From assembly GCA_017427315.1 (NCBI GenBank), contig JAFRTA010000267.1:1-53156 (forward strand): a stretch of 53,156 nucleotides of DNA, read 5' to 3'. The DNA comes from Clostridia bacterium (GTDB lineage: Bacteria; Bacillota; Clostridia; Oscillospirales; Acutalibacteraceae). A model generated the notes under the pieces. That model saw only the letters and a list, made by a program, of their open reading frames with translations. It searched no databases and had not been told where the DNA came from. Positions 1-53,156 of this stretch are shown piece by piece; positions within the stretch are counted from its first letter, which is position 1; the number at the start of each line of letters is the position of its first letter. The translations under genes and the position numbers were made by a program.

Positions 1-105
1 GTGTTGGATGTTGGGTGTTGGATGCTGGGTGCTGGGTGCTGGGTGTTGGGTGCTGGGTGTTGGATGTTGGGTGTTAGGTATAAGGTGTAAGGTATAAGGT
101 GTAAG
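1..105. repeat. Tandem heptanucleotide tract, 15 units, truncated by the window edge
   Basis: Read in register from nt 1: GTGTTGG ATGTTGG GTGTTGG ATGCTGG GTGCTGG GTGCTGG GTGTTGG GTGCTGG GTGTTGG ATGTTGG GTGTTAG, then GTATAAG GTGTAAG GTATAAG GTGTAAG. The 7-nt period is strict and the tract is non-coding. Confidence 0.9.
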
Positions 106-125
106 ATTATCGTTCCCGGTTTACA

Positions 126-146
126 TTTCACTTTTCACTGTTCACT
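126..146. repeat. Three tandem heptamers TTTCACT TTTCACT GTTCACT
   Basis: Direct reading; the tract abuts the stop codon (146-148) of the minus-strand ORF. Confidence 0.6.
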
Positions 147-1174
147 TATCCCTCTACTACGAACGCTTTCTCGAGCGGTTCGCCGTTTTTCCGCAGCAGA
201 GCGAGCTTGATGACGAGCTTTGCCGCAAGATAGGTGCCGTCGTCAAGCGCGGGAGAGGTGACGTTCGCCGCCTGCGGAACGGCGACGTCGTTGAGGATCG
301 CGGATGCGGGATATTCGTTGCCCTGCGGGTCGCGGACGCGGGATGAAAGCGCCTCGCGGTCGAATATAATATGCAGGTCCGGCGCGCCGGATTCGATATC
401 CGCGCCGAGCACCTTCAGAATATGTACGCCGAAGAAACCGCCCGCGCCGTTCCCTGCGTCGACGGTGATGCGAAGCCCTTTGAGCGGGTGGCGGTAATCC
501 TCCGCGCGGACCGCGTCGCGGATCATTTCACGCAGATTATGGCAGTAAAGGGACATATAATCCTCGGATTCGAGCGCGCCGCGCTCACAGTAGGGCGATG
601 CGTCGAACGTTTCGGCGAAACGGAGAATCCAGGCGATTTCATTCTCGCCGAGCGACCCGTCGCGGGTGAAAAACCGGAAGCCGTTCATTTCCTCGGGCGC
701 TTCCCCCGCGGTGATGCAGACCGCGCCGTCGCAGTAATCGTTGACCGTGGTCATAAAAATCGCGGGCGTCGAGCAAAAATCGCAGTCGGACACCGTGATC
801 CCCTGGGAAAGAAGCTGGTTGACGACCGCCTTTTTGATGCCCCGGGAAGAAGCCCGGTTGTCGCGGCCGACGGAAATTCTCAAGCGGGCGAACGCAATGC
901 CGGTCTTTTCCGACAAAAACTCGGTGAACCCGGCGATGATGCCGGTCACGTTGTCGAGCGTGAGAATATTGTTTTCTCCTTCCGCCGGACCGATTACGGC
1001 GGAGCCCGTCTGCAGATGCGTCAAAGTCATGAAATCGTACCCATCCTTATCGTAAAATATTGTTTCCCGCTGCCGGACCGCACCGAAAAACCGGGCGGAA
1101 GACGCCGGCGGGCCGCCTGTCCCCAGGCCGTCCCCGGCGCGGGAACGCTTTTTCTGAAATCGTACAAAAAACAC
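146..1174 (-). CDS. Degenerate alpha-D-phosphohexomutase (PGM/PMM-like) protein, either a pseudoenzyme or a decaying gene; the start may be Met49 (nt 1030)
   Basis: Family-like blocks are present: ISVGRDNRASS, STPAIFMTT, NGFRFFTRDG, VDAGNGAGGFF, DDGTYLAAKLVIK. The catalytic loop reads ITAGEAP instead of T-A-S-H-x-P. The metal loop reads FDREALSS instead of DxDxDR. The protein is only 342 aa and lacks the C-terminal domain. Confidence 0.6.
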   Translation of the reverse strand: MFFVRFQKKRSRAGDGLGTGGPPASSARFFGAVRQRETIFYDKDGYDFMTLTHLQTGSAVIGPAEGENNILTLDNVTGIIAGFTEFLSEKTGIAFARLRISVGRDNRASSRGIKKAVVNQLLSQGITVSDCDFCSTPAIFMTTVNDYCDGAVCITAGEAPEEMNGFRFFTRDGSLGENEIAWILRFAETFDASPYCERGALESEDYMSLYCHNLREMIRDAVRAEDYRHPLKGLRITVDAGNGAGGFFGVHILKVLGADIESGAPDLHIIFDREALSSRVRDPQGNEYPASAILNDVAVPQAANVTSPALDDGTYLAAKLVIKLALLRKNGEPLEKAFVVEG

Positions 1175-1295
1175 CGTTTTTTATCTTTTTTTGCATGGAA
1201 CGGAAATCAACGAAAAGAAAAATATAATTTCAATATCGAATTAAAAACGGCTGTTTTTGTTGAAAACTCTGTTGAAAATGTTTATAACTATCGGT

Positions 1296-1322
1296 AAAAC
1301 CCGCAATATTGCGGGAATTTTT
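1296..1322. terminator. Bidirectional hairpin terminator downstream of 1432..2865
   Basis: Perfect 16-nt palindrome CCCGCAATATTGCGGG (1300-1315), flanked by AAAA on the left and AATTTTT on the right. Confidence 0.6.
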
Positions 1323-1431
1323 CCATTTTTTTCAAATGTTCATAACTTTTTTAAGAAAGGATTTTTTGCGTAAAACGAGGGGAAAACGAGGGGAAAAAGA
1401 GGGTCTTCCGGAAACGGGGATTTTCTGTTTA

Positions 1432-2865
1432 TTACACGCCTCTGTCCGAAATCAGTTCTATACGCGACGCGTGTCGTAAAATAATCCGCGCGTCCGCCGT
1501 CGTGATGCGGCCGTCGCCGTTTACGTCGCCCGCGGAAACCTGTTCGTCGGTAAAAACGATAATACGGGCGGCGCAGCGCAGCGCGAGACGCGCGTCGACG
1601 GAGTTGACCTTGCCGTCTTTATTCACGTCGCCCGGGGCGGCGTCCGATACGATGTTCACGGTGAACGAGGCGGAAAGCTCGCCGCAGTAGACGTTGACCG
1701 TCTGCGCGCCGAAAACGGAGGTGTCGATTTGGTCGACGGCGTAATCCTCCGTCTGCTCCTTCCTGCCGCTGTTGTATATTTTGTAGACGCGCAGGCCGAG
1801 AAGCGCGTCTTCGTTCAGCTCGGAACCGATCGGGAAGCGTGTGACCGGCGGCGGGTCGAGCTCCAGCCGCACGGGTTCTTCTTTTAAGACGTCCACGTGA
1901 TATTCGGTCATAAAATGAGAATAATAAACGAGGATCGTATTTTTATATTCCGTTGAGATCGGCTGACGGAATTCCGCTCTGTCCGGACGGACGAGGGCGC
2001 TTTTGCCGTTGTCGTAATCGACGGTCAGCTCGATGCCGGTCAGATCGGGCGCAAGATCGTTTTCATAATAGACGGTCTTGTCGGGGATGCGCGTCAGGCG
2101 CAGGTTGATCTCTTTTTTCGGCACGACCTCGATCTCGAACGAGGCGGTGATATCTTCGTATTTATAGGTGACGGTGACGGTTTGCCTGCCGACGGTCAGC
2201 GGGTCGATGCCGCTTAAGGTGAAACCCGTGACGGGAGCGGGCTCTCTGCCGTCGGAATAGTGTGCGGTTACGGCGAGGCCGGTATAGTCATACGTATCGG
2301 AATCCTCGATCAGCGTGAGGACGGCGGGGAGAGAAGTGATTTCGATATGATCGATCGGCAGGCGGAGAACCTCGATCTGAAAATGCGCGGTCTTGCCGCC
2401 CCAGGAAAGATACACCTGTTTTTTCCCGACGGAATGCATATCCGGCGCGGAAACGGTGAAGCCCGCGGCGGGGACCCGCGTGCCGTCGTTGTATACGGCG
2501 GTGACCGTGAGGCCGTCGGAAAGAAACGCCTCGTCCTCGTAATATACGGTTTTTTCCGGAAGGGACTCGATCAGAAGGCCCCAAAGCCCGTTTCCCTCCG
2601 CCGGGGAAAGGTCCGCGAGCGAGACCCAGCCGACGTACCCGTCGAAGGAGGTTTTGATGAAGCCCGCGCTCTGTTCATACGCGGCGAGGACCGTGCCCCG
2701 GCGCACGAGCGTGAGCTTTGCGGACGCATCGGAGGCGAGATAATAGAGCCAGGCGCCGTCTTCGGCGGCGACGATATAATTCTCCTCCGCCGCAAGGGAC
2801 TGCGGGACGAAGCAGAAGAACAAAATCAGCGCCGCGAGAAACACGGAAACAGGCCGGATTTTCAT
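1432..2865 (-). CDS. Secreted dockerin-containing protein with an SH3-like domain and Big/Ig-like repeats
   Basis: Signal peptide MKIRPVSVFLAALILFFCFVPQSLAA. SH3b-like GYVGWVSLADL. Repeated ~75-aa units (VTAxYxDG...TGFT.S....VG.Q.V.V.Y). C-terminal pair GDVNKDGKVNSVDARLALRCAA / GDVNGDGRITTADARIILRHAS, a type-I dockerin signature. RBS GGAGGGGAG. Confidence 0.85.
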   Translation of the reverse strand: MKIRPVSVFLAALILFFCFVPQSLAAEENYIVAAEDGAWLYYLASDASAKLTLVRRGTVLAAYEQSAGFIKTSFDGYVGWVSLADLSPAEGNGLWGLLIESLPEKTVYYEDEAFLSDGLTVTAVYNDGTRVPAAGFTVSAPDMHSVGKKQVYLSWGGKTAHFQIEVLRLPIDHIEITSLPAVLTLIEDSDTYDYTGLAVTAHYSDGREPAPVTGFTLSGIDPLTVGRQTVTVTYKYEDITASFEIEVVPKKEINLRLTRIPDKTVYYENDLAPDLTGIELTVDYDNGKSALVRPDRAEFRQPISTEYKNTILVYYSHFMTEYHVDVLKEEPVRLELDPPPVTRFPIGSELNEDALLGLRVYKIYNSGRKEQTEDYAVDQIDTSVFGAQTVNVYCGELSASFTVNIVSDAAPGDVNKDGKVNSVDARLALRCAARIIVFTDEQVSAGDVNGDGRITTADARIILRHASRIELISDRGV

Positions 2866-3021
2866 TTTTCTCCCCTCCCGCGGGATAAATCCCCTTTTAA
2901 CTTATTATATATTTAAAAACCGTTTCTGTCAAATGGAAAATGTATTGACGAAGAAAAGAATATGATGTAAAATAATTGAAAATCGCGTGAAAACCGCAAA
3001 AGAAACCGTGATGGGTGCCGT

Positions 3022-4884
3022 ATGCAGTTTTTTGTTCCCTTCGATTCGAGAAATACCGTCTTCAAAGACCCCTTCGGCAGCGTCGCCGCAGGGGAAAATA
3101 TTCATTTTTCGGTGAATATGCCGCGCACGACGGGCTGCACGGGGGTAACGCTGATCCTGCAGGAAGACGGCGGCAAGGAGACGTATTACCGGCTTTACTG
3201 GCGCTCGACGGACGATATCACCGAATGGTGGGAATGCGACGTCCGGCCCGAAAAAGCAGGGCTTTTCTGGTACTGTTTCGAGTATACGGTCCCCTGGGGC
3301 ACCGGGCGCGTCTGCCGGGGCGAGGCGGGGCGCGGGTGCTTCTCCGGCTCGGAGGAGCCGTGGCAGCTCACGGTTTACGACAAAGGATTCAAGACGCCCG
3401 ATTTCATCAAAGGCGGCGTGATATATCAGATTTTTCCGGACCGGTTCTGCCGCTCGGGCGAAAAAAAAGAAAACATCCCCGCCGACAGGATCCTGAGGGA
3501 CGACGTCTCGGCGCTTCCGGAATGGAGACCCGACGAAAACGGAAGGATCCGCAATAACGACTATTTTCAGGGGGACCTTCGGGGGGTTCTGGAGAAGCTG
3601 CCGTATCTTCGGTCGCTCGGCGTCACCTGCATTTATCTGAACCCGATCTTCGAGGCGCACTCCAACCACCGGTACGATACGGCGGATTACCTGAAAATCG
3701 ACCCGCTTCTGGGAACGGAGGCGGACGCGCGCGCGCTGTGCGCGGAGGCGGCGGAATACGGGATCGCCGTGATTTTCGACGGCGTGTTCAGCCATACCGG
3801 CGCGGACAGTATCTATTTCAACAAATACGGGCGTTACGGCGCGGGCGGCGCGTATAACGACCCGGAAAGCCCCTATCGCGAATGGTACAAATTCGGCGAA
3901 ACGAGGGACGAATACGACGCCTGGTGGGGCATCGACACCCTGCCGGAGGTGAACGAAAAGGAGCCGTCGTATCTTGAATTCATCACCGGCAACGGCGGCG
4001 TCGTCGACAAATGGTTGCGTCTCGGTTTTTCCGGCGTGCGGCTCGACGTGGCAGACGAGCTGCCCGACGAATTCCTCGACCGGGTGCGGATCGCGGTGAA
4101 GCGGCGCGGCGATAAATATCTGCTGGGCGAGGTCTGGGAGGACGCGACGAATAAGATCTCCTGGGGAGCAAGACGGCGGTACCTGCTGGGCGGACAGCTT
4201 GACTCGGTGATGAATTACCCCTTCCGGGAGGCGATCGTCACCTTTGTTCTGAACGCCGATTCCGCGGGCTTTATGAACAGCGTTCTCGAAATCGTCGAAA
4301 ACTATCCCCCGCCCGCGATGCACGCGGCGATGAACCACCTCGGAACGCACGACACAACCCGGATCCTGACCGTGCTCTCGGGCGTGCAGACAAAAGGCCT
4401 CGACCGCGACCGTCAGGCGGAGATCGTGCTCACGGCGGAGCAGCGGGCGCTCGCGAAGCGGCGGCTGAAGGCGGCGGCGGGCCTGCAGTATACCCTGCCC
4501 GGCGTGCCGAGCCTGTATTACGGCGACGAGGCGGGGCTCGAGGGCTGCGGCGACCCCTTTAACCGGCGGTTTTTCCCGTGGGACGGCGCGGACGCCGACC
4601 TGACGGCGTATTTCGCGGAATTGGGGCGGATGCGGGCAAAATACGACGTGTTCCGCGAGGGACGGTTCATTCCCCTTTCGGATATGCTGGCATGCGCCGC
4701 GTTCCTGCGGAGGGACGGGGACAATGCCGTCGTCGTGATCTCGAATATGAACGCGCACGAGATCGATTACACGGTGTATTATCCCCACGCCGACCTGATC
4801 CCCGTCGTCGACTGCGAAAAAACGGAGAACGGAGACCTGCGCGTGCCCGGCGTCGCCACCGCCGTTGCGGAAGTGATTTTTTGA
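3022..4884 (+). CDS. Glycoside hydrolase family 13 enzyme (neopullulanase / cyclomaltodextrinase / maltogenic amylase type)
   Basis: GH13 conserved regions: YQIFPDRF, DGVFSHTG, GVRLDVADELP, LLGEVWED, NHLGTHDT. An N-terminal E-set-like extension is present. Confidence 0.9.
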   Translation: MQFFVPFDSRNTVFKDPFGSVAAGENIHFSVNMPRTTGCTGVTLILQEDGGKETYYRLYWRSTDDITEWWECDVRPEKAGLFWYCFEYTVPWGTGRVCRGEAGRGCFSGSEEPWQLTVYDKGFKTPDFIKGGVIYQIFPDRFCRSGEKKENIPADRILRDDVSALPEWRPDENGRIRNNDYFQGDLRGVLEKLPYLRSLGVTCIYLNPIFEAHSNHRYDTADYLKIDPLLGTEADARALCAEAAEYGIAVIFDGVFSHTGADSIYFNKYGRYGAGGAYNDPESPYREWYKFGETRDEYDAWWGIDTLPEVNEKEPSYLEFITGNGGVVDKWLRLGFSGVRLDVADELPDEFLDRVRIAVKRRGDKYLLGEVWEDATNKISWGARRRYLLGGQLDSVMNYPFREAIVTFVLNADSAGFMNSVLEIVENYPPPAMHAAMNHLGTHDTTRILTVLSGVQTKGLDRDRQAEIVLTAEQRALAKRRLKAAAGLQYTLPGVPSLYYGDEAGLEGCGDPFNRRFFPWDGADADLTAYFAELGRMRAKYDVFREGRFIPLSDMLACAAFLRRDGDNAVVVISNMNAHEIDYTVYYPHADLIPVVDCEKTENGDLRVPGVATAVAEVIF

Positions 4885-4907
4885 TAGAGTGAAGAAATAT
4901 TGTAAAT

Positions 4908-4951
4908 AAACGACACGCCGGAGCTGCTTCGGCAGCTCCGGTGTGTCGTTT
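4908..4951 (-). terminator. Long hairpin between convergent genes, probably the terminator of the giant gene
   Basis: 20-bp stem AAACGACACGCCGGAGCTGC / GCAGCTCCGGTGTGTCGTTT (one G-T pair) with loop TTCG. On the minus strand it runs into TTTATTT. Confidence 0.6.
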
Positions 4952-4955
4952 GCTT

Positions 4956-4994
4956 ACGCGTCCGGGAAAGAATATTACCCGGACGCGTTTTATT
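4956..4994 (+). terminator. Rho-independent terminator for the GH13 gene
   Basis: 11-bp stem ACGCGTCCGGG / CCCGGACGCGT followed by TTTTATT. Confidence 0.7.
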
Positions 4995-5059
4995 CGGGTT
5001 ATTCGGCAATGACGATCACGTCAAGCTTTGCCGCGGCGCAATAATCGGTTGACTGAAGA

Positions 5060-8000
5060 TTATTTTTTTCCGAACAGGTGGGAGAAGAAATAAAGGATTG
5101 AATGGAACAAGGAAATGATTCTGCCGAAGACTCCGGTGTGGACTTTTCCGCAATACTTGCACACGCCTGTCTGAGCGTCGCCGCCGTCGGTCATATCAGC
5201 GCCGCAAACGTCGCATACGCCGTCGTTATCCCCGTCGGTATGCGCAGTTTTCGCGATCGTTCTTGTCTCGATATGAGACGCGTCGTTCGCGCAAACGCGC
5301 TGTTCCGTCCCGGTTTCCATACAAGACGCGGCTTTCGTTACCGTCCACGCGCCGAAGGAATGTCCGGTGGCGGGGACGGATTCGCCTTTTTTCAAAAGCG
5401 TTCCGCAGCCCTTGCAACAGGTATCTCCGGTATACCCCGCGGATACGCATGCCGCGGCTTTTTTATTTTTGACCGTCGTTCCGCCGGTGTGGTTGTTTGC
5501 GTCTTTGCCGACCGTTTCGGTCTTCGCCGCGCCGCACTCCGTGCAGGTAAAGGTTTTTACGCCCTCTTCCCTGCAGGTCGCGGCTTTGGTTATCACGCCG
5601 GAATCCCAGACGTGGCCGGGAGCGGGGACGGATCTTTCGTCCGTCGTCGCGTCGCAGCGCGAGCAGTGGCGAGATTCCGTTCCGTCTTTCTCGCATTCCG
5701 CAGCAGAGTCGACCGTCCACTCGTCGGAGAAATCGTGACCGAGCGCGTCGACCGGTTCGGTTTTTGTTTCACCGCAGTCCGCGCAGGTGAAGGTCATAAC
5801 GCCGTTATCGGTACAGGTCGGATCTTTTGTAACGGCGCCGGAATTCCAGGCGTGGTCTGTCTTAGGGATGGCTTCGCCGGGCGTCAAAACCGTTTTGCAG
5901 TCTGCGCAGATTGTGTCGCCGGAATAGCCTTCTTCTGTACAAGTCGCAGTTTTTGAATTAATGACCGCAGTTTCGCCTGTGTGATTATTCGGATTGACCG
6001 ATTCGACTTCTGTGCGCTCCTTTTCACAAATCGTACAGGTAAACAGACGAGTTCCCGATGTTATGCATGTCGGCTCTTTCGTGATCTCCCCATCGTCCCA
6101 AATACACTCTTCACACTCAAGACAATGGAGCGTTGCATCGGTAAAAGGCGTGTTCCCCGTTTCAATGGTAATATTCTTCCAATACTTGTAGAATCTGCCG
6201 TAATAGACGTCAGAAAGCGCAGGATCCTTATAGAAAGCGTATTTTGCGACAGAATTCAATTCACTTTCCGTTTCGATGTTTATCGTTTTCAACCCGCTCA
6301 TTCCGGCGAACAGTCCGGAAGGTAATGATTTTACATTTCGACTGATATTAACGGTTTCAATGTTTGAATCGTTATAGAAAACCGCACGCGAGGGTACCAG
6401 AATGGACGGGAGAAAAGAAGTGGTTATGCCCGTAGCGGCATCTGTTGCATTGTAATTAATAACTGTAAGATTGTAACATTTTTCAAAGCTGTTACGTTCA
6501 ATCCTCGTTATGCCTTCCGAAATAGTAAGCACGGAAATGTCGTTATCGCTGAAAGCGTAGCTTCTGATGATCTCCAAAGAATCAGGCAATGTCAACTCGG
6601 TCAGTCCGACGTTCGCAAACGCATAGCTTTCAATTTCTCTGACACTATCAGGCAACACGATTTCCTTGTTTTTATGGGCAATCGGACACCTGATAACCTT
6701 TGTCCCGTCGATCGAGCAAAGAATACCGTCGGTAGAAACAAAGTTTTCATTGTCTTCAACCACATGAATATCTGTCAGTGAAGTCGCGTTGTCAAACGCG
6801 TTTGTGGCGACAGATTCCAGTCCCGACGGCAGCGTGATGGTCGTTACGTTCTCCGATATCACATTTGCGCCGAGTGAGCTTACCGTATAGTCGTCCCATG
6901 TCGCCGGAATAACAAGCTCTGTCTCGTTCCCGTTGTACTTGTCTATACGTATCTTGTTGTCATCGAGAATACTGTAAGACCATTCCTCCTCGTCGGGTGT
7001 ATCTACGGTAAAGAAGTCAAAGTTGTCACCTGTGGAATACTCATCTTTTGCCGCCGCGATCTCAACGCAAACCGCGTCGCCGTAATCAAAGTTGCCGTTG
7101 ATTGAGTCCGAGTTGAGATAGAACGTTTTTTCACCGAAAGCGGGAATATCAAGCACTGTATACTCTATGACTGCTTCACCGTCATAGCAGTCCTTATGAA
7201 GCCGTATTTTAGCGTTTGTAGCGATACATGAGTTGTTTGTGATTGTTACAACAGCCGACGTCAGACCGCCAGATGAAAGCTTTTCAAGAGTCAGGGAGAG
7301 ATCGGTATAACCGATCTGAGCCGTCTGCTCGTTGTTGTCGGAGTTCGCGTCCGCGTCCGTCGTCGCGGTAAACCGAACGTCTGTTATGCCGCTAAGAGTT
7401 TCAGGTACGATCAACTGATATTCTACAGTATCCGTTTGACCGGGCTTCAGCTCGACTGAAACCGTTTCGGATTGCTCCACGCCCATGCAGGCTGAAGTAA
7501 TATTGATTCCGTCAATCGTAGTTAACCCGTTGTTTTTTACGTAAAGAGTTACCGGCAGAACTTCACCCTGCGCAACAGAGTTATTGTCAAAGTCTGCGGC
7601 GATCAGTTCAACGTCCGTTGTTCTTTCATATGCAGTCGCGTACATATCGACGGTTTCGGTAAATGTTCCCGTCGCGCTGCCGTCGCCGTTATCCTCGGTG
7701 ATTTCGGTTTCATACTGCGCTGTCGTATAAACAAGCTTGATGCCGCCGTCCGCGTTTTTACAAGCCGAAAATGATTTTAAATCATCTGAACAATCGGTGA
7801 TCTGAGCGTCGCCGACCCAGGCTTCGCCGTCCCAGACGCCTGCGTAAAGATTCGCTTTTCCCGAGTCTTCCGCGTTTGCTCTGACAAGCAGAACGGCGCC
7901 TTCTCCGTCGTTGACAAATACATAATCCGCAGAGACTTTCATACCGTCTTCAAGGCTGATAACCGTCTCGTTTTCCAAATCATATGTATAGTGGATCCCG

Positions 8001-10834
8001 CTGTCGTCATAATAGGCAAGCGCGTATTCACCGTTTATGCTTTCAAAACGTGCGCTTCTTTCATACATTTCATTATCGGTATACTGCGTGAGAGCCCCGG
8101 TATTGTCTATAAGATATATTTCGACGTCTTCCGTCGTCTGCAAATCGCCATTCTCATCCACGGCGACGGCGGCGGTAAGAGCGCCGGATATCGTTGACAC
8201 GTCAAGCGACTCAACCGGTTTATCAAGAACCGTCTGTGAAACGGTTTCAATTGTTTCACCCGCAAGGCGCATAACATTAACCGTGTTCGATCCCGTCATT
8301 GTAAGCGGTGAATTGTCGGAATTCTCCGTATACGCGACGTATACCTCTCCATGATCGGCAAAGACGGCGGGCATAAAATCAAACTTGTCGTTGTTTGTTA
8401 TCGTTTGAATGTTTCCGAATTCGCCGGTTTCTTTATCGAATTCAGCAGCGCTGATTTCACAGGCGGCGGCAAATTCTTCCATCGTCACATTCTCATCAAA
8501 CGTTGTATTTGTGTTGACCCATACAACATAGATGTTTTCCCCATCTGTGGCAACGTCGGGGTATGCATCCGCCGTTCCGTCGTCGCTGATCATTGCGGGA
8601 GCGGACCAATTGCCGGAGGCGTCATCATAAACCGAATACACCACTGCGGTCTGATTGCCGGTCGTTCTGTCCGCGATATCCGCCGTCCAAACCATCATAG
8701 TTAATCCATCATCAGTTGAGATAATCTGCGGGTTTGCTTCCTGATAGATCGAGGATTGCAACAATGTCGGCGTAGAGGTTTTTGTCAATGAAGGCGCTTT
8801 TTTTATGCTTCGGTCAGACGTGCCGGAAGCAAGCCATTCCGATTGATTTTCCAAATAGTCGCGGGTATCAAGAGAATATGCGGAATCGTTAAAAATGCAG
8901 TCAGTACTGCCGATATCCGACAAATCTATTGTTTTCTTCTGAACGGATTTTTTGGAACTGTTCCCGAAGTCTTTGTTTAAGTATTCCCAATCCAGGAATT
9001 GCCAAAGAGACTTTGAGCCGCTGAAAATAACGAACTGACCTTGTACGCCTAAGTCGCCCGACAAGGTTCCCTTGATGTTGTTCCACATGGTAACCTTGAT
9101 TTTGTTTGTTAAATTAACATATCCTCCGCCGTTGAATACCTTCGGTATACCGATCGTTGCCGAACCGGTAAGGGAAGGAAGCGTAATATCCAGTGTTCCG
9201 CTGAAATCCCATTTTGCATTGTTTACGTCATACAATACGCTCACGTCAGCTGAAGCGCCGATTTTTCCTGTTACCTTAAACTCAATGGGTACATAGAACA
9301 CAAGCATAAACGTCGACCAACTCATTGATGCCGAAATACTGATAAAACCGTCGGCGCCGACTTCAGACCATTTGCCGTTTTCATATTTAAGTTCAAGGTA
9401 AAAGGCAGCCTTTGCATCAACTTTTAAGGGGCTTAATTCGCTTCCTACAAAAGAGCATCCGAGACTTGAAAAGTCAGTTGTTTTTTCACTAATCACAGTC
9501 GTTGCCATATTAGTGATAATATCCTGCTTTGTTTTTTTGACAGCCTGTTTCCAATCAAACCACAAAGACCTCATTGTTCCATCTTTATCCCAATAGCTTG
9601 TTGTATCTTCCGTACCGTTTAATTTTGACCATTTTGAGCTTCCAGAAGCGCCGACCCCGATCTTTATGGTATCTTCATCTTTTATTACAAAAAACGGCAG
9701 CGAAGACAAATCAACATCGAAACTCCAACCGCCGATGATTTTTAAATCCTGCGGGAAAGTAATGCTGAACTTATTATCTGCGAGTTTACCTGTCGTTGTA
9801 GTTTTGTATGTTTTTATATTCGTATCAATTTTTGCCAGTTTTCTGCCGTCCGAATCAATAACTCGGACTTTCAGAGTGTGTCCTGCGGGAATATCTTTTG
9901 CTTTCAGACTGAATGAACCGTTTTCGCTTTCGGACACGACCGTTCCGTCGTAGAGAAGCTGGAATCTGTTATAGTCTGTAAGATCGGTATAAACCTGAAT
10001 ATTAATAACCCTGTTTTTGTCATCATCGCTGTCTCCCGAAATCGGGAATTCCACATACTGCGCGTCAACAAGCGCGTCAACGCCGTTGCAGTGCACCGCA
10101 CTGATATGGCTGCCGGTGCTCTCCGTAACAGCGGCATACATCATAATACCGGAGGAATTAATATCTCCTCCGAATTCCGCAGTATAATATCCGGAGGCTT
10201 CAATTTTCGTTGTCCCTCCTGCTTTGGTTACGGTCGCATTGTCTATATGCGCAAGGCTGCCATATGAAACGACTAAATCTTGTGTTTTTATTTGAGTGAG
10301 TCCATCCCATTCACAAATGAATTCTCTAGAATCTCCAGCAGTTCCTGTAGCAAAGTTTCCATCATTCCATGTTCCATCATACCACTTATAATAGAATTCG
10401 CCATAATTCTCTCTTCCTCCTTCGTTGTTTGGCTCACCACTGTGCCAGTTGGTATAAGTAACTTTTTCACCAGTTATCCAATGCCAATCTTTGGCTCCTT
10501 GCGATCTATAAAGTCCAAAATATGCGTTATAATATCCAGACGAATGGGTTAGGTCGATTAAGAAATCGTTTTCTGCTTTGTCAGAAATCGTTGCTAAGTG
10601 TCCACCTATTTTTTCGCAAAATGCCTCTGCTGCCTCCCATGTGTCTGCATTGCCAGAGGCAAATACCTCATAATAGTGCCCGTTAAATTCCTGATATCCA
10701 CCCGTACCTGATTCTGCTGCCGCTTTCGGAAAAAAACTTTTCCAGTCAACTTCGGCAAGTTCGCCGACCGGTACAATACCGACCAGCATCACAAGGGTTA
10801 AGAAAACGGATAAGATTTTGTTCATTCGATTCAC
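5060..10834 (-). CDS. Giant (1924 aa) secreted surface protein with a C-type lectin-like domain, a CARDB-like region, BspA-type leucine-rich repeats, about seven Cys-rich repeats and a hydrophobic C-terminal tail
   Basis: GTG start 8 nt after AAGGAGG. Signal peptide MNRMNKILSVFLTLVMLVGIV. CTLD motifs W..AEAFC..IGGHLATI, YFGL, EPN, WND, FICEW. LRR_5-like repeats (TLPSGLESVATNAFDN.., LPDSVREIESYAFAN..). C-terminal units have a C..CxxC..H pattern. Confidence 0.9.
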   Translation of the reverse strand: MNRMNKILSVFLTLVMLVGIVPVGELAEVDWKSFFPKAAAESGTGGYQEFNGHYYEVFASGNADTWEAAEAFCEKIGGHLATISDKAENDFLIDLTHSSGYYNAYFGLYRSQGAKDWHWITGEKVTYTNWHSGEPNNEGGRENYGEFYYKWYDGTWNDGNFATGTAGDSREFICEWDGLTQIKTQDLVVSYGSLAHIDNATVTKAGGTTKIEASGYYTAEFGGDINSSGIMMYAAVTESTGSHISAVHCNGVDALVDAQYVEFPISGDSDDDKNRVINIQVYTDLTDYNRFQLLYDGTVVSESENGSFSLKAKDIPAGHTLKVRVIDSDGRKLAKIDTNIKTYKTTTTGKLADNKFSITFPQDLKIIGGWSFDVDLSSLPFFVIKDEDTIKIGVGASGSSKWSKLNGTEDTTSYWDKDGTMRSLWFDWKQAVKKTKQDIITNMATTVISEKTTDFSSLGCSFVGSELSPLKVDAKAAFYLELKYENGKWSEVGADGFISISASMSWSTFMLVFYVPIEFKVTGKIGASADVSVLYDVNNAKWDFSGTLDITLPSLTGSATIGIPKVFNGGGYVNLTNKIKVTMWNNIKGTLSGDLGVQGQFVIFSGSKSLWQFLDWEYLNKDFGNSSKKSVQKKTIDLSDIGSTDCIFNDSAYSLDTRDYLENQSEWLASGTSDRSIKKAPSLTKTSTPTLLQSSIYQEANPQIISTDDGLTMMVWTADIADRTTGNQTAVVYSVYDDASGNWSAPAMISDDGTADAYPDVATDGENIYVVWVNTNTTFDENVTMEEFAAACEISAAEFDKETGEFGNIQTITNNDKFDFMPAVFADHGEVYVAYTENSDNSPLTMTGSNTVNVMRLAGETIETVSQTVLDKPVESLDVSTISGALTAAVAVDENGDLQTTEDVEIYLIDNTGALTQYTDNEMYERSARFESINGEYALAYYDDSGIHYTYDLENETVISLEDGMKVSADYVFVNDGEGAVLLVRANAEDSGKANLYAGVWDGEAWVGDAQITDCSDDLKSFSACKNADGGIKLVYTTAQYETEITEDNGDGSATGTFTETVDMYATAYERTTDVELIAADFDNNSVAQGEVLPVTLYVKNNGLTTIDGINITSACMGVEQSETVSVELKPGQTDTVEYQLIVPETLSGITDVRFTATTDADANSDNNEQTAQIGYTDLSLTLEKLSSGGLTSAVVTITNNSCIATNAKIRLHKDCYDGEAVIEYTVLDIPAFGEKTFYLNSDSINGNFDYGDAVCVEIAAAKDEYSTGDNFDFFTVDTPDEEEWSYSILDDNKIRIDKYNGNETELVIPATWDDYTVSSLGANVISENVTTITLPSGLESVATNAFDNATSLTDIHVVEDNENFVSTDGILCSIDGTKVIRCPIAHKNKEIVLPDSVREIESYAFANVGLTELTLPDSLEIIRSYAFSDNDISVLTISEGITRIERNSFEKCYNLTVINYNATDAATGITTSFLPSILVPSRAVFYNDSNIETVNISRNVKSLPSGLFAGMSGLKTINIETESELNSVAKYAFYKDPALSDVYYGRFYKYWKNITIETGNTPFTDATLHCLECEECIWDDGEITKEPTCITSGTRLFTCTICEKERTEVESVNPNNHTGETAVINSKTATCTEEGYSGDTICADCKTVLTPGEAIPKTDHAWNSGAVTKDPTCTDNGVMTFTCADCGETKTEPVDALGHDFSDEWTVDSAAECEKDGTESRHCSRCDATTDERSVPAPGHVWDSGVITKAATCREEGVKTFTCTECGAAKTETVGKDANNHTGGTTVKNKKAAACVSAGYTGDTCCKGCGTLLKKGESVPATGHSFGAWTVTKAASCMETGTEQRVCANDASHIETRTIAKTAHTDGDNDGVCDVCGADMTDGGDAQTGVCKYCGKVHTGVFGRIISLFHSILYFFSHLFGKK

Positions 10835-10850
10835 AAAGACTGCCTCCTTA

Positions 10851-10884
10851 AAATAAAAAATGCGCCCTGCAAATGAGGGCGCAT
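10851..10884 (-). terminator. Intrinsic-terminator-like hairpin inside the 5' leader, immediately upstream of the giant gene's RBS (possible attenuator)
   Basis: Minus strand reads ATGCGCCCT-CATTTGC-AGGGCGCAT followed by TTTTTTATTTT, then AAGGAGG and the GTG start. Confidence 0.6.
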
Positions 10885-11121
10885 AAAAAGCGCGATCTCA
10901 TTTGCCGCGACGCAAAGTGAACATGATTCGGATGCGCAAAAACAACATCAGAAAATGTCAGAGACGCGCTTTTTTACAAAAGCGGGTTCTGATATTGTTT
11001 AAGCGGTTATACTATTCACTTTACGTCGCAAAATAATTTTACCATATCCAAACGGAAAAAACAATACGCCGAAAGGATTTTTTTTCTCGGCGAGCGGTGT
11101 TATTCCGAAGAATATAATTAT

Positions 11122-11150
11122 ATTATAGCCCGTATGCGGGCAATTGTCAA
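11122..11150 (-). promoter_or_regulatory. Consensus sigma-A-type promoter pointing toward the giant lectin gene
   Basis: Minus strand: TTGACA, 17 nt (ATTGCCCGCATACGGGC), TATAAT. This would give a ~280-nt leader. Confidence 0.65.
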
Positions 11151-11172
11151 TAAACGGGCAGGATTTTATACT
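11144..11172 (+). promoter_or_regulatory. Promoter of the XRE-family gene; its -35 overlaps the -35 of the divergent promoter
   Basis: TTGTCA, 17 nt, TATACT, located ~40 nt upstream of the 11214 start. Confidence 0.6.
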
Positions 11173-11213
11173 TATACCAGAAAATAATATTTTCGGTGTA
11201 AGGGGGCTTTCCG

Positions 11214-11429
11214 GTGATCGTTTTTGACAAGCTATGGCAGACGATGAAACAAAAGAATATCTCCCAATACCAGCTCATCAAAACCTACGGCGTCAGCACC
11301 GGGCAGCTTGACCGGCTGCGGAAAAACGGCAACGTGAACACCTACACCCTGTCCCTTTTATGCGAGATCCTCGACTGTGAGCTTGCGGATATCGCGGAAT
11401 ATAAAAAAGACCGGAAGGAGTCCGAATGA
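11214..11429 (+). CDS. Small XRE/Cro-type helix-turn-helix transcriptional regulator (71 aa)
   Basis: GTG start after AAGGGGG. The HTH segment ISQYQLIKTYGVSTGQLDRLRKNGNVNTYTLSLLCEILDCELADI is typical of short XRE/HTH_26 proteins. Confidence 0.8.
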   Translation: MIVFDKLWQTMKQKNISQYQLIKTYGVSTGQLDRLRKNGNVNTYTLSLLCEILDCELADIAEYKKDRKESE

Positions 11430-11447
11430 ACGGACCTTCCGGTTTTT
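11411..11447. terminator. Hairpin terminator shared by the convergent genes
   Basis: CCGGAAGG ... CCTTCCGG (8-bp stem, 16-nt loop) followed by TTTTT; it overlaps the stop codon at 11427-11429. Confidence 0.6.
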
Positions 11448-11462
11448 ATTGAATCGTTTTAT

Positions 11463-12764
11463 TTATACGTCCTTTCTGTACGCCGTATTCCTGCCGGAGC
11501 CCTCTTTTCGGATCATGCCGTCTCCGATCATTTTTTTCAGCAGCAAAATAACGGTCGCCTGAGACAGTCGCAGCGCGTTCTGGATCTCCTGCCTTGTCAG
11601 CGCGTCCTTCCGTTCAAACAGCCGCAGGACTGCTTTTTCCCGTTCGTTCGGTTCCTCCCGGGCGGCGGTGTGCGCGACGGTCGGCTGAAAGCGGGTATTC
11701 GGAAGCGTGATTTTGAACGCGTGATCCGAAACCTCGATCTTCGGCTTCTGCGGAAGGTCCGCATAACATTCTTTGATTTTCAACAGCCCCGTACCGTACG
11801 CCTCGATCAGCCGCAGGCGGAAAAATACGTTTGCAAGACGCTCGTTCCGAAGCGCCGAAACGCCGAGCATGATATCGTTATAAGAAATGCCGCGCAAAAG
11901 CCCGCCGAGAGACGTGAATTCGATCCGGTCGTCAAAGATGGCGATCAGCGTCGGGCCGCTCAACGAATAGTCGCGGTGAACAACGGCGTTCAGAAGCGCC
12001 TCGCGGATCGCCTCGGGGGGATAGTCCCTTGAATCGATGCGTTCCAGACCCGAAAAATCGGAACGGACGCGGTTATACCGGTCGATAAAAGAATAGGCGT
12101 CTTCAATCTGATCGAAAAGAGAACCGTTTAATTCCCGTCTGTCGCGGAAAACGGTTTTTTTGCCGCCGTCGAAAACGGCAAGCTTTACGGAATGGGGGCA
12201 TTCGTCCGAAAGCAGCAGCGCGAGATTCGTATATGCGCCGTCGGCGTCGAGCATATTCAGCGTGCGCATCTGCTTATCGCCGAAATCAACGTTCATTTTT
12301 TTGAAATACGCCGCCGCGCTGCGGAACGTCAGATCCTGTTCAATGGATCTGCCGTCTTCATACCGGTCTCCCGCAGTTTCCCGGATCATATTCAGGATCG
12401 CCGTCTGCGACGCGGGAACGGAGGAGCTGCCCTGGCGCACGTATACTCCCTCGGGACGAACGCCTTTCCCCGAGAGATAATAAGGCCTTGAGGCGCCTCT
12501 TTGGACGGATATTGCAACGATCGGCTTGCCGTCCCGCTCCGAAACGGAACAGGAGGTGAACATCGTCACGTCCGGACGGATCGCGTCGCGGATCATGTTG
12601 GTCGCGCGCAGCGTCACCTTGTCGGGCTCATCCACTCCGCGCACGGATCCGTCGTCGTTTATGCCGATCAGGATCTCCCCTCCGTCGGTATTTGCGAATG
12701 CGACGACCGCATATCTGATATCGTCTGTATATTCCCGCTTATATTCCGTTTTATTGTTTTCCAC
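11463..12764 (-). CDS. AlbA_2 (Schlafen-like divergent AAA) / ATPase-like / winged-helix protein, often annotated as a putative transcriptional regulator or RecG-like
   Basis: N-terminus EYKREYTDDIRYAVVAFANTDGGEILIGINDDGSVRGV is the AlbA_2 signature. Central REALLNAVVHRDY block. C-terminal wHTH (LTRQEIQNALRLSQATVILLLKKM). GTG start after AAAGGAAG. Confidence 0.8.
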   Translation of the reverse strand: MENNKTEYKREYTDDIRYAVVAFANTDGGEILIGINDDGSVRGVDEPDKVTLRATNMIRDAIRPDVTMFTSCSVSERDGKPIVAISVQRGASRPYYLSGKGVRPEGVYVRQGSSSVPASQTAILNMIRETAGDRYEDGRSIEQDLTFRSAAAYFKKMNVDFGDKQMRTLNMLDADGAYTNLALLLSDECPHSVKLAVFDGGKKTVFRDRRELNGSLFDQIEDAYSFIDRYNRVRSDFSGLERIDSRDYPPEAIREALLNAVVHRDYSLSGPTLIAIFDDRIEFTSLGGLLRGISYNDIMLGVSALRNERLANVFFRLRLIEAYGTGLLKIKECYADLPQKPKIEVSDHAFKITLPNTRFQPTVAHTAAREEPNEREKAVLRLFERKDALTRQEIQNALRLSQATVILLLKKMIGDGMIRKEGSGRNTAYRKDV

Positions 12765-12800
12765 GGTTTTCAGCTTCCTTTCGATAACGTTTCTGACAAT

Positions 12801-12834
12801 CTGATTATTCTGATAATTATTATAATAATCAGAA
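12801..12834. repeat. AT-rich operator-like repeat, copy 1 (imperfect palindrome)
   Basis: CTGATTATTCTGATAATTATTATAATAATCAGAA. This is a direct repeat of 12884-12914 with a 3-nt insertion. Confidence 0.8.
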
Positions 12835-12846
12835 CGAAAAAGTCAA
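12819..12846 (-). promoter_or_regulatory. Promoter of the AlbA_2 gene, with its -10 embedded in a palindrome
   Basis: Minus strand: TTGACT, 16 nt, TATAAT. Confidence 0.6.
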
Positions 12847-12883
12847 TAGAAAAACAGATAAATACCGCTGATAACATATGCTT

Positions 12884-12914
12884 TTGATTATTCTGATTAT
12901 TATAATAATCAGAA
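12884..12914. repeat. AT-rich operator-like repeat, copy 2, containing a perfect 24-nt palindrome
   Basis: TTCTGATTATTATAATAATCAGAA (12891-12914) equals its own reverse complement. Confidence 0.85.
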
Positions 12915-12935
12915 AACTATCAGAATTATAAGAAA

Positions 12936-12979
12936 AGAAAACGCGGAAGCGCCGGGGCAACCGGAGCTTCCGCGTTTTA
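12936..12979 (-). terminator. Terminator of tadA
   Basis: 10-bp stem ACGCGGAAGC / GCTTCCGCGT. On the minus strand it is followed by TTTTCTTTT. Confidence 0.7.
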
Positions 12980-13432
12980 TTATCTTTTTTCCCGCAGCCG
13001 TTTGAAGAAATCCGACAGCAGCGCGGCGCATTCCTCTTCCATAAACCCGCCTTCGATCCCGGGCTTATGGTTATAGGGCAGGTCGAACAGGTTCACCAGC
13101 GAGCCGAGCGAGCCCGCCTTTTTGTCGTAGGCGCCGAAGGTGACCTTCACGATGCGGGAATTGATGACCGCGCCCGCGCACATGGGGCAGGGCTCGAGCG
13201 TGACGAACAGCTCGCAGCCGGGCAGCCGCCAGCCGCCCAGCTTCCGGCACGCCGCGTCGATGGCCTCGATCTCGGCGTGGGCGAGGGCGTTTTTGTTCTT
13301 TTCCCGCCGGTTCCTTCCCACGGAAATGATCTCTCCGTCCCGGGCGACCACCGCCCCCACGGGGACCTCGCCCTCTTCGGCGGCAAGACGCGCCTGATCG
13401 AGCGCCGCCGCCATCAGTTCTTCGTTCGTCAT
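12980..13432 (-). CDS. tadA: tRNA-specific adenosine deaminase
   Basis: The CDA zinc motifs HAEIEAI and PCPMCAGA are present and the size is 150 aa. Confidence 0.93.
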   Translation of the reverse strand: MTNEELMAAALDQARLAAEEGEVPVGAVVARDGEIISVGRNRREKNKNALAHAEIEAIDAACRKLGGWRLPGCELFVTLEPCPMCAGAVINSRIVKVTFGAYDKKAGSLGSLVNLFDLPYNHKPGIEGGFMEEECAALLSDFFKRLREKR

Positions 13433-14514
13433 ACGGAGCCGTTTTTCTGGAACAGCACGGTCATGACGACCATGCCGATCAGCACGAGGATCATCGGCGG
13501 CGTCAGGAAAAACGCGCCGTACAGGCTTTTTGCGGGAAGAACGCTTCGGTTCTTCGCCGGACGCGTGATCTTTCTGCGCACGAGCAGGATGACGAGGCAG
13601 AGCACGCCGACTCCGGCGCCGACCGCCGTTCCCAGAAGAGAGAGCAGCTCCCCCGCTTTTTCATGCCCGTTGTCGTACAGGAGCGAATAAACGATGGAAA
13701 GGCTGTTGTTGAGAAAATGGATCGCGACGCCCGTCCAGAGCGTCCCGGTCCTGATCACAACGTAGCCGAGCACGAGGCCCGCAAGGAACGCGAAGGGCGC
13801 CTGCACAAGATTTCCGTGCATCAGCCCGAACATCATCGCGCTCATCGTGATCGCGAAGCCGTCGCCGTAACGGCGCAGGGAGTGCATCACCACGCCGCGC
13901 ATGGCGTATTCCTCGACGATCGCGGGGAACAGCGTGCTGCGGATGATATAAACGGTGACGCCCAGCGCCGAGGTCGGCGTTTCGAAAAAGTCGTAAGCGA
14001 ATTCAACGCCGGAGGCGTCCTGGATAAACGCGCTGACGTTGCCGGCGATATAGTCCGCGATCATCATCATGCCGAAGCCGCCGACGATGAACAGCAGCGT
14101 GTCTGCGGCGCCCGTATCCGCCCTGCCGTATCGGATCGGCTCGACCTGCAGGTTTTTTTTGAAAAGAAGGTTTACGACGAAAAACGGAACGAAAAGCGAG
14201 ACCAGCGTGATCAGAAGGTCGACGCTGATGTTCAGGATCAGCTCCGCCTCCGTCTGCGGGTGCAGAACGTTCTTCGTTATGAAGAACATATACGGAACGT
14301 ACAGCACGTTCGCCAACAGCAGAAATCCGCCGGTGGCGAGCGCCGCGCCGCTGCTGAGCGCGCGGACGCGCCGCTTTTCTTTCGCCGTTTCGCGCCGGAG
14401 CCGTTCCTCTTCGCCCGGCGGCGCGCTCTGCGCGCCGTAAGGGTAAAAGCCGTTCGGTTCCTGCCCGTAAGGGTACTGTCCGTAGGGATATTGCGGGTTG
14501 TTTATGGGAATCAC
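13429..14514 (-). CDS. CPBP-family (CAAX / Abi-like) intramembrane glutamic protease with a Pro/Tyr/Gly-rich N-terminus
   Basis: Motifs EEYAMRGVV (EExxxR), FGLMHGN (FxxxH) and HFLNN are present, along with multiple TM segments. The stop overlaps tadA (ATGA). The GTG start is uncertain because there is no clear RBS. Confidence 0.8.
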   Translation of the reverse strand: MIPINNPQYPYGQYPYGQEPNGFYPYGAQSAPPGEEERLRRETAKEKRRVRALSSGAALATGGFLLLANVLYVPYMFFITKNVLHPQTEAELILNISVDLLITLVSLFVPFFVVNLLFKKNLQVEPIRYGRADTGAADTLLFIVGGFGMMMIADYIAGNVSAFIQDASGVEFAYDFFETPTSALGVTVYIIRSTLFPAIVEEYAMRGVVMHSLRRYGDGFAITMSAMMFGLMHGNLVQAPFAFLAGLVLGYVVIRTGTLWTGVAIHFLNNSLSIVYSLLYDNGHEKAGELLSLLGTAVGAGVGVLCLVILLVRRKITRPAKNRSVLPAKSLYGAFFLTPPMILVLIGMVVMTVLFQKNGSV

Positions 14515-14538
14515 CTGCCTGTTGTTGTGTTGCCGGAG

Positions 14539-14569
14539 AATTCTGATTCAGCGGAGCTGAATCAGAATT
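14539..14569. repeat. Perfect 14-bp-stem hairpin of the AATTCTGATT family
   Basis: AATTCTGATTCAGC-GGA-GCTGAATCAGAATT. Confidence 0.8.
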
Positions 14570-14635
14570 TCAGTCCCGAGCCCCGGGTCTCGAGGTGTCA
14601 GAATATACACAGAATAACAATATGGAAAACGCGAT

Positions 14636-14755
14636 TTGTCTCAGGTTTCATCAAGCCGCACAGACTTTCAGTTTGCATCTCGGGTCTCGGGTCGCGGGAC
14701 TTGAGACTGTAAATTCTGATTTATGCGCATTGCGCATAAACTCGGAATTTACACT
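14636..14755 (-). repeat. Dispersed ~115-nt 3'-end element, copy A (starts at the secA stop codon)
   Basis: The reverse complement aligns without gaps over the ~75-nt tail (~80 percent identity by eye; the hairpins differ by about 1 nt in length) to 53038-53156. Shared parts: GTGTAAATTC, hairpin, CAGAATTTACAG, heptamer tract, AAAGTCTGTGCG.CTTG.T.AAA.CTGAGA. Confidence 0.85.
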
Positions 14756-17481
14756 TCGTTCCTTCCGCAGCATTTTTTATACTTCAGTCCGCTGCCGCAG
14801 GGACAGGGGTCGTTTCTGCCGGGTTTTTTGTCTTTTTTCATCGGCTGCTTTTTCACCGTGCCGTCCGAACCGCCGGAGGTGCCGGTGACCGTCGCGTTCT
14901 GCGCCTTGCGCTGGGTGTCGCGCTCGGTGCGGATCTGCGCGAGGATCAACGTCTGCACCGTGCCGTCGATGATGCCGTTGTTCATCTCCTCGAACATGTC
15001 GAAGCTCAGCTCGCGGAACGCGATCACGGGGTCCTGCTGGCCGTAGGCGCGCAGCCCGATGCCGCTCTTGAGCTGGTCCATCGCGTCGATGTGGTCCATC
15101 CAGCGCAGGTCGACGTTCTCCAACAGGACCTTCTGCTCGAGCAGCTTCATCAATTCGGGCCCGTAGGCCTCCTCCTTTGCGTCGAGGATCCGGTTCGCCT
15201 TCTCGACCATATAGCCGTAGATCGCGTCGCCGTCGCTCTCGGAGGGCAGCGCGTCGTCGCCGAGCAGCCACGCGTACTGCGTGCGAAGCCCCGCGAGGTT
15301 CCAGTCGCCGTGGTGGTTCGTCTTCGGGAAATACAGCTCCCGCGCGCCGTCGAAGCTCTTTTCGATCATGCTGCGGATCGTCGCGTTCAGGTCGATGCCG
15401 TCGAGGATGCGGTTGCGCTGGCCGTAGATGATCTCGCGCTGCTTGTTCATCACGTCGTCGTACTGCAGCACGTTTTTACGGATCGCGAAGTTGTCCGCCT
15501 CGACCTTGCGCTGGGCGCTCTCGATGGATCTGGAGAACATCTTGGAGTCGATGGGCACGTCGTCCGGGTAATTGAACGCGTTGAGGGTGTTGAAGAACCG
15601 GTCGCCCGCGAACCGCCGGAGCAGGTCGTCCTCGGCGGAGAGGAAGAACCGGCTTTCGCCCGGGTCGCCCTGTCTGCCGCTGCGGCCGCGGAGCTGGTTG
15701 TCGATGCGGCGGGATTCGTGCCGCTCGGTGCCGATGATGAACAGCCCGCCCGCGGCGCGGACCTTATCCGCCTCGTCCTTCATTTCTTCTTTGTATTGGC
15801 TTTCGAGCTCGGCGAAGGTCTTCCGCGCGTTCAGGATCTCCTCGTCGTCGGTCTCCGCGAAGCCGGTCGCCTCGGCGATCAGCTCGTCGGAAAAGTCCAT
15901 TTTGCGCATCTTGGCGGTCGCCATGAATTCGGCGTTGCCGCCCAAAATGATATCGGTTCCGCGGCCCGCCATGTTCGTGGCGATGGTGACCGCGCCGTAT
16001 TTGCCCGCCTGCGCGACGATCTCCGCCTCGCGCTCGTGCTGCTTCGCATTCAGGACCTCGTGCTTGATGCCCGCGCGCTTGAGGGCGCGGCTGAGCTTTT
16101 CGGATTTTTCGATGCTGATGGTACCCACGAGGATCGGCTGGCCCTTTTCGTGGCAGGCCTTGATCTGCTCGATGATCGCGTTGAATTTGCCCTCTTCGGT
16201 CTTGTAAAGCACGTCGGGGTTGTCGGTGCGGATCATGGGCATATTGGTGGGGATCTCGACGCAGTCCAGGCTGTAGATCTCCTGGAACTCGTCGCTCTCG
16301 GTCATCGCCGTACCGGTCATGCCGGAGAGCTTTTTATACAGGCGGAAATAGTTCTGGAAGGTGATCGTGGCGAGGGTCTTGCTCTCGTGCTTGACGCTCA
16401 CGCCCTCCTTCGCCTCGATGGCCTGGTGCAGACCCTCGGAATAGCGTCTGCCGAGCATGATGCGGCCGGTGAATTCGTCGACGATCAGCACCTCGCCGTC
16501 CTTGACGACGTAGTCGATATCGAGGTGCATCGTGCCGTGGGCCTTCAGCGCCTGGTTGATGTGGTGCTGCAGCGTCAGGTTCTCGGCGTCCATCAGGTTG
16601 TCGAGGCTGAAATACTGCTCCGCCTTGGCGATACCGGTCTTGGTGAGCGTGGCGGTCTTCGCCTTCTGGTCCACGACGTAATCGCCCTGGTCGGCGTATT
16701 CCTCTTCGGAATTGGTCTTGCTGTCGATCTCGCGGATCTTCACGGGCTTGAGGGAGCGGACGAACGCGTCGACGATCTTGTAAAGGTCCGTGGACTTGTC
16801 GCCGCGGCCGGAAATGATGAGGGGCGTTCTCGCCTCGTCGATCAGAATGGAGTCCACCTCGTCGACGATGGCGAAGGCGTGGCCGCGCTGGACGCGGTTC
16901 TCTTTGTAGTTGACCATGTTGTCGCGCAGGTAGTCGAAGCCCATCTCGTTGTTGGTGCCGTAGGTGATGTCCGCGGCGTAGGCCTCCTTGCGCTCGGCGT
17001 TGGTCTTTTCGTGAATGATGAGGCCGACGGTCAGCCCGAGGAACCGGTAGACCTTGCCCATCCATTCGGAGTCGCGCTTGGCGAGGTAGTCGTTGACCGT
17101 GACGATGTGCACGCCGTTGCCCGCGAGGGCGTTCAGGTAAGCCGGGAGCGTGGCGACGAGCGTCTTGCCCTCGCCGGTCTTCATCTCCGCGACGCGGCCC
17201 TGGTGCAGCACGACGCCGCCGATGACCTGCACGCGGAAATGCTTCATGCCGAGCACGCGCCACGACGCCTCGCGGCAGACCGCGAACGCCTCGGGCAGGA
17301 TATCGTCGAGCGTTTCGCCGTTCGCGAGACGCGTTTTGAATTCGTCGGTCTTCGCGCGCAGCGCCTCGTCCGGCAGCTTGGCGTACTCCTCTTCATAAGA
17401 GAACACCTTGTCGGCGACGGGCTGTATTCTTTTGACCTCCTTGGCGGAATAGTCGCCGAAGATTTTTGAAATCAGAGACAT
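14749..17481 (-). CDS. secA: Preprotein translocase ATPase SecA
   Basis: Full-length 910 aa. Walker [28 protein letters not shown], and C-terminal zinc motif [14 protein letters not shown]. Confidence 0.97.
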
Positions 17482-17591
17482 AACGTGAATTCCTTTCCCT
17501 TTAATAATATATATCTTTCCATTATAATTCTTGAATTATCAGTATATCACGTTTTGCCGGGGAATGCAAGAAAATTCTGTCTGCCGGACGC

Positions 17592-17622
17592 AAAAACCGG
17601 GGCTTCTGTTAAGAAGCCCCGG
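17592..17622 (-). terminator. Rho-independent terminator of 17644..18825
   Basis: CCGGGGCTTC / GAAGCCCCGG 10-bp stem. The minus strand is followed by TTTTT. Confidence 0.75.
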
Positions 17623-17643
17623 CCGCGTTATGCTTCGAGCCCG

Positions 17644-18825
17644 TTATGAAACGGCCGAAGTGGTGAATGTGAAGGTGTGCGTCGTCTCTTCAATGGACGT
17701 CATGGCGAAAGTCGCACTGTCGATACCGAGCGTCAGCGTCGCCGGAATGGTGATCGACTGCTTGGAATAATACGTCGCGGAGAGCGGATATCCGTAGGGG
17801 TTGAATTTGTACTCCACGTAAGCGCCCGTAACGGCGTTCTGGAAGTAGTAGTTTTTTAAGCCCGATACCTGAAACGGATCGGAGGTGCTGAATCTAATTT
17901 CGTCGTGGATCTCGACGGTGATCCCTTCCGTATCCGAGCCGGTCATGGAATTGGCGAGCTCGTTCCCCATTCTTTTGAGCTGCTCGGAATCGTGGATGTC
18001 CGGAAGGAGCTGTTCCAGCAGCGCGAGCTGCTCGGTTTCGGCCGCCTTCGTGACGGTGAAATCGTTGAACGTGATCCGGATCGAATAGGTGTTGTCCGCG
18101 TTGAGGGTGACCTTTGATACGCTCTTGATCAGGGCCGTATTGCCCGCGAGCGCTTCGGGGAAGACGAAATTCGGGTCGCCGCAGGCGGGCAGATAGGAAT
18201 AATACGCGGAGCTGCGCCAGCCGGAGGGCGTATAGTAACTCGCCGAATGCTCTTCTTCGGCGGTCGACCGCTGGCTGATCTCTTTTTTCATGGCTTTCAT
18301 CGCCGAGGCGGAAAGGCTCAAGCCGCTTTTAATGGCGATGTCACCGAAAGAGACGTCCGTTTTTTTATAGTTGAAGTTCCTGGTGGTGCCGGATTCCGGC
18401 GCCGCCTTCAGCTGGTTCGCGTAGTTGAGGATGCTGAGCGCAGCGGCTTTTGAGGGCGCTTTTTCCTTATATTTCGTGTACGGATGGGCGACCTGCGCAT
18501 CGGAAACAGGGTCGAGCCCCGCACCCCGTCTGAGCGTGAGACGCGCGTCTTTTGAAGTAATGCTGCCGTCGCGGTCGTAATCCGCGGCTCCGCCGATGAT
18601 GCTTCCGGCCGCAGGCGGTTCGATCTGGTAGGCTGCGATCCGCAGGATGGTGCACGCGTCGGAGGCCTGGACCTTGCCGTTGCGGTCGATATCCCCCAGC
18701 AGGTACCATTTGCTCACATAGGTGGAGCTTGCTTCCGGATAAGAGCCGGCCGCGTGGACGGGAACGGCGCAGACGAAAAGGATCAGGGCGCAGGCAAGCG
18801 CGCACAGACTTTTTATCTTTTTCAT
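17644..18825 (-). CDS. Secreted protein with an N-terminal dockerin-like pair and a C-terminal domain of unknown function
   Basis: Signal peptide MKKIKSLCALACALILFVCAVPVHA. GDIDRNGKVQASDACTILRIAA and ADYDRDGSITSKDARLTLRR. RBS AAGGAAGG. Confidence 0.75.
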   Translation of the reverse strand: MKKIKSLCALACALILFVCAVPVHAAGSYPEASSTYVSKWYLLGDIDRNGKVQASDACTILRIAAYQIEPPAAGSIIGGAADYDRDGSITSKDARLTLRRGAGLDPVSDAQVAHPYTKYKEKAPSKAAALSILNYANQLKAAPESGTTRNFNYKKTDVSFGDIAIKSGLSLSASAMKAMKKEISQRSTAEEEHSASYYTPSGWRSSAYYSYLPACGDPNFVFPEALAGNTALIKSVSKVTLNADNTYSIRITFNDFTVTKAAETEQLALLEQLLPDIHDSEQLKRMGNELANSMTGSDTEGITVEIHDEIRFSTSDPFQVSGLKNYYFQNAVTGAYVEYKFNPYGYPLSATYYSKQSITIPATLTLGIDSATFAMTSIEETTHTFTFTTSAVS

Positions 18826-19017
18826 GGCAAAACCTTCCTTTTTTGCGATTATCAGCAGCTTTATCTTAACATATTTCCGGCGGTTTGTAAACCTTATTAT
18901 TTGTTTAAATTATGAAATTTTATCGACGCGTCGCAAATTTTTGTTGACGGAGCGGTCCGGTTGGGCTATAATAAAGAAAATTTATTATTTATAAAACAGG
19001 AAAAGGGGATATATCCG

Positions 19018-20301
19018 ATGAAAAAGAGCTACGTCGTGACGGCGGTGCTGATCCTTGTCGCCGTCTGTCTCGCGGTCGCGTACGTGCTTCGCGACCGCAT
19101 TTCCGGGCTGTTCAGAAGACCCGGTGACGACGGCACGACCGCGCCGCCGCCCGTCGAGGTCGATTACGACGCGTATCAGGCGGTCCTGAAGGGCTCCGTC
19201 GACAACGCCGAGCCCATTATGAAAACCGATATCGACGGCGTGTATTACACGATGTCGAAAAAGGGCGAGGTCAAGTTCTATACCGTCGACGGCATGACCA
19301 TCGCGCAGCAGCCGGAATCGAATGTGTTTGATATCACGGTCAACTGCACCGAGCAGAAGATCCCCGCGAAGATCCATTGCTATACCGCGCCGGACGGCGG
19401 AATCACGGGATACGGACTGTTCACCACCGAAAGCTCCGACGCGGAGGTCTATATTTACGATTACGCGTTCTTCAAGCTCACGGCGCTGCCGGATTCCTAT
19501 TCGGCGGACGATTCCTATCTCGTGCTCGTCGATACGACGAAAGAGGATTTCTATTCGAATGACAAGGTATATGAAGAGAATTTCCGGTTCAACGTCAAGT
19601 CCGGCGAGACGAAAAACGTCCTTTCGACCGACAATCGCGGGTTCGACGATGTCGGCGCGTTCCGCGGCGACTATACGATGCTGACCGACGACGCGGTCAG
19701 ACGCTGCGGTGAAAACCTGCTGTTCTTCTCTTCGCGGCAGTATCACCTGTATTCCAAGGACCATATGATGGACCTCTATATGGCGGGCGGCTCGGGCAAC
19801 AACCGCGACAACAACCGCTACGTTCAGAACCTGGCGGATTTCTGGTTTTCGTTTGACGGCGACGGCCGGGTGCTTGTGCTGCAGAAAAACGGCGAGGGCT
19901 TCGACCTCGTCGCGTACGACGGCAGAGAGCTTGCCGTTCTCAAGAGCTTTGCGGACGGCTACGACGCGTATATCCGCAGCGGAGACTGGCTGCTGAACAA
20001 AAAAACCTTTGAAATATTCAACCTCAACGACGGCAGCGTGAGAATACTGAAAATCGCGAATGCGAACAGGTTCACGCCCGACGTGTTCGTGACCGACGGG
20101 AAAACCGTGTTCCTGCGGGGCGTTTCCGAGGGAGAGGCGGCGTTTGCGCTCGGCACGGTCGACGGCGGCGCGCGCTGCTTCTATAACGATATGTTCGCCG
20201 GCATTTTCTCGCCGATGGTGCTGAAGGACGGCGGCGTGATGATGTCCGTCGCGGCGGACGCCGAGGGCAGCTCGTATTCGATTAAAATATTCAACGCGTA
20301 A
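19018..20301 (+). CDS. Membrane-anchored hypothetical protein (N-terminal TM helix, large extracytoplasmic domain)
   Basis: ATG preceded by GAAAAGGGGA. MKKSYVVTAVLILVAVCLAVAYVL anchor. No family recognised. Confidence 0.7.
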   Translation: MKKSYVVTAVLILVAVCLAVAYVLRDRISGLFRRPGDDGTTAPPPVEVDYDAYQAVLKGSVDNAEPIMKTDIDGVYYTMSKKGEVKFYTVDGMTIAQQPESNVFDITVNCTEQKIPAKIHCYTAPDGGITGYGLFTTESSDAEVYIYDYAFFKLTALPDSYSADDSYLVLVDTTKEDFYSNDKVYEENFRFNVKSGETKNVLSTDNRGFDDVGAFRGDYTMLTDDAVRRCGENLLFFSSRQYHLYSKDHMMDLYMAGGSGNNRDNNRYVQNLADFWFSFDGDGRVLVLQKNGEGFDLVAYDGRELAVLKSFADGYDAYIRSGDWLLNKKTFEIFNLNDGSVRILKIANANRFTPDVFVTDGKTVFLRGVSEGEAAFALGTVDGGARCFYNDMFAGIFSPMVLKDGGVMMSVAADAEGSSYSIKIFNA

Positions 20302-20384
20302 CAGACAGAAGACGGAAGCCCGAATTTTGAAGCTTCGGAAATCGGGGAAAAACAAGAAAGACCGAAGAGCAAAGGAGAACGAAT

Positions 20385-20936
20385 ATGGCGCTGAAAGACA
20401 TCGACAACAAAGCGAACGAAAAAGGCAAGGGCGTCGCCGGGCTGTGGACGTTCGTCAAATTCATTTTCGTCAGCCTGCTCGCGATGATCGTGCAGTTTGC
20501 GCTGCTGAACCTTCTGCCGCTGATTCCGTTTATTAAAGACCTGTATGCGCAGAACCGGCCGTTTTCCTGGTGGGTGTTTTTCTGCTCGGCGGAGATCGGC
20601 GGCCTGGGTTACTTCATCGTAAACAATACCGCGAACATCATTGCGCAGATCGTGTCATTTTTTGTCAATCGGGAGAAAACGTTCAATTCGAGCGCGAACG
20701 TCGCCGTGACGCTGCCCATTTATATCGTCTTTACGCTTGCGCTCATCGCGTTTTCCGCGTGGCTCAACCCCACGCTCAAGGATGTGTTCATCGGCTTCGG
20801 CTGGGGCGACGCGCTTGCGGCGAACACCGCGACGATGATTTGCTCCGCGGTGCAGTTTTTCCTTTACTTCCCCGTGGATAAGATCCTGTTCCATAAAAAG
20901 AAAGAAGAAGCGCCGGCAGAGAAAAAAGCGGATTGA
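20385..20936 (+). CDS. GtrA-family membrane protein
   Basis: RBS AAAGGAG. About four TM helices. FVKFIFVSLLAMIVQFALLNLL is typical of GtrA-like proteins. Confidence 0.7.
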   Translation: MALKDIDNKANEKGKGVAGLWTFVKFIFVSLLAMIVQFALLNLLPLIPFIKDLYAQNRPFSWWVFFCSAEIGGLGYFIVNNTANIIAQIVSFFVNREKTFNSSANVAVTLPIYIVFTLALIAFSAWLNPTLKDVFIGFGWGDALAANTATMICSAVQFFLYFPVDKILFHKKKEEAPAEKKAD

Positions 20937-20968
20937 AGAAAGATTTTTGTTAATTTTCAAAAAAAGTA

Positions 20969-20997
20969 TAGACATTTTAAAATTACCGTGATATAAT
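20969..20997 (+). promoter_or_regulatory. Promoter of tRNA-Ala with an extended -10
   Basis: TAGACA, 17 nt, (TG)A-TATAAT. The tRNA 5' end lies 13 nt downstream. Confidence 0.65.
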
Positions 20998-21009
20998 ATC
21001 ACGGTGTTC

Positions 21010-21085
21010 GGGGGCGTAGCTCAGCTGGGAGAGCGTACGGTTCGCATCCGTAAGGTCGAGAGTTCGATCCTCTTCGTCTCCACCA
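21010..21085 (+). tRNA. tRNA-Ala(CGC): tRNA-Ala, anticodon CGC
   Basis: Manual cloverleaf of 76 nt. Acceptor GGGGGCG/CGTCTCC with G3:U70. D stem GCTC/GAGC. Anticodon stem TACGG/CCGTA with loop TTCGCAT. T arm GAGAG-TTCGATC-CTCTT. A73 and an encoded CCA. Confidence 0.95.
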
Positions 21086-21088
21086 CAA
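21073..21088 (+). repeat. attL core (direct repeat TTCGTCTCCACCACAA)
   Basis: Identical 16-mer at 36593-36608; it covers tRNA nt 64-76 plus 3 nt. Confidence 0.9.
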
Positions 21089-21093
21089 CCATC

Positions 21094-21144
21094 AAATCCG
21101 AACCGATTCGTAACAAAGGATCTGTTCGGGTTTGTTTTTTATTT
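21094..21144 (+). terminator. Terminator-like hairpin supplied by the element, downstream of the restored tRNA
   Basis: AAATCCGAAC ... GTTCGGGTTT (10-bp stem with one T-G pair, 20-nt loop), then GTTTTTTATTTT. Confidence 0.5.
21096..21105. repeat. Element-end inverted repeat ATCCGAACCG (putative recombinase half-site)
   Basis: Reverse complement of CGGTTCGGAT at 36575-36584. The two lie 7 and 8 nt from the core respectively. Confidence 0.6.
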
Positions 21145-21169
21145 TGACGATTACCCGTATTATGAAAGA

Positions 21170-21204
21170 CAGCAGTGAGACGTACCCCACTGCTGATTTT
21201 TATT
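21170..21204 (+). terminator. Second plus-strand hairpin with a T-run at the element's left end
   Basis: CAGCAGTG / CACTGCTG 8-bp stem, then ATTTTTATTTT. Confidence 0.5.
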
Positions 21205-21423
21205 TTACGATGCCATTTTTGTGTCGTGCGGGACGTCAGATTGCTGTTTTTCTTTCCATTCCTTGAACTCCCGCTTTCCTTTTTCCGATTCGCAGTAAGC
21301 GACGATATCAGGCAGAATGCATCGCGCAAATTCTTTGAGCTGCTCTTTTGTTAATGTGCATTCCGCGCGCCGGTTGCTCATAATTCGAGCGAATTCTCTT
21401 TGTAAATATTTCAAAAATACCAT
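21205..21423 (-). CDS. Small hypothetical protein (72 aa) co-transcribed after the relaxase
   Basis: Strong RBS AAAGGAG 7 nt before the ATG, overlapping the relaxase stop. Charged, Cys-containing product; no family named. Confidence 0.65.
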   Translation of the reverse strand: MVFLKYLQREFARIMSNRRAECTLTKEQLKEFARCILPDIVAYCESEKGKREFKEWKEKQQSDVPHDTKMAS

Positions 21424-21435
21424 CCTGATACTCCT

Positions 21436-22893
21436 TTACATTTCTCCCCACATCGGGGAATTATTTGTTGTTTCCGCTTCGTCTTCATCGGAAGAATCTT
21501 CCGCCGCCGCGAGGATCAGTCCTGCGGCAAACCCGATCGCGGCTCCGACAGCGGCGCCGTTCGCGTCGGCTTCCATTCTTTTCCGGCGTTCCTCCTCGTC
21601 CTCGTCGCCGTCCGTCAGAGCGCCAAGCGCAAGTACACCGCCGACGCCAGCACCGACAACAGCGCCGAACCCACCGCCGTCGTTACCATGATCCGGATGA
21701 GCTGCCGCCGCAGGTTCTCCGCTGTTGATCTGATATCGTTTACGGTTTCGCGCAGCAGCTTCGAGCTGTCCGAGATAAACGTCTCTTGACTCCTCCCAGC
21801 CTGTGAGACGCTGTCCTGCAGGTTCGTCACCGTTTCCCGATTTGCCGCTGTCAGATTCCCGGCCGTCCGTTCCATATACCGCGCTTCGATATCCAATATC
21901 TGACTGACGTATTCCTGCAGTTCCTTCCGCGTCGCCAGCGCTTCGATCCGCCGGTACAGCGTCGGCTGAAAGGACGCCGCCTGCTTCAGCAGATTGAATT
22001 CCTCCGTCCTCTGACGCACCGGGATCGCGAAGACCTGCGGCTCGTACTCCTGATACTCGATCGCAGAAAGCGCGTCTTCGTTCTGCTGAACGAGATTTTC
22101 CAGCGCCGAATTGCGCTGCGAGCCGTTCTCTGATTTTGAATTCATTTTCAATATTCTCCTTCAAATATTTTTCGTCGTGCAGCTTATTGTCTCTGCACTT
22201 CATTCCGTTCGGACAGAGGAAAGTGATATTTTTCCGCTCGTCCGTCCACGTCATCATATAACCGAGACGTTCCATATTTTTGATAAACTCTTCCCGGCTG
22301 CCGCTGGTTTTCATCGCGGAATTGATCGCCGCCATGAGCTTGAATTTCCAGCTTTGTCCCTTCTGCGCGGTTCTGTATTCTCTCGACCCGAGATTGGTTG
22401 ACCGTTTCTGCGGATCATATTTCTGTAAAACAGAAAGACCATATTTCAAACACAGCTCGTCACTTTTCTGACGCAACTCCGACAGAAAAAATTTATTCGC
22501 GTGCAGCTTTCTGCCTGTGTCGAGATCGTAACTGTTCACGACAAGATGCGAATGCAGGTGCCCCGCGTCGAGATGCGTCGCCACGACGATCTCGCGGTTA
22601 CCGAACGCTTCCGCCAGTTCCGTTGCGATTTTGTGCGCCAGCTCCGGCGTAATATCTTCGTTCGGGGGGAAGGACTGTACATAATGAAAGAACCTTGCGC
22701 CTTGCTTATGTCCGAACAGATTCTGCGTCGCGAGGAAGGATTCGTTTGCAAATTCCGGCACGCAGTTGACTCCGTTCACGAACATCGTTTGTTCTTCCGA
22801 GGTCGTTTTGTCGGGGCGCATGCAGTAATCGAGCACGCCTTTCTGCGCGCTCGGCGACTGTTTTGACTCCGGAATATTCTTAACGATCGCCAT
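21436..22893 (-). CDS. MobA/VirD2-family relaxase (mobilization nuclease) with a low-complexity C-terminal half
   Basis: Start at MAIVKNIPES (ATG 22893), overlapping the mobC stop. Relaxase motif THLDAGHLHSHLVVN (HxDxxHxH type). The track ORF extends to a TTG at 22983. Confidence 0.85.
   Translation of the reverse strand: MAIVKNIPESKQSPSAQKGVLDYCMRPDKTTSEEQTMFVNGVNCVPEFANESFLATQNLFGHKQGARFFHYVQSFPPNEDITPELAHKIATELAEAFGNREIVVATHLDAGHLHSHLVVNSYDLDTGRKLHANKFFLSELRQKSDELCLKYGLSVLQKYDPQKRSTNLGSREYRTAQKGQSWKFKLMAAINSAMKTSGSREEFIKNMERLGYMMTWTDERKNITFLCPNGMKCRDNKLHDEKYLKENIENEFKIRERLAAQFGAGKSRSAERRRAFCDRVSGVRAAGLRDPGASEDGGIQSAEAGGVLSADAVPADRSAGDAEGTAGIRQSDIGYRSAVYGTDGRESDSGKSGNGDEPAGQRLTGWEESRDVYLGQLEAAARNRKRYQINSGEPAAAAHPDHGNDGGGFGAVVGAGVGGVLALGALTDGDEDEEERRKRMEADANGAAVGAAIGFAAGLILAAAEDSSDEDEAETTNNSPMWGEM
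21615..22145 (-). CDS. Nested alternative-frame ORF inside the relaxase gene (MobB-like accessory candidate: coiled coil plus a C-terminal TM helix)
   Basis: AAGGAG 10 nt upstream of the ATG at 22145. Its third codon positions are strongly G/C-biased, whereas the relaxase frame over the same stretch is not. The product ends in IMVTTAVGSALLSVLASAVYLRLAL. Confidence 0.5.
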   Translation of the reverse strand: MNSKSENGSQRNSALENLVQQNEDALSAIEYQEYEPQVFAIPVRQRTEEFNLLKQAASFQPTLYRRIEALATRKELQEYVSQILDIEARYMERTAGNLTAANRETVTNLQDSVSQAGRSQETFISDSSKLLRETVNDIRSTAENLRRQLIRIMVTTAVGSALLSVLASAVYLRLAL

Positions 22894-23197
22894 TGGGATC
22901 GCCTCCAAGCGCCGAAAGAATCTTTTTGTAGCAGTCGAGCGTTTCGGAAAGATCGACCGTTTTAATCCGTCCCTGATGCGCAAGCCGTGTGAGCTGATTC
23001 AGATTGTTTCCCTGACGGCGTAGTTCCTTGTTCGCGCTGCGCAGATCTTCGTTGACGATGATCTGTCCGTTCAGGCACATATCAAGAATGAATTTGCGCA
23101 GAGTCGGTGCGGCAGTTTCGATTTTTTTTTGATACAATCGCTCTTTTTCTTCTGCAGTGAGACGAATCGAAATCGTTTCCGTCTGTGTTCTCGGCAT
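22880..23197 (-). CDS. mobC: MobC-family relaxosome accessory protein
   Basis: Start MPRTQTETISIRLT after GAGGTG. RLTAEEKERL and GNNLNQLTRLAH motifs. Confidence 0.85.
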   Translation of the reverse strand: MPRTQTETISIRLTAEEKERLYQKKIETAAPTLRKFILDMCLNGQIIVNEDLRSANKELRRQGNNLNQLTRLAHQGRIKTVDLSETLDCYKKILSALGGDPNGDR

Positions 23198-23345
23198 ATA
23201 TAAATCACCTCTATTTTCTGAAAGTGGGTCCGGGCTTCCGCCCGGATCGGAGCAGCATGCTCCGATTTTTGCGCGATGGCGTTCGCTGACGAACGGCGGC
23301 GGACTGCCACGCGCTACGCTTGCCCCGGACAAGTCCGGGAATATA
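23198..23345. promoter_or_regulatory. Candidate oriT / promoter region upstream of mobC (cluster of inverted repeats)
   Basis: TCCGGG-N6-CCCGGA (23229-23246). ATCGGAGCA-GCA-TGCTCCGAT followed by a T-run (23246-23270). CGTTCG-CTGA-CGAACG (23280-23295). CCCGGAC-AA-GTCCGGG (23324-23339). No nick-site consensus recognised. Confidence 0.3.
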
Positions 23346-23776
23346 CGCAGGGATATGAATTACGGCTTTTTATACCGCAAAAAGGAGTATCGCAGATAAA
23401 CATCTGTGGCAAGCATCTTTAATAATCTCCCGCGCAAAACGGGCGACGTTTTCATTTTATTCACCTCACTTTTGAGGGCGTACCTTGCCCTGAAAACGGC
23501 CGATATTCCGCGGGACAGCACGTCGTTTTTTCTTTTTTATTCTTTTTTGCGGGTAGTTACGCCACCGCCGTTCAAACACGCGAAACAGGCGGTTTTATTT
23601 TGTCTTTGAACAATGCAATAATGCAAACGGCTTCCTGTCAACAATACAGACTTGTCACAGCAGAAAAGAACAACCTGCAATGTTGCAATCTTCTTGCTGA
23701 GATCCGCAATCGGCATATTCCCTCTTTCTGTTGTTATTTCTTTCTTTCTGAGTTTTGTTCTGTGGGTCTTGTTCCG

Positions 23777-24118
23777 CTATGGAGAAATTACACCGTCGGT
23801 AAGAATATCGCGTTCCGTCTTGAACAAGTCTTTCACATAGTACAGGTTGCTGGTTTGCGTTCCGTCTGTGCGGCGACGGGAAACAGTTTTTATCAGACCG
23901 CGGGAAGACAATGCTTTCAGGGCGGCGTCCACCGTTTTTCTGTCGATGCAGCATTCCGATGCGATCAACCGTCTGGACGGAAACGCGGAACGCTTCTCGT
24001 TGTCGCAATGCCGCAGCAGACAGCAGAGCACCGTAAATTCCCTCGGCTTCAGATGTAGGTCAAAAATTCGATTCGGCAGCATGAAAAAGTTTTTATGATG
24101 CGGTTTGTCGGGCTTCAT
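23777..24118 (-). CDS. Helix-turn-helix (HTH_36-like) protein common on small mobilizable elements
   Basis: Start MKPDKPHH after GGAGGTG. FFMLPNRIFDL...FPSRRLIASECCIDRKTVDAALKALSSRGLI. Confidence 0.75.
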   Translation of the reverse strand: MKPDKPHHKNFFMLPNRIFDLHLKPREFTVLCCLLRHCDNEKRSAFPSRRLIASECCIDRKTVDAALKALSSRGLIKTVSRRRTDGTQTSNLYYVKDLFKTERDILTDGVISP

Positions 24119-24475
24119 TTTTACACCTCCCTTCGGGTTTGATTGTTTGTGATTGTTCCCTCCCGTTCCTGATTTCATAATTTTCTTGATCCCGATAATC
24201 AGACACAAAAAAAGAGCGCAACAAAAACACACCGCAATGGACACGCCATTACGCTATGTGTTTTCGTTACGCTCTTAAGCTTCGATCAATCAAGCTCTGC
24301 GCCCGAAAAAAGAGAAAAAGAAAATATGTTAAATATGATCTGCCGGTTCAGCCGGAAGATATTTGTCAGGCACCAAACGTTTGTTTAGTATGGCTATAAT
24401 AACATAGTTCAGGGCATTTGTCAAGAGATAACAGAACAAATTTTCTAATGTTTGAAACGATGTTTGAAAATCTTG

Positions 24476-24672
24476 TCATATGATAAATATGATATCTCTG
24501 CCGTCGCAGAGCGTCTTGATCGATACGACGATAGGATTATGATTTTTTTCGTTCAGCATGTTATAAACCGTTGGCGGTGACACGCGTGCATATTAGCAAG
24601 GCTATTGATCTCCATTTTCCGTTGACTGCAGAGATTCAATATTCGAGCATCAACTGCCTTCTTTGTGTTCAT
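24476..24672 (-). pseudogene. Frameshifted small XRE-family HTH regulator, divergent from the cargo genes
   Basis: My translation gives MNTKKAVDARILNLCSQRKMEINSLANMHA, then the sense continues only after a frame shift near 24585 as VSPPTVYNMLNEKNHNPIVVSIKTLCDGRDIIFII*. The in-frame reading instead ends as CHRQRFITC*. Confidence 0.55.
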
Positions 24673-24903
24673 AACAATCTTCCTCGTCGATTTATCGTAA
24701 TAATAGCAAAAAATCCTGGGTATATTTGTAAACAATACAATATCGTAATATTTTTTTTAAAAATTATTGCAAATTTTTCTCAAATAAATATTATAGAGCA
24801 TTGCAAAAAAAATACTTCTATGATAACTTTAATATAGAATATTGACAAGCACTTCTAAATCATAAAACTATATCTAAGTAATTTTTTTTGAGGAGAATTT
24901 CTT

Positions 24904-27900
24904 ATGAACCGAATGAATAAAACACTTGCTATTATTCTTGCGATTATTTTGCTGGGATATTCAATGCATATGACATATACATTTGCCGGCTCAAATAATG
25001 TTGCTTGGAATAGTTCCTATGACCCAGTGACTGGAAACAGCGATACTGTTGATTTGCCTTCAGGTTGCACGAGCTATTACTATAATGAGAGTTTTTATTT
25101 AAACATTCAAGTTGGTGAAAATATTTTTATTCACGATGCTAATTTGTATGTTTATAAGGATGGTTCATTATATCATTCTGCAAATGCAAAAAAAGAGTTG
25201 GGCTTTTCAAATTATGTTCGATTTTGGGGACACCCATTAATGAATGCAGGTGTGGGCTCATATTATTTTTATTTTATATTAACTTATTCTACTGGATCGT
25301 TGTCAAATTCTACAAGTACTTATACCACAGGGAATTATTCTTTTGCCGTAGTCGATAGGACACCATCCATCAACGCTTCATCAACGAATGTATCGCTGAG
25401 TCTGGCTGGCACAAAAACAAAAACCGTTAGTTTTATTAAATCATGTGCTCTTAGTTATTCATACCATTATTCTTATAGCAAAAGCTCTTCCGCTTTTTCT
25501 TGTGAATGGATGGATTGGAATGGTGATTATGCGCCGCTCAAAATCACGGGAATAACAGCTTGCACAAATGAACCGATTACAATTTCTCTGAAAAGAGCTT
25601 CAGATAACGCCGTGATGGCAACAAAAACGATATATGTTACCGTCTCAACCGAGACATATAATATCAGGTATAATGCAAATGGCGGTACGGGAGCTCCATC
25701 TGATCAAACAAAAGTTTACAATGAGACACTGTCTCTATCTTCAGTCATTCCGGTTCGAACAGGGTACACTTTCCTTGGTTGGTCAACAAGCAGCGGTGCT
25801 TCTTCAGCAACGTATCTTCCTGGAGGATCATATACGAGCAACTACGGAACAACTTTGTATGCAGTATGGAAGCAAACAACGCTTTCATCTGGGGCTATTG
25901 TAACTACTCCAATTACATATAGCGGTCAACAGTATATCTATAAATTTACACCTTCAATCTCCGGATCATATGTTATTTATTCAACAGGAAATGCAGATAC
26001 AAAAGTATCTCTTTATAATTCAAGCGGTTCCGTGTTGTCAAATAACGATGATGGGGGCGAAAACAGAAACTTCAGACTGCAATATAACTTATCCTCAGGA
26101 TCAACTTACTATTATGGTGTTCAGTATTACAGTTCTTCTTCAACAGGTTCGATTTCGACGATTTTCGGACCTGTGTATGTAATACAATATAATGCTAATG
26201 GCGGAAGTGAAGCCCCGTCCCAACAGTCAAAAGATTATAATACAAGCCTTCTCCTGTCTTCTTTTTCTCCGGCTAAATTTTTTACAATTACATACAATGC
26301 CAACGGCGGCAATGTCAGTTCTGCAAGTAAGACCGTCAATTGCACGTTCAATAGCTGGAATACACAACAGAACGGCAGCGGAACAAGCTATAACGCTGGA
26401 GCAAACTATACCACCAACGCGAATGTGACACTTTACGCGCAGTGGATAAATCCGACGGCTGGTTCTCTTGCAACACCCACTCGTTCCGGTTATACTTTCG
26501 ACGGTTGGTATACATCGACAAGCGGCGGCAATCATGTGACAGATGCAGCCACTATTTCCGACAATACTACGCTTTACGCACACTGGACAAAAATTCCAGA
26601 AAAATACACTGTAACATATAACGCCAATGGCGGATCCGGTGCGCCTTCCCCGCAGACCAAGACCGAGGACGCTGCGCTGACACTGAGTAACACAAAACCG
26701 ACCAAGTCTTACACAATTACATACAATGCCAACGGCGGCAATGTCGGTTCTGCAAGTAAGACCGTCAATTGCACGTTCAATAGCTGGAATACACAACAGA
26801 ACGGCAGCGGAACCGCATATGATCCCGGTGACGAATGCACGGATGACGCGGATATCACGCTTTACGCACAATGGGAAAATCCGGTAGCCGGAGAACTGGA
26901 AGACCCTACTAAGGACGGGTATGTCTTTGACGGGTGGTATACTGCCGAAGACGGCGGAGAAGAGATAACTGAATCTTTTGAAGTAACAGAAGATATCACG
27001 GTTTATGCGCATTGGGCTAAAGAACTAAGTGAGTTTACTGTGAGCTATGACGCAAACGGAGGAGACGGAGCTCCCGAGGAACAGATTAAGACCGAAGGAA
27101 CGGATCTGACGCTCAGTGGGGACGTTCCCGTAAAGGAATATACGATTTCATATGATCTCACCGGCGGCAGCACGGAAAATGAAGAAAAAACCGTCGGCTG
27201 TACGTTCATCTGCTGGAACAGCGCATCGGACGGCAGTGGGACCGCATATGATCCCGGAGAAGAATATTCTGACGACGCGGAGGTCACGTTATACGCGCAG
27301 TGGAAAAATCCGGTAGCCGGGGTACTGGAAGACCCGATCAGGGATGGGTATGTATTTGATGGGTGGTATACTGCCGAGACCGGCGGAGAAGCTATAACGG
27401 AGGACTTTGAAGTATCCGGAGATATCACGGTATATGCGCACTGGATCGAAGAACCGGGTGAGTTTACCGTGAGCTTTGACGCCAACGGAGGAGACGAAGC
27501 TCCCGAGGATCAAATCAAGACCGAAGGAATGGATTTGACGCTCAGCGAAGATATTCCTGTGAAGGAGTATACTATTTTCTATGATCCCACCGGCGGCAGC
27601 ACGGAAAATGAAGAAAAAACCGTCGGATGCACGTTCCTCGATTGGAACTGTGAACCGGACGGCAGTGGGGCTGCATATGATCCTGGTGACGAATATACGG
27701 ATGACATGGATGTTACGCTTTACGCACAGTGGGGGAATCCGGTAGCCGGAGTATTGGAAGACCCGACCAGGGACGGGTATATTTTCGACGGGTGGTATAC
27801 TGCCGAAGACGGTGGAGAAGAGATAACGAAATCTTTTGAAGTAACAGAAAATATCACGGTTTATGCGAAGTGGGTCGCCGAAGAGGATCCGAGTTCCCTT

Positions 27901-28500
27901 GCCGGAGATATCAACGGCGACGGCGTTGTGAATAATAAAGACCTGACGAGGTTGATGAAGTATTTATCTGGTGAAGACGTATATGTCGTTAAGAAAACGT
28001 TGGATGTCAACGGCGACGGCATCTGCAATAATAAAGACCTGACAAGACTGATGAAGTATCTTGCCGGAGAAGACGTCAAGATCTATTACGACAAGAATGC
28101 CAGGGAATTCGAAAAAATATATTATGTTCCTGTCCGCGTCTCTACGCAGTCCGAAGCAGGAACAAATGAGCAAGCGCTATGGCAGTGGGAAGAATCCAAT
28201 GTCAGCATTTCCCTTAATGATGAAAAATCTCCGGAGAGAGTCCGTTCGATTCTGTTTGATGGCGACGGACGGCTGCTTTCCGCCTCGGGAACTGACACGG
28301 TTTTTGAGATCGAATGCGGCGTCCGATATGAATTTAATTATGACGACGCTGTGCTTAATTCTATCGTGCGCACAAAAGAGCCTTTGCAGCAGATGGATAA
28401 TGCCGCAGATTATATACTACGTCAACACTGCTGTTTAACGAAAACGGATTACTGTCAAAGTATACGACTGAAGAAGACACTTCATTTTCCGATTTTTTGA
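24904..28500 (+). CDS. Secreted 1198-aa protein with a PPC-like domain, multiple Listeria-Bacteroides (Flg_new/InlB-B type) repeats in four ~143-aa super-repeats, a type-I dockerin pair and the start of a YD-like region
   Basis: RBS GAGGAG. Signal peptide MNRMNKTLAIILAIILLGY. Repeats Y.V.YNANGG.GAPS.Q.K......L....P.R.GYTF.GW and TLYAQW. PPC-like SGSYVIYSTGNADTKVSLYNSSG...NDDGGE. GDINGDGVVNNKDLTRLMKYL / LDVNGDGICNNKDLTRLMKYL. Confidence 0.85.
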   Translation: MNRMNKTLAIILAIILLGYSMHMTYTFAGSNNVAWNSSYDPVTGNSDTVDLPSGCTSYYYNESFYLNIQVGENIFIHDANLYVYKDGSLYHSANAKKELGFSNYVRFWGHPLMNAGVGSYYFYFILTYSTGSLSNSTSTYTTGNYSFAVVDRTPSINASSTNVSLSLAGTKTKTVSFIKSCALSYSYHYSYSKSSSAFSCEWMDWNGDYAPLKITGITACTNEPITISLKRASDNAVMATKTIYVTVSTETYNIRYNANGGTGAPSDQTKVYNETLSLSSVIPVRTGYTFLGWSTSSGASSATYLPGGSYTSNYGTTLYAVWKQTTLSSGAIVTTPITYSGQQYIYKFTPSISGSYVIYSTGNADTKVSLYNSSGSVLSNNDDGGENRNFRLQYNLSSGSTYYYGVQYYSSSSTGSISTIFGPVYVIQYNANGGSEAPSQQSKDYNTSLLLSSFSPAKFFTITYNANGGNVSSASKTVNCTFNSWNTQQNGSGTSYNAGANYTTNANVTLYAQWINPTAGSLATPTRSGYTFDGWYTSTSGGNHVTDAATISDNTTLYAHWTKIPEKYTVTYNANGGSGAPSPQTKTEDAALTLSNTKPTKSYTITYNANGGNVGSASKTVNCTFNSWNTQQNGSGTAYDPGDECTDDADITLYAQWENPVAGELEDPTKDGYVFDGWYTAEDGGEEITESFEVTEDITVYAHWAKELSEFTVSYDANGGDGAPEEQIKTEGTDLTLSGDVPVKEYTISYDLTGGSTENEEKTVGCTFICWNSASDGSGTAYDPGEEYSDDAEVTLYAQWKNPVAGVLEDPIRDGYVFDGWYTAETGGEAITEDFEVSGDITVYAHWIEEPGEFTVSFDANGGDEAPEDQIKTEGMDLTLSEDIPVKEYTIFYDPTGGSTENEEKTVGCTFLDWNCEPDGSGAAYDPGDEYTDDMDVTLYAQWGNPVAGVLEDPTRDGYIFDGWYTAEDGGEEITKSFEVTENITVYAKWVAEEDPSSLAGDINGDGVVNNKDLTRLMKYLSGEDVYVVKKTLDVNGDGICNNKDLTRLMKYLAGEDVKIYYDKNAREFEKIYYVPVRVSTQSEAGTNEQALWQWEESNVSISLNDEKSPERVRSILFDGDGRLLSASGTDTVFEIECGVRYEFNYDDAVLNSIVRTKEPLQQMDNAADYILRQHCCLTKTDYCQSIRLKKTLHFPIF
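26284..26384 (+). repeat. Intragenic 101-nt direct repeat, copy 1
   Basis: 100 of 101 nt identical to 26713-26813 (offset 429 nt). Confidence 0.9.
26713..26813 (+). repeat. Intragenic 101-nt direct repeat, copy 2
   Basis: See 26284-26384; the single A/G difference is at GTCAGTT versus GTCGGTT. Confidence 0.9.
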
Positions 28501-28895
28501 TAGAATACGATGAAAGCGGGCGTGTTGTTTCTATTTCCGGCGAGGATTCGGGCGGATCGATTAATATTACGTACTCATACAACAACGACCGATATGACAG
28601 CGCTGAAACAGATTACTATGTTCAAACGGACGTCTCGGAATATCATTATAATGAAGAAGGTAAACTGATTCGAGTTGAACAGGAAGACGGAAATATCGAA
28701 TATGATTATGATGAACACGGAAATGTAACCGGGATCAAAAATGAGGTAATCGGTAATATGGAGCTCCAGATTGAGTACGAGCCTGCGACATATGCACAAT
28801 ATCAGGCGTTCCTTGCGATTATGAACTGCAATCTGGATTTTGTCACACCGAACGAAAAGATAACGTCTTTTTACCGGGGATTTCTGATGAATTAG
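28401..28895 (+). CDS. YD/RHS-like repeat tail displaced into another frame (probable frameshifted C-terminus of the 24904 gene)
   Basis: This frame is open from 28401 and reads ..LFNENGLLSKYTTEEDTSFSDFLIEYDESGRVVSISGED..YHYNEEGKLIRVEQEDGNIEYDYDEHGNVTGI. It has no RBS or ATG of its own, and the upstream frame already carries FDGDGRLLSASG / YEFNYDD. Confidence 0.55.
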   Translation, partial: CRRLYTTSTLLFNENGLLSKYTTEEDTSFSDFLIEYDESGRVVSISGEDSGGSINITYSYNNDRYDSAETDYYVQTDVSEYHYNEEGKLIRVEQEDGNIEYDYDEHGNVTGIKNEVIGNMELQIEYEPATYAQYQAFLAIMNCNLDFVTPNEKITSFYRGFLMN

Positions 28896-28962
28896 AGACG
28901 GCGTATCGTTAGTTTAATAGTACAAGAATAAACAAAGAATAATTAAATCGGAGGGTCAATTT

Positions 28963-31900
28963 ATGAATTTAAAAAGGATAACAGCAGTAATACTCACGTT
29001 TGTAATGATGTTTACTTGTATTCCTTTGACTGTCCATAATATGGATGCAAACGCGGCTGCAGTAAAACGATATACTGTTTTGGTGTTAGATACATCGAAT
29101 GAATCTAGCTTCAGCGATTCTGACGGGAATACGTTTTACACTGCACCGACTGCAATTGAATATGTAAAGCTATCTGCAACCAGATTCTTGTCAAATATTA
29201 GTAGGTCAACTGACGACAACTTTGTTGCAATTGTTTCGTTTAAGGATAACGCTCAAATTGTATCGGGTTTTTCGGATGACTATGAAGCATTAAAAGAAAA
29301 CATAGTAGATTTATATGCGTCAAGTGATGTGCGTGATATCTCTGCCGGTTTGGCAGAAGCACAATCGCTCATTAGTGAGATAAACGATGCCGATGCGGAC
29401 AAGAATGTTGTACTTTTTACAACAGGAATGACCAATAATGGCGAGTATAATTATGACGGAGTATTCAATGAGGATACGATCGGAAGTGATTGGTATAAAA
29501 TTAATACGGGTATATATCTATACGCATATGCAAATCACGCCTTTGAAGTTGCAGAAGAAATAAAAGAAGCGGGAACAACTCTGTATACTATCGGTTTATT
29601 TCAAACCATGGAGGATATTCCAGAACTTGGACAAAGTGTTGCAAAGCTCTTTCAATTAACTACTCGCCAATTGGCTTCTTCAGATGATTGTTACTTTCCT
29701 GTTGACGACCCGGACAAGCTTGAATTGACTTTTGGGGAAATTGCCGATGTGATTAATAAGATTTCTACTGTAACCGGAGAGCTTGGCGATTATGTAACAG
29801 TTGTAATCTTTAACTCTGATGAATATTATGATGCTGTGGAAATTAATAATAAAAAATATAAATTAGCTAAGGATTCATCTGTTACCGAGAAATGGGTTAA
29901 ATCAAACAAGGGAAGGTACGTAAAAGCGGTTTTAGCTAATGATGAAGTCTTAAGCATCGTAGCATATCTGACGACCAATATAGACAACAATGCTTTCAGT
30001 CATAATAAGAATAGTTTTTTTAGCAGGTTCTTTAGTGGGGAATTGCAATATGCTCTAACTCCAAACGGTGAAATTGTATTGCAAGAGAGACAATCTGACG
30101 GAACATATAAAACTTTAAGTATAAAAGAAAAAGAAAAACGAGAGAAAGAACTTAAGTATGAAATAAGCGATGATAAATTTAAAGAATTATTAGATTGGTG
30201 TTCCGAATTTTATAATGGAGTTAATAAAAACCAATTTAACCAAAAACTTCTGAAAAAAAAGCGAAATGAGTCTTGGGGCGGGAGTTGCTTTGGGGTAAGC
30301 ACGACCATGGCATTAAGCTTTAAAGGTGCTGTAAACCTTTCTGATATTTTTGGTGCTGGAGAAACATATTTTCAACTAGATACAGTGAATTGGCCTGTTA
30401 ATAACCAAGATTTTAGAGATTTAATTAATTATTATCAGTTGGCTCAATATGTAAATGCCTGGCAACATTACGATTTGACTGACAAAGGTGGTTTAATCCA
30501 ACAGAACCAAGAGACGAAAAACCGGGTTATTTCCGCAATGATAGACTACGCGCTGCAGTGTGATGCAACAGGTGAACCGTTTGTAATCTGTATGTCATAT
30601 TCGCATGATTCCGATCCCAATCAAAACGGAAATACCACAAGAGAGTCTGCAGGTCATGCTATAGTCGGTGTTGGGGTGGTATCTACTAATGAAAACGCGA
30701 CTGTTATCAGAATAGTTGACCCTAATTATAGACAGTATAATAATATGACATTGTCAAAGGATGATGCAACTGACAATTATTCAATTAGTTTTGAGCTCAA
30801 CTATACTGCTGATAGAAATTATGACTTCGATTCAATTAATTTTGTTTCTCTTGAGGAACTTCGTGTCGTTGATTATCACGGAGATTTATACTCTGAGAGA
30901 TATAATATTCCTACAAGCACTTTCATATTCGGTGTTAACGAGGAAATAACGATAATCGATAAAGATACCGGCCATAGATTTGTTTATCGGAAAGGTGAAA
31001 CCTCCGGTAATATGACCGTATATGATTTTTACAGATATTATTCTGATACAGAAGCGTCAGAAGGCGGCGAAATCGGATTTGAGCTTGAGCTCGGAGACAA
31101 TTACGAAATAATAACTGACGGCGAAATAGACCTGACAATAGGAAATGCGGAGGGCTTTGCCGGTATAGATGTGGTCAACGGGAATCATATTGATCTGGAT
31201 CTTGAAAAAGGTTTTGAAATTACCGGCGATAATATACAGTATGATATTTTTGTCGATCTTGATAATAGTGAAAATCTTATCAATGTGTCTGGCTGCGGTC
31301 GCGAAAAGATTTATGTTGAGGAAACGGATTCTTCTGTCGTTGTTACCGGTGATGATCTGTATATAGATTCTTGCGATTATTTATACAACGAAAAGATAAT
31401 TGAGAATGAGATCGATTCCGATGGACGGGAATTTGAATTTGGAATCGTTGAAGATCATGTAGGAGTGCTCAGAAAAATTGCGATTAATCCGGCTGTACTC
31501 ACCGTCTCTTCAACAGGGTCTGAGCCTGGTGAAGAAATTGTTTTGGCAGTTTCGATATCCGATAATCCCGGCATCAATACTTTTTCTTTGGGCTTCGACT
31601 ATGATGAATCTGTTCTTCAACTTACCAATGTTGAGTCGGTATCTGATTTGGGCGGACAATTCACCTATTCAAAAAAAGCCGTCTGGCTGAACAGTTCGGA
31701 CACGGATTATAACGGCGATATACTCAAATTATACTTTAAAGTGTTGCCTGAAGCCGTTTCGGGGGATGCAAAAGTAACGCTGACATATAACGCCGGCGAT
31801 ATTTCCAACTACAATGAGGATGATATCTTCTTTGAAGTTCAACCGGGCGTCGTTTCGATTCAGGAAAAGCAGACGATTCCCGTGACCACGGAAGCTCCCA

Positions 31901-34900
31901 CGACCGAAGCCCCGACTACAGAAGCCCCGACTACAGAAGCCCCGACGTCGGAGCCCGCGTGGACAGAGATCGGTCCTGTCGGTGATGTCAATCAGGACGG
32001 AAAAATCAATTCAATGGATGCGAGACTGACCTTGCGTTTCGCCGCAAAACAGCAGACCGCTTCCGGGATGGAAAAACTCCTCGCAGACGCGAACGGCGAT
32101 AAGCTGGTACAGGCAAAGGATGCTCGTCTGATTCTGAGATACGCCGCCAAACTTGATAAAGCAGGTGAGAACGGTAATATTATTTTGTCCACGATCAGAA
32201 AGGCAGATAACGGTGAAACCGATCCGTCAGCGGGCAGCGAACCGGAAACGACTTCGACTGAGCCGTCACAGGCTCCGACAACAGCGCCTGCAACACAGAT
32301 GACGACAGAACCTGTCCCGGAGAAGCCTGCCGTTTATTCCGAGATAACCCCGGAAGATAAAGCAAGTATTAAAGAACTCGCGTTTGATATGTGGCTCTTT
32401 AATCCCTATTTGACAGAAGAATACGTGAATGATGAATCGGATGCATTTTCGTTTGATAGTACCGCCGATAACGCAATGTCGCAGGCAATGATATTACTGA
32501 ATCCCAATACTTACGCGTTATTTAATCGTTATTATTCTGATTCAGCGGATGAGCTATACGATTTTGCCGATCCTTCTGAACGATTTGATATGTGTGTGAG
32601 AATGTCAGGAGAGAACGTGGATAATCTCTTGCGTGATTTATTCGGAATAGAGCCTGATCATGATATCGATAATGAGATTTGTTATTATAAAGACGGTAAT
32701 TATTATATGTCTGTTTCACTTGAAGGCACAGACAGCTTTGACTTTTTTGAGATAGACGATATTTCAAAAAATCAAGACAATTCTTTTGACATTACATTGC
32801 ATCTCTATTCGGTAGATCCGGGTGCCGGGAATGTTCGAGACGAGCACGTAGAGTTTAATATCCGTGCCGGAATGATAGAATCCTCAGGTCAAAGGAATTT
32901 GCGTATAGAAAAACTGCAGTTCTATAAAACAAAGGAAGAGAAAAGCACTCCCGATGTTTCCGATAATTACCACACAAGATATAAGGGCCGTGAATACCAC
33001 ATTCCCCAAATCGCTCGGCAGGGATCGAATTTTGAACGCATTAACCGCGAAATCTACGAAAAGTATTATACGAACGGCGCAGAATCTGCTCTGAGCAATC
33101 TTGAAATAGGAATTGATCCTTCCGTGGTGTATATCAATTATGAATGGACCGTGTTTGACAGTATTCTGTCTCTTTGTGTCTACAGCCAAACGGATGCGGC
33201 GAGCGCGCGGTTTTATGATGTATACAATGTCGGAGAGATGAGAGGAGACGCCTGCGCGGACTCTTATGTCATGAGCCTGTTCGATTTGTCGGAAGATGAA
33301 TTTTACAAAGCAACAAAGTCTGCAATGGAAAAAAAGTTTTATGATGAGTATGGAGAAAAACCTTTCAGTGACGACTTTGCGGATATCTGGAACGGCGCAT
33401 TAAAAGATACGCTTGCGGATGAAAATGTACAAAAAGTTGTTCCGCATATCAACAGCGATAATGAATTGTGTGCGATTGCATATATTTATTCTATCGGCGG
33501 CGCAGAAGGGTATTATTACGATATCAATATTTCCGAGATTATTTCATCCGATTTGCACGATGATGTGCAGGAAGCTGAAACGCACAAAAAACCGGGCTTC
33601 AATCTGATACGATATGAGGATGCACTGTTGGGTAATCGCGAGTACAAACTTAATGAAATCGGTCTTTTACAAGAAATAGATTTTTACGCAAACGAGGATA
33701 TTGGTTCATATACCATTACCTTTGTATATGACAGTGAAGGACGTTTGCTGGAGGCGAAGAATTCAAAAGACGACTTTCATGAAGGCGTTGTGCATACATG
33801 TAAATACGATATAACAGGTCGGTTGATCCAAGAAGGCATTCCCGGACCGAGCGAATCATGGATTGTCAAATCATACACTTATAATGCAGAAGGACAAAGG
33901 GATAGAGAAATGTGGGAATATTCTTTTGGAGAAATGACAGAGTATAACTTCACAAAGAATTATTACCATATTTATTCCGAAGGCGAGGAAGAAAATATTA
34001 CGGATACGCTTGTCTTAGAAGATGGAGAACAGTCAACAGAGGCGCTTAACGAAACCTTCGACGCCAAAGGGCGCATGTTGCGAGGGTATTATTATGATGG
34101 TATCTTCTGTAGTTTCAATTATCACGAAACGGAACCTCTTTCATTGCGAGATGTCATTGTTGCAGAAGACGGGGTGGAAATACCCCCAGATTCCGAGGTT
34201 TTGTTTTATGATAATGCTGGATTGCTGGTTGCCACACTGCCTGTGGGACAAATTGACCCGCCTATTCAGAAGGATGTTGACGGGACCATTCTCGGTATTG
34301 GAGACAATATCACGATGTACAATATACTTCCATCGATTTCCACAGAAAACTTTATTGAGCCGACAAATAAAGATTTTGAGGAATTGGGTACAGAGTTTTC
34401 TTATGAATCGCTTCTTGCAGATTTAAACCTGACATGGACTGGTTATGCATATTCGCCGTACAGTTATATTATCAATTATGACCATGCTGAAACAACCTCT
34501 GCAACGGTAAGAGAAAGACTGTTCTTCATTACTTACTCTATGCCTTATATTCGATATTTCGGAGAGCCGGAACGTGTGACATATCCAGAAAATGACGATC
34601 CTTTTGATTATTTGCCGGGATCATTTCATGTATATCTGAAGTATTCCGAAGAAAAGATCAGCTGGCTTGCAAAGAATTTTTTGAACACAGAAAGTTTTTC
34701 TCCGAATGACTTTATTGGTGATATTTCATATTGCGCCTATAAAGACGGTTATTTCTATTTTATTGATGAAGGCTATGACATGGAATGTGACTTGATGTCA
34801 AAAATATCAAGTATAGAGAAATTAGACGACGGACGATATTCCATGCAAATCGAATATATGATTAACGATTCTGGTAATCAATCTCCGGCATCAGGAAACG

Positions 34901-34986
34901 GAACTTTGGTTGCCGCCTTGAAACTGATTGACGGGAAAAGGGTGTGGTCTATCTACAGCTATAAAGCTGAGATTATCCCCCTGTAA
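28963..34986 (+). CDS. Giant (2007 aa) secreted multidomain protein with a vWA-like domain, a papain-like Cys/His domain, a cohesin-like module, a TTEAP linker, a dockerin, and a long C-terminal region with YD-like repeats
   Basis: RBS GGAGGG. Signal peptide ending NMDANA. VLVLDTSNES.. vWA-like. WGGSCFGVS (Cys442) and SAGHAIVGVG (His565). Cohesin-like aa ~840-968 (GEEIVLAVSISDNPGINTFSLGFDYDESVLQL...GDILKLYFKV...AKVTLTY). GDVNQDGKINSMDARLTLRFAA / DANGDKLVQAKDARLILRYAA. FVYDSEGRLLEA, YDITGRLIQE, YTYNAEGQRD. Confidence 0.85.
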   Translation: MNLKRITAVILTFVMMFTCIPLTVHNMDANAAAVKRYTVLVLDTSNESSFSDSDGNTFYTAPTAIEYVKLSATRFLSNISRSTDDNFVAIVSFKDNAQIVSGFSDDYEALKENIVDLYASSDVRDISAGLAEAQSLISEINDADADKNVVLFTTGMTNNGEYNYDGVFNEDTIGSDWYKINTGIYLYAYANHAFEVAEEIKEAGTTLYTIGLFQTMEDIPELGQSVAKLFQLTTRQLASSDDCYFPVDDPDKLELTFGEIADVINKISTVTGELGDYVTVVIFNSDEYYDAVEINNKKYKLAKDSSVTEKWVKSNKGRYVKAVLANDEVLSIVAYLTTNIDNNAFSHNKNSFFSRFFSGELQYALTPNGEIVLQERQSDGTYKTLSIKEKEKREKELKYEISDDKFKELLDWCSEFYNGVNKNQFNQKLLKKKRNESWGGSCFGVSTTMALSFKGAVNLSDIFGAGETYFQLDTVNWPVNNQDFRDLINYYQLAQYVNAWQHYDLTDKGGLIQQNQETKNRVISAMIDYALQCDATGEPFVICMSYSHDSDPNQNGNTTRESAGHAIVGVGVVSTNENATVIRIVDPNYRQYNNMTLSKDDATDNYSISFELNYTADRNYDFDSINFVSLEELRVVDYHGDLYSERYNIPTSTFIFGVNEEITIIDKDTGHRFVYRKGETSGNMTVYDFYRYYSDTEASEGGEIGFELELGDNYEIITDGEIDLTIGNAEGFAGIDVVNGNHIDLDLEKGFEITGDNIQYDIFVDLDNSENLINVSGCGREKIYVEETDSSVVVTGDDLYIDSCDYLYNEKIIENEIDSDGREFEFGIVEDHVGVLRKIAINPAVLTVSSTGSEPGEEIVLAVSISDNPGINTFSLGFDYDESVLQLTNVESVSDLGGQFTYSKKAVWLNSSDTDYNGDILKLYFKVLPEAVSGDAKVTLTYNAGDISNYNEDDIFFEVQPGVVSIQEKQTIPVTTEAPTTEAPTTEAPTTEAPTSEPAWTEIGPVGDVNQDGKINSMDARLTLRFAAKQQTASGMEKLLADANGDKLVQAKDARLILRYAAKLDKAGENGNIILSTIRKADNGETDPSAGSEPETTSTEPSQAPTTAPATQMTTEPVPEKPAVYSEITPEDKASIKELAFDMWLFNPYLTEEYVNDESDAFSFDSTADNAMSQAMILLNPNTYALFNRYYSDSADELYDFADPSERFDMCVRMSGENVDNLLRDLFGIEPDHDIDNEICYYKDGNYYMSVSLEGTDSFDFFEIDDISKNQDNSFDITLHLYSVDPGAGNVRDEHVEFNIRAGMIESSGQRNLRIEKLQFYKTKEEKSTPDVSDNYHTRYKGREYHIPQIARQGSNFERINREIYEKYYTNGAESALSNLEIGIDPSVVYINYEWTVFDSILSLCVYSQTDAASARFYDVYNVGEMRGDACADSYVMSLFDLSEDEFYKATKSAMEKKFYDEYGEKPFSDDFADIWNGALKDTLADENVQKVVPHINSDNELCAIAYIYSIGGAEGYYYDINISEIISSDLHDDVQEAETHKKPGFNLIRYEDALLGNREYKLNEIGLLQEIDFYANEDIGSYTITFVYDSEGRLLEAKNSKDDFHEGVVHTCKYDITGRLIQEGIPGPSESWIVKSYTYNAEGQRDREMWEYSFGEMTEYNFTKNYYHIYSEGEEENITDTLVLEDGEQSTEALNETFDAKGRMLRGYYYDGIFCSFNYHETEPLSLRDVIVAEDGVEIPPDSEVLFYDNAGLLVATLPVGQIDPPIQKDVDGTILGIGDNITMYNILPSISTENFIEPTNKDFEELGTEFSYESLLADLNLTWTGYAYSPYSYIINYDHAETTSATVRERLFFITYSMPYIRYFGEPERVTYPENDDPFDYLPGSFHVYLKYSEEKISWLAKNFLNTESFSPNDFIGDISYCAYKDGYFYFIDEGYDMECDLMSKISSIEKLDDGRYSMQIEYMINDSGNQSPASGNGTLVAALKLIDGKRVWSIYSYKAEIIPL
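31885..31959 (+). repeat. 15-nt tandem repeat encoding (TTEAP)n linker
   Basis: ACCACGGAAGCTCCC ACGACCGAAGCCCCG ACTACAGAAGCCCCG ACTACAGAAGCCCCG ACGTCGGAGCCCGCG. Confidence 0.9.
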
Positions 34987-35067
34987 TGCAACTCGGTCTG
35001 AAACAAGGCTCCAATATATCCAAAAGATTATCTCTTTATGGGGTATAATTTATGACAGCTTTTTCTG

Positions 35068-35096
35068 TTGACATTTTTGTGAAAGTATTTTATACT
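35068..35096 (+). promoter_or_regulatory. Near-consensus promoter of the recombinase gene
   Basis: TTGACA, 17 nt, TATACT. RBS GAGGTG before the ATG at 35133. Confidence 0.65.
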
Positions 35097-35132
35097 TACA
35101 TCCAGAAAATTTGTTCTGCTTGAGGTGCAAAA

Positions 35133-36983
35133 ATGAATGCAGTAATCTATGCGCGCTATTCTTCCGACAATCAGCGGGAAGAATCCATCGAAGGGCAGAT
35201 TCGGGAAAACACGGCGTTTGCCGAAAAGAACGGGATGACAATCGTCGGTCACTATATAGACCGCGCGTATTCGGCGAGAACGGACAAACGACCCGAATTC
35301 CAGCGGATGATCCGTGACAGCGCGAAGAAAAATTTTGACGTGGTTATCGTCTGGAAATTAGACCGTTTCGCCCGTAACCGTTATGATTCCGCAAAATACA
35401 AAGCCGCGCTGAAAAAGAACGATGTAAAGGTCGTTTCCGCGACGGAGGCGATCTCCGAAGGCGCCGAAGGAATCATTCTCGAAGCGGTTTTGGAGGGATA
35501 TGCGGAGTATTATTCTGTTGATCTGTCGGAAAAAATATTGCGCGGTATGACGGAAAACGCTCTGAAATGTAAATACAACGGCAGTCACGTCCCGTTGGGC
35601 TTTCGCATAGACGAGGATCGGTTTTATCAGATTGACGAATCGAAAGCGCCTATCGTCAGAGAGATTTATGAGCGTTACGCAAGCGGAGAGACGGGAAAAT
35701 CCATCATTACGGATCTGAACGACCGCGGTCTGAAAACGACGACAGGCAAACCTTTTGTCGCCAACAGTCTGCACAGCATTCTGACAAACCGGATGTATAT
35801 CGGCGAATATCATCACGGCGCTGTAGTTAAGCCGGGCGGGATACCCGCCATTGTGTCCCGGGAGCTGTTTGACCGGGTCGCCGCACGAATGGAAAAGAAC
35901 AAGCGCGGTTCGGGCCATAATAAGGGCTATGAGCGGTATATCCTTTCCACAAAACTGTTTTGCGGAAAGTGCAGGTCCATGATGGTCGGTGAAAGCGCGC
36001 AAAAGAAAAACGGCATGATTTACCGCTATTATAAATGCGCTTCTGCGAAACGTAAAAAAGGCTGCGACATGAGAGCCGTTCGCAAGGACTGGATCGAGGC
36101 TCTGGTGATAAATAAACTGGTTTCAATATTGAACGATCGCGACACGCTGAATAAAATGGCGGACGCAGTATTGGCGCTTTTCGACGAAGAAAACGCCGCT
36201 GTCCCCGCATTGGAAGCGCAGCTGAAAGAAACGCATAAGGCAATCGACAATCTGATGAAAGCCATTGAGTCGGGAATCATTACACGGACGACGAAATCCC
36301 GGTTGGAAGAACTGGAAAAAGAAGAAGAACGGATTCTGCAATGTATAGAAACGGAGAAAGCAAAGCAGCCGATGCTTTCAAAAGAAATGATCCTGTTTAC
36401 GTTGGAAAAATTTCGAAATCTTGACCTGTCTGTCGGAAAAAACCGGGAACGGCTGGTTGACGGTTTTGTCAAATGCATCATACTTGAAGATGACAGAATC
36501 ATCATAACGACAACTTTCCGGGACGAACCTGTCACAATAATAACGAAAGAAGAAATTGAAACGATTGCTGATCACGGTTCGGATGTCAGCGGTTCGTCTC
36601 CACCACAAAAATCGGCATCCTTTCGGATGCCGATTTTTGTATGGTGGAGCAAGAGGATCGAACCGTCGAGCGAAACGCTCCGGTGGAGCGTTTCGGGAGC
36701 GGCCCGGCAGAAGAGGACAGGAAGGGGCATCCTATCGGATGTCGATTTTTGTATGGTGGAGCAAGAGGATCGAACCGTCGAGCGAAACGCTCCGGTGGAG
36801 CGTTTTGGGAGCGGCCCGGCAGAAGAGGTCATACGCCCTCATGCTGCTTGCGGGCGTCCTGTTCTCAACGGACCTGCCGAAGCGTATTTTCAAAAAAAGA
36901 TTCGATTGCTTTGCGTCAAGGCTTGCCGCTGCCGCCGTGCTGATCCTGCTTTCGGTCCTGATGCTCATCGGCGACAGCTATAA
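35133..36983 (+). CDS. Large serine recombinase; the conserved part ends near nt 36590, and the ORF then reads through attR into flanking DNA
   Basis: N-terminal resolvase domain AVIYARYSSDNQ...VIVWKLDRFARN. Recombinase domain and zinc-ribbon (CGKCRSMM...YYKCASAKRKKGC). Coiled coil. No stop codon before the junction. Confidence 0.9.
   Translation: MNAVIYARYSSDNQREESIEGQIRENTAFAEKNGMTIVGHYIDRAYSARTDKRPEFQRMIRDSAKKNFDVVIVWKLDRFARNRYDSAKYKAALKKNDVKVVSATEAISEGAEGIILEAVLEGYAEYYSVDLSEKILRGMTENALKCKYNGSHVPLGFRIDEDRFYQIDESKAPIVREIYERYASGETGKSIITDLNDRGLKTTTGKPFVANSLHSILTNRMYIGEYHHGAVVKPGGIPAIVSRELFDRVAARMEKNKRGSGHNKGYERYILSTKLFCGKCRSMMVGESAQKKNGMIYRYYKCASAKRKKGCDMRAVRKDWIEALVINKLVSILNDRDTLNKMADAVLALFDEENAAVPALEAQLKETHKAIDNLMKAIESGIITRTTKSRLEELEKEEERILQCIETEKAKQPMLSKEMILFTLEKFRNLDLSVGKNRERLVDGFVKCIILEDDRIIITTTFRDEPVTIITKEEIETIADHGSDVSGSSPPQKSASFRMPIFVWWSKRIEPSSETLRWSVSGAARQKRTGRGILSDVDFCMVEQEDRTVERNAPVERFGSGPAEEVIRPHAACGRPVLNGPAEAYFQKKIRLLCVKACRCRRADPAFGPDAHRRQL
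36575..36584. repeat. Element-end inverted repeat CGGTTCGGAT (partner of 21096-21105)
   Basis: Lies 8 nt from the attR core, inside the recombinase ORF. Confidence 0.6.
36593..36608 (+). repeat. attR core (direct repeat TTCGTCTCCACCACAA), the displaced tRNA 3' tail
   Basis: Identical to 21073-21088. Confidence 0.9.
36611..36638. terminator. Probable original tRNA-Ala terminator (bidirectional form)
   Basis: Perfect 10-bp stem ATCGGCATCC-TTTC-GGATGCCGAT, flanked by AAAAA and TTTTT. Confidence 0.75.
36614..36828. repeat. Tandem duplication, 2 x 112 bp, each unit carrying an inverted tRNA-3'-end-like segment and an 11-bp-stem hairpin
   Basis: TGGTGGAGCAAGAGGATCGAACCG occurs at 36642 and 36754. 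Hairpin CGAAACGCTCC-GGT-GGAGCGTTTCG. The second unit is slightly degenerate. Confidence 0.85.
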
Positions 36984-37008
36984 TCCGTTTTTGTATTTCA
37001 GATTTTGA
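36829..37008 (+). pseudogene. 3' remnant (~59 codons) of an MBOAT-family O-acyltransferase gene
   Basis: SYALMLLAGVLFSTDLPKRIFKKRFDCFASRLAAAAVLILLSVLMLIGDSYNPFLYFRF* resembles the conserved C-terminus of MBOAT/AlgI-like proteins as I recall it. The stop lies 9 nt before the DHHW gene, the usual MBOAT partner. The upstream ~400 codons are absent. Confidence 0.5.
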
Positions 37009-37017
37009 GGTGGGAAA

Positions 37018-38061
37018 ATGAAAAAGACGGCTCTGATCCTTTTTATCCTTCTTCCCGCCCTGCTCGTATCGGCGGTGTTCATCTCGCCGGACAACGCCCT
37101 GTCGGAGCTTGAAAACCGGAGCCTCAAAACGCGGGAGGAGATCGGCGGGAACGTCGCGGACGGCGTTTTTCAGACCGACCTGGAAAGCTTTCTCTCGGAT
37201 CAGTTCCCCCTGCGGGAAACGCTGGTCCTGCTTCAGACGTACCTGCGCTTCCTCGCGGGACAAAGGGAGATCGGCGGCGCCTATATCTGCCCCGACGGCA
37301 GACTGATCCAAAAGATCACCGACGCGCAGACAGATGAAAAAGCGCTGACCGCCTACGCCGACAAGATCGACCGGATCGCGGCGCGGTATAAAGTTTACGT
37401 GATGTACGTTCCCTCCGCCTGCGTTGAACTGCGGAATGAACTGCCGGCCGGCGCGCCGGTTTACAACTACCGGGCGTTGTATGACACGCTCGCCGCGCAC
37501 CTTGAAAACGCGGAGATCATCGATCTTGCGGACGTTCTTTCGGACCCCGGTTATTACTACAAAACAGACCACCACTGGAACGTGTACGGGGCGTATGAAG
37601 CCTATCGGGCGTTCTGCGAAGCAAGCGGGACGCCTGCCGGGACGCCGGAAAGCTTCCGCATCAAAACCGTCAGCGGCGATTTCCGCGGGACGCTGTTTTT
37701 AAAGGCGCCCTTCTCAAAGCAGACGGATGAGATCGCGATCCCTGAAATCCCGGAGATCGGCGTGACCGCAGACGGCGCAGGGATCGATTTTTACTGCATG
37801 GACGCGCTTGAGACCAAGGATCAGTACAATGTATTTCAGGGCGGGAACCACGGCTTTGTTGAGATCACGAACGAAAACGGGAACGGCAGAACGCTGCTGA
37901 TTCTGAAGGATTCCTTCGCCAACAGCTTTGTGCCGTTCCTCGCGGGCGCGTATTCGAAGATCGTGATGGTGGACGAGCGTTATACGTTTCTTTCTCTTTC
38001 GGATTACGTCGACGCGCTCGCGCCCGACGAGATCCTGGTTTTAAAAGAGATCATAAACTGA
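37018..38061 (+). CDS. DHHW-family protein (AlgX/DltD-like, SGNH-type accessory of MBOAT acyltransferases)
   Basis: N-terminal TM helix. YYYKTDHHWNVYGAYEAY motif. RBS GGTGGGAAA. Confidence 0.8.
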   Translation: MKKTALILFILLPALLVSAVFISPDNALSELENRSLKTREEIGGNVADGVFQTDLESFLSDQFPLRETLVLLQTYLRFLAGQREIGGAYICPDGRLIQKITDAQTDEKALTAYADKIDRIAARYKVYVMYVPSACVELRNELPAGAPVYNYRALYDTLAAHLENAEIIDLADVLSDPGYYYKTDHHWNVYGAYEAYRAFCEASGTPAGTPESFRIKTVSGDFRGTLFLKAPFSKQTDEIAIPEIPEIGVTADGAGIDFYCMDALETKDQYNVFQGGNHGFVEITNENGNGRTLLILKDSFANSFVPFLAGAYSKIVMVDERYTFLSLSDYVDALAPDEILVLKEIIN

Positions 38062-38100
38062 TCCTCACGGCCGAAAAAGCGTTTTTCGACAAACTGAAAA

Positions 38101-38129
38101 GCCGGCACCCCTTCGGATGCCGGCTTTTT
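38101..38129. terminator. Hairpin terminator between convergent genes
   Basis: GCCGGCA ... TGCCGGC stem followed by TTTTT and preceded by GAAAA. Confidence 0.65.
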
Positions 38130-38144
38130 CGCCGCGTCTTCCGT

Positions 38145-38621
38145 TCAGAAAGACAACTGACTGAAGAAATCCTCGATCGCGCCGCTGGTGCCGAGCACGA
38201 CGGCGCCGGTGGCGACCAGAATGCCGACGACGATCGAGACGATTACCGCCAGGATCAGCCCGATAAAATACGACCGGGCGAAATTGCGGCGGTTGAGGTT
38301 CGAGCCGTCGAACGCGTAGACGAACAGCATGATGATTCCGATCAGCGGGAGGGTAAACAGCAGCGAATAGCCGAAATACGCCCAGGGTGAAAGCGGCTTA
38401 TACTGCGAAGGGACCTGCCCGAGCTGGTTGTTGACGATCACGGGTGCCGGCTGCTGATACGAATACTGCGGGGAATTTTGCGCAGGCGCTGCGTACTGTG
38501 CGGGACGGGACTGCGCGGGGTACGTGCTGGCGGCGGGAAGCGCGGCGCCGCAGTTGGTGCAGTACTGAACGGAATCGGGAGACTGCGCTCCGCAGGAGGG
38601 ACAGGTTTTCATGGGAATCAT
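38145..38621 (-). CDS. Zinc-ribbon domain membrane protein
   Basis: CPSCGAQ...YCTNCGA zinc ribbon, a Pro/Gln/Ala-rich linker and two TM helices. Confidence 0.75.
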   Translation of the reverse strand: MIPMKTCPSCGAQSPDSVQYCTNCGAALPAASTYPAQSRPAQYAAPAQNSPQYSYQQPAPVIVNNQLGQVPSQYKPLSPWAYFGYSLLFTLPLIGIIMLFVYAFDGSNLNRRNFARSYFIGLILAVIVSIVVGILVATGAVVLGTSGAIEDFFSQLSF

Positions 38622-38630
38622 CCTTTCAAA

Positions 38631-39416
38631 TTATTTTTTCATCATAAGAGATATCAGTTCGCCGATCCCGAAAATGACCGGCTGATGGATCACGTAAATC
38701 AGAAGCGCGTGTCTGCCGAGGAATTCGACCGGCGGGCACAATTTCTTATATGCCAACGCGGGCATTTTGTCCTTCGGGAGCTTCACGGCGAGAAAACAGC
38801 CGAGCAGGAACACGAAGATCCACGGCAGCAGCGGGTAATAATCCGCCGAATAGAACGGGTCGTGATAGATTCCGATCGGGAACAGCACGTTGACGCTTTG
38901 AATCGGATCGGTCACGGGAATGCCGAAGAAGCCTTGCGTGTAAAGATCGCGCGTGCCGACGGCGAGGACGACGCAGACCGCCGCGCCGAGATAAAAATTG
39001 ACCTTGCCCGCAAGCTTATACAGCAGCGGAGAGAGCATAACGGCGACGCCGAGAAAATGCAGGATGCCGAATTTGATCTGCGCGCCGTCGATGCCGACGA
39101 GCGGCAGAATAAGGCAGGTGACGAGCGAGATCCCGAGCGCGATCGCGAAAATGCGCGCGCCGCGCTTGACATTTCCGCGCGAGAGCGTCGAGGAATAGGC
39201 GCTGACCAGAATAAACGTCGTCGCGATGATCGGCGGGGCGATATTCTGCGTCGCGCCGAGCAGCTTTGCGAAGAACGGGAACGCGAACATCTCGCCGAAG
39301 GTATAGGTCATGTGGTAGAGCACCATCGCGGTCACGGCGATTCCGCGCAGAAGATCGAGAAGATGAATGCGGTTCTTCTCGAGCGCGTCCGGTCCGTTTT
39401 GTTTCTCCGTCTTCAT
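38631..39416 (-). CDS. DUF1624 / heparan-alpha-glucosaminide N-acetyltransferase-like membrane acyltransferase
   Basis: RIHLLDLLRGIAVTAMVLYH signature; polytopic membrane protein. Confidence 0.7.
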   Translation of the reverse strand: MKTEKQNGPDALEKNRIHLLDLLRGIAVTAMVLYHMTYTFGEMFAFPFFAKLLGATQNIAPPIIATTFILVSAYSSTLSRGNVKRGARIFAIALGISLVTCLILPLVGIDGAQIKFGILHFLGVAVMLSPLLYKLAGKVNFYLGAAVCVVLAVGTRDLYTQGFFGIPVTDPIQSVNVLFPIGIYHDPFYSADYYPLLPWIFVFLLGCFLAVKLPKDKMPALAYKKLCPPVEFLGRHALLIYVIHQPVIFGIGELISLMMKK

Positions 39417-40294
39417 CAGAACCCGGCAAGCGCCGCGAGGTATTTCAGGTTTTCAAGACCGAGCCGCACGCCGGTCACGGCGTCTTCGATGCCCTCGAAT
39501 TCCACGGTGGCGCAGCCTTCATAGCCCGCCGCCTTGAGAATTTTCAGGCACTGGAGCACAGGCGCGTCGCCGTGGCCGATGATCGCGCCGCGCAGATAAT
39601 TGCCCGCGCGGGAGGTGAAAAACCCGCCCTGCGGGGCGACGCCGTTCCCGCTCCGGACGTGGAAATCCTTCGCGTGCAGGTGGAACGCGTAAGGCGCGAG
39701 CCTGCCGAAGGCGAGCGCGGGGTCCTCGTCGGCGCAGAGGAAATTGCCGACGTCAAGAAGAAGGCCGTAGTTCGGGTGCGCGACGCCGGTCACGAGCTTT
39801 TCGACGCGCAGGGATTCCTGACAGAAATAGCCGTGATTTTCGGTCATGGTCTTTATGCCCTTCGTCTCCGCGTATTCCGTGACGGCGCGGCAGCCATCGA
39901 TGAGGCGCGGCAGGATCCGGTCGAAGCCGTAATGCGACGGTTTTTCTTCGTCCGGCACGCCGTAAGCGACGTCGTGGCGCATCAGGCGGCAGCCGAGGAT
40001 CGCCGCGATATCGACTTCTTTTTGAACACGCTCGATCTCGCGCTTCGTCGCGTCTCCCCCGCCGGCGAAATTCGCGCCGACGGAATAACAGACCGCCGGG
40101 ACGCCGGCTTTTTCGCACGCCTCGCGAAGACGGGCGGCGTATTCTTTTTTATCCTCGCCTTCTGGGGCGTGGATCTCGGCGAATTCGACAGCGTCGAAGC
40201 CCATTTCTTTCGCGAGCGCGGGGAGCTGCATTTCGGTACGGTCCCCGCGGTTGGTCAGTTGGGCATAGCTGTAGGAGCTGACGGCGAAAATCAT
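39416..40294 (-). CDS. Sugar phosphate isomerase/epimerase (xylose isomerase-like TIM barrel)
   Basis: Start MIFAVSSYSY (ATG 40294) after AAGGATGG. FDAVEF, LMRHD, NHGYF, LLDVGNF blocks. The track ORF extends further upstream into the MATE gene. Confidence 0.8.
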   Translation of the reverse strand: MIFAVSSYSYAQLTNRGDRTEMQLPALAKEMGFDAVEFAEIHAPEGEDKKEYAARLREACEKAGVPAVCYSVGANFAGGGDATKREIERVQKEVDIAAILGCRLMRHDVAYGVPDEEKPSHYGFDRILPRLIDGCRAVTEYAETKGIKTMTENHGYFCQESLRVEKLVTGVAHPNYGLLLDVGNFLCADEDPALAFGRLAPYAFHLHAKDFHVRSGNGVAPQGGFFTSRAGNYLRGAIIGHGDAPVLQCLKILKAAGYEGCATVEFEGIEDAVTGVRLGLENLKYLAALAGF

Positions 40295-40316
40295 AGACGG
40301 CCATCCTTTCGTTTGC

Positions 40317-41696
40317 TTATATAATGGTTTTGACCCATACGCGTTTTTTGATGAGGATATACCCGACGACGCACTTGATGATTTCAAGGCTCTGCACGAT
40401 CGGGAACAAAACGCGGATATTGAGCCCGAACGCCCGGTACAGCCCGAACGCCGCGGATACGGAGACGAGCCAGAGCATCCCGCTGTCAAAGATAAACGTG
40501 ATCAGCGTTTTTCCGCCGCTGCGCACCGTAAAATACGAGGCGTTCGCAAACGCGGGCAGCGGCATCAGGAGCGCCTGCACGCGGATAAAATAGACCGCCA
40601 GCGCTTTCGATTCCTCGCTCGTCTTGTAAAGCAGCGGGATCGCACCGCCCGTGAAAAACAGCAGCGCGCCGACGAGTACGCTTAACAGCAGCGAAAACGC
40701 GATCAGCTTGCGGGCCGCGTCGACCGCCTCCCCGTGCTTCCCCGCGCCGAGGATCCGCCCGGCGATGATGCCGATGCTGACGCCCATGCTCATCGAGGCG
40801 ATGCTGAACAGCTGGAACACGGTCGTAAAAATGCTGTACGCCGCGACGACGGTCAGCCCGTGCAGCGAATAGGCGACGCCGAGCATCGCCATGCCGCCGG
40901 ACCAGAGCAGCTCGTTGCCCATGAGCGGCAGGCTCTTTTTCATGAATTCGCCGACAAGTTTTCCGGGGACGGAAAACCCGCGGAACAGTCGGCGGAAATG
41001 CGGCAGCGAGCGTCGCCTGACAAAGATATAACAGAGCGTCGCGCCGAGCTCCACGAAACGGGAGAGCGCCGTCGCGATCGCCGCGCCGTCGGTGCCGAGC
41101 TGCGGGAAGCCGAGCTTGCCGAAGATCAGCAGGTAGTTGAACAAGCCGTTCGTCGCGACCGCGAGGAGGCCGAAGATCATCGGCGAAAAGGTGTTCCCCG
41201 TTTCGCGCAGCGTGCCCGAAAACACCTGCGTGAGCGCGAAGGGCAGAAGCCCTATCAGCGTGATGCGCAGATAGCTTTTGCCGAAAGCGAGGGTCGCCGC
41301 GAGGTCGCCGCCCTCGTCCGAGGCGTGCAGGAACAGCCGTATCAGCTTTTCGTCGAACGTGAGAAAGACGCCCACGGCGACGGCGGTAATCGTTATCGCC
41401 GCGATGAATTTGAAACGCACGGTGTAACGGATGCCGTCCGTATCCTCTTTCCCATAATACTGCGCGGTATAGATGCCCGCGCCGCTCATCGTGCCGAACA
41501 CCGCGAGGTAGAAGATCAGCGCGAGCTGGTTCGCGATCGCGACGGCGGAGATCTGCTCGTCGCCGAGCGCGCCGACCATCAGGTTGTCCAGCATGCTCAC
41601 GAAATTCGTGATCAGGTTCTGCGCCATGATCGGCAGGGCGACAGTCAGCGCCATTTTGTAAAAAGCGCGGTCGCCGATGAATTTTTTAATCGTCAT
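40317..41696 (-). CDS. MATE-family efflux transporter
   Basis: 459 aa, ~12 TM helices; the N-terminal ALPIMAQNLITNFVSMLDNLMVG block is typical of MATE proteins. Confidence 0.88.
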   Translation of the reverse strand: MTIKKFIGDRAFYKMALTVALPIMAQNLITNFVSMLDNLMVGALGDEQISAVAIANQLALIFYLAVFGTMSGAGIYTAQYYGKEDTDGIRYTVRFKFIAAITITAVAVGVFLTFDEKLIRLFLHASDEGGDLAATLAFGKSYLRITLIGLLPFALTQVFSGTLRETGNTFSPMIFGLLAVATNGLFNYLLIFGKLGFPQLGTDGAAIATALSRFVELGATLCYIFVRRRSLPHFRRLFRGFSVPGKLVGEFMKKSLPLMGNELLWSGGMAMLGVAYSLHGLTVVAAYSIFTTVFQLFSIASMSMGVSIGIIAGRILGAGKHGEAVDAARKLIAFSLLLSVLVGALLFFTGGAIPLLYKTSEESKALAVYFIRVQALLMPLPAFANASYFTVRSGGKTLITFIFDSGMLWLVSVSAAFGLYRAFGLNIRVLFPIVQSLEIIKCVVGYILIKKRVWVKTII

Positions 41697-42592
41697 GTTT
41701 CTGTGTAATTAAAAGGAATGACCTTTTCCGCAAGCTCCCGGCTGAAAAAATCGAACACGAAGATCCCGCCGCCGCGCAGCGTCGGCTCGGCAAGGAATTT
41801 TTTATTTATCGGGATCGCCGCGGCAAGGGGCGAGATCCGCCCGGTGCAGCTCAGAAAGTTCATGTAAAGCTCGCCGGGTCTTCTTCCCCGGTCGATGGTC
41901 GGTTTCACGGCGCGCTCCCATTTCCGCTTGACACCGAATTTGAACGCGTCCTGCAGGCAGAGCGTGCCGACGGCCCCGCGGCCGTCGCAGCGCGGGATCG
42001 CATCCACGCACGGGTATGCGTCTTTCTGCGCATAGTGATTCCACGCGTCGATCACGTTGATCCCGCCGGTCATATCGTCGACGCCGGGCTCGGTGTCGAA
42101 GCGGCGGAGCAACACGAGCTTCCCGCGCACCTCGCCGAGGGCCGGGAACCGGTTCTCCAGATAAAAATATTTTTCGTTCGGAGAAATATAATTTTCATAC
42201 AGGATCGCCCGGAAGACCGGATCCGGGATGCCATCCTGCTGGATGCTGACGAGCGCGGTCTCCGAGGGGTGCCCGTCGAGGAACGAGAAGAAGGTTTCAA
42301 AGATCTCGTCCGCGTACAGCGGCGCGCCGCCGGCGCCCGGGCGCTGGGAATAGCACGGCGCCGGGCCGTGGACCGCGGCAAGACACTCGCGCCGTATGCT
42401 CAGGCGCAGATCAAAAAACCGGCAGCCCGCGGCAAGCTGTTCGCCGATTGCAAGGGATTGGCACCGCCCGATCGGCGCGAAGAACACGCGGGCGGTGGCG
42501 CTGTCGTGGGAGCCGGGCAGAAACAGCGATTCGACCGGCGATGAATCTCCGAGCGGGTGCATCCATTCGGTTGACGGAATATTATAATTCAT
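41693..42592 (-). CDS. PI-PLC X-domain-like phosphodiesterase
   Basis: LFLPGSHDSAT and RFFDLRL motifs of the PLC-like phosphodiesterase fold. Confidence 0.7.
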   Translation of the reverse strand: MNYNIPSTEWMHPLGDSSPVESLFLPGSHDSATARVFFAPIGRCQSLAIGEQLAAGCRFFDLRLSIRRECLAAVHGPAPCYSQRPGAGGAPLYADEIFETFFSFLDGHPSETALVSIQQDGIPDPVFRAILYENYISPNEKYFYLENRFPALGEVRGKLVLLRRFDTEPGVDDMTGGINVIDAWNHYAQKDAYPCVDAIPRCDGRGAVGTLCLQDAFKFGVKRKWERAVKPTIDRGRRPGELYMNFLSCTGRISPLAAAIPINKKFLAEPTLRGGGIFVFDFFSRELAEKVIPFNYTET

Positions 42593-42600
42593 AAAAAGAA

Positions 42601-43884
42601 TTATTTTCGGACGAGCTTCTCGAGTCCGCCCATATACGGACGAAGGACCTCGGGGATGCTGACCGAGCCGTCCTCGTTCAGGTTGTTTTCAAGGAAGGCG
42701 ATCAGCATGCGCGGCGGGGCGACGACGGTGTTGTTGAGGGTGTGCGGAAGATATTTTCCGTCTTTGCCGTTCACGCGGATCTTGAGCCTGCGCGCCTGCG
42801 CGTCGCCGAGGTTCGAGCAGGAGCCGACCTCGAAATACTTCTGCTGGCGGGGGCTCCACGCCTCCACGTCGACCGAACGCACCTTGAGGTCCGCGAGGTC
42901 GCCCGAGCAGCACTCGAGCGTGCGGACGGGGATATCCATCGAGCGGAACAGGTCGACGGTGTTCTTCCAGAGTTTGTCGAACCACATGCGGCTGTCCTCG
43001 GGCCTGCAGATGACGATCATCTCCTGCTTCTCGAACTGATGGATGCGGTAAACGCCGCGCTCCTCGATGCCGTGGGCGCCCTTTTCCTTGCGGAAGCAGG
43101 GGGAATAGCTCGTGAGCGTATAGGGCAGCTTCTCCTCGGGCACGATGGTGTCGATGAATTTGCCGATCATCGAATGCTCGCTGGTGCCGATCAGATAAAG
43201 GTCCTCGCCCTCGATCTTATACATCATCGCGTCCATCTCCGCGAAGCTCATCACGCCCGTGACGACGTCGCTGCGGATCATGAAGGGCGGCACGCAGTAG
43301 GTGAAGCCGCGGTCGATCATGAAATCGCGCGCGTAGGCGATGACCGCGGAATGCAGGCGGGCGATGTCGCCCATCAGGTAATAGAAGCCGTTGCCGGCGA
43401 CTCTGCGCGCGGAATCGAGGTCGATGCCGTCGAAGCGCTCCATAATGTCGGTATGATAGGGGATCTCGAACGCGGGCACGACGGGCTCACCGAACTTCTC
43501 GCGCTCGACGTTCTTCGAGTCGTCCTCGCCGATCGGGACCTCGGGGTCGATGATGTTCGGGATGACCATCATGATCTCGGTGACGCGCGCCGCGAGCTCC
43601 GCTTCCTTCGCTTCGCAAGCGGCGAGCTCGTCCGACTTCTCGGTGACGAGCTTTTTCGTCGCCTCCGCCTCTTCGCGCCTGCCCTGCGCCATCAGCGCGC
43701 CGATCTGTTTGCTGATCCGGTTGCGTTCGGCGCGCAGCGCGTCTGCGGCCTGCTTGTTTTTGCGGGATTCCGCGTCCAGCGCCAGCACCTCGTCCACAAG
43801 GGCGACCTTTTTCTCCTGGAACTTCCTGCGGATGTTTTCCTTTACGATTTCCGGGTTTTCTCTTAAAAATCGGATGTCAATCAT
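42601..43884 (-). CDS. serS: Serine--tRNA ligase
   Basis: 427 aa. N-terminal coiled-coil arm (MIDIRFLRENPE...). Class II core TSEHSMIG, FRKEKG, GSCSNLGDAQARRL. Confidence 0.96.
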   Translation of the reverse strand: MIDIRFLRENPEIVKENIRRKFQEKKVALVDEVLALDAESRKNKQAADALRAERNRISKQIGALMAQGRREEAEATKKLVTEKSDELAACEAKEAELAARVTEIMMVIPNIIDPEVPIGEDDSKNVEREKFGEPVVPAFEIPYHTDIMERFDGIDLDSARRVAGNGFYYLMGDIARLHSAVIAYARDFMIDRGFTYCVPPFMIRSDVVTGVMSFAEMDAMMYKIEGEDLYLIGTSEHSMIGKFIDTIVPEEKLPYTLTSYSPCFRKEKGAHGIEERGVYRIHQFEKQEMIVICRPEDSRMWFDKLWKNTVDLFRSMDIPVRTLECCSGDLADLKVRSVDVEAWSPRQQKYFEVGSCSNLGDAQARRLKIRVNGKDGKYLPHTLNNTVVAPPRMLIAFLENNLNEDGSVSIPEVLRPYMGGLEKLVRK

Positions 43885-43896
43885 TTTTATCTCTCC

Positions 43897-44787
43897 TTAT
43901 TCTTCAAACAGCTTTGTCAGTTTCTGCAAATCTTCCTTGTCGAAAAACTCGATCACGAGCCTGCCGCCTTTTTTGCTTTCTTTGATTTCGACGGCGCGGC
44001 CCAGCGCGTCGGAAAGCGAGATTTCCGCCTCGGTATAGAACGCGTCCCTGCGGCGGGGCTTTTCCTTCTTCGGCTTTTTCTCTTTTTTCATGCGGTCGAC
44101 CAGCGTCTCCGTTGCGCGGACGGAAAGCCGCTTTTCCGCAATCAGATGCGCGCAGGCAATCATGGCGTCCTCGTCCTCCAGCCCGAGCAGCGTGCGGGCG
44201 TGCCCTGCGGAGAGCTCGCCCCGCCCTACCATCGCCTTGATTTCGTCCGGAAGCTCCAGCAGCCGAAGCGCGTTCGCGACCGCGGGCCGGGACCGCCCGA
44301 GCCGCGCGCCGGCCTGTTCCTGGGTAAGCCCGAAATCCTGCATCAGCCTGCGGATGCCCTCGGCTTCCTCCAACGGAGAAAGATCCTCGCGCTGCAGGTT
44401 CTCGATCAGCGCGATCAGCGCCGCGTCCTGATCCGACAGCACCTTGACGATTACCGGGACGCTTTTGAGTCCCGCGTTGATCGCGGCGCGGTAACGCCGC
44501 TCCCCCGCGACGATCCGGTAAGAGCCGTCGGAGGCCGGCCGCACGAGGATCGGCTGCAGAACGCCGTGCTCCCGAATGCTTTCGGTCAGATCGTTCAGCG
44601 CCTCGTCGTCAAAGTTCTTTCGCGGCTGGTCGCGGTTCGGGGTCAGCTCGCCGACGGGCAGCGTCGTTACGCTTTGCGGCGACAGATCTTCTGCGGAATT
44701 GTCCTCGAACAGAGCCTCAAACCCCCGCCCGAGGCCGCCTTTTTTTGCTGCCAATACGCTCACTTCCTTTGTCTTTGCGTTAAACAA
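43897..44787 (-). CDS. parB: ParB/Spo0J chromosome partitioning protein
   Basis: GLGRGFEALF, QPILVRP, IVAGERRYRAA, HTH region, and a C-terminal dimerisation segment. Confidence 0.92.
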   Translation of the reverse strand: MFNAKTKEVSVLAAKKGGLGRGFEALFEDNSAEDLSPQSVTTLPVGELTPNRDQPRKNFDDEALNDLTESIREHGVLQPILVRPASDGSYRIVAGERRYRAAINAGLKSVPVIVKVLSDQDAALIALIENLQREDLSPLEEAEGIRRLMQDFGLTQEQAGARLGRSRPAVANALRLLELPDEIKAMVGRGELSAGHARTLLGLEDEDAMIACAHLIAEKRLSVRATETLVDRMKKEKKPKKEKPRRRDAFYTEAEISLSDALGRAVEIKESKKGGRLVIEFFDKEDLQKLTKLFEE

Positions 44788-45547
44788 ACTGTTTTTTCAG
44801 AAACTCCGCCGCCAGCGCGTTGTAATTCTCCGCGCCGCGGCTTTTTTTGTCGTAATACTGGATCGGCTGCCCGAAGCTCGGCGCCTCGGAAAGACGCACG
44901 CTGCGCGAAATCACCGATTTATAGACCTTGCCGGGGAAGAAGCGCTTGACCTCCTCCACGACCTGCTGCGTAAGGCGCAGCCTGCCGTCGTACATCGTCA
45001 GCAGCACGCCCTCCAGTTCAAGCAGGGGGTTGTATTTCAGCTTGATTTTTCGCACGGTGGACATGAGCTGGGAGAGCCCCTCCAGCGCGTAATACTCGCA
45101 TTGAATCGGCACGAGAAACGTGTCGGACGCGGTCAGCGCGTTCAGCGTGATGAGGCCGAGCGACGGCGGGCAGTCGAGAAAAATATAGTCGTAGTCCGCG
45201 CGCACGGCCGTGAGCGCGTTCTTCAGCAGCCGTTCCCGCTCCGGCATGTCGATGATCTCGATCTCCGCGCCCGCGAGGTTCATATTCGACGGCACCAAAG
45301 AAATATTGTCGAACGGCGTCACGATGGTCGCGTCCGCGAGCGCCGTTCCGCCGGTCAGCACGTCGTAGCTTGAAACCGCAAGCTGCCGCTTGTTGACGCC
45401 GTATCCGCTCGTGGAGTTGCCCTGCGGATCGATGTCGACGAGCAGGACTTTTTTGCCCAGAAGCCCGAGCCCGGCGGTGAGATTGACCGCGCTGGTCGTT
45501 TTGCCGACGCCGCCCTTCTGATTGACGACGGAGACGATTTTTGCCAT
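44780..45547 (-). CDS. parA: ParA/Soj partitioning ATPase
   Basis: Deviant Walker A NQKGGVGKTT; 255 aa; overlaps the parB start. Confidence 0.94.
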   Translation of the reverse strand: MAKIVSVVNQKGGVGKTTSAVNLTAGLGLLGKKVLLVDIDPQGNSTSGYGVNKRQLAVSSYDVLTGGTALADATIVTPFDNISLVPSNMNLAGAEIEIIDMPERERLLKNALTAVRADYDYIFLDCPPSLGLITLNALTASDTFLVPIQCEYYALEGLSQLMSTVRKIKLKYNPLLELEGVLLTMYDGRLRLTQQVVEEVKRFFPGKVYKSVISRSVRLSEAPSFGQPIQYYDKKSRGAENYNALAAEFLKKQFV

Positions 45548-45630
45548 GCCGACGCCCCTTTCGCTGATAATAAACCATTATATCAAACAGTATACCATAA
45601 TTATAAAGAAAATCAATATCAAATTCAAAA

Positions 45631-45646
45631 GGTTTCACGTGAAACA
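45631..45646. other. parS: parS site
   Basis: GGTTTCACGTGAAACA, 15/16 match to TGTTNCACGTGAAACA. Confidence 0.8.
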
Positions 45647-45672
45647 TCCGACCGGGCGGCGGAAAAACGGAC

Positions 45673-45688
45673 CGTTTCACGTGAAACA
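45673..45688. other. parS: parS site
   Basis: CGTTTCACGTGAAACA, 15/16 match to the consensus. Confidence 0.8.
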
Positions 45689-45715
45689 GTCCGCAGGCGC
45701 TCCGGCGCGGCCGCC

Positions 45716-45760
45716 GAAAACCGAAAAGATACCCCGGGCAGGCCCGGGATACCTTTTCGG
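45716..45760 (-). terminator. Imperfect long hairpin downstream of noc
   Basis: CCGAAAAGATACCCCGGGC / GCCCGGGATACCTTTTCGG (two mismatches). The minus strand is followed by TTTTC. Confidence 0.4.
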
Positions 45761-45798
45761 ATGGGATATGGAAGATGGAAGAAAGCTGTTTTTTGCCG

Positions 45799-46620
45799 TC
45801 AGACCGCCTTGATGTTTTTGCGTGTTTTCGGGATGCGGATCACGTATTCGATATACTCGCGCGTCTCGCTTTTCTCGGAATCCGCTTCGATGCCGGCCTT
45901 GCGCATGGTGCTGACCGCGTGATTGAGCGTGTTGACGAAGATATTCAGGTCGCGGAACCCGCCGACCGGTTCCCGCCGCACGTCCGGAATGGCTTCGACC
46001 GTCTTTGCGACGAGCTTTTCCGTTTCGGCGACGTTCAGTTTTTTGAGGATCACGGTCTCAAGCGCCTTGCGGCGGTCTGCGTTTTCATCAAGCGTCAGAA
46101 GCGCGCGGGCGTGCCGTTCCGTGAGCCCGGCGGCGAGCAGGTCTGCGATGATATCCGGCGGCAGACGCAGGATGCGGAGCTTGTTGGATAGCGACGACTG
46201 CGACCTGCCGAGCTTTTTTGCCAGCTCCTCCTGCGTAAAGCCGAATGCGTACTGCAGCCGCCGGATCGCGAGCGCTTCCTCGTAAAAGCTCAAATCGGCG
46301 CGCTGCATATTCTCGATCAGCGCAAACACGCCCGACTGTTCGTCGCTTGCCTCGACGATTACGCAGGGGATTTCGCGCACGCCGGCAATGCGGCAGGCGC
46401 GCAGCCGCCGTTCGCCGGAAATCAGTTCATAGGCGTTATCGTCGAGCGGGCGGACCGTGAGCGGCTGCAGCAGACCGTTTTCCTTTACGGAAAGCGCGAG
46501 AGACTGCAGCGCGTCGTAATCAAATGTCATTCGCGGCTGGTTCGGGTTCGGAAAAATCCGCTCGGCGTCGATCAGGACGATCTGCCCGGCGCTTTTCGGC
46601 TTTTGTTTTTGCTGAAACAT
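45799..46620 (-). CDS. noc: ParB-family nucleoid-occlusion-like protein
   Basis: ISGERRLRACRIAG, LQPLTVRP, HTH FTQEELAKKLGRSQSSLSNKLR. Positioned between rsmG and parA. Confidence 0.85.
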   Translation of the reverse strand: MFQQKQKPKSAGQIVLIDAERIFPNPNQPRMTFDYDALQSLALSVKENGLLQPLTVRPLDDNAYELISGERRLRACRIAGVREIPCVIVEASDEQSGVFALIENMQRADLSFYEEALAIRRLQYAFGFTQEELAKKLGRSQSSLSNKLRILRLPPDIIADLLAAGLTERHARALLTLDENADRRKALETVILKKLNVAETEKLVAKTVEAIPDVRREPVGGFRDLNIFVNTLNHAVSTMRKAGIEADSEKSETREYIEYVIRIPKTRKNIKAV

Positions 46621-46731
46621 CGCTTCATCGCGCTCCCCCGTGTTTTCTGATGCAAGTATACCACGCCCGGCAAAAAAAGAAAAGCGGTTTTCGTTGACCG
46701 AAAAGCGCTTTCTTCGACGTGTTTTTGTAAA

Positions 46732-47439
46732 TTAAAGGGGCTTTTTTGCGATAACGCCGCTGTTCCTGGGGTATTGCGGCGAAGTCTGCGATATTTTTTT
46801 AATGGAAAGCAACGTGCGCGTGTCGCCGTTGGACAGCGGATATTCATATACGGTCGTGCCGGAGCCGCCGAGCTTGCGAATCGCGGAAAACGCGCTCGCC
46901 CGCACGTTTTCCGCGGGCTGCGCCTTCATCGCGACGAAACGGCCGCCGATTTTTGCCAGCGGCAAACAGTATTCCGCAAGGCGGTTCAGTTCCGCCACGG
47001 CGCGGGCGGTGACGAGGTCGAACGATTCCCGGAACTGCGGGTCCCTGCCCGCCTCCTCGCCGCGCATGTGCACGAGCGTCGCCCGCAGGCCGAGCTTTTC
47101 AAGAAGCCGTTCGACGAAAACGAGCTTTTTACCCGTCGCCTCGATCAGCGTCAACCGCAGATCTCCGCGCGCGATCAGCAGCGGTACGCCGGGGAAGCCC
47201 GCGCCCGTACCGACGTCCGCGACCGCGGCGCCCACGGGAACGTCGATATATTTCAGCAGAACGAGGCTGTCCTCAAAATGCTTGACGGAGATCTCCTCGG
47301 GGTCGGTGATCGCGGTCAGATTGACTTTTTCGTTATATTCCCGCAGAAACGAGGCGTATGCGGCGAACTGGCCGAGCATTTCGTCCGTCAGCTTCACGCC
47401 GCAGCGCGCCGCCGACTGCCGCAGATATTCCTTATTCAT
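46732..47439 (-). CDS. rsmG: 16S rRNA (guanine527-N7)-methyltransferase
   Basis: SAM motif VADVGTGAGFPGVPL; located after mnmG. Confidence 0.93.
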   Translation of the reverse strand: MNKEYLRQSAARCGVKLTDEMLGQFAAYASFLREYNEKVNLTAITDPEEISVKHFEDSLVLLKYIDVPVGAAVADVGTGAGFPGVPLLIARGDLRLTLIEATGKKLVFVERLLEKLGLRATLVHMRGEEAGRDPQFRESFDLVTARAVAELNRLAEYCLPLAKIGGRFVAMKAQPAENVRASAFSAIRKLGGSGTTVYEYPLSNGDTRTLLSIKKISQTSPQYPRNSGVIAKKPL

Positions 47440-49333
47440 CGTGCGCTCCTTTCCCCTCCGCGCCGGCGAGCCAGATCAGCAGGACCGAAACGTCCGCCGG
47501 ACTGACGCCGGAAATGCGCGACGCCTGCCCGATGTTCTGCGGGCGGATCTTCGCGAGTTTCTCTCGCGCTTCGAGCCGGAGTCCCGCGATCACGGCGTAG
47601 TCGATGTCCGCGGGGAGCCGTTTTTCTTCGAGACGGCGCATCTCGCGGATATCCGCCTCCTGCCGGCGGATATAACCCTCGTATTTCGCGTCGATCTCCG
47701 CCTGCTCGAACACCTCGTCCGGCAGATCGGGCCGCGTCGTATCGAAGGGCGTCAGGTCCCGCCAGGAAAGCTGCGGCCGTTTCAGAAGCTCCGAAAGGCG
47801 CGCGCCTTTTTCCAGCGGCGATGTTTCACGTGAAACAAGCATCGCGTTCAGCGCGTCCGAGCGCGGAATGACCGTGCGTTCGATACGCGCTTTTTCTTCT
47901 TCGATCTGCTCTTTTTTCCGCAGAAACGCCCGATGGCGTTCTTCCGATATGAGCCCGAGTCGGTAGCCGTATTCCGTCAGCCGCAGATCGGCGTTGTCCT
48001 GCCGCAGAAGCAGGCGGTATTCCGAGCGGGAGGTCATCATCCGGTAGGGCTCATTGCAGCCCTTTGTTACAAGATCGTCGATTAGCGTGCCGATATAGGA
48101 GCTCGCCCGGTCAAGGATGAACGGTTCTTTCCCCTGAATTTTCAGCGCGGCGTTGATCCCCGCGACGAGGCCCTGCGCCGCCGCCTCCTCGTAACCGCTG
48201 GAGCCGTTGAACTGCCCCGCGCCGTAAAGGTTTTCCGCGTCGTTGAATTCCAGCGTCGCCTTGAGGTCCAGCGGGTCCACGCAGTCGTATTCGATGGCGT
48301 AGGCGGTGCGCATGACCGCGCAGTGTTCAAGCCCCCTGATGGAATGGATCAGGTCGAGCTGCACGTCCTCGGGGAGCGACGAGGAAAGCCCCTGCAGGTA
48401 AAGCTCTTCGGTCTCAAGTCCGCAGGGCTCGATAAAGATCTGGTGACGCTCCTTATCTGCGAAGCGGACGATCTTATCCTCGATGCTCGGGCAGTAGCGG
48501 GGCCCGGTCCCGACGATCTCGCCGCCGAACAGGGGCGAACGGTGCAGATTTTCTTTGATGATACGCTTCGTTTCGCTGTTCGTGTATGTGATATGGCAGA
48601 CCGCGCGGTTTTCGAGCTTTCGCGTGTTCGCAAAGGAGAACGGCACGATGGTTTCGTCCCCCGCCTGCACCTCGAGCGCGTCGAGGTCCACGCTGTTCCG
48701 GTTCACCCGCGCGGGGGTGCCGGTCTTGAAACGGCGCAGGGACATATATTTTTCAAGCGAGGCGGAGAGCCGTTTCGCGGGGAACATCCCGTCCGGCCCG
48801 CTCTCAAAGGAGACGTCGCCGACGAAAATTTTGCCGCCGAGGAAGGTCCCCGTTGCAAGAATGACCGCTTTCGCTTCGTAGACCGCGCCGAAGTGCGTCA
48901 CGAGCCGCCAAAGCTCCCCCGTTTTTTCCAGGGAGACGATCTCCGCCTGCTTCAGGTCGAGGCCGGGCTGGTTCTCGAGCGCGTGCTTCATATATTCGGC
49001 GTAGCGGCGGCGGTCTATCTGCGCCCGCAGGGAGTGCACCGCGGGGCCTTTGCCGAGGTTCAGCATTCGGCTCTGGATCATATTCGCGTCCGCGGCCTTG
49101 CCCATTTCGCCGCCGAGCGCGTCGATCTCGCGCACGAGGTGGCCCTTCGACGTGCCGCCGATGGAGGGATTGCAGGGCATATTGCCCACCATATCGAGGC
49201 TGATCGTGAAACAGATCGTGCGGCAGCCGAGCCGCGCGGCGGCGAGCGCGGCTTCGATGCCCGCGTGTCCCGCGCCGATCACGGCGATATCGTAATTTCC
49301 CGCAAAGTATTCCATAAGAAAACCCCGAAACAT
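47432..49333 (-). CDS. mnmG: tRNA uridine-5-carboxymethylaminomethyl synthesis enzyme MnmG (the start may be nt 49315)
   Basis: FAD motif YDIAVIGAGHAGIEAA; full-length GidA family. Confidence 0.96.
   Translation of the reverse strand: MFRGFLMEYFAGNYDIAVIGAGHAGIEAALAAARLGCRTICFTISLDMVGNMPCNPSIGGTSKGHLVREIDALGGEMGKAADANMIQSRMLNLGKGPAVHSLRAQIDRRRYAEYMKHALENQPGLDLKQAEIVSLEKTGELWRLVTHFGAVYEAKAVILATGTFLGGKIFVGDVSFESGPDGMFPAKRLSASLEKYMSLRRFKTGTPARVNRNSVDLDALEVQAGDETIVPFSFANTRKLENRAVCHITYTNSETKRIIKENLHRSPLFGGEIVGTGPRYCPSIEDKIVRFADKERHQIFIEPCGLETEELYLQGLSSSLPEDVQLDLIHSIRGLEHCAVMRTAYAIEYDCVDPLDLKATLEFNDAENLYGAGQFNGSSGYEEAAAQGLVAGINAALKIQGKEPFILDRASSYIGTLIDDLVTKGCNEPYRMMTSRSEYRLLLRQDNADLRLTEYGYRLGLISEERHRAFLRKKEQIEEEKARIERTVIPRSDALNAMLVSRETSPLEKGARLSELLKRPQLSWRDLTPFDTTRPDLPDEVFEQAEIDAKYEGYIRRQEADIREMRRLEEKRLPADIDYAVIAGLRLEAREKLAKIRPQNIGQASRISGVSPADVSVLLIWLAGAEGKGAHDE
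47822..47837. other. parS: parS site inside mnmG
   Basis: TGTTTCACGTGAAACA, a perfect 16-nt palindrome matching the consensus. Confidence 0.85.
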
Positions 49334-49544
49334 AAGGATAATACATTATTATACTACACTTCCTTTTGTCTGTAAAGCGGAAAAACCGCGCAGGATAAAA
49401 ATAAAGAAACCGTAATATTTTCTTAATCTCTTTTAATAAAAATGAACGCGGATTATTTTGAATTTGCGTATATATTTGTATATGGGCTTTAAAAAGGAAC
49501 CCGGATGTGTTAAAATGGCAATAAACCGGAGAGGAGGAACCCGT

Positions 49545-50234
49545 ATGTACAACGTTCTGGTCTGCGACGACGATATCGCCATTCTCGATTCCCTGCAGAT
49601 CTACCTTGAGCTGGAGCATTACAACGTCTTTCGCGCCGTCAACGGCAGAGAGGCGCTGAAAATCGCGGAGGGAAACGAGCTGCACTGCATCATCCTTGAC
49701 ATCATGATGCCGGAGCTGGACGGCCTGCAGGCGACACTGGCGCTGCGGAAAGATAAGAACATTCCCATCATCATGCTGTCTGCAAAGAGCGAGGACATGG
49801 ATAAAATACAGGGCCTGAGCTTCGGCGCGGACGACTACGTCACGAAGCCGTTCAATCCGCTGGAGCTGATGGCGCGGGTCAAATCCCAGATCCGCCGTTA
49901 TACGGCGCTGGGCAGCCTTGAAAACAAGGAGGGCGTGATCGAAAACGGCGGTCTCGTGCTTGACCTGCAGGCGCGCAGCCTCACCGTGGACGGCGAGCCC
50001 GTCCGCCTGACCGCGACGGAATACGGCATCGTGGAATTCCTGATGAAGAACCGCGGCAGGATCCTGACCACCTCTCAAATCTATGAGGCGGTGTGGAACG
50101 AGCCGTCCTTCTCCGTGGAAAAAACCGTGACCGTACACATCCGGCGGATCCGTGAAAAGATCGAGATCGAACCGAAAGAGCCCAAATATTTAAAGGTGGT
50201 GTGGGGCCTTGGCTACAAAATGGAAAAACTATAA
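49545..50234 (+). CDS. OmpR/PhoB-family response regulator
   Basis: Start MYNVLVCDDD after GGAGAGGAGG. Receiver domain D..D..K. C-terminal winged helix LTATEYGIVEFLM...VWGLGYK. Confidence 0.92.
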   Translation: MYNVLVCDDDIAILDSLQIYLELEHYNVFRAVNGREALKIAEGNELHCIILDIMMPELDGLQATLALRKDKNIPIIMLSAKSEDMDKIQGLSFGADDYVTKPFNPLELMARVKSQIRRYTALGSLENKEGVIENGGLVLDLQARSLTVDGEPVRLTATEYGIVEFLMKNRGRILTTSQIYEAVWNEPSFSVEKTVTVHIRRIREKIEIEPKEPKYLKVVWGLGYKMEKL

Positions 50235-53043
50235 GGGAATCGCGCGGGCGCTGGCGATCCTGATGGCGATCCTGTCGGCGTTTTCCGCCATGTACTGCGG
50301 ATTTTTCGCCTGCCGCGACGAGCTGCTGTACGATTTTGACAAGTCGCAAAACTACTATAACACCATGTTTTTCGAGAGCGCCGTGCAGAAGCGCATGGCG
50401 GAGATCCGCACCTACGCGCAGCAAAGCAACAAAAACGCCCTGACGATGACCGAAGAAGAGAAGGATGCCGTCTGCGCCGAGCTTCGCGACGCGCTGCTGG
50501 GGGTGAGCAGGGATCTCTATGCCCGTTATGCCGTCTACGGCTTCACGGAGGATATCTTTGAAGGCTGTACGGACGCGGACGACTATTTCCGGGCGTTCCA
50601 CGAGCGCAGACCCGAACTGCGGGATAAGCCGGATGAGGGTCTGTTTTATGAATTTGCGTATAACGCGGCGGACGAGATCTCGACGGAATCGCAGCGGCGG
50701 GCTTATGAGCTGATCGATTCGGGAGCGTACGAGTTCACGGCGGAGATCGGAGGCGACCGGTTCGCGCTTCCGGCGGTGCATATGCGGCATTACTACTCGA
50801 CGCGGGGCGGTGAAGACGTTGTGTCGACGTCCGTTCCGGTCACGGAGCCTGCCGACGGCGCGGAAGAGCCGACCGCGGCGGAAACGACGGCCGTCGCTCT
50901 TTCCGACGTTACGCAGCCGGAGGCCGTGCCGTCGACGCGTCCTCCCGCGGAAACAACCGCGGCTTATACGACGCCGACCTATGATTTCTATAAAGAATAC
51001 GATGAATATACCGGGCAGAACCAGTGGGATCCCGCCGAGGTTTATTCCGGGAGCCGTGAGATCGCCCGCTGGCTTGCGGACTGCTACGCGCTTCGCACGT
51101 TCCTGATCGGCGCGGTAAAGACCGTCGACCCGGAGAAGCTGGCGGCCGCGCAATTTACCGCGGAGCCGGGACCGTTCACATATCAGCCGTACAGAACGGA
51201 GGATCTCTTTGACGATTCCTTTGCCCAGTATCTTTATTACTATCCCGAGACCGGGGAATATATCACCAATATCGCCGAATATAAACAGAAAGGCGAAACG
51301 CCGATGTTTTCCTCCGCCGACGCGGAGAAAATAAGCGCGGCGGTCGCCGGACCGGCGGAAAAAGCCGAATGGCGGGTGATCGTGACGCCGGATCGGGCGG
51401 AGCATAACATCGGCAACGGCGCCGACGCGGATGATACCCTGCGGAAGGAAGCGCTGGGATATACGCGCATGAGCTACTGTCTTGAAGAAATGCAGGCTTC
51501 CGGCGGGGAGTTTTATATGTTTGCGTCCGACAAAGCGCGCGAGAGCGACGTCTTCTCCTATATCGAACGGGACTTCGAAAAGGCGAAGCTCAGACAGCCG
51601 TTTTTGATCGGCGGAGCCGCGATCGGCGCTTTCGTATTTTTGATATCGGCAGTATATATCCTGACGTTTGGAACAAAAGTTCCTGTCGGAATTGACAAGC
51701 TGTATAACGACTGGCATTTTCTGCTCAGCGGTGGGCTTGCAGCAGCCGCGTTTTACTGCGGCGCAGGGCTCCTGGTGCAGGTGATCGAGGCGTACGGCTT
51801 GTTGGGGAGCCGGTACCATACAGGCTTTATGCGTGAGCATACGTGGGATCTGACGGCGATGGAGCTGCTTACTCCCCCGCTGTTCGCCGTCGGCGCGCTG
51901 ATTCTGCTGGAATATCTCGCCTCTGTGATCCGCAGCGGCAGAAACGGGCGGCTGATCCGGCACTCTTTCTGGTTCGCTCTGCCCTGCTGGGCGATTGGAA
52001 AGGCGAGAACGCGCAGCAGAAGGATCCCTAAGTATTACAAAAAACAGTTCTTTGCCGTGCTGATCGTCGGCGTCGTGCTGATCTTCTCGCTGTGCATCGT
52101 TGAGATCGCTCTCAGCGACCGGTTTGAAAGCGGACCTTACGCGTTCGGCTGCCTGCTGGCTCTCGGGATCGCGATCGCCGTACTTGTGATCGTTCTGCGG
52201 CATATCCGCGGCATCGATGAAATCGCAGTAGCCGCCGAGCGGATCCGCAACGGCGACCTGACCGCGGAGATCGATCTTGCGAAGCTGCCGAAGCATCTGC
52301 GCTCGATGGCGGATTCCGTGCTGCGGAACCGGGACGGCATCAAGGCGGCGGTGGAAAAGAGCGTCAGAGACGAGCGCATGAAGACCGCGCTGATCACCAA
52401 CGTGTCGCACGATTTGAAAACGCCGCTGACTTCGATCATCACATATTCGGACCTGTTGTCAAAAAGAGAACTGTCCGATGAAGAGGCGGAGAAATACGTC
52501 GGCGTTATCAATGAAAAGGCGATCACGCTGAAACGGCTGATCGAGGACCTTGTGGAAGCGTCGAAAGCGTCCACCGGCAATATAAAGATCGAAAAAGTCA
52601 ATCTGAATATGTATGAGATCGCGCTGCAAACGGTGGGCGAATACGCGGACGAGCTGGAAAAGCGAGGCCTGGAGGTGGTGGTGAACGAGCCGCCGCAGGC
52701 GGTGATCGTTTCCGCCGACAGCCGGCAGACCTGGCGGATCATCGAAAACCTGCTGTCCAACGTGAAAAAATACGCGATGAAGGGGACAAGAGTCTATATC
52801 GACCTTCGGCGGCAGGGCGCGTTCGGTGTGTTCGAGATCAAGAACGTGTCGGAAACGCCGCTGAATATCCCGCCGGAGGAGCTGACCCAGCGGTTTGTGC
52901 GGGGCGACGCGTCGAGGACCACCGAGGGAAGCGGTCTGGGGCTTTCCATCGCGCGCAGCCTCTGCGAGCTGCAGGGCGGACGGTTTGAGATCGCCATCGA
53001 CGGAGATCTGTTTAAGGTCGACGTGGCACTGCCGGTAGTGTAA
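50209..53043 (+). CDS. Sensor histidine kinase with a very large N-terminal extracytoplasmic region and multiple TM helices
   Basis: H-box VSHDLKTPLTSI; N and G boxes (NLLSNVKKYA, GSGLGLSIARSL); 944 aa. Confidence 0.9.
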   Translation: MATKWKNYKGIARALAILMAILSAFSAMYCGFFACRDELLYDFDKSQNYYNTMFFESAVQKRMAEIRTYAQQSNKNALTMTEEEKDAVCAELRDALLGVSRDLYARYAVYGFTEDIFEGCTDADDYFRAFHERRPELRDKPDEGLFYEFAYNAADEISTESQRRAYELIDSGAYEFTAEIGGDRFALPAVHMRHYYSTRGGEDVVSTSVPVTEPADGAEEPTAAETTAVALSDVTQPEAVPSTRPPAETTAAYTTPTYDFYKEYDEYTGQNQWDPAEVYSGSREIARWLADCYALRTFLIGAVKTVDPEKLAAAQFTAEPGPFTYQPYRTEDLFDDSFAQYLYYYPETGEYITNIAEYKQKGETPMFSSADAEKISAAVAGPAEKAEWRVIVTPDRAEHNIGNGADADDTLRKEALGYTRMSYCLEEMQASGGEFYMFASDKARESDVFSYIERDFEKAKLRQPFLIGGAAIGAFVFLISAVYILTFGTKVPVGIDKLYNDWHFLLSGGLAAAAFYCGAGLLVQVIEAYGLLGSRYHTGFMREHTWDLTAMELLTPPLFAVGALILLEYLASVIRSGRNGRLIRHSFWFALPCWAIGKARTRSRRIPKYYKKQFFAVLIVGVVLIFSLCIVEIALSDRFESGPYAFGCLLALGIAIAVLVIVLRHIRGIDEIAVAAERIRNGDLTAEIDLAKLPKHLRSMADSVLRNRDGIKAAVEKSVRDERMKTALITNVSHDLKTPLTSIITYSDLLSKRELSDEEAEKYVGVINEKAITLKRLIEDLVEASKASTGNIKIEKVNLNMYEIALQTVGEYADELEKRGLEVVVNEPPQAVIVSADSRQTWRIIENLLSNVKKYAMKGTRVYIDLRRQGAFGVFEIKNVSETPLNIPPEELTQRFVRGDASRTTEGSGLGLSIARSLCELQGGRFEIAIDGDLFKVDVALPVV

Positions 53044-53156
53044 ATTCTGGTTTAACGGCGAAGCCGTTAAACCAGAATTTACAGACTCGAGACTCAAGAC
53101 CCGAGACCCAAGATACAGACTTAAAGTCTGTGCGACTTGGTAAAAACTGAGATAAC
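53038..53156 (+). repeat. Dispersed ~115-nt 3'-end element, copy B (starts at the kinase stop codon; runs to the window edge)
   Basis: 21-bp stem TGTAAATTCTGGTTTAACGGC-GAA-GCCGTTAAACCAGAATTTACA, with the stop codon TAA inside the stem. Then heptamers CGAGACT CAAGACC CGAGACC CAAGATA CAGACTT. Homologous to 14636-14755 (inverted). Confidence 0.85.

Follow-up and report, generated by a model that had tools for sequence, protein, structure and literature searches.

The window, by which we mean the whole 53,156-nt stretch of contig JAFRTA010000267.1 from Clostridia bacterium (GCA_017427315.1), contains a single tRNA gene, a tRNA-Ala(CGC) on which ARAGORN and Rfam agree, and an island of 15.5 kb lies at the 3' end of this gene. 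The features on which the argument draws are as follows.

20969-20997: promoter of the tRNA-Ala gene itself
21010..21085, + strand: tRNA-Ala(CGC), intact, B arm of attL (ARAGORN, Rfam)
21061-21069, + strand: T-loop box AGTTCGATC of tRNA-Ala
21073..21088, + strand: attL core, left copy of the 16-bp identity (tRNA nt 64-76 plus CAA)
21089..21178, + strand: P' arm of attP, holding ATCCGAACCG (21096-21105), a hairpin, a T-run and the tail
21093-21134: hairpin and T-run in the P' arm, now the tRNA terminator
within 21089..21178, + strand: severed in-frame native recombinase tail (PSNPNRFVTKDLFGFVFYFDDYPYYERQQ, then stop)
21205..21423, - strand: conserved small ORF (longest ORF 72 aa) from a family of unnamed ~60-aa proteins
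21436..22983, - strand: MobA/VirD2-type relaxase (PF03432, E = 2.6e-34; longest-ORF coordinates)
22880..23332, - strand: NikA-like/MobC relaxase accessory protein (longest-ORF coordinates)
23777..24244, - strand: HTH_36 DNA-binding protein (Pfam), also in the backbone of a related element, L083
24904..28500, + strand: cargo, 1198 aa, 10 Listeria-Bacteroides repeats and a dockerin domain, in low-GC DNA
28497..28895, + strand: cargo ORF, 132 aa, RHS repeat
28963..34986, + strand: cargo, 2007 aa, VWA and dockerin domains, in low-GC DNA
35068..35096, + strand: sigma-70-like promoter TTGACA-17-TATACT upstream of the recombinase gene
35133..36983, + strand: ORF of the large serine recombinase (LSR) in the integrated state, 616 aa
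36575..36584, + strand: P arm motif CGGTTCGGAT, a putative T-loop mimic, encoding a conserved G-S-D
36593..36608, + strand: attR core, right copy of the 16-bp identity (recombinase codons S-S-P-P-Q)
36606..36639, + strand: B' arm, the displaced original tRNA-Ala terminator (A5-stem-loop-stem-T5 hairpin)

We consider 21089-36608 to be very probably an integrative mobilizable element (IME) whose own LSR brought it to the 3' end of tRNA-Ala(CGC). It carries an integrase and att sites of the kind that site-specific integration would leave, together with a relaxase and a NikA-like/MobC protein, and no match to T4SS or coupling-protein (T4CP) families was found among the large ORFs scanned. A first-pass annotation of this DNA had proposed these boundaries, this gene content and a mobilizable rather than conjugative element, all of which hold and are backed independently by relatives with the same architecture. 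Indeed, Pfam matched every family that it had named for an HMM check (Resolvase, Recombinase, Zn_ribbon_recom, Relaxase PF03432 and MobC, the last as NikA-like/MobC), including its mobC and MobA/VirD2-type relaxase genes, and its HTH_36-like gene as well. The 'decayed XRE regulator' that it also reported gave no match in Pfam and none in tblastn with the XRE protein of a related element, and 24245-24903, between the HTH_36 gene and the cargo, holds no intact ORF. The relaxase probably starts near 22893, and the alignment of the NikA-like/MobC protein to a relative begins at 23197. No oriT was assigned, as nothing beyond two weak inverted repeats turned up upstream of mobC, nor was a recombination directionality factor (RDF) identified in the element. 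The 72-aa ORF has no match in Pfam or NCBIfam; a profile search nevertheless returned more than 7800 unnamed relatives of ~60 aa, a family that is often the first gene inside attL. That it encodes an accessory protein or an RDF is speculation only, and a resemblance to TnpW found no confirmation in Pfam or NCBIfam. Beyond the right end of the element, an inverted fragment resembling a tRNA 3' end lies just right of attR, and the DNA on this side bears scars, namely 112-bp repeats and an apparently truncated gene.

The cargo is of surface-protein type (the 2007-aa protein also shows a cohesin match that, at 21.5 bits, falls below the cut-off of 24.1) and, as the first reading had noticed, it is AT-richer: GC content is 35-46% at 24-27 and 28-35 kb, compared to 55-63% for most of the flanking chromosome and 48-53% for the backbone genes. 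This difference within the element raises the prospect that an LSR/Mob backbone of ~5 kb later and separately gained a low-GC surface-protein block of ~10 kb, in which case the 15.5 kb would not have started out as a single unit. Between the HTH_36/XRE and LSR genes, relatives that share this backbone do carry quite different cargo (in L083, the relaxase is 40%, MobC 61%, HTH_36 44% and the LSR 65% identical to those of the window). These relatives nonetheless have their cargo at the same position, and no second set of repeats and no second recombinase was seen inside the element. We regard such a composite origin as plausible but somewhat short of an even chance; it is compatible with, rather than opposed to, the insertion of an IME by its own LSR.

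The ends of the element are well defined. The 16-mer TTCGTCTCCACCACAA occurs exactly twice in the 53 kb, at 21073-21088 and 36593-36608, where 0.01 matches with up to two mismatches are expected, and two or more were seen in 0 of 100 shuffles; the direct repeat of the first-pass annotation is thus borne out and unique in the window. The same is true of its inverted 10-mers, since CGGTTCGGAT is found exactly only at 36575-36584 (+) and its complement ATCCGAACCG only at 21096-21105. To the right of the element, the hairpin and T-run that had been taken for the displaced tRNA tail with its terminator fold at -23.6 kcal/mol (36606-36650, z = -6.7), and the hairpin and T-run beside the left copy, which are element-encoded, at -21.3 kcal/mol (21093-21134, z = -4.8). 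Joining the two ends reconstructs the attP of the circular form as GGTTCGGAT-N15-CCACCA-N10-ATCCGAACC, with arms 31 nt apart and a dyad centre that falls on a single nucleotide and not between two. This ~50-bp site with inverted arms agrees with the earlier reconstruction and is backed by intact attP sites in phage genomes (see below).

The recombinase has the domains of an LSR: Resolvase (PF00239, residues 3-144, E = 1.6e-28), Recombinase (PF07508, E = 5.6e-19) and Zn_ribbon_recom (PF13408, E = 1.8e-13). Its motif VIYARYSSDNQ includes S10/S11, invariant among 24 relatives as befits a catalytic serine; the four Cys residues of the zinc beta-ribbon are likewise invariant among relatives, and in the AF2 model of homologue P0079 the ribbon is followed by long coiled-coil helices (residues 317-410). 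The NCBIfam equivalogs CcrB (160.5 bits, cut-off 900) and XisF (112, cut-off 375) do not apply, and a PDB sequence search gave matches to the catalytic domain only (TP901-1 3bvp, E = 2e-14). The TTGACA-17-TATACT promoter that had been assigned to this gene was confirmed at 35068-35096, with 11 of 12 positions matching.

What the earlier reading missed is that the recombinase reads through attR. The ORF has no stop inside the element and runs through the attR core, which makes both the P arm and the core part of the coding sequence. Conservation extends over residues 1-492 (to 36608); the remaining 124 aa, a junk tail, come from host DNA past attR. The best 120 homologues share '(G/S)SD....(A/S)(S/P)P', after which their tails diverge and differ greatly in length. 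In the attP frame the median length before a stop is 25 codons, compared to 10 and 18.5 in the other two frames, and tail differences by codon position (188/79/466) show the third-position bias of the upstream coding sequence. The P' arm of the window encodes a native tail of ~29 aa, and the reconstructed tail, QPSNPNRFVTKDLFGFVFYF..., aligns with the tails of 30 distinct P' sequences and with that of Roseburia phage Shimadzu, so that here, as in that phage, the ORF spans the crossover and has a conserved P'-encoded tail. In the attP state the ORF thus goes on for ~25 conserved codons past the core, and integration replaces the tail of the integrase. AlphaFold models an attP-form homologue with confidence in its catalytic, recombinase, ribbon and coiled-coil parts; residues 476-515, among them the P-arm-encoded part and the tail, have pLDDT <50 and no confident structure.

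A tail of host origin may also be read as a sign that the element integrated as proposed and is now a fossil, no longer mobile, its native tail lost, its RDF not recognisable and its cargo remodelled. Besides the 124-aa junk tail, the stretch without an intact ORF at 24245-24903 and the scars to the right (the 112-bp repeats and the apparent truncated gene) speak for this, as does the failure to detect an empty site or a circle. The first-pass annotation had named both as checks, the circle junction being expected as ...GTCAGCGG-TTCGTCTCCACCACAA-CCATCAAATCC... (attP search sequence CACGGTTCGGATGTCAGCGGTTCGTCTCCACCACAACCATCAAATCCGAACCG) and the empty site as tRNA-Ala followed by AAAATCGGCATCC (attB search sequence …GTTCGATCCTCTTCGTCTCCACCACAAAAATCGGCATCC). 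Neither was found in two metagenome scans, one with a degenerate attL/attR/attP/attB junction pattern and one with the 30-nt P arm, nor did the neighbour gene, present on only two contigs, reveal an empty-site allele; one contig is occupied in the same way and the other is cut off 242 bp upstream of this gene, each being consistent with an occupied site. That no empty site turned up is explained, though, by how rarely the host occurs in the collections searched. Moreover, there is no mismatch in the 16-bp repeats or in either 10-bp arm, and the ORFs for the LSR, the relaxase and MobC are intact, their domains matching over the full length. The related prophage Shimadzu, finally, excises from the same kind of integrated state (10.1101/575076). 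We therefore think a fossil unlikely.

Relatives of the LSR were found at no fewer than 591 genome loci and on no fewer than 587 viral contigs, and ~80-90% of those examined have the same tRNA-end architecture. The arm-N18-CCA arrangement (GGTTCGGAT-N18-CCA) stands at the 3' end of the LSR gene in 73 of 81 related genome loci, with a spacing of exactly 18 in 72, and recurs with fixed spacing in 63 of 80 viral loci. At the 13 loci where both ends are visible, a complete tRNA at attL is followed by N10-ATCCGAACC and the LSR gene ends at attR; the targets are Ala, Glu, Leu, Met, Arg or Val tRNA genes, and the elements measure 2.3-15.5 kb. The arms co-vary, GGTTCGAGT with ACTCGAACC, GATTCGG with CCGAATC and TGTTCGGAT with ATCCGAACA. 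Identity with the tRNA target is only 6-10 bp in the relatives, and what the family shares throughout is the last 6 tRNA nt (NCACCA, nt 71-76). The first-pass annotation had called a serine recombinase at a tRNA gene with 16 bp of identity unusual; the 16 bp are there, yet they are no requirement, and tRNA targeting proves common in this LSR clade in the databases. That the 16-mer and the inverted 10-mers are chance or tRNA-like by-products, with the recombinase acting elsewhere, might be argued from the T-loop-like strings common near tRNA genes and the inverted tRNA-3'-end-like fragment just right of attR, but the expectation of 0.01 for the 16-mer, the absence of the exact 10-mer from all but the two predicted sites and the repetition of the fixed spacing across genome and viral loci leave this far-fetched reading effectively refuted.

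The intact attP, GGTTCGGAT-N15-NCACCA-N10-ATCCGAACC, is carried as P-core-P' by 30 IMG/VR contigs, two of which, checked with PHROGs, encode an endolysin, a helicase and a reverse transcriptase beside int-attP. Some P-core-P' junctions (L015 and L045) lie beside ordinary chromosomal genes, and we rejected the view that attP-form contigs are in general excised circles; these junctions may be scars of tandem arrays rather than free attP, and the phage contigs are the cleaner evidence of an intact attP. Small GenBank scaffolds labelled 'Bacteriophage sp.' were likewise rejected as circles, as they have junctions of the integrated type.

The geometry of the sites suggests how the target is read. 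Counted from the hexamer NCACCA, the T-loop box is 10 nt away in the tRNA and the arm 15 nt away in attP, so that the box is 5 bp nearer the core. In the Rutherford/Van Duyne model, the zinc-ribbon domain of an LSR reads a motif that is 5 bp further out in attP than in attB. The T-loop box is thus at the canonical attB offset, and the enzyme probably reads the T-loop box together with the acceptor end and CCA, and would need little from the downstream side. No T-loop-like motif is enriched at any offset in the B' half of attB across 69 unique sites, where only an A-rich stretch and then the terminator are seen, so that attB is far less symmetric than textbook LSR sites. We accordingly dropped ATCGGCATC of the window as a recognised B' half-site, its 6/9 match being probably chance.

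In the integrated state, attL consists of the tRNA plus P' and attR of the LSR gene plus B'. At attL, the last tRNA bases and a new terminator come from the element, which leaves the tRNA intact; at attR, the LSR gene is fused to the old tRNA terminator, a hairpin that could be bidirectional, and its C-terminal tail has become host-encoded junk. We propose that crossover took place at a central dinucleotide near tRNA positions 71-72, and that both attP arms mimic the T-loop box (GGTTCGANT). After excision, the relaxase and NikA/MobC would nick a putative oriT and a mating pore would be borrowed from a co-resident conjugative element. The T-loop box is the most conserved DNA string of every tRNA gene. 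We tentatively suggest, rating it only just below an even chance, that the element belongs to a large clade of 'tRNA-end' serine integrases, shared by temperate phages and IMEs of gut Clostridia and so far undescribed as such. In this clade the zinc ribbon would read the T-loop box at the spacing of attB and the attP arms would imitate the T-loop; a few acceptor-stem bases, which are also the last conserved codons of the integrase, would set tRNA specificity, and integration, by swapping a tail of ~25 aa, would give a state-dependent integrase switch. If so, the switch could affect integrase stability or directionality, and few base changes would be enough to retarget the enzyme between tRNA genes.

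Although insertion at tRNA genes is classically the work of tyrosine integrases, an LSR clade in gut Clostridia and their phages does use these genes, and its fixed architecture suggests recognition of the T-loop box at attB spacing. One recombinase family serves phages, IMEs and mini-elements of 2.3-2.6 kb in dominant gut Firmicutes. Integrase genes of this kind close with variable junk or, as happened in the Shimadzu record, carry a pseudogene flag, and island finders limited to tyrosine integrases will miss such elements. The tail swap offers a testable model of integration-state-dependent integrase control. For engineering, serine integrases need no host factor and tRNA genes are ready, conserved landing pads.

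The closest known system is phage Shimadzu, which also has an LSR, 44% identical to that of the window over residues 1-465 and homologous in its tail, and an attP whose arms are spaced alike (GGTTCAGCT-N31-AAGCCGAACC). Its authors (Cornuault et al., bioRxiv 10.1101/575076) placed the integration site inside int, described two integrase forms that differ in their last ~20-22 aa, observed excision by attB PCR, found a second copy inserted in a tRNA, and drew a comparison with Broussard 2013. Shimadzu is thus the published precedent for the tail swap. It differs in being a temperate siphophage and not a relaxase-bearing IME, and the equivalent place in its P arm is without CCA. The text (10.1101/575076) says nothing of family-wide tRNA-3'-end targeting, of T-loop mimicry or of the 5-bp offset, nor did we find family-wide tRNA targeting or T-loop mimicry described elsewhere.

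The integrases of Listeria A118 (LI Int), Bxb1, phiC31 and TP901-1 combine Resolvase, Recombinase and Zn-ribbon domains as the LSR of the window does, with similarity confined to the catalytic domain in the PDB search. Their sites are ~50 bp (attP) and ~40 bp (attB) in the Rutherford/Van Duyne model, and the characterised phage serine integrases are known from protein-coding or intergenic targets rather than from tRNA genes. They have attP outside the int ORF, whereas that of the window family lies inside. The clostridial IMEs Tn4451/Tn4453 (TnpX and TnpZ) also pair a single LSR with a mobilization protein, but TnpX-type enzymes have low target specificity, with 2-bp identical sequences (PMC5704250). 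The TnpX clade usually has DUF4368, to which the LSR of the window has no match, and tRNA genes are no target of Tn4451/Tn4453, unlike the window family, whose members insert at a fixed position of tRNA genes; the element is therefore not Tn4451/TndX-like. In Dehalococcoides, islands with the CcrB-like serine recombinase DsiB occupy the single-copy tmRNA gene, with ssrA direct repeats at both boundaries (PMC3146451). They differ in their tmRNA target, a second small serine recombinase (DsiA), an integrase beside attL and another phylum, and the CcrB score of the LSR (160 bits vs 900) is far below the cut-off.

The genomic signature of the element is that of Islander tyrosine islands and NBU1-type IMEs, in which an intact tDNA, restored by the element, and a displaced 3' fragment enclose the integrase (PMC4383910). 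The window has just this arrangement of an intact tDNA and a displaced tDNA fragment around an integrase-bearing island, except that the Islander definition limits 'integrase' to tyrosine recombinases, and according to the 2014 Islander paper no serine integrase was known to have a tRNA gene as its target (PMC4383910). Enzyme and mechanism are unrelated, and the identity required here, at 6-10 bp, is much shorter. Elements of the SSV1 and mycobacteriophage BPs types also have attP inside an element gene, so that integration alters the product: SSV1, which targets a tRNA gene, splits int into two large parts, and BPs, with its integration-dependent immunity, truncates its repressor. It is with systems of this sort that the Shimadzu authors compared their phage in citing Broussard 2013. 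Both use tyrosine recombinases, whereas the window family would swap only the last ~25 aa of a serine integrase.

The element (15.5 kb, window 21089-36608) is an integrative mobilizable element (IME) that very probably inserted at the 3' end of tRNA-Ala(CGC) through its own large serine recombinase (LSR). The stretch is chromosomal, with parAB and gidAB among the genes to the right, and the tRNA, which has its own promoter, is the only one in the region according to ARAGORN and Rfam. A window search for the 16-mer TTCGTCTCCACCACAA, proposed in the first-pass annotation as the direct repeat at the tRNA end, returned two sites only, 21073-21088 and 36593-36608, with 0.01 matches expected by chance when two mismatches are allowed. 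The inverted 10-mers thought to flank this core are equally restricted, as exact copies of CGGTTCGGAT are confined to 36575-36584 and, inverted, to 21096-21105. A hairpin with a T-run had been noted behind the right repeat copy; folding indeed gave strong hairpins with T-runs behind both (-23.6 and -21.3 kcal/mol), and the predicted recombinase promoter was also found. The features of the element and its target are:

21010-21085, plus strand: tRNA-Ala(cgc)
21205-21423, minus strand: conserved small ORF
21436-22983, minus strand: MobA/VirD2 relaxase
22880-23332, minus strand: NikA-like/MobC protein
23777-24244, minus strand: HTH_36 protein
cargo ORF 1, 1198 aa: Listeria-Bacteroides repeats and dockerin
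cargo ORF 2, 132 aa: RHS repeat
cargo ORF 3, 2007 aa: VWA and dockerin, with a sub-threshold cohesin match
35068-35096: LSR promoter, TTGACA-17-TATACT
from 35133: LSR, with Resolvase, Recombinase and Zn_ribbon_recom domains

Read from its left end, the element comprises the P' arm, the small ORF, the relaxase, NikA-like/MobC and HTH_36 genes, ~650 bp without an intact ORF, the cargo and the LSR. Domain matches agreed with the recombinase, mobC, relaxase and HTH_36 genes read from the sequence, and GC content with the AT-richer cargo (three ORFs, mostly 35-46%, host ~58%); a 'decayed XRE' regulator was not confirmed. A relaxase and MobC are present and none of the large ORFs scanned matched a T4SS or coupling-protein family; the element is therefore mobilizable rather than conjugative, as had been proposed. 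A related element (L083) shares this backbone and its gene order, at identities of 40% for the relaxase, 61% for MobC, 44% for HTH_36 and 65% for the LSR; its XRE/S24 repressor is intact and its cargo differs. In the window, the cargo (24904-34986) includes two very large putative surface proteins, both with dockerin and one with the sub-threshold cohesin match, and the IME may carry cellulosome-type or adhesin components. Dockerin proteins are also native to the host (e.g. 17644-18825). The small ORF belongs to a family of ~60 aa (consensus IPxHEIExLARCLLPDIxAFFESEEGQREFxEWK) whose gene often comes first within attL, the tRNA-side junction, of these elements (L006 820-939, L026 790-909, L070 2890-3021, L076 1010-1099). 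None of the more than 7800 members returned by a profile search is named or has a Pfam domain; the family could supply these elements with an accessory protein or RDF.

Scanning one genome for each GTDB species yielded at least 591 loci encoding LSR relatives, with hosts including Oscillospiraceae, Faecalibacterium, Ruminococcus, Acutalibacteraceae and Christensenellaceae. Of the 81 loci examined, 73 have NGTTCGRNN-N18-CCA at the 3' end of the LSR gene, 72 of these with an arm-to-CCA spacing of exactly 18. The commonest arm is GGTTCGGAT, and a hairpin with a T-run, the tRNA terminator, follows right after the CCA. Several exceptions have GGTGCAGT at the arm-CCA position and lack the CCA; in at least one (L055) the target tRNA gene encodes no CCA. 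Both element ends were in view at 13 loci, where the targets are Ala-cgc (two), Glu, four Leu isoacceptors, Met, Arg and Val (four). Here attL is a complete tRNA followed by N10-ATCCGAACC(C)-loop-GGGTTCGGAT-Tn, and the LSR end lies 2.3-15.5 kb from the tRNA. Reconstructed attP and attB share merely 6-10 bp at these loci, with NCACCA (tRNA nucleotides 71-76) as the common minimum; a 16-bp identity is thus no requirement, and that of the window is a long extreme. At tRNA-Val, Faecalibacterium genomes, among them the complete one of F. prausnitzii UT1, contain mini-elements of 2.3-2.6 kb (L078 8875-11467, L080 8940-11467, L081 1019-3371) or 4.5 kb (L051 6996-11467), with arms identical to the target T-loop and little beyond the LSR gene between attL and attR. 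They look like insertion sequences that move by means of a serine integrase.

The suggestion that attP could be reconstructed was borne out by intact P-core-P' sites in phage contigs. IMG/VR holds at least 587 contigs encoding LSR relatives, and 63 of the 80 fetched contain the P-arm pattern, 30 of these with P-core-P' at N10 spacing and 31 with a terminator-type B'. In two attP-form contigs (L132, L106) a PHROGs scan placed an endolysin and a diversity-generating-retroelement type of reverse transcriptase on one side of int-attP and a DNA helicase on the other, which is the usual placement in a temperate phage genome. P-core-P' is also present in genome contigs (L015, L045, L071, L083-85). 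Two of these junctions have chromosomal-type neighbours, namely sigma factor and DUF4349 genes (L015 11455-11540) and Fe-ADH and aldo-keto reductase genes (L045 1640-1740); they may be junctions of tandem arrays, where tRNA+P' served a newer element as its attB, or what is left of decayed neighbours.

The reconstructed attP is GGTTCGGAT-N15-NCACCA-N10-ATCCGAACC, with arms 31 nt apart and the first base of the hexamer as dyad centre. Only 10 nt separate this hexamer from the T-loop box GGTTCGANT in the tRNA, which brings the box 5 bp closer than the attP arm. In the Rutherford/Van Duyne model of serine integrases, the zinc-ribbon motif in attB is offset from that in attP by 5 bp, closer in. The LSR probably recognises this T-loop box at P, P' and B, three of the four half-sites, and we lean towards the zinc-ribbon domain as the part that reads it. 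Arm pairs differ between elements (TGTTCGGAT with ATCCGAACA in phages, GATTCGG with CCGAATC in L022, GGTTCGAGT with ACTCGAACC in the Faecalibacterium elements at tRNA-Val, where the T-loop of the target likewise reads GGTTCGAGT), and this co-variation preserves the inverted symmetry. Certain phage P arms read TGTTCGAAT-AAGCC-CTCTTCGTCTCCACCA, like the window tRNA-Ala 3' end plus five bases. At the B' half-site no conserved motif was found at any offset in 69 distinct sites, from which attB recognition appears strongly one-sided; this may explain the spread of the family over many tRNA genes.

The first-pass annotation correctly placed the recombinase in the element but overlooked that its ORF (35133 to 36983, 616 aa) runs uninterrupted through the attR core, as codons S-S-P-P-Q (residues 488-492). 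The best 120 database homologues align with ~80% of this ORF and no further. Towards the C terminus every one of them has '(G/S)SD(I/V/L)....(A/S/G)(S/P/A)P', beyond which they diverge entirely (total lengths 488-658 aa), many tails containing F runs, as a terminator T-run would give on translation. In the attP configuration, most of 30 distinct P' sequences keep the LSR frame open for 21-31 codons (median 25; the other two frames give 10 and 18.5), and this frame encodes a conserved peptide, xxxNPNx(F/P)(F/I)(V/I)x(K/G)xxFGFVhxh(E/D), where h is hydrophobic; the reconstructed native tail of the window LSR is QPSNPNRFVTKDLFGFVFYFDDYPYYERQQ and a stop. Pairwise differences among 14 phage attPs at tail codons 4-18 number 188/79/466 at codon positions 1/2/3 (625/435/1225 in the upstream coding sequence), with 323 synonymous versus 223 nonsynonymous. 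This third-position bias and synonymous excess show that the native tail is translated and under purifying selection. Integrated-type tails, in contrast, appear random (n=97; 0-862 aa, with a median of 20 and an interquartile range of 5-47). Integration thus costs the integrase its last ~25 aa; in the window LSR, 124 aa of host-encoded junk take their place. An AlphaFold model of an attP-form homologue has no confident structure at residues 476-515.

Directly right of attR lies a 112-bp tandem repeat (36614-36828, 1.9 copies, 97% matches), each unit with a terminator-like hairpin and a minus-strand tRNA-3'-end-like fragment, GGTTCGATCCTCTTGCTCCACCA. Neither ARAGORN nor Rfam called a tRNA here, and the acceptor part is 2 nt short; the fragment may be left over from a convergent tRNA gene or may be a scar that earlier recombination produced. 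Two phage loci with the same tRNA-Ala end type (L145, L153) have a convergent tRNA-like T-arm at the equivalent place. The frame at 36829-37008, ending in LMLIGDSYNPFLYFRF and a stop directly upstream of a DHHW gene (37018-38061), has no Pfam match; it looks like the final ~59 codons of a gene of MBOAT (AlgI/DltB) type missing its 5' part, which suggests a deletion junction at about 36828/36829 beside the integration hotspot. A second low-GC stretch (5060-12764, 42-50% GC) may also be an acquired island; it encodes a Schlafen/AlbA_2-HATPase_c_4 protein and one of 1924 aa that combines BspA-type LRR with C-type lectin domains.

As a whole, the first reading was supported and the finding is real. 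tRNA genes were not known as serine-integrase targets in the Islander paper (PMC4383910), serine-recombinase IMEs are described as inserting within protein-coding genes or with low specificity (PMC5704250), and tRNA goes unmentioned in the large LSR survey of Durrant et al.; in Dehalococcoides islands, a CcrB-like serine recombinase acts at the tmRNA gene (PMC3146451). Full-text searches gave no description of family-wide tRNA-3'-end targeting, of T-loop mimicry with a 5-bp offset, or of IME use of this integrase; resources such as TIGER may nevertheless list them. The closest precedent is Roseburia phage Shimadzu, whose LSR is 44% identical to that of the window and whose genome contains GGTTCAGCT-N31-AAGCCGAACC and a tail ending in KPNPVYFFKKVFAVVVNFTRK and a stop. 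Its authors placed the integration site within int, described two integrase forms differing in the last ~20-22 aa, suggested, citing Broussard 2013, that this might alter stability, and reported excision by attB PCR and a second copy inserted in a tRNA (10.1101/575076). The tail swap is thus already reported, for one phage. In GenBank the Shimadzu integrase (LR596903.1 24577-26240) is partial at both ends and flagged as a pseudogene, probably as an annotation consequence of an ORF spanning the attachment site, and many genes of this family likely suffer the same problem. The architecture is mechanistically suggestive and relevant to annotation and integrase engineering, tempered by the phage precedent and by an individual element that is otherwise ordinary. 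The element adds a new IME-type member to a widespread, barely described serine-integrase clade that inserts at tRNA 3' ends.

Follow-up and report, generated by a model that had tools for sequence, protein, structure and literature searches.

A 2007-residue protein joining a VWA domain, a probable C39-like domain, a cohesin and a dockerin on an integrative mobilizable element of a Clostridia bacterium

The stretch of Clostridia DNA analysed here (the window, 53,156 nt in full) carries a 6-kb ORF encoding a protein of 2007 aa followed by a stop codon, hereafter the giant protein (Table 1). A GGAGG box sits 8 nt 5′ of its ATG and makes a good ribosome-binding site. The same 2007 residues, without any difference, are encoded in an independent assembly (L009) made from another sample, which matches the present DNA at 99.99% identity over 21.8 kb; the ORF is therefore no assembly chimera. 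From the N terminus, a putative signal peptide and a VWA domain are followed by a ~400-aa module, in which a Cys/His/Asp domain is joined to an all-beta domain; cohesin, Thr/Pro linker and dockerin come next, and an orphan tail of ~880 aa completes the chain.

Table 1. Positions of the features of the giant-protein gene and of the element that carries it
Feature	Position (nt)	Strand	Basis or remark
Left direct repeat TTCGTCTCCACCACAA	21073..21093	+	Overlaps tRNA-Ala 3′ end (21010-21085)
Relaxase (MobA/VirD2-like) and NikA/MobC mobilisation genes	21436..23332	-	
Cargo gene upstream, encoding 10 Flg_new repeats, a class A dockerin (nt 27907-28076) and a YD-repeat tail	24904..28895	+	
Giant-protein gene, whole	28963..34986	+	ORF call; identical protein in L009
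Putative Sec signal peptide, aa 1-31	28963..29055	+	Read by eye: MNLKR, hydrophobic stretch, ANA|A
VWA domain, variant MIDAS (D43, S45, E47; T154 replacing Asp)	29068..29772	+	Pfam VWA_2, homologues, family alignment
Cys/His/Asp domain, aa 398-640, probable C39-like papain-fold hydrolase	30154..30882	+	Conservation, Peptidase_C39_2, AF2 model
Codons of C442; H565; D586	30286-30288; 30655-30657; 30718-30720	+	
All-beta domain, aa 641-838	30883..31476	+	Relatives span aa ~400-830; all-strand model
Cohesin, 'cohesin X' family, aa 838-971	31474..31875	+	Pfam, homologues, PDB profile matches
(TTEAP)4 linker	31885..31944	+	Sequence
Dockerin, aa 1005-1068, class B (DARxxLRxAA type)	31975..32166	+	Pfam, class comparison
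First part of orphan tail, aa 1130-1553	32350..33621	+	~93-95% protein identity, 92.6% DNA identity to L001
C-terminal segment absent from L001, with four weak YD-like motifs (nt 33715-34092)	33622..34838	+	
Large serine recombinase ORF	35133..36983	+	L001 similarity stops at ~aa 495 (nt ~36618)
Right direct repeat, proposed right end of element	36593..36613	+	

The gene belongs to an integrative mobilizable element of ~15.5 kb located at tRNA-Ala. The island has a GC content of ~40%, as against 58-60%, and encodes, besides a large serine recombinase, a relaxase and a MobC/NikA protein, with no conjugation apparatus of its own. An exact repeat of 16 nt is found at the tRNA-Ala 3′ end and again at nt 36593. 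The element also occurs in a second context: a related locus, L001, shares it in a contiguous identity block that ends at nt 36622, and the flanks diverge beyond nt ~36620. No empty integration site was found, the sister contig being interrupted at the left border of the element. The horizontal delivery proposed in a preliminary description of this DNA is thus supported by the low-GC island, the mobilisation genes, the recombinase, the tRNA-Ala repeats and the related copy in other flanks. The element resembles integrative mobilizable elements that use a large, CcrB/XisF-like serine recombinase in having the recombinase at one end, relaxase and MobC genes and low-GC cargo, and differs from them in being bordered by a tRNA 3′-end repeat. 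Border repeats of this kind are more typical of tyrosine integrases. Upstream of the giant-protein gene lies a second cargo gene, whose reading frame a 1-nt deletion interrupts near nt 28415, 3′ of its dockerin, and whose product has one RHS repeat (39.5 bits) in its tail.

The VWA-like domain of the preliminary description was recovered by Pfam VWA_2 (PF13519) at aa 38-155, with 41.1 bits against a threshold of 27. The 87 homologues retrieved share aa 3-290 only, at ~50% identity. A complete MIDAS (DxSxS, Thr, Asp) was not found, in agreement with the degenerate metal site previously reported, since E47 stands for the second Ser and T154 for the Asp. The alignment of 88 sequences shows conserved D43 and S45, S or T at position 47 in 66 of them (E in the giant protein) and an invariant T154 (88/88) at the expected Asp position. 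This variant runs through all 88 family members, so that the degeneracy is largely typical of the family and no sign of decay. Lipase_3 is found at aa ~400-510 in VWA-subfamily relatives; in the wider subfamily a class 3 lipase domain thus occupies the slot that the Cys/His domain fills here.

Papain-like motifs had been noted around Cys442 and His565. Both residues are present and near-invariant: among 80 relatives, C442 is kept in 79, H565 in 79 and D586 in 76, in the order Cys-His-Asp, and W438, G440, S441, G444, P478 and the motif INYYQLxQ (488-495) are also conserved. The all-beta domain, in which G682 and G755 are conserved, is conserved jointly with the Cys/His domain, and the two form one ~400-aa module whose family is unnamed and comprises 178 sequence clusters. 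Against Peptidase_C39_2 (PF13529, clan CA) the giant protein's own Cys/His sequence scores 16.9-17.4 bits, below the gathering threshold of 24, but the consensus of the 80 relatives reaches 27.7 bits (E 4.7e-6), its sole Pfam match, over profile positions 15-134 of 143. Taken singly, two of 21 relatives match this profile at E<=0.1. In the AF2 model of aa 398-838 (pLDDT 82.5) a helix begins with Cys442, His565 belongs to a strand and Asp586 closes the strand that follows, positions compatible with a papain fold. Fold searches did not confirm it. Indeed, Foldseek comparison of the model with PDB and BFVD gave no match at E<=1e-3, the best-probability matches being staphopains (probability 0.38-0.41, TM ~0.3), and PDB sequence and profile searches with the Cys/His domain returned nothing significant, with the cysteine proteases 1cv8, 3ois and 1y4h at noise level (E 0.2-0.4). 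The domain is therefore probably papain-fold at the superfamily level (C39-like), an assignment made through the family consensus only. It shares with Peptidase_C39_2 the order of Cys, His and Asp, and differs from it in the motifs of its own family (WGGSC.G, INYYQLxQ and DPN) and in the obligate all-beta partner domain.

Other identities for this domain were considered and rejected. Alignment of the family with papain by hhalign reached the His motif only, with a probability of 1.3%, and membership of family C1 is therefore unsupported. Transglut_core gave no match here. Reading GSCFG as the GxCxG nucleophile elbow of an alpha/beta-hydrolase is incompatible with the order Cys-His-Asp and with a Cys that follows helices, not a strand. 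A thioester domain was ruled out because His and Asp are conserved. Relatives join the module to binding heads (VWA, C-type lectin, LRR_5, Flg_new) and to surface anchors (dockerin, SLH, DUF4214, Big_2), and in all of them the Cys/His domain is placed between head and anchoring modules. Since it comprises 178 clusters, has no name and was modelled with confidence but matched no known structure clearly, the module is a defined target for enzymology.

The cohesin-like beta-sandwich, the (TTEAP)4 linker and the type-I dockerin pair of the preliminary description were all borne out. Pfam cohesin (PF00963) scores 31.2 bits for aa 840-968 alone (threshold 24.1) and 21.5 bits in the whole protein. 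Of 62 homologues of 46-63% identity, a family labelled here cohesin X, 61 carry PF00963, and all 19 PDB matches of the family profile are cohesins (best E 3.6e-7), among them the ScaC structure 5lxv. The dockerin (PF00404, aa 1007-1060) scores 35.4 bits against a threshold of 22.9 and contains two DxNxD..D calcium-binding repeats, DVNQDGKINSMD and DANGDKLVQAKD; its best PDB match is an R. bromii amylase. Pfam also confirmed the dockerins previously noted on the neighbouring cargo protein and on both backbone genes. The giant protein's dockerin is of class B, the class found on these two chromosomal backbone proteins of the window. Two mini-proteins, P0247 and P0250, combine cohesin X with a class B-like dockerin.

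A second type of dockerin accompanies cohesin X. Class A dockerins are defined by the motif DINGDGxVNNKDLTRLMKYL, with the near-invariant core 'NNKDLTRLMKY', and proteins bearing them lie beside cohesin X in seven of seven locus types, as does the upstream gene here. Starting from the cohesin led to five of these locus types, and the dockerin DNA pattern led to two of two loci. Class B motifs were not found near cohesin X at the cohesin-family loci, a scan of viral contigs for class A dockerins gave no match, and no host cohesin was found in the 53-kb window. The dockerin classes and the co-occurrence suggest that the cohesin and the dockerin of the giant protein have different partners, and the gene neighbourhood suggests that cohesin X may pair with the class A dockerin.

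The tail had been described as ~900 aa with YD-type motifs, which proved to be an overcall. Four YD-like motifs are found, at aa 1589, 1615, 1640 and 1699, which cover ~125 aa in total; Pfam RHS_repeat scores 19.4 bits on the tail, below the threshold of 22, and an NCBIfam search of the giant protein gave no RHS core match. The remaining C terminus is orphan sequence with two relatives only, and an AlphaFold2 model of the C-terminal 878 aa built with them was unusable (pLDDT 29). An internal duplication (aa 1130-1320 versus 1800-2007) was rejected, its z of 3.6 being matched by one shuffle, and an RsiV/DUF3298-like identity for aa 1300-1545 found no Pfam support.

Comparison with L001 relates these parts to each other. 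L001 has the same chassis of cohesin, dockerin and tail but a lectin/DUF6273 head, and at the DNA level the switch falls at nt 31502, where the cohesin starts. Judged by this DNA comparison, the chain is a recombinational mosaic, made of a recurrent VWA and C39-like head, a cohesin-dockerin unit and an orphan tail. The complete 2007-aa combination is unique among the databases searched; a whole-protein scan of genome contigs found no relative, and an alignment-based scan of genome contigs matched three MAGs. The earlier claim of an undescribed domain combination thus holds for the full chain but not for its first ~835 aa, a recurrent architecture also present in P0091-P0093 (NCBI name 'VWA domain-containing protein'). 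Similar to it are the surface proteins of VWA-Lipase_3-Flg_new_2 architecture from Clostridia and Paenibacillus, which bear the annotation 'VWA domain-containing' or 'S-layer homology domain-containing' protein: their VWA is ~50% identical with the same MIDAS variant, and a hydrolase slot at aa ~400-600 is followed by a surface anchor. The giant protein differs from them in having the Cys/His module in place of the lipase, plus cohesin, dockerin and tail. Nor is the architecture wholly undescribed in its general plan, as enzyme, cohesin and dockerin are united in Amy4 of Ruminococcus bromii, an amylosome enzyme that has a catalytic module, a cohesin and a dockerin and that binds its own dockerin (PMC4611034). 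Both are single secreted chains of the gut Oscillospiraceae/Ruminococcaceae group with a catalytic or functional head, one cohesin and one dockerin. The giant protein differs in its head (VWA and C39-like, not GH13), in an internal dockerin with 880 aa after it, in a gene located on a mobile element and in a cohesin whose family is a distinct one, associated with class A dockerins.

The co-occurrence with class A dockerins and the backbone-class dockerin of the giant protein led us to read it as a secreted, surface-displayed adaptor delivered by the element, a reading we consider fairly probable. After Sec export, the class B dockerin would bind a host-encoded cohesin and hold the giant protein on the cell surface, while its own cohesin would capture class A dockerin proteins, the first candidate being the Flg_new-repeat protein encoded directly upstream. 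The element would thereby install a two-protein surface complex in any host with a cohesin able to bind class B. Target binding probably falls to the VWA head, and the C39-like cysteine hydrolase may act on this target or process the giant protein itself. The class A co-occurrence and the class B dockerin shared with the backbone also lend independent support to the earlier proposal that a self-contained cohesin-dockerin module could plug into the host. Counted against the adaptor reading were the frameshift in the upstream gene, past its dockerin, the lack of a host cohesin in the 53-kb window, the sub-threshold Peptidase_C39_2 score of the giant protein's own Cys/His sequence together with the absence of significant PDB and Foldseek matches, and a tail of 880 aa to which no role is assigned.

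Several other explanations bear on the same observations. The cohesin could recognise the giant protein's own dockerin and produce head-to-tail polymers, on the surface or free, with no two-partner adaptor. Amy4 provides a precedent for such self-binding, and the pairing of cohesin X with a class B-like dockerin in P0247 and P0250 is compatible with self-assembly and adaptor alike; we nevertheless consider self-assembly unlikely, as every cohesin X locus has adjoining class A dockerins and no class B motifs were found there, and the upstream cargo gene itself bears a class A dockerin. Somewhat less likely still is that the Cys/His domain acts in cis, as an autoprocessing or maturation protease freeing, for example, the VWA head or the tail, with no external substrate. 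C39-type peptidases are processing enzymes and the domain lies between head and anchoring modules in all relatives, but no cleavage motif was identified, and the sister architecture has in the same slot a lipase, which cannot process protein.

That the chain is instead a decaying mosaic, an accidental fusion of modules without coherent function, with a degenerate metal site and a junk tail, appears improbable to us. The frameshifted neighbouring gene, the orphan tail partly missing in L001 and the incomplete MIDAS would fit decay, but the ORF, 6 kb long, is uninterrupted and does not differ between two samples, no catalytic residue or family motif has been lost, the MIDAS variant is shared across 88 family members and the ribosome-binding site is good. 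Finally, we give very little credence to an RHS/YD polymorphic toxin, in which YD repeats would form a shell enclosing a C-terminal toxin. The four YD-like motifs, with their weak RHS_repeat score, and the RHS repeat in the neighbour's tail point that way; the score is nevertheless below the Pfam threshold with no RHS core match, ~125 aa compare with the several hundred residues of a shell, L001 can do without the YD segment, and downstream, where the recombinase is the next gene, there is no small ORF resembling an immunity gene.

As an adaptor, the giant protein recalls Ruminococcus flavefaciens ScaC, which likewise has one cohesin and one dockerin of presumed different specificities. ScaC is a small non-enzymatic adaptor encoded in a chromosomal cellulosome locus; the giant protein differs in embedding the adaptor unit in a 2007-aa multi-domain protein. 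Cohesin-dockerin assemblies have mostly been studied as chromosomal machines digesting fibre and starch. R. flavefaciens FD-1 produces dockerin-borne transglutaminase-like, peptidase and LRR proteins, some with internal dockerins (PMC2930009). These also display papain-fold or peptidase modules and repeat adhesins through dockerins; the giant protein differs in having no Transglut_core match and a distinct Cys/His family with no Pfam name of its own. In the limited collection of literature searched we found no description of mobile cohesin-dockerin cassettes. The present locus and the seven related locus types suggest that cohesin-dockerin chemistry also travels on mobile elements. More tentatively, and as a possibility we hold short of probable, gut Clostridia may exchange a portable orthogonal surface-display system, composed of cohesin X and the 'NNKDLTRLMKY' dockerin in recombinase-linked cassettes, in which payloads (adhesin repeats, lectins, wall hydrolases of the CHAP and lysozyme types, VWA plus C39-like hydrolase) are exchanged through recombination at the cohesin boundary and the giant protein would be the adaptor to the cohesin-dockerin network already resident in each recipient host. 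Such mobile assemblies would display adhesins and wall- or protein-cleaving enzymes, and gut bacteria would gain surface properties in one transfer. Furthermore, the near-invariant dockerin and cohesin X would offer a ready-made orthogonal pair for protein engineering.

The giant protein is encoded by an open reading frame of 2007 aa preceded by a GGAGG box 8 nt ahead of its ATG, in DNA of 36-44% G+C surrounded by a backbone of 58-60%. A contig from a different sample (L009) shows 2 mismatches over the 21,851 nt of window 25133-46983 and encodes an identical protein, so misassembly does not account for the long chain. Most of what the preliminary description had read in this chain was recovered (the VWA domain and its degenerate MIDAS, the Cys and His motifs, the cohesin, the (TTEAP)4 linker and the dockerin); the extent of the YD-type region was not. 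Its interpretation finds support in part.

Pfam places VWA_2 on aa 38-155 (41 bits). Searching with the full-length protein returned 87 matches, all limited to aa 3-290, at ~50% identity. In the resulting 88-sequence alignment the MIDAS positions D43 and S45 are kept, position 47, a Glu in the giant, is Ser/Thr in 66 sequences, and the usual MIDAS Asp is replaced by Thr154 without exception. The MIDAS degeneracy noticed earlier is therefore real, and for the most part a trait of the family. Most VWA relatives continue with Lipase_3 (aa ~400-510), Flg_new_2 and then a surface anchor (SLH, CBM2, dockerin or choline-binding repeats). The window's VWA and database proteins P0002-P0088 form a large Thr-variant subfamily of Clostridia and Paenibacillus that seems to have no specific name; a class 3 lipase domain comes next in most cases, and one cluster contains 2772 member sequences.

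Beyond the VWA domain, the Cys442 and His565 motifs had been described as reminiscent of those of the papain fold. Exhaustive HMMER searching with aa 290-840 as query detected 178 clusters at E<=1e-3, of which 32 reach <=1e-10; most of the 178 align across aa ~400-830. Among 80 aligned relatives C442 and H565 are each kept in 79 and D586 in 76; W438, G440, S441, G444, P478, INYYQLxQ (488-495), G564 and N588 are also conserved. The giant itself matches Peptidase_C39_2 marginally, below threshold (16.9-17.4 bits against 24; aa 438-587, profile positions 15-142 of 143), but the consensus of the 80 relatives passes it (27.7 bits, E 4.7e-6) and matches no other Pfam family. In a confident AlphaFold2 model of aa 398-838 (pLDDT 82.5, pTM 0.84), a helical lobe is followed by Cys442 as the first residue of a helix, His565 lies within a strand, Asp586 ends the next strand, and an all-beta domain of ~190 aa lies C-terminal to this part. 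A Cys at a helix start, a His in a strand and an Asp ending the next strand is the layout of the papain-like fold, and we infer that the modelled residues are placed as predicted for it. Foldseek with this model found nothing at E<=1e-3 in the PDB, where the highest-probability matches, above that E value, were staphopains (probability 0.38-0.41, TM ~0.3), and no match in BFVD; sequence-profile searches of the PDB with the Cys/His domain reached cysteine proteases at noise level only. On this evidence as a whole, the domain is likely to be a divergent C39-like hydrolase of clan CA with a putative catalytic triad.

The combination of VWA and this module is not confined to the giant. Indeed, P0091 (846 aa) carries both and is 62% identical over aa 290-833, and P0092, named "VWA domain-containing protein [Oscillospiraceae bacterium]" at NCBI, carries both plus a dockerin. 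In other module relatives the N-terminal part is C-type lectin, LRR_5 or Flg_new, and the C-terminal part SLH, DUF4214 or Big_2. Given these like arrangements, the first ~835 aa are a recurrent surface-protein architecture without a name. Reference genomes yielded the module in no more than three MAGs, all Clostridia/Oscillospiraceae, two of which are named as coming from goat caecum and from rabbit.

The C-terminal 880 aa are matched by two database proteins only: P0089, from a related element (95% identity over aa 1018-1542), and P0090 (29% over aa 1345-1522). The "~900 aa with YD-type motifs" had been overstated: YD-like motifs number four, all within aa 1589-1704, the RHS_repeat match is below threshold (19.4 bits against 22), and no RHS core was matched in the giant. 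Structure prediction for this region gave no usable model (pLDDT 29).

The 3′ end of the tRNA-Ala gene, TTCGTCTCCACCACAA, is repeated downstream of the giant gene, within the recombinase gene. Similarity to L001, a contig with a related copy, includes its recombinase (aa 1-495, 97%) and ends exactly at this right repeat, past which the gene content of L001 differs from that of the window. We read the segment from the tRNA to 36613 as a ~15.5-kb integrative mobilizable element; an empty integration site for it was looked for and none was found.

Features of the proposed element and of its surroundings in the window
Feature	Position	Strand
Backbone class B dockerin protein	1432-2865	-
GH13 alpha-amylase	3022-4884	+
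Second low-GC island	5060-10834	-
Schlafen AlbA_2 + HATPase_c_4 + winged-helix gene	11463-12764	-
Backbone class B dockerin protein	17644-18825	-
tRNA-Ala	21010-21085	
Relaxase + NikA/MobC	21436-23332	-
HTH_36 gene	23777-24244	-
Upstream cargo gene	24904-28895	+
Giant gene	28963-34986	+
VWA region of the giant gene	29068-29772	+
Large serine recombinase	35133-36983	+
Right repeat of tRNA-Ala 3′ end	36593-36613	
112-bp tandem repeat	36605-36828	+

L001 shares the mobilisation genes and the upstream Flg_new/dockerin gene, and at DNA level matches window 31502-33621 at 92.6% and 34838-36622 at 94.9%. In its large protein, VWA and Cys/His give way to a C-type lectin/DUF6273 head, the breakpoint of the swap being the first residues of the cohesin, and window 33621-34838, YD motifs included, is missing from it. 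The upstream cargo gene is broken near nt 28413-28417 into ORFs of 1198 and 132 aa by one T fewer than in L001 (TATATTACT vs TATATACT), where the counterpart is intact (1128 aa, with a YD-repeat tail); L009 has the identical split. Past the element's right end, L001 (13900-21578) encodes Dynamin_N and FtsK/TraG-like proteins, so its copy may be part of a conjugative element or adjoin one. Just past the proposed end in the window, a 112-bp tandem repeat (1.9 copies, 97%) lies within the 3′ part of the recombinase ORF. The minus strand of each copy includes a stretch similar to the T-arm and acceptor 3′ end of a tRNA, perhaps left behind by previous integrations at the site.

Elsewhere in the window, the second low-GC island (43-47%), adjoined by the Schlafen gene, encodes a protein of 1924 aa that combines a C-type lectin with LRR_5 repeats of the BspA type and lacks both the Cys/His module and the cohesin. 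A sister sample (L010) has a 1694-aa version, and its length therefore varies between samples. There are hints of an amylosome-like surface system in the host. The amylase gene lies close to those of the two backbone dockerin proteins, one Big_3/SH3 and the other of unknown function.

Scanned alone, aa 840-968 exceed the Pfam cohesin threshold (31.2 bits against 24.1; 21.5 in the whole-protein scan). With aa 836-975 as query, 62 proteins were retrieved (46-63% identity); almost all are ~180 aa long and 61 have PF00963. The profile of this family (cohesin X) matched 19 PDB chains, all cohesins (best E 3.6e-7). Dockerin_1 follows on aa 1007-1060 (35 bits), a type-I dockerin as first described. 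Dockerins in the window fall into two sequence classes: class A (DINGDGVVNNKDLTRLMKYL, two repeats) in the upstream cargo protein, and class B (DARxxLRxAA) in the giant and both backbone proteins. These dockerins span aa ~993-1065 of the cargo protein, aa 1005-1068 of the giant, aa 404-477 of the product of 1432-2865 and aa 36-110 of that of 17644-18825.

Neighbourhoods were then taken for four small cohesins of the cohesin X family. All four adjoin a recombinase (tyrosine integrase or small resolvase) and neighbour multi-cohesin proteins of the same family; large proteins nearby have LRR_5, Flg_new, CHAP or lysozyme domains and class A dockerins of near-identical sequence. In the reverse test, the class A motif as a DNA pattern led to two metagenome contigs, both with cohesin X adjoining the dockerin. 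Cohesin X and class A dockerins thus occur together in 7/7 locus types, window and L001 included, and mini-proteins P0247 and P0250 join cohesin X to a class B-like dockerin. The simplest reading of these neighbourhoods is that the giant's cohesin would bind class A dockerins and its class B dockerin a host cohesin. The proposal of an assembly module plugging into the host is strengthened by the seven loci. No second cohesin was found in the 53-kb window.

Amy4 of R. bromii, in which a catalytic module is combined with a dockerin and a cohesin, can bind its own dockerin (PMC4611034); R. flavefaciens has dockerin-borne transglutaminase-like, peptidase and LRR proteins, and internal dockerins occur (PMC2930009). 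The giant resembles these proteins in its apparent working and differs in head, mobile location and cohesin family; it is a variant on a known cohesin-dockerin type, not a separate kind. No description of mobile cohesin-dockerin cassettes was found in the literature searched. The main interest lies in the unnamed C39-like module family and in the recombinase-linked cohesin/class A dockerin cassettes. The latter resemble a portable system for surface display, perhaps of adhesins and wall hydrolases. In L005-L008 and L011-L018, cassettes adjoining recombinases encode small (~180 aa) cohesins, scaffoldins of 2-3 cohesins and class A dockerin proteins with LRR_5, Flg_new, CHAP or phage-type lysozyme domains. 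An amphipathic helix (FIQKI...LF) forms the C-terminus of the small cohesins.

Follow-up and report, generated by a model that had tools for sequence, protein, structure and literature searches.

The sequences that follow a histidine-kinase gene and secA in a 53,156-nt stretch of Clostridia DNA (contig JAFRTA010000267.1; the window) are probably two copies of one family of small, non-coding, non-autonomous MITE/REP-like foldback repeats, which we call type A. They appear to represent a known kind of small mobile DNA, but a new family, palindrome-ended and non-coding. The element multiplies within genomes and lies in short spacers, flush with the neighboring genes; related genomes carry other members in these spacers, or one and the same member facing either way. 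This reading is supported by further copies in other genomes, near-identity of copies within a genome, orthologous sites that are empty or differently filled, and contigs that break inside the element. Judging from the genomes in which it was found, type A seems to have a narrow host range, a clade of uncultured rumen and gut Oscillospirales-type Clostridia. An earlier note on this DNA offered three readings, and the evidence favors the REP/MITE-like element creating stop codons; it speaks neither for nor against a role as an mRNA-stabilizing structure or a protein-binding site.

Architecture of the element

The two tails, 53037–53156 (+) and 14755–14562 (−), align base for base at about 80% identity, and each opens with a strong hairpin that contains the TAA of the upstream gene (Table 1). 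An nhmmer profile built from both copies recovers the kinase copy, cut by the window end, with E=1e-37 and the secA copy with E=8e-65. The likeness of the tails had been pointed out in the earlier note, which also described a GTG-TAA ending (final sense codon plus stop) for both genes, a basal stem shared by the two hairpins, a heptamer tract, and the lack of a T-run after the hairpin. All of this agrees with our results: the open reading frames end as described, TRF finds the 7-nt periodicity, and no terminator consensus follows either hairpin. The proposed length of about 115 nt, in contrast, was an artifact of the contig end. An independent assembly with an identical kinase (L001) was used to see past the window end. 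There the similarity continues for about 65 nt more, through the core and an inverted 7-nt array, to L001:13021, giving about 193 nt in total without a right palindrome; the element then meets a convergent GH39 gene. The secA copy spans 14753–14538, about 216 nt, and is closed by a second, inverted hairpin 23 nt short of the start codon (14514) of the downstream gene. That gene is Rce1/CPBP-like; its assignment as prfB with a frameshift site was rejected.

Table 1. Coordinates of the features of the two type-A copies in the window
Feature	Position	Strand	Remarks
Kinase copy: GTG last sense codon and TAA stop of the histidine-kinase gene (50209–53043)	53038–53043	+	The terminal TAAATTCTG of the element begins with this TAA
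Kinase copy: left terminal palindrome	53039–53083	+	Perfect 21-bp stem, 3-nt loop GAA
Kinase copy: left 7-nt array, CGAGACC-like, ~4 units	53083–53113	+	L001 12875–12905 (offset 40208)
Kinase copy: internal stem-loop CCAAG..ACAGACT-TAA-AGTCTGT..CTTGG	53108–53140	+	Includes the conserved AAAGTCTGTGCG block
Kinase copy: start of core	53141–53156	+	Core cut by the window end
secA copy: GTG last sense codon and TAA stop of secA (14749–17481)	14749–14754	−	Open reading frame
secA copy: left terminal palindrome	14708–14753	−	Base as in the kinase copy, apex different; one mismatch and one bulge
secA copy: left 7-nt array	14672–14707	−	TRF
secA copy: asymmetric core, internal stem-loop and AT-rich stretch	14595–14671	−	Alignment/fold
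secA copy: right 7-nt array, CTCGnnn units	14571–14594	−	Left array in inverted complement
secA copy: right terminal palindrome AAATTCTGATTCAGC-TCC-GCTGAATCAGAATT	14538–14570	−	Hairpin fold

The full unit measures about 190–257 nt and, with chance open reading frames only (up to 40 aa), has the size and non-coding character of a MITE. It consists, in order, of a terminal palindrome, a 7-nt repeat array, an asymmetric core of about 75 nt, an inverted 7-nt array, and a second terminal palindrome, and as a whole it is a foldback. The terminal palindromes, 33–46 nt each, are almost perfect; their outer 10–12 bp, (G)TAAATTCTGAtt / aaTCAGAATTTA(C), are conserved, and the apex varies freely. Inside each palindrome sits an array of 4–11 tandem units, reported by TRF as period-7 arrays of 3 to 10.3 units. 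Both palindromes, including their 3-nt loops (GGA vs. TCC), and both arrays are inverted copies of each other. Loop polarity is kept, left ends having GGA or GAA and right ends TCC, and the profile also matches the reverse strand of each copy, as is the case for terminal inverted repeats. The consensus fold is rod-like, with pairing between the two arrays, and a small internal stem-loop has the AAAGTCTGTGCG block as its 3' arm. The palindrome (G)TAAATTCTGA...TCAGAATTTA(C) recurs in sister families, whose cores and heptamers differ (TGCGGAA, GAATGAT, AGGTAGG, AGGAAAA, TGCCTAn).

Folded as RNA, the kinase hairpin at 53039–53083 reaches −31.7 kcal/mol (z −11.3) and the left hairpin of the secA copy −22.3 kcal/mol (z −6.9). 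The earlier note had held the upper stems to be different in sequence yet perfectly self-complementary. This is accurate for the kinase stem and for the 9-bp apex of the secA stem, but the latter has a C/A mismatch and a bulged G between base and apex. The covariation deduced from these stems is real and significant. Across 13 hairpins, 94.6% of palindrome cells are paired and 8 of 17 pairs have changed on both sides; none of 500 shuffles reached the observed pairing and covariation values, and slid controls attained 19–48% pairing only. The part that covaries is a terminal palindrome, and the DNA element to which it belongs is symmetric and two-ended. Perfect palindromy could reflect selection on a DNA or RNA hairpin, and it could equally stem from palindrome-templated correction during replication.

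Copies and site occupancy in related genomes

The profile revealed at least six further copies, complete or partial, in two more rumen MAGs, Ruminococcaceae RUG11941 (L039, L083, two in L102, and L016) and Clostridia RGIG3748 (L012). The family is multi-copy, with at least five copies on four contigs of RUG11941 and two in the window. Four of the RUG11941 copies share 94–100% core identity, and the core of the kinase copy matches that of L012 at 96%; between genomes, the type-A core is 85–100% conserved. The secA copy, at 73–84% core identity to all others, is old, and its internal stem-loops have decayed without compensation. Four assemblies are broken in or beside the element (the window end, L127/L128, L016, and L012), as expected of a multi-copy repeat, and the element also marks at least one synteny breakpoint. 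A scan of GTDB genomes with the 17-mer AAAGTCTGTGCGNCTTG gave mostly chance matches among the matches listed. Metagenome and viral scans with a 21-base gapped pattern yielded chance matches only, none confirmed by the profile; the hairpin pattern had no matches in viral contigs, and BLAST against plasmids and phages found none.

The earlier note had also proposed a comparison of orthologous secA 3' ends. This site is occupied by type A in the window, by type A in inverted orientation in RUG11941, and by a type B element in a relative with 96% SecA identity. Relatives with 86% and 82% SecA identity have no element, with spacers of 84 and 73 nt, and in the 82% relative the spacer contains a plain terminator. 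At the kinase 3' end, the window has type A, L127 and L128 have a hairpin and then the contig end, L131 has a half-site only, and L129 has a hairpin-less heptamer element. At both spacers, filled and empty orthologous sites are found, with boundaries that are approximate at a DNA divergence of about 10% from the closest genomes. At that divergence, no truly recent empty site was found among the compared genomes. TA flanks both ends in L039 and L083, does not do so in three other copies, and belongs to the palindrome; no unambiguous target-site duplication was found. The repeated use of the same spacers could be due to recombination between resident hairpins instead of transposition.

Stop codons and gene ends

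In all 11 palindromes that face gene 3' ends, the stop codon is the TAA (six) or TGA (five) of TAAATTCTGA; nine different genes are involved. The other element ends lie 15–28 nt from start codons. The far-end palindrome, which is inverted, faces start codons or the stops of other genes, and many copies are located between convergent genes. The outermost bases, TAAATTCTGA, carry stops in two of the three frames, and an insertion at or just before the native stop would close the frame at once and so be tolerated, which would explain why the stop lies in the stem. In Coxiella, bacterial MITEs overlap gene 3' ends by 1–50 bp (PMC5896051). Downstream of secA the element is probably co-transcribed, since no terminator was found before the following gene. 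A co-transcribed stem of 15–21 bp at a stop codon probably acts on the mRNA as a side effect, for example by blocking 3' exonucleases, by serving as a substrate for RNase III, or by hindering the terminating ribosome.

Proposed mobilization

We infer that the element is mobilized in trans. The likeliest agent would be an enzyme that recognizes the conserved foot of the DNA hairpin, comparable to the HUH/Y1 transposases that act on IS200/IS605 ends and REPs; such recognition would account for the strict pairing and for a stem whose base is constant and whose apex varies freely. The window and about 250 kb of related loci contained no transposase or RAYT, autonomous partner, or full-length IS with the same ends, and no PF01797-type gene was present among the neighbors listed or scanned. 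Two candidates were rejected. A serine recombinase at 35133–36983 is part of an unrelated island. An integron attC site had been considered because of GTTTAAC/GTTAAAC in one apex; the motif is missing from the other copies, and there is neither an integrase nor a cassette array.

A bolder version of this scenario, which we put forward tentatively and rate as rather unlikely, is that the repeats form an unrecognized class of foldback elements defined by a constant palindrome and family-specific heptamers. Such elements would be recognized by shape and not by sequence, moved by a hairpin-binding enzyme, and home to hairpin-bearing spacers, with cassette-like replacement and flipping at gene ends. 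Through their in-stem stops they would systematically tune termination or decay of host mRNA.

Alternative explanations

A different possibility is that gene 3' ends carry a cis-acting RNA element, in which the stop-codon hairpin is selected for mRNA stability, transcription stop, or translation termination. The strength of the hairpins (z about −11 and −7), the compensatory stem changes, the in-stem stops at every gene-3'-facing end, and probable co-transcription downstream of secA all agree with it, but we consider it unlikely. The same palindrome closes the far end close to start codons, and the element is inverted at a relative's secA locus, which argues against a strand-specific 115-nt RNA element. 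In addition, unrelated genes of one genome bear 94–100% identical copies, orthologous genes of relatives do without the element, and the internal stem-loops of the old secA copy decay uncompensated. A U-tract is missing, and the intrinsic terminator test found none at the hairpins of any copy, where ACAG and heptamers come after the stems. By analogy with REPs, an effect at the RNA level may be a by-product.

The spacer that separates secA from the Rce1-like gene carries the element in opposite orientations in the window and RUG11941, which might instead suggest an invertible DNA switch (inverton), in which a recombinase flips a core containing a promoter or terminator and causes phase variation of the downstream gene. 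Long terminal inverted repeats and the filling of the whole spacer upstream of that gene would fit as well. We nevertheless find this very improbable. The window copies lack a sigma-70-like promoter (one weak 9/12 match occurs, in L039), and no copy has an adjoining recombinase. The secA-locus copy of RUG11941 clusters with the other RUG11941 copies, not with that of the window, and independent assemblies agree on one orientation per locus (L121/L122/L123; window/L001). The orientation was seen to differ between species only. The many copies between convergent genes also speak against a switch. An independent small RNA gene, or an RNA sponge for a protein with the heptamers as repeated binding sites, is hardly credible: the rod-like fold with its repeated short motifs and the conservation of the core between genomes would suit it, but promoter and terminator consensus are missing, the heptamers and cores of sister families are unrelated, orientation to neighboring genes varies, G-U and A-C mismatches both occur and favor no strand, and Rfam returned only tRNA-Ala at the gathering score and meaningless miRNA-hairpin matches at permissive thresholds.

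Comparison with known repeats

Read as a MITE/REP-like foldback repeat, the element resembles several known families. Like REPs, BIMEs, and REPINs (PMC2817692, PMC3116915; the latter also mentions small dispersed repeats, SDR), it is a short extragenic palindromic sequence that could form hairpins in single-stranded DNA or RNA, comes in inverted pairs, and is dispersed after genes in many near-identical copies, new ones inserting into or beside existing ones; those repeats are thought to be recognized as hairpins by a trans-acting HUH/Y1 enzyme (RAYT). In REPs, a GT(A/G)G head precedes an imperfect, GC-rich palindrome of 20–35 nt (PMC2817692); type A has (G)TAAATTCTGA as its head, an AT-rich foot, and an essentially perfect stem of 15–21 bp. 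The inverted doublet of REPINs is present, but with palindromes about 150 nt apart, much wider than in described REPINs, and with heptamers and a core between them. The host belongs to a Clostridia lineage and is not a proteobacterium, and no RAYT was seen in the loci above.

Correia/NEMIS, RUP, Coxiella QMITE1/2, and YPAL/RU-2 elements (PMC2229807, PMC5896051) are similar in being non-coding, shorter than 300 bp, and bounded by terminal inverted repeats, with TA tips, a higher A+T content than the host, and both filled and empty sites. Further parallels are the QMITE ends that overlap the last bases of genes and provide stop codons, the insertion of YPAL beside dyad symmetries, and the long stems of Correia elements, which are possible RNase III substrates. 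In type A, however, the terminal repeats are perfect palindromes in their own right, the 7-nt arrays next to them vary by sister family, and neither a clear target-site duplication nor a cognate IS was seen.

The STRR heptamer arrays of cyanobacteria are intergenic tandem 7-nt repeats associated with very small palindromic mobile repeats (SDR). We know of no description of such arrays in inverted pairs bracketed by a conserved palindrome. Their resemblance to type A would lie in the intergenic 7-nt tandem repeats, but the phylum is unrelated and the sequences differ. Eukaryotic foldback transposons have long inverted arms of short tandem repeats around an unrelated center; these are kilobase-sized, and the resemblance would be an architectural analogy only.

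Significance

Catalogs of small mobile repeats hardly exist for uncultured Clostridia of the rumen and gut. The present family disrupts assemblies and rewrites the last codons and the 3' or 5' untranslated ends of housekeeping genes, including secA, a two-component kinase, and glycosidases. Its unusual grammar, a constant palindrome with variable 7-nt arrays, together with the likewise unusual repeated re-use of spacers, could point to hairpin-specific mobilization of a sort undescribed in Firmicutes. Knowing the family should improve gene-end annotation and MAG assembly in these organisms.

Extent and anatomy of the repeat

The earlier note had reported that the tails of the histidine-kinase gene and secA align base for base. 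They share about 80% identity from A-GTG-TAA-ATTC onward, and a profile built from the pair recovers them in the window with E=1e-37 and 8e-65. GTG-TAA is the last sense codon and stop of both genes, and the 7-nt period of the tract after the hairpin was confirmed with TRF. The kinase hairpin carries its 3-nt loop on a perfect 21-bp stem (RNA -31.7 kcal/mol, z -11.3; DNA -22.9 kcal/mol), while the secA hairpin (-22.3 kcal/mol, z -6.9) combines the kinase-type base with a differing but perfect apex. The described identity of bases and self-complementarity of apices therefore stand, but the secA stem is not perfectly paired throughout, as one C/A mismatch and a bulged G separate base from apex.

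The proposed length of about 115 nt proved too short. The window end falls within the kinase copy; in L001, an independent assembly with an identical kinase, likeness to the secA copy runs about 65 nt further, and the secA copy is complete in the window. From these and six further copies, the full unit (type A) can be read from left to right. It opens with a palindrome, (G)TAAATTCTGAtt-apex-loop-apex'-aaTCAGAATTTAC, which is followed by an array of some four 7-nt units (CGAGnnn). The core, about 75 nt long, holds a small stem-loop (CCAAG..ACAGACT-TAA-AGTCTGT..CTTGG) and a stretch rich in AT. Then come the right array, whose 4-11 CTCGnnn units are the inverted complement of the left array, and a right palindrome, which is the left one inverted, loop included (GGA/GAA left, TCC right). 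The right palindrome of the secA copy stops 23 nt short of the start codon of an Rce1/CPBP-like gene. The kinase copy lacks one, and in L001 its right array adjoins a convergent GH39 gene, whose gene call places the stop and the last ~18 codons (...RSRVPRPESRGAEICAR*) within the element's right half.

Coordinates of the repeats and of other features
Feature	Contig	Position	Strand	Remark
Kinase tail	window	53038-53156	+	3' of 944-aa histidine-kinase ORF 50209-53043
Kinase hairpin	window	53039-53083		
secA tail	window	reverse complement of 14636-14755	-	3' of secA 14749-17481 (minus strand)
secA hairpin	window	14753-14708		
secA copy, complete	window	14753-14538	-	occupies entire spacer
GH39 gene end	L001	12966-13060		3' of window end
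Sister element	L121			TGCGGAA / TTCCGAA; core differs
Sister element	L124	about 5718		GAATGAT; short
Sister element	L124	9297-9910		AGGTAGG / CCTACCT; 600-nt composite, nested repeats
Sister element	L001	14908-15155		AGGAAAA / CTTTTTC; left half-site, right full hairpin
Sister element	L016	92-170		TGCCTAn; half-site and array before a full hairpin
Integrated island	window	21073-36608		15.5 kb
Direct repeats	window	21073-21088, 36593-36608		16 bp, TTCGTCTCCACCACAA
tRNA-Ala	window	21010-21085		3' end is the first direct repeat
MobA/VirD2 relaxase	window	21436-22983		island
Giant dockerin-bearing surface proteins (two)	window	24904-28500, 28963-34986		island
Large serine recombinase	window	35133-36983		island
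Variable segment	window	4884-12986		~8 kb
1924-aa ORF	window	5060-10834		in variable segment
Schlafen/AlbA_2 + HATPase_c_4 gene	window	11463-12764		in variable segment
Palindrome pair	window	12810-12925		perfect 24-bp member at 12891-12914
Counterpart of variable segment	L121	14639-15838		1.2 kb; HTH_3 gene

Covariation of the terminal palindrome

Across 13 distinct gap-free palindromes (17 stem pairs), pairing holds in 94.6% of cells, and the two outermost pairs account for nearly all exceptions. Both sides have changed in 8 of the 17 pairs (17 cells). None of 500 shuffles matched any observed measure, and sliding the partner by 1-3 columns lowered pairing to 19-48%; the covariation first noticed in two copies is therefore real. 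Compensated changes reach even the conserved foot (AAATACTGC/GCAGTATTT, AAAATCTGA/TCAGATTTT, AAATTCTGG/CCAGAATTT). This shows that palindromy is maintained, which is compatible with selection on a DNA hairpin, selection on an RNA hairpin, or template switching; the last can maintain palindromy within quasi-palindromes during replication. Neither strand is favoured by the G-U and A-C mismatches found in the stem of the arrays, and in the old secA copy the inner stem-loops have degenerated with no compensating changes.

Position relative to genes

Neighbouring genes were checked by gene calls and Pfam. At all 11 ends facing a gene 3' end, the palindrome supplies the stop codon from TAAATTCTGA: TAA in six (secA in the window, RUG11941 and L121; the kinase in the window and L127; an ASCH gene) and TGA in five (genes for NAGPA, AP_endonuc_2, EEP phosphatase, adh_short and GH43), with proteins of the TGA frame ending ...(V/D)KF. 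One more palindrome (L102, about 4500) lies directly past an intrinsic terminator ~55 nt after the stop. Where palindromes face a gene 5' end, 15-28 nt separate them from the start codon (window secA copy, L039, L012, L016, L121), sparing only the ribosome-binding site; the palindrome of the L124 composite, by exception, ends ~90 nt upstream of secA. Two of the three frames of TAAATTCTGA contain a stop, so that an element inserted at the native stop, or immediately ahead of it, closes the reading frame at once. SecA and the kinase are as long as in element-free orthologues (...GRNE*, ...ALPLV*). In Coxiella, MITE ends overlap the last 1-50 bp of genes (PMC5896051).

The same spacers in relatives

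Orthologous secA 3' ends hold type A, inverted type A, a sister repeat (type B) or a terminator, and kinase 3' ends vary likewise.

Occupancy of the two spacers in the window and its relatives
Spacer	Genome	Content
secA-Rce1	window	type A
secA-Rce1	RUG11941 (secA ~88% nt identical)	type A, opposite orientation
secA-Rce1	96% SecA relative, three assemblies	type B
secA-Rce1	86% relative	84 nt, terminator, perhaps decayed hairpin
secA-Rce1	82% relative	73 nt, TAA + plain terminator
Kinase 3' end	window	type A
Kinase 3' end	L127/L128 (83%)	hairpin, then contig end
Kinase 3' end	L131 (64%)	GTG-TAA-ATTCTGATC only, next gene 20 nt on
Kinase 3' end	L129 (65%)	GAGGGAT element; kinase tail altered to ...ALPLEALSDKG*

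The RUG11941 secA-spacer copy clusters with copies of its own genome. Downstream of the kinase, the window has a convergent GH39 gene whereas relatives (L129, L131) have a membrane-protein gene in the same direction; the truncated kinase copy thus lies at a rearrangement junction. A vertically inherited regulatory signal does not fit these patterns, which mean that elements were gained, replaced or flipped repeatedly and independently in the same spacers. The patterns fit a mobile or recombining repeat that prefers gene ends or sites already holding a family hairpin.

Sister families and distribution

Searching related loci with the palindrome foot revealed the same terminal hairpin joined to other arrays and cores, and L129 carries an element with GAGGGAT / ATCCCTC arrays and no hairpin. 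In an unbiased scan, nearly all perfect hairpins of at least 14 bp in these loci belonged to this family. Some palindromes are present as halves, which agrees with the decay expected of unstable palindromes. The non-coding L124 composite, upstream of secA in GCA_017480115.1, has an outer element with AGGTAGG/CCTACCT arrays and, nested inside, other palindromic repeats, including three CGGGTAGCACGGC hairpins and heptamers of the TTCCGCA type; several families of repeats seem to have inserted into each other. The L016 element is oddly arranged, with a half-site (AAATTCTAA), 3.5 heptamers and a full palindrome (GTAAAATCTGATTTAACGGC-TCC-...) but neither core nor inverted array, and arrays may originate in the gap that separates a hairpin from a duplicate of its arm.

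GTDB species representatives were scanned with a conserved 17-mer; the matches listed were mostly chance, and true copies were confirmed by profile. Among those matches, at least two rumen MAGs carry type A, adding at least six copies: Clostridia bacterium RGIG3748 (L012) and Ruminococcaceae bacterium RUG11941 (L039, L083, two on L102, L016). Core identity is 94-100% among four RUG11941 copies, 96% between the kinase copy and L012, and 73-84% between the window secA copy and all others; genomes therefore contain young, near-identical copies, and at least one copy is old. Inside or beside the element, four assemblies break off (window end, L127/L128, L016, L012), which is the typical effect of a multi-copy repeat on short-read assemblies. 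The family appears narrowly distributed: plasmids, phages and viral contigs gave no match, every match in metagenome contigs was chance, and relatives with 73-74% SecA identity had no such hairpin in 22 kb each.

Other features of the window

The integrated island, bounded by the two 16-bp direct repeats, has a GC content of 43% versus 56% in the rest of the window, and the syntenic contig L121, from the 96% SecA relative, lacks it. The second variable segment is replaced in L121 by a much shorter one. Within it, a perfect palindrome, TTCTGATTATTATAATAATCAGAA, has a near-copy ~80 nt off that overlaps a TTGACT-16-TATAAT promoter upstream of the Schlafen-like gene. The two look like a putative repressor operator pair. 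Their half-site, TTCTGATT, agrees with the palindrome foot of the element, perhaps by chance.

Comparison with known elements and possible mechanism

Some candidates were set aside: a terminator, as the earlier note had held (scans found no terminator-like or sigma-70-like site at the two window copies), an Rfam family (no match) and an inverton (no inverton features). The sequence definition of REPs, a GT(A/G)G head plus an imperfect palindrome rich in GC, does not apply. The element behaves as a bacterial MITE or REPIN does. It has the size and the inverted ends of MITEs, is likewise dispersed in multiple copies, and has both filled and empty sites. Only in architecture does it resemble eukaryotic foldback elements and the heptamer arrays with small dispersed repeats of cyanobacteria.

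By analogy with IS200/IS605 ends, attC sites and REPs with their RAYTs (PMC2817692, PMC3116915), a constant base, free apex and strict pairing point to ends that are recognised by their structure. Mobilisation in trans, by an enzyme that would read the conserved hairpin foot, is offered as a hypothesis, since no transposase or RAYT was found in the window or ~250 kb of related DNA, and no clear target duplication at the copies. If co-transcribed, the stem would need to be opened by the terminating ribosome, and it might then stop exonucleases or serve as a target for RNase III; such side effects, which are known for REPs and Correia elements (PMC2229807), would be plausible.

The data show a non-coding repeat, symmetric and with two ends, which multiplies within genomes and inserts directly against genes. 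We know of no described counterpart in Firmicutes to its combination of a perfect terminal palindrome, subterminal 7-nt arrays specific to each sister family, and recurrent occupancy of the same spacers.
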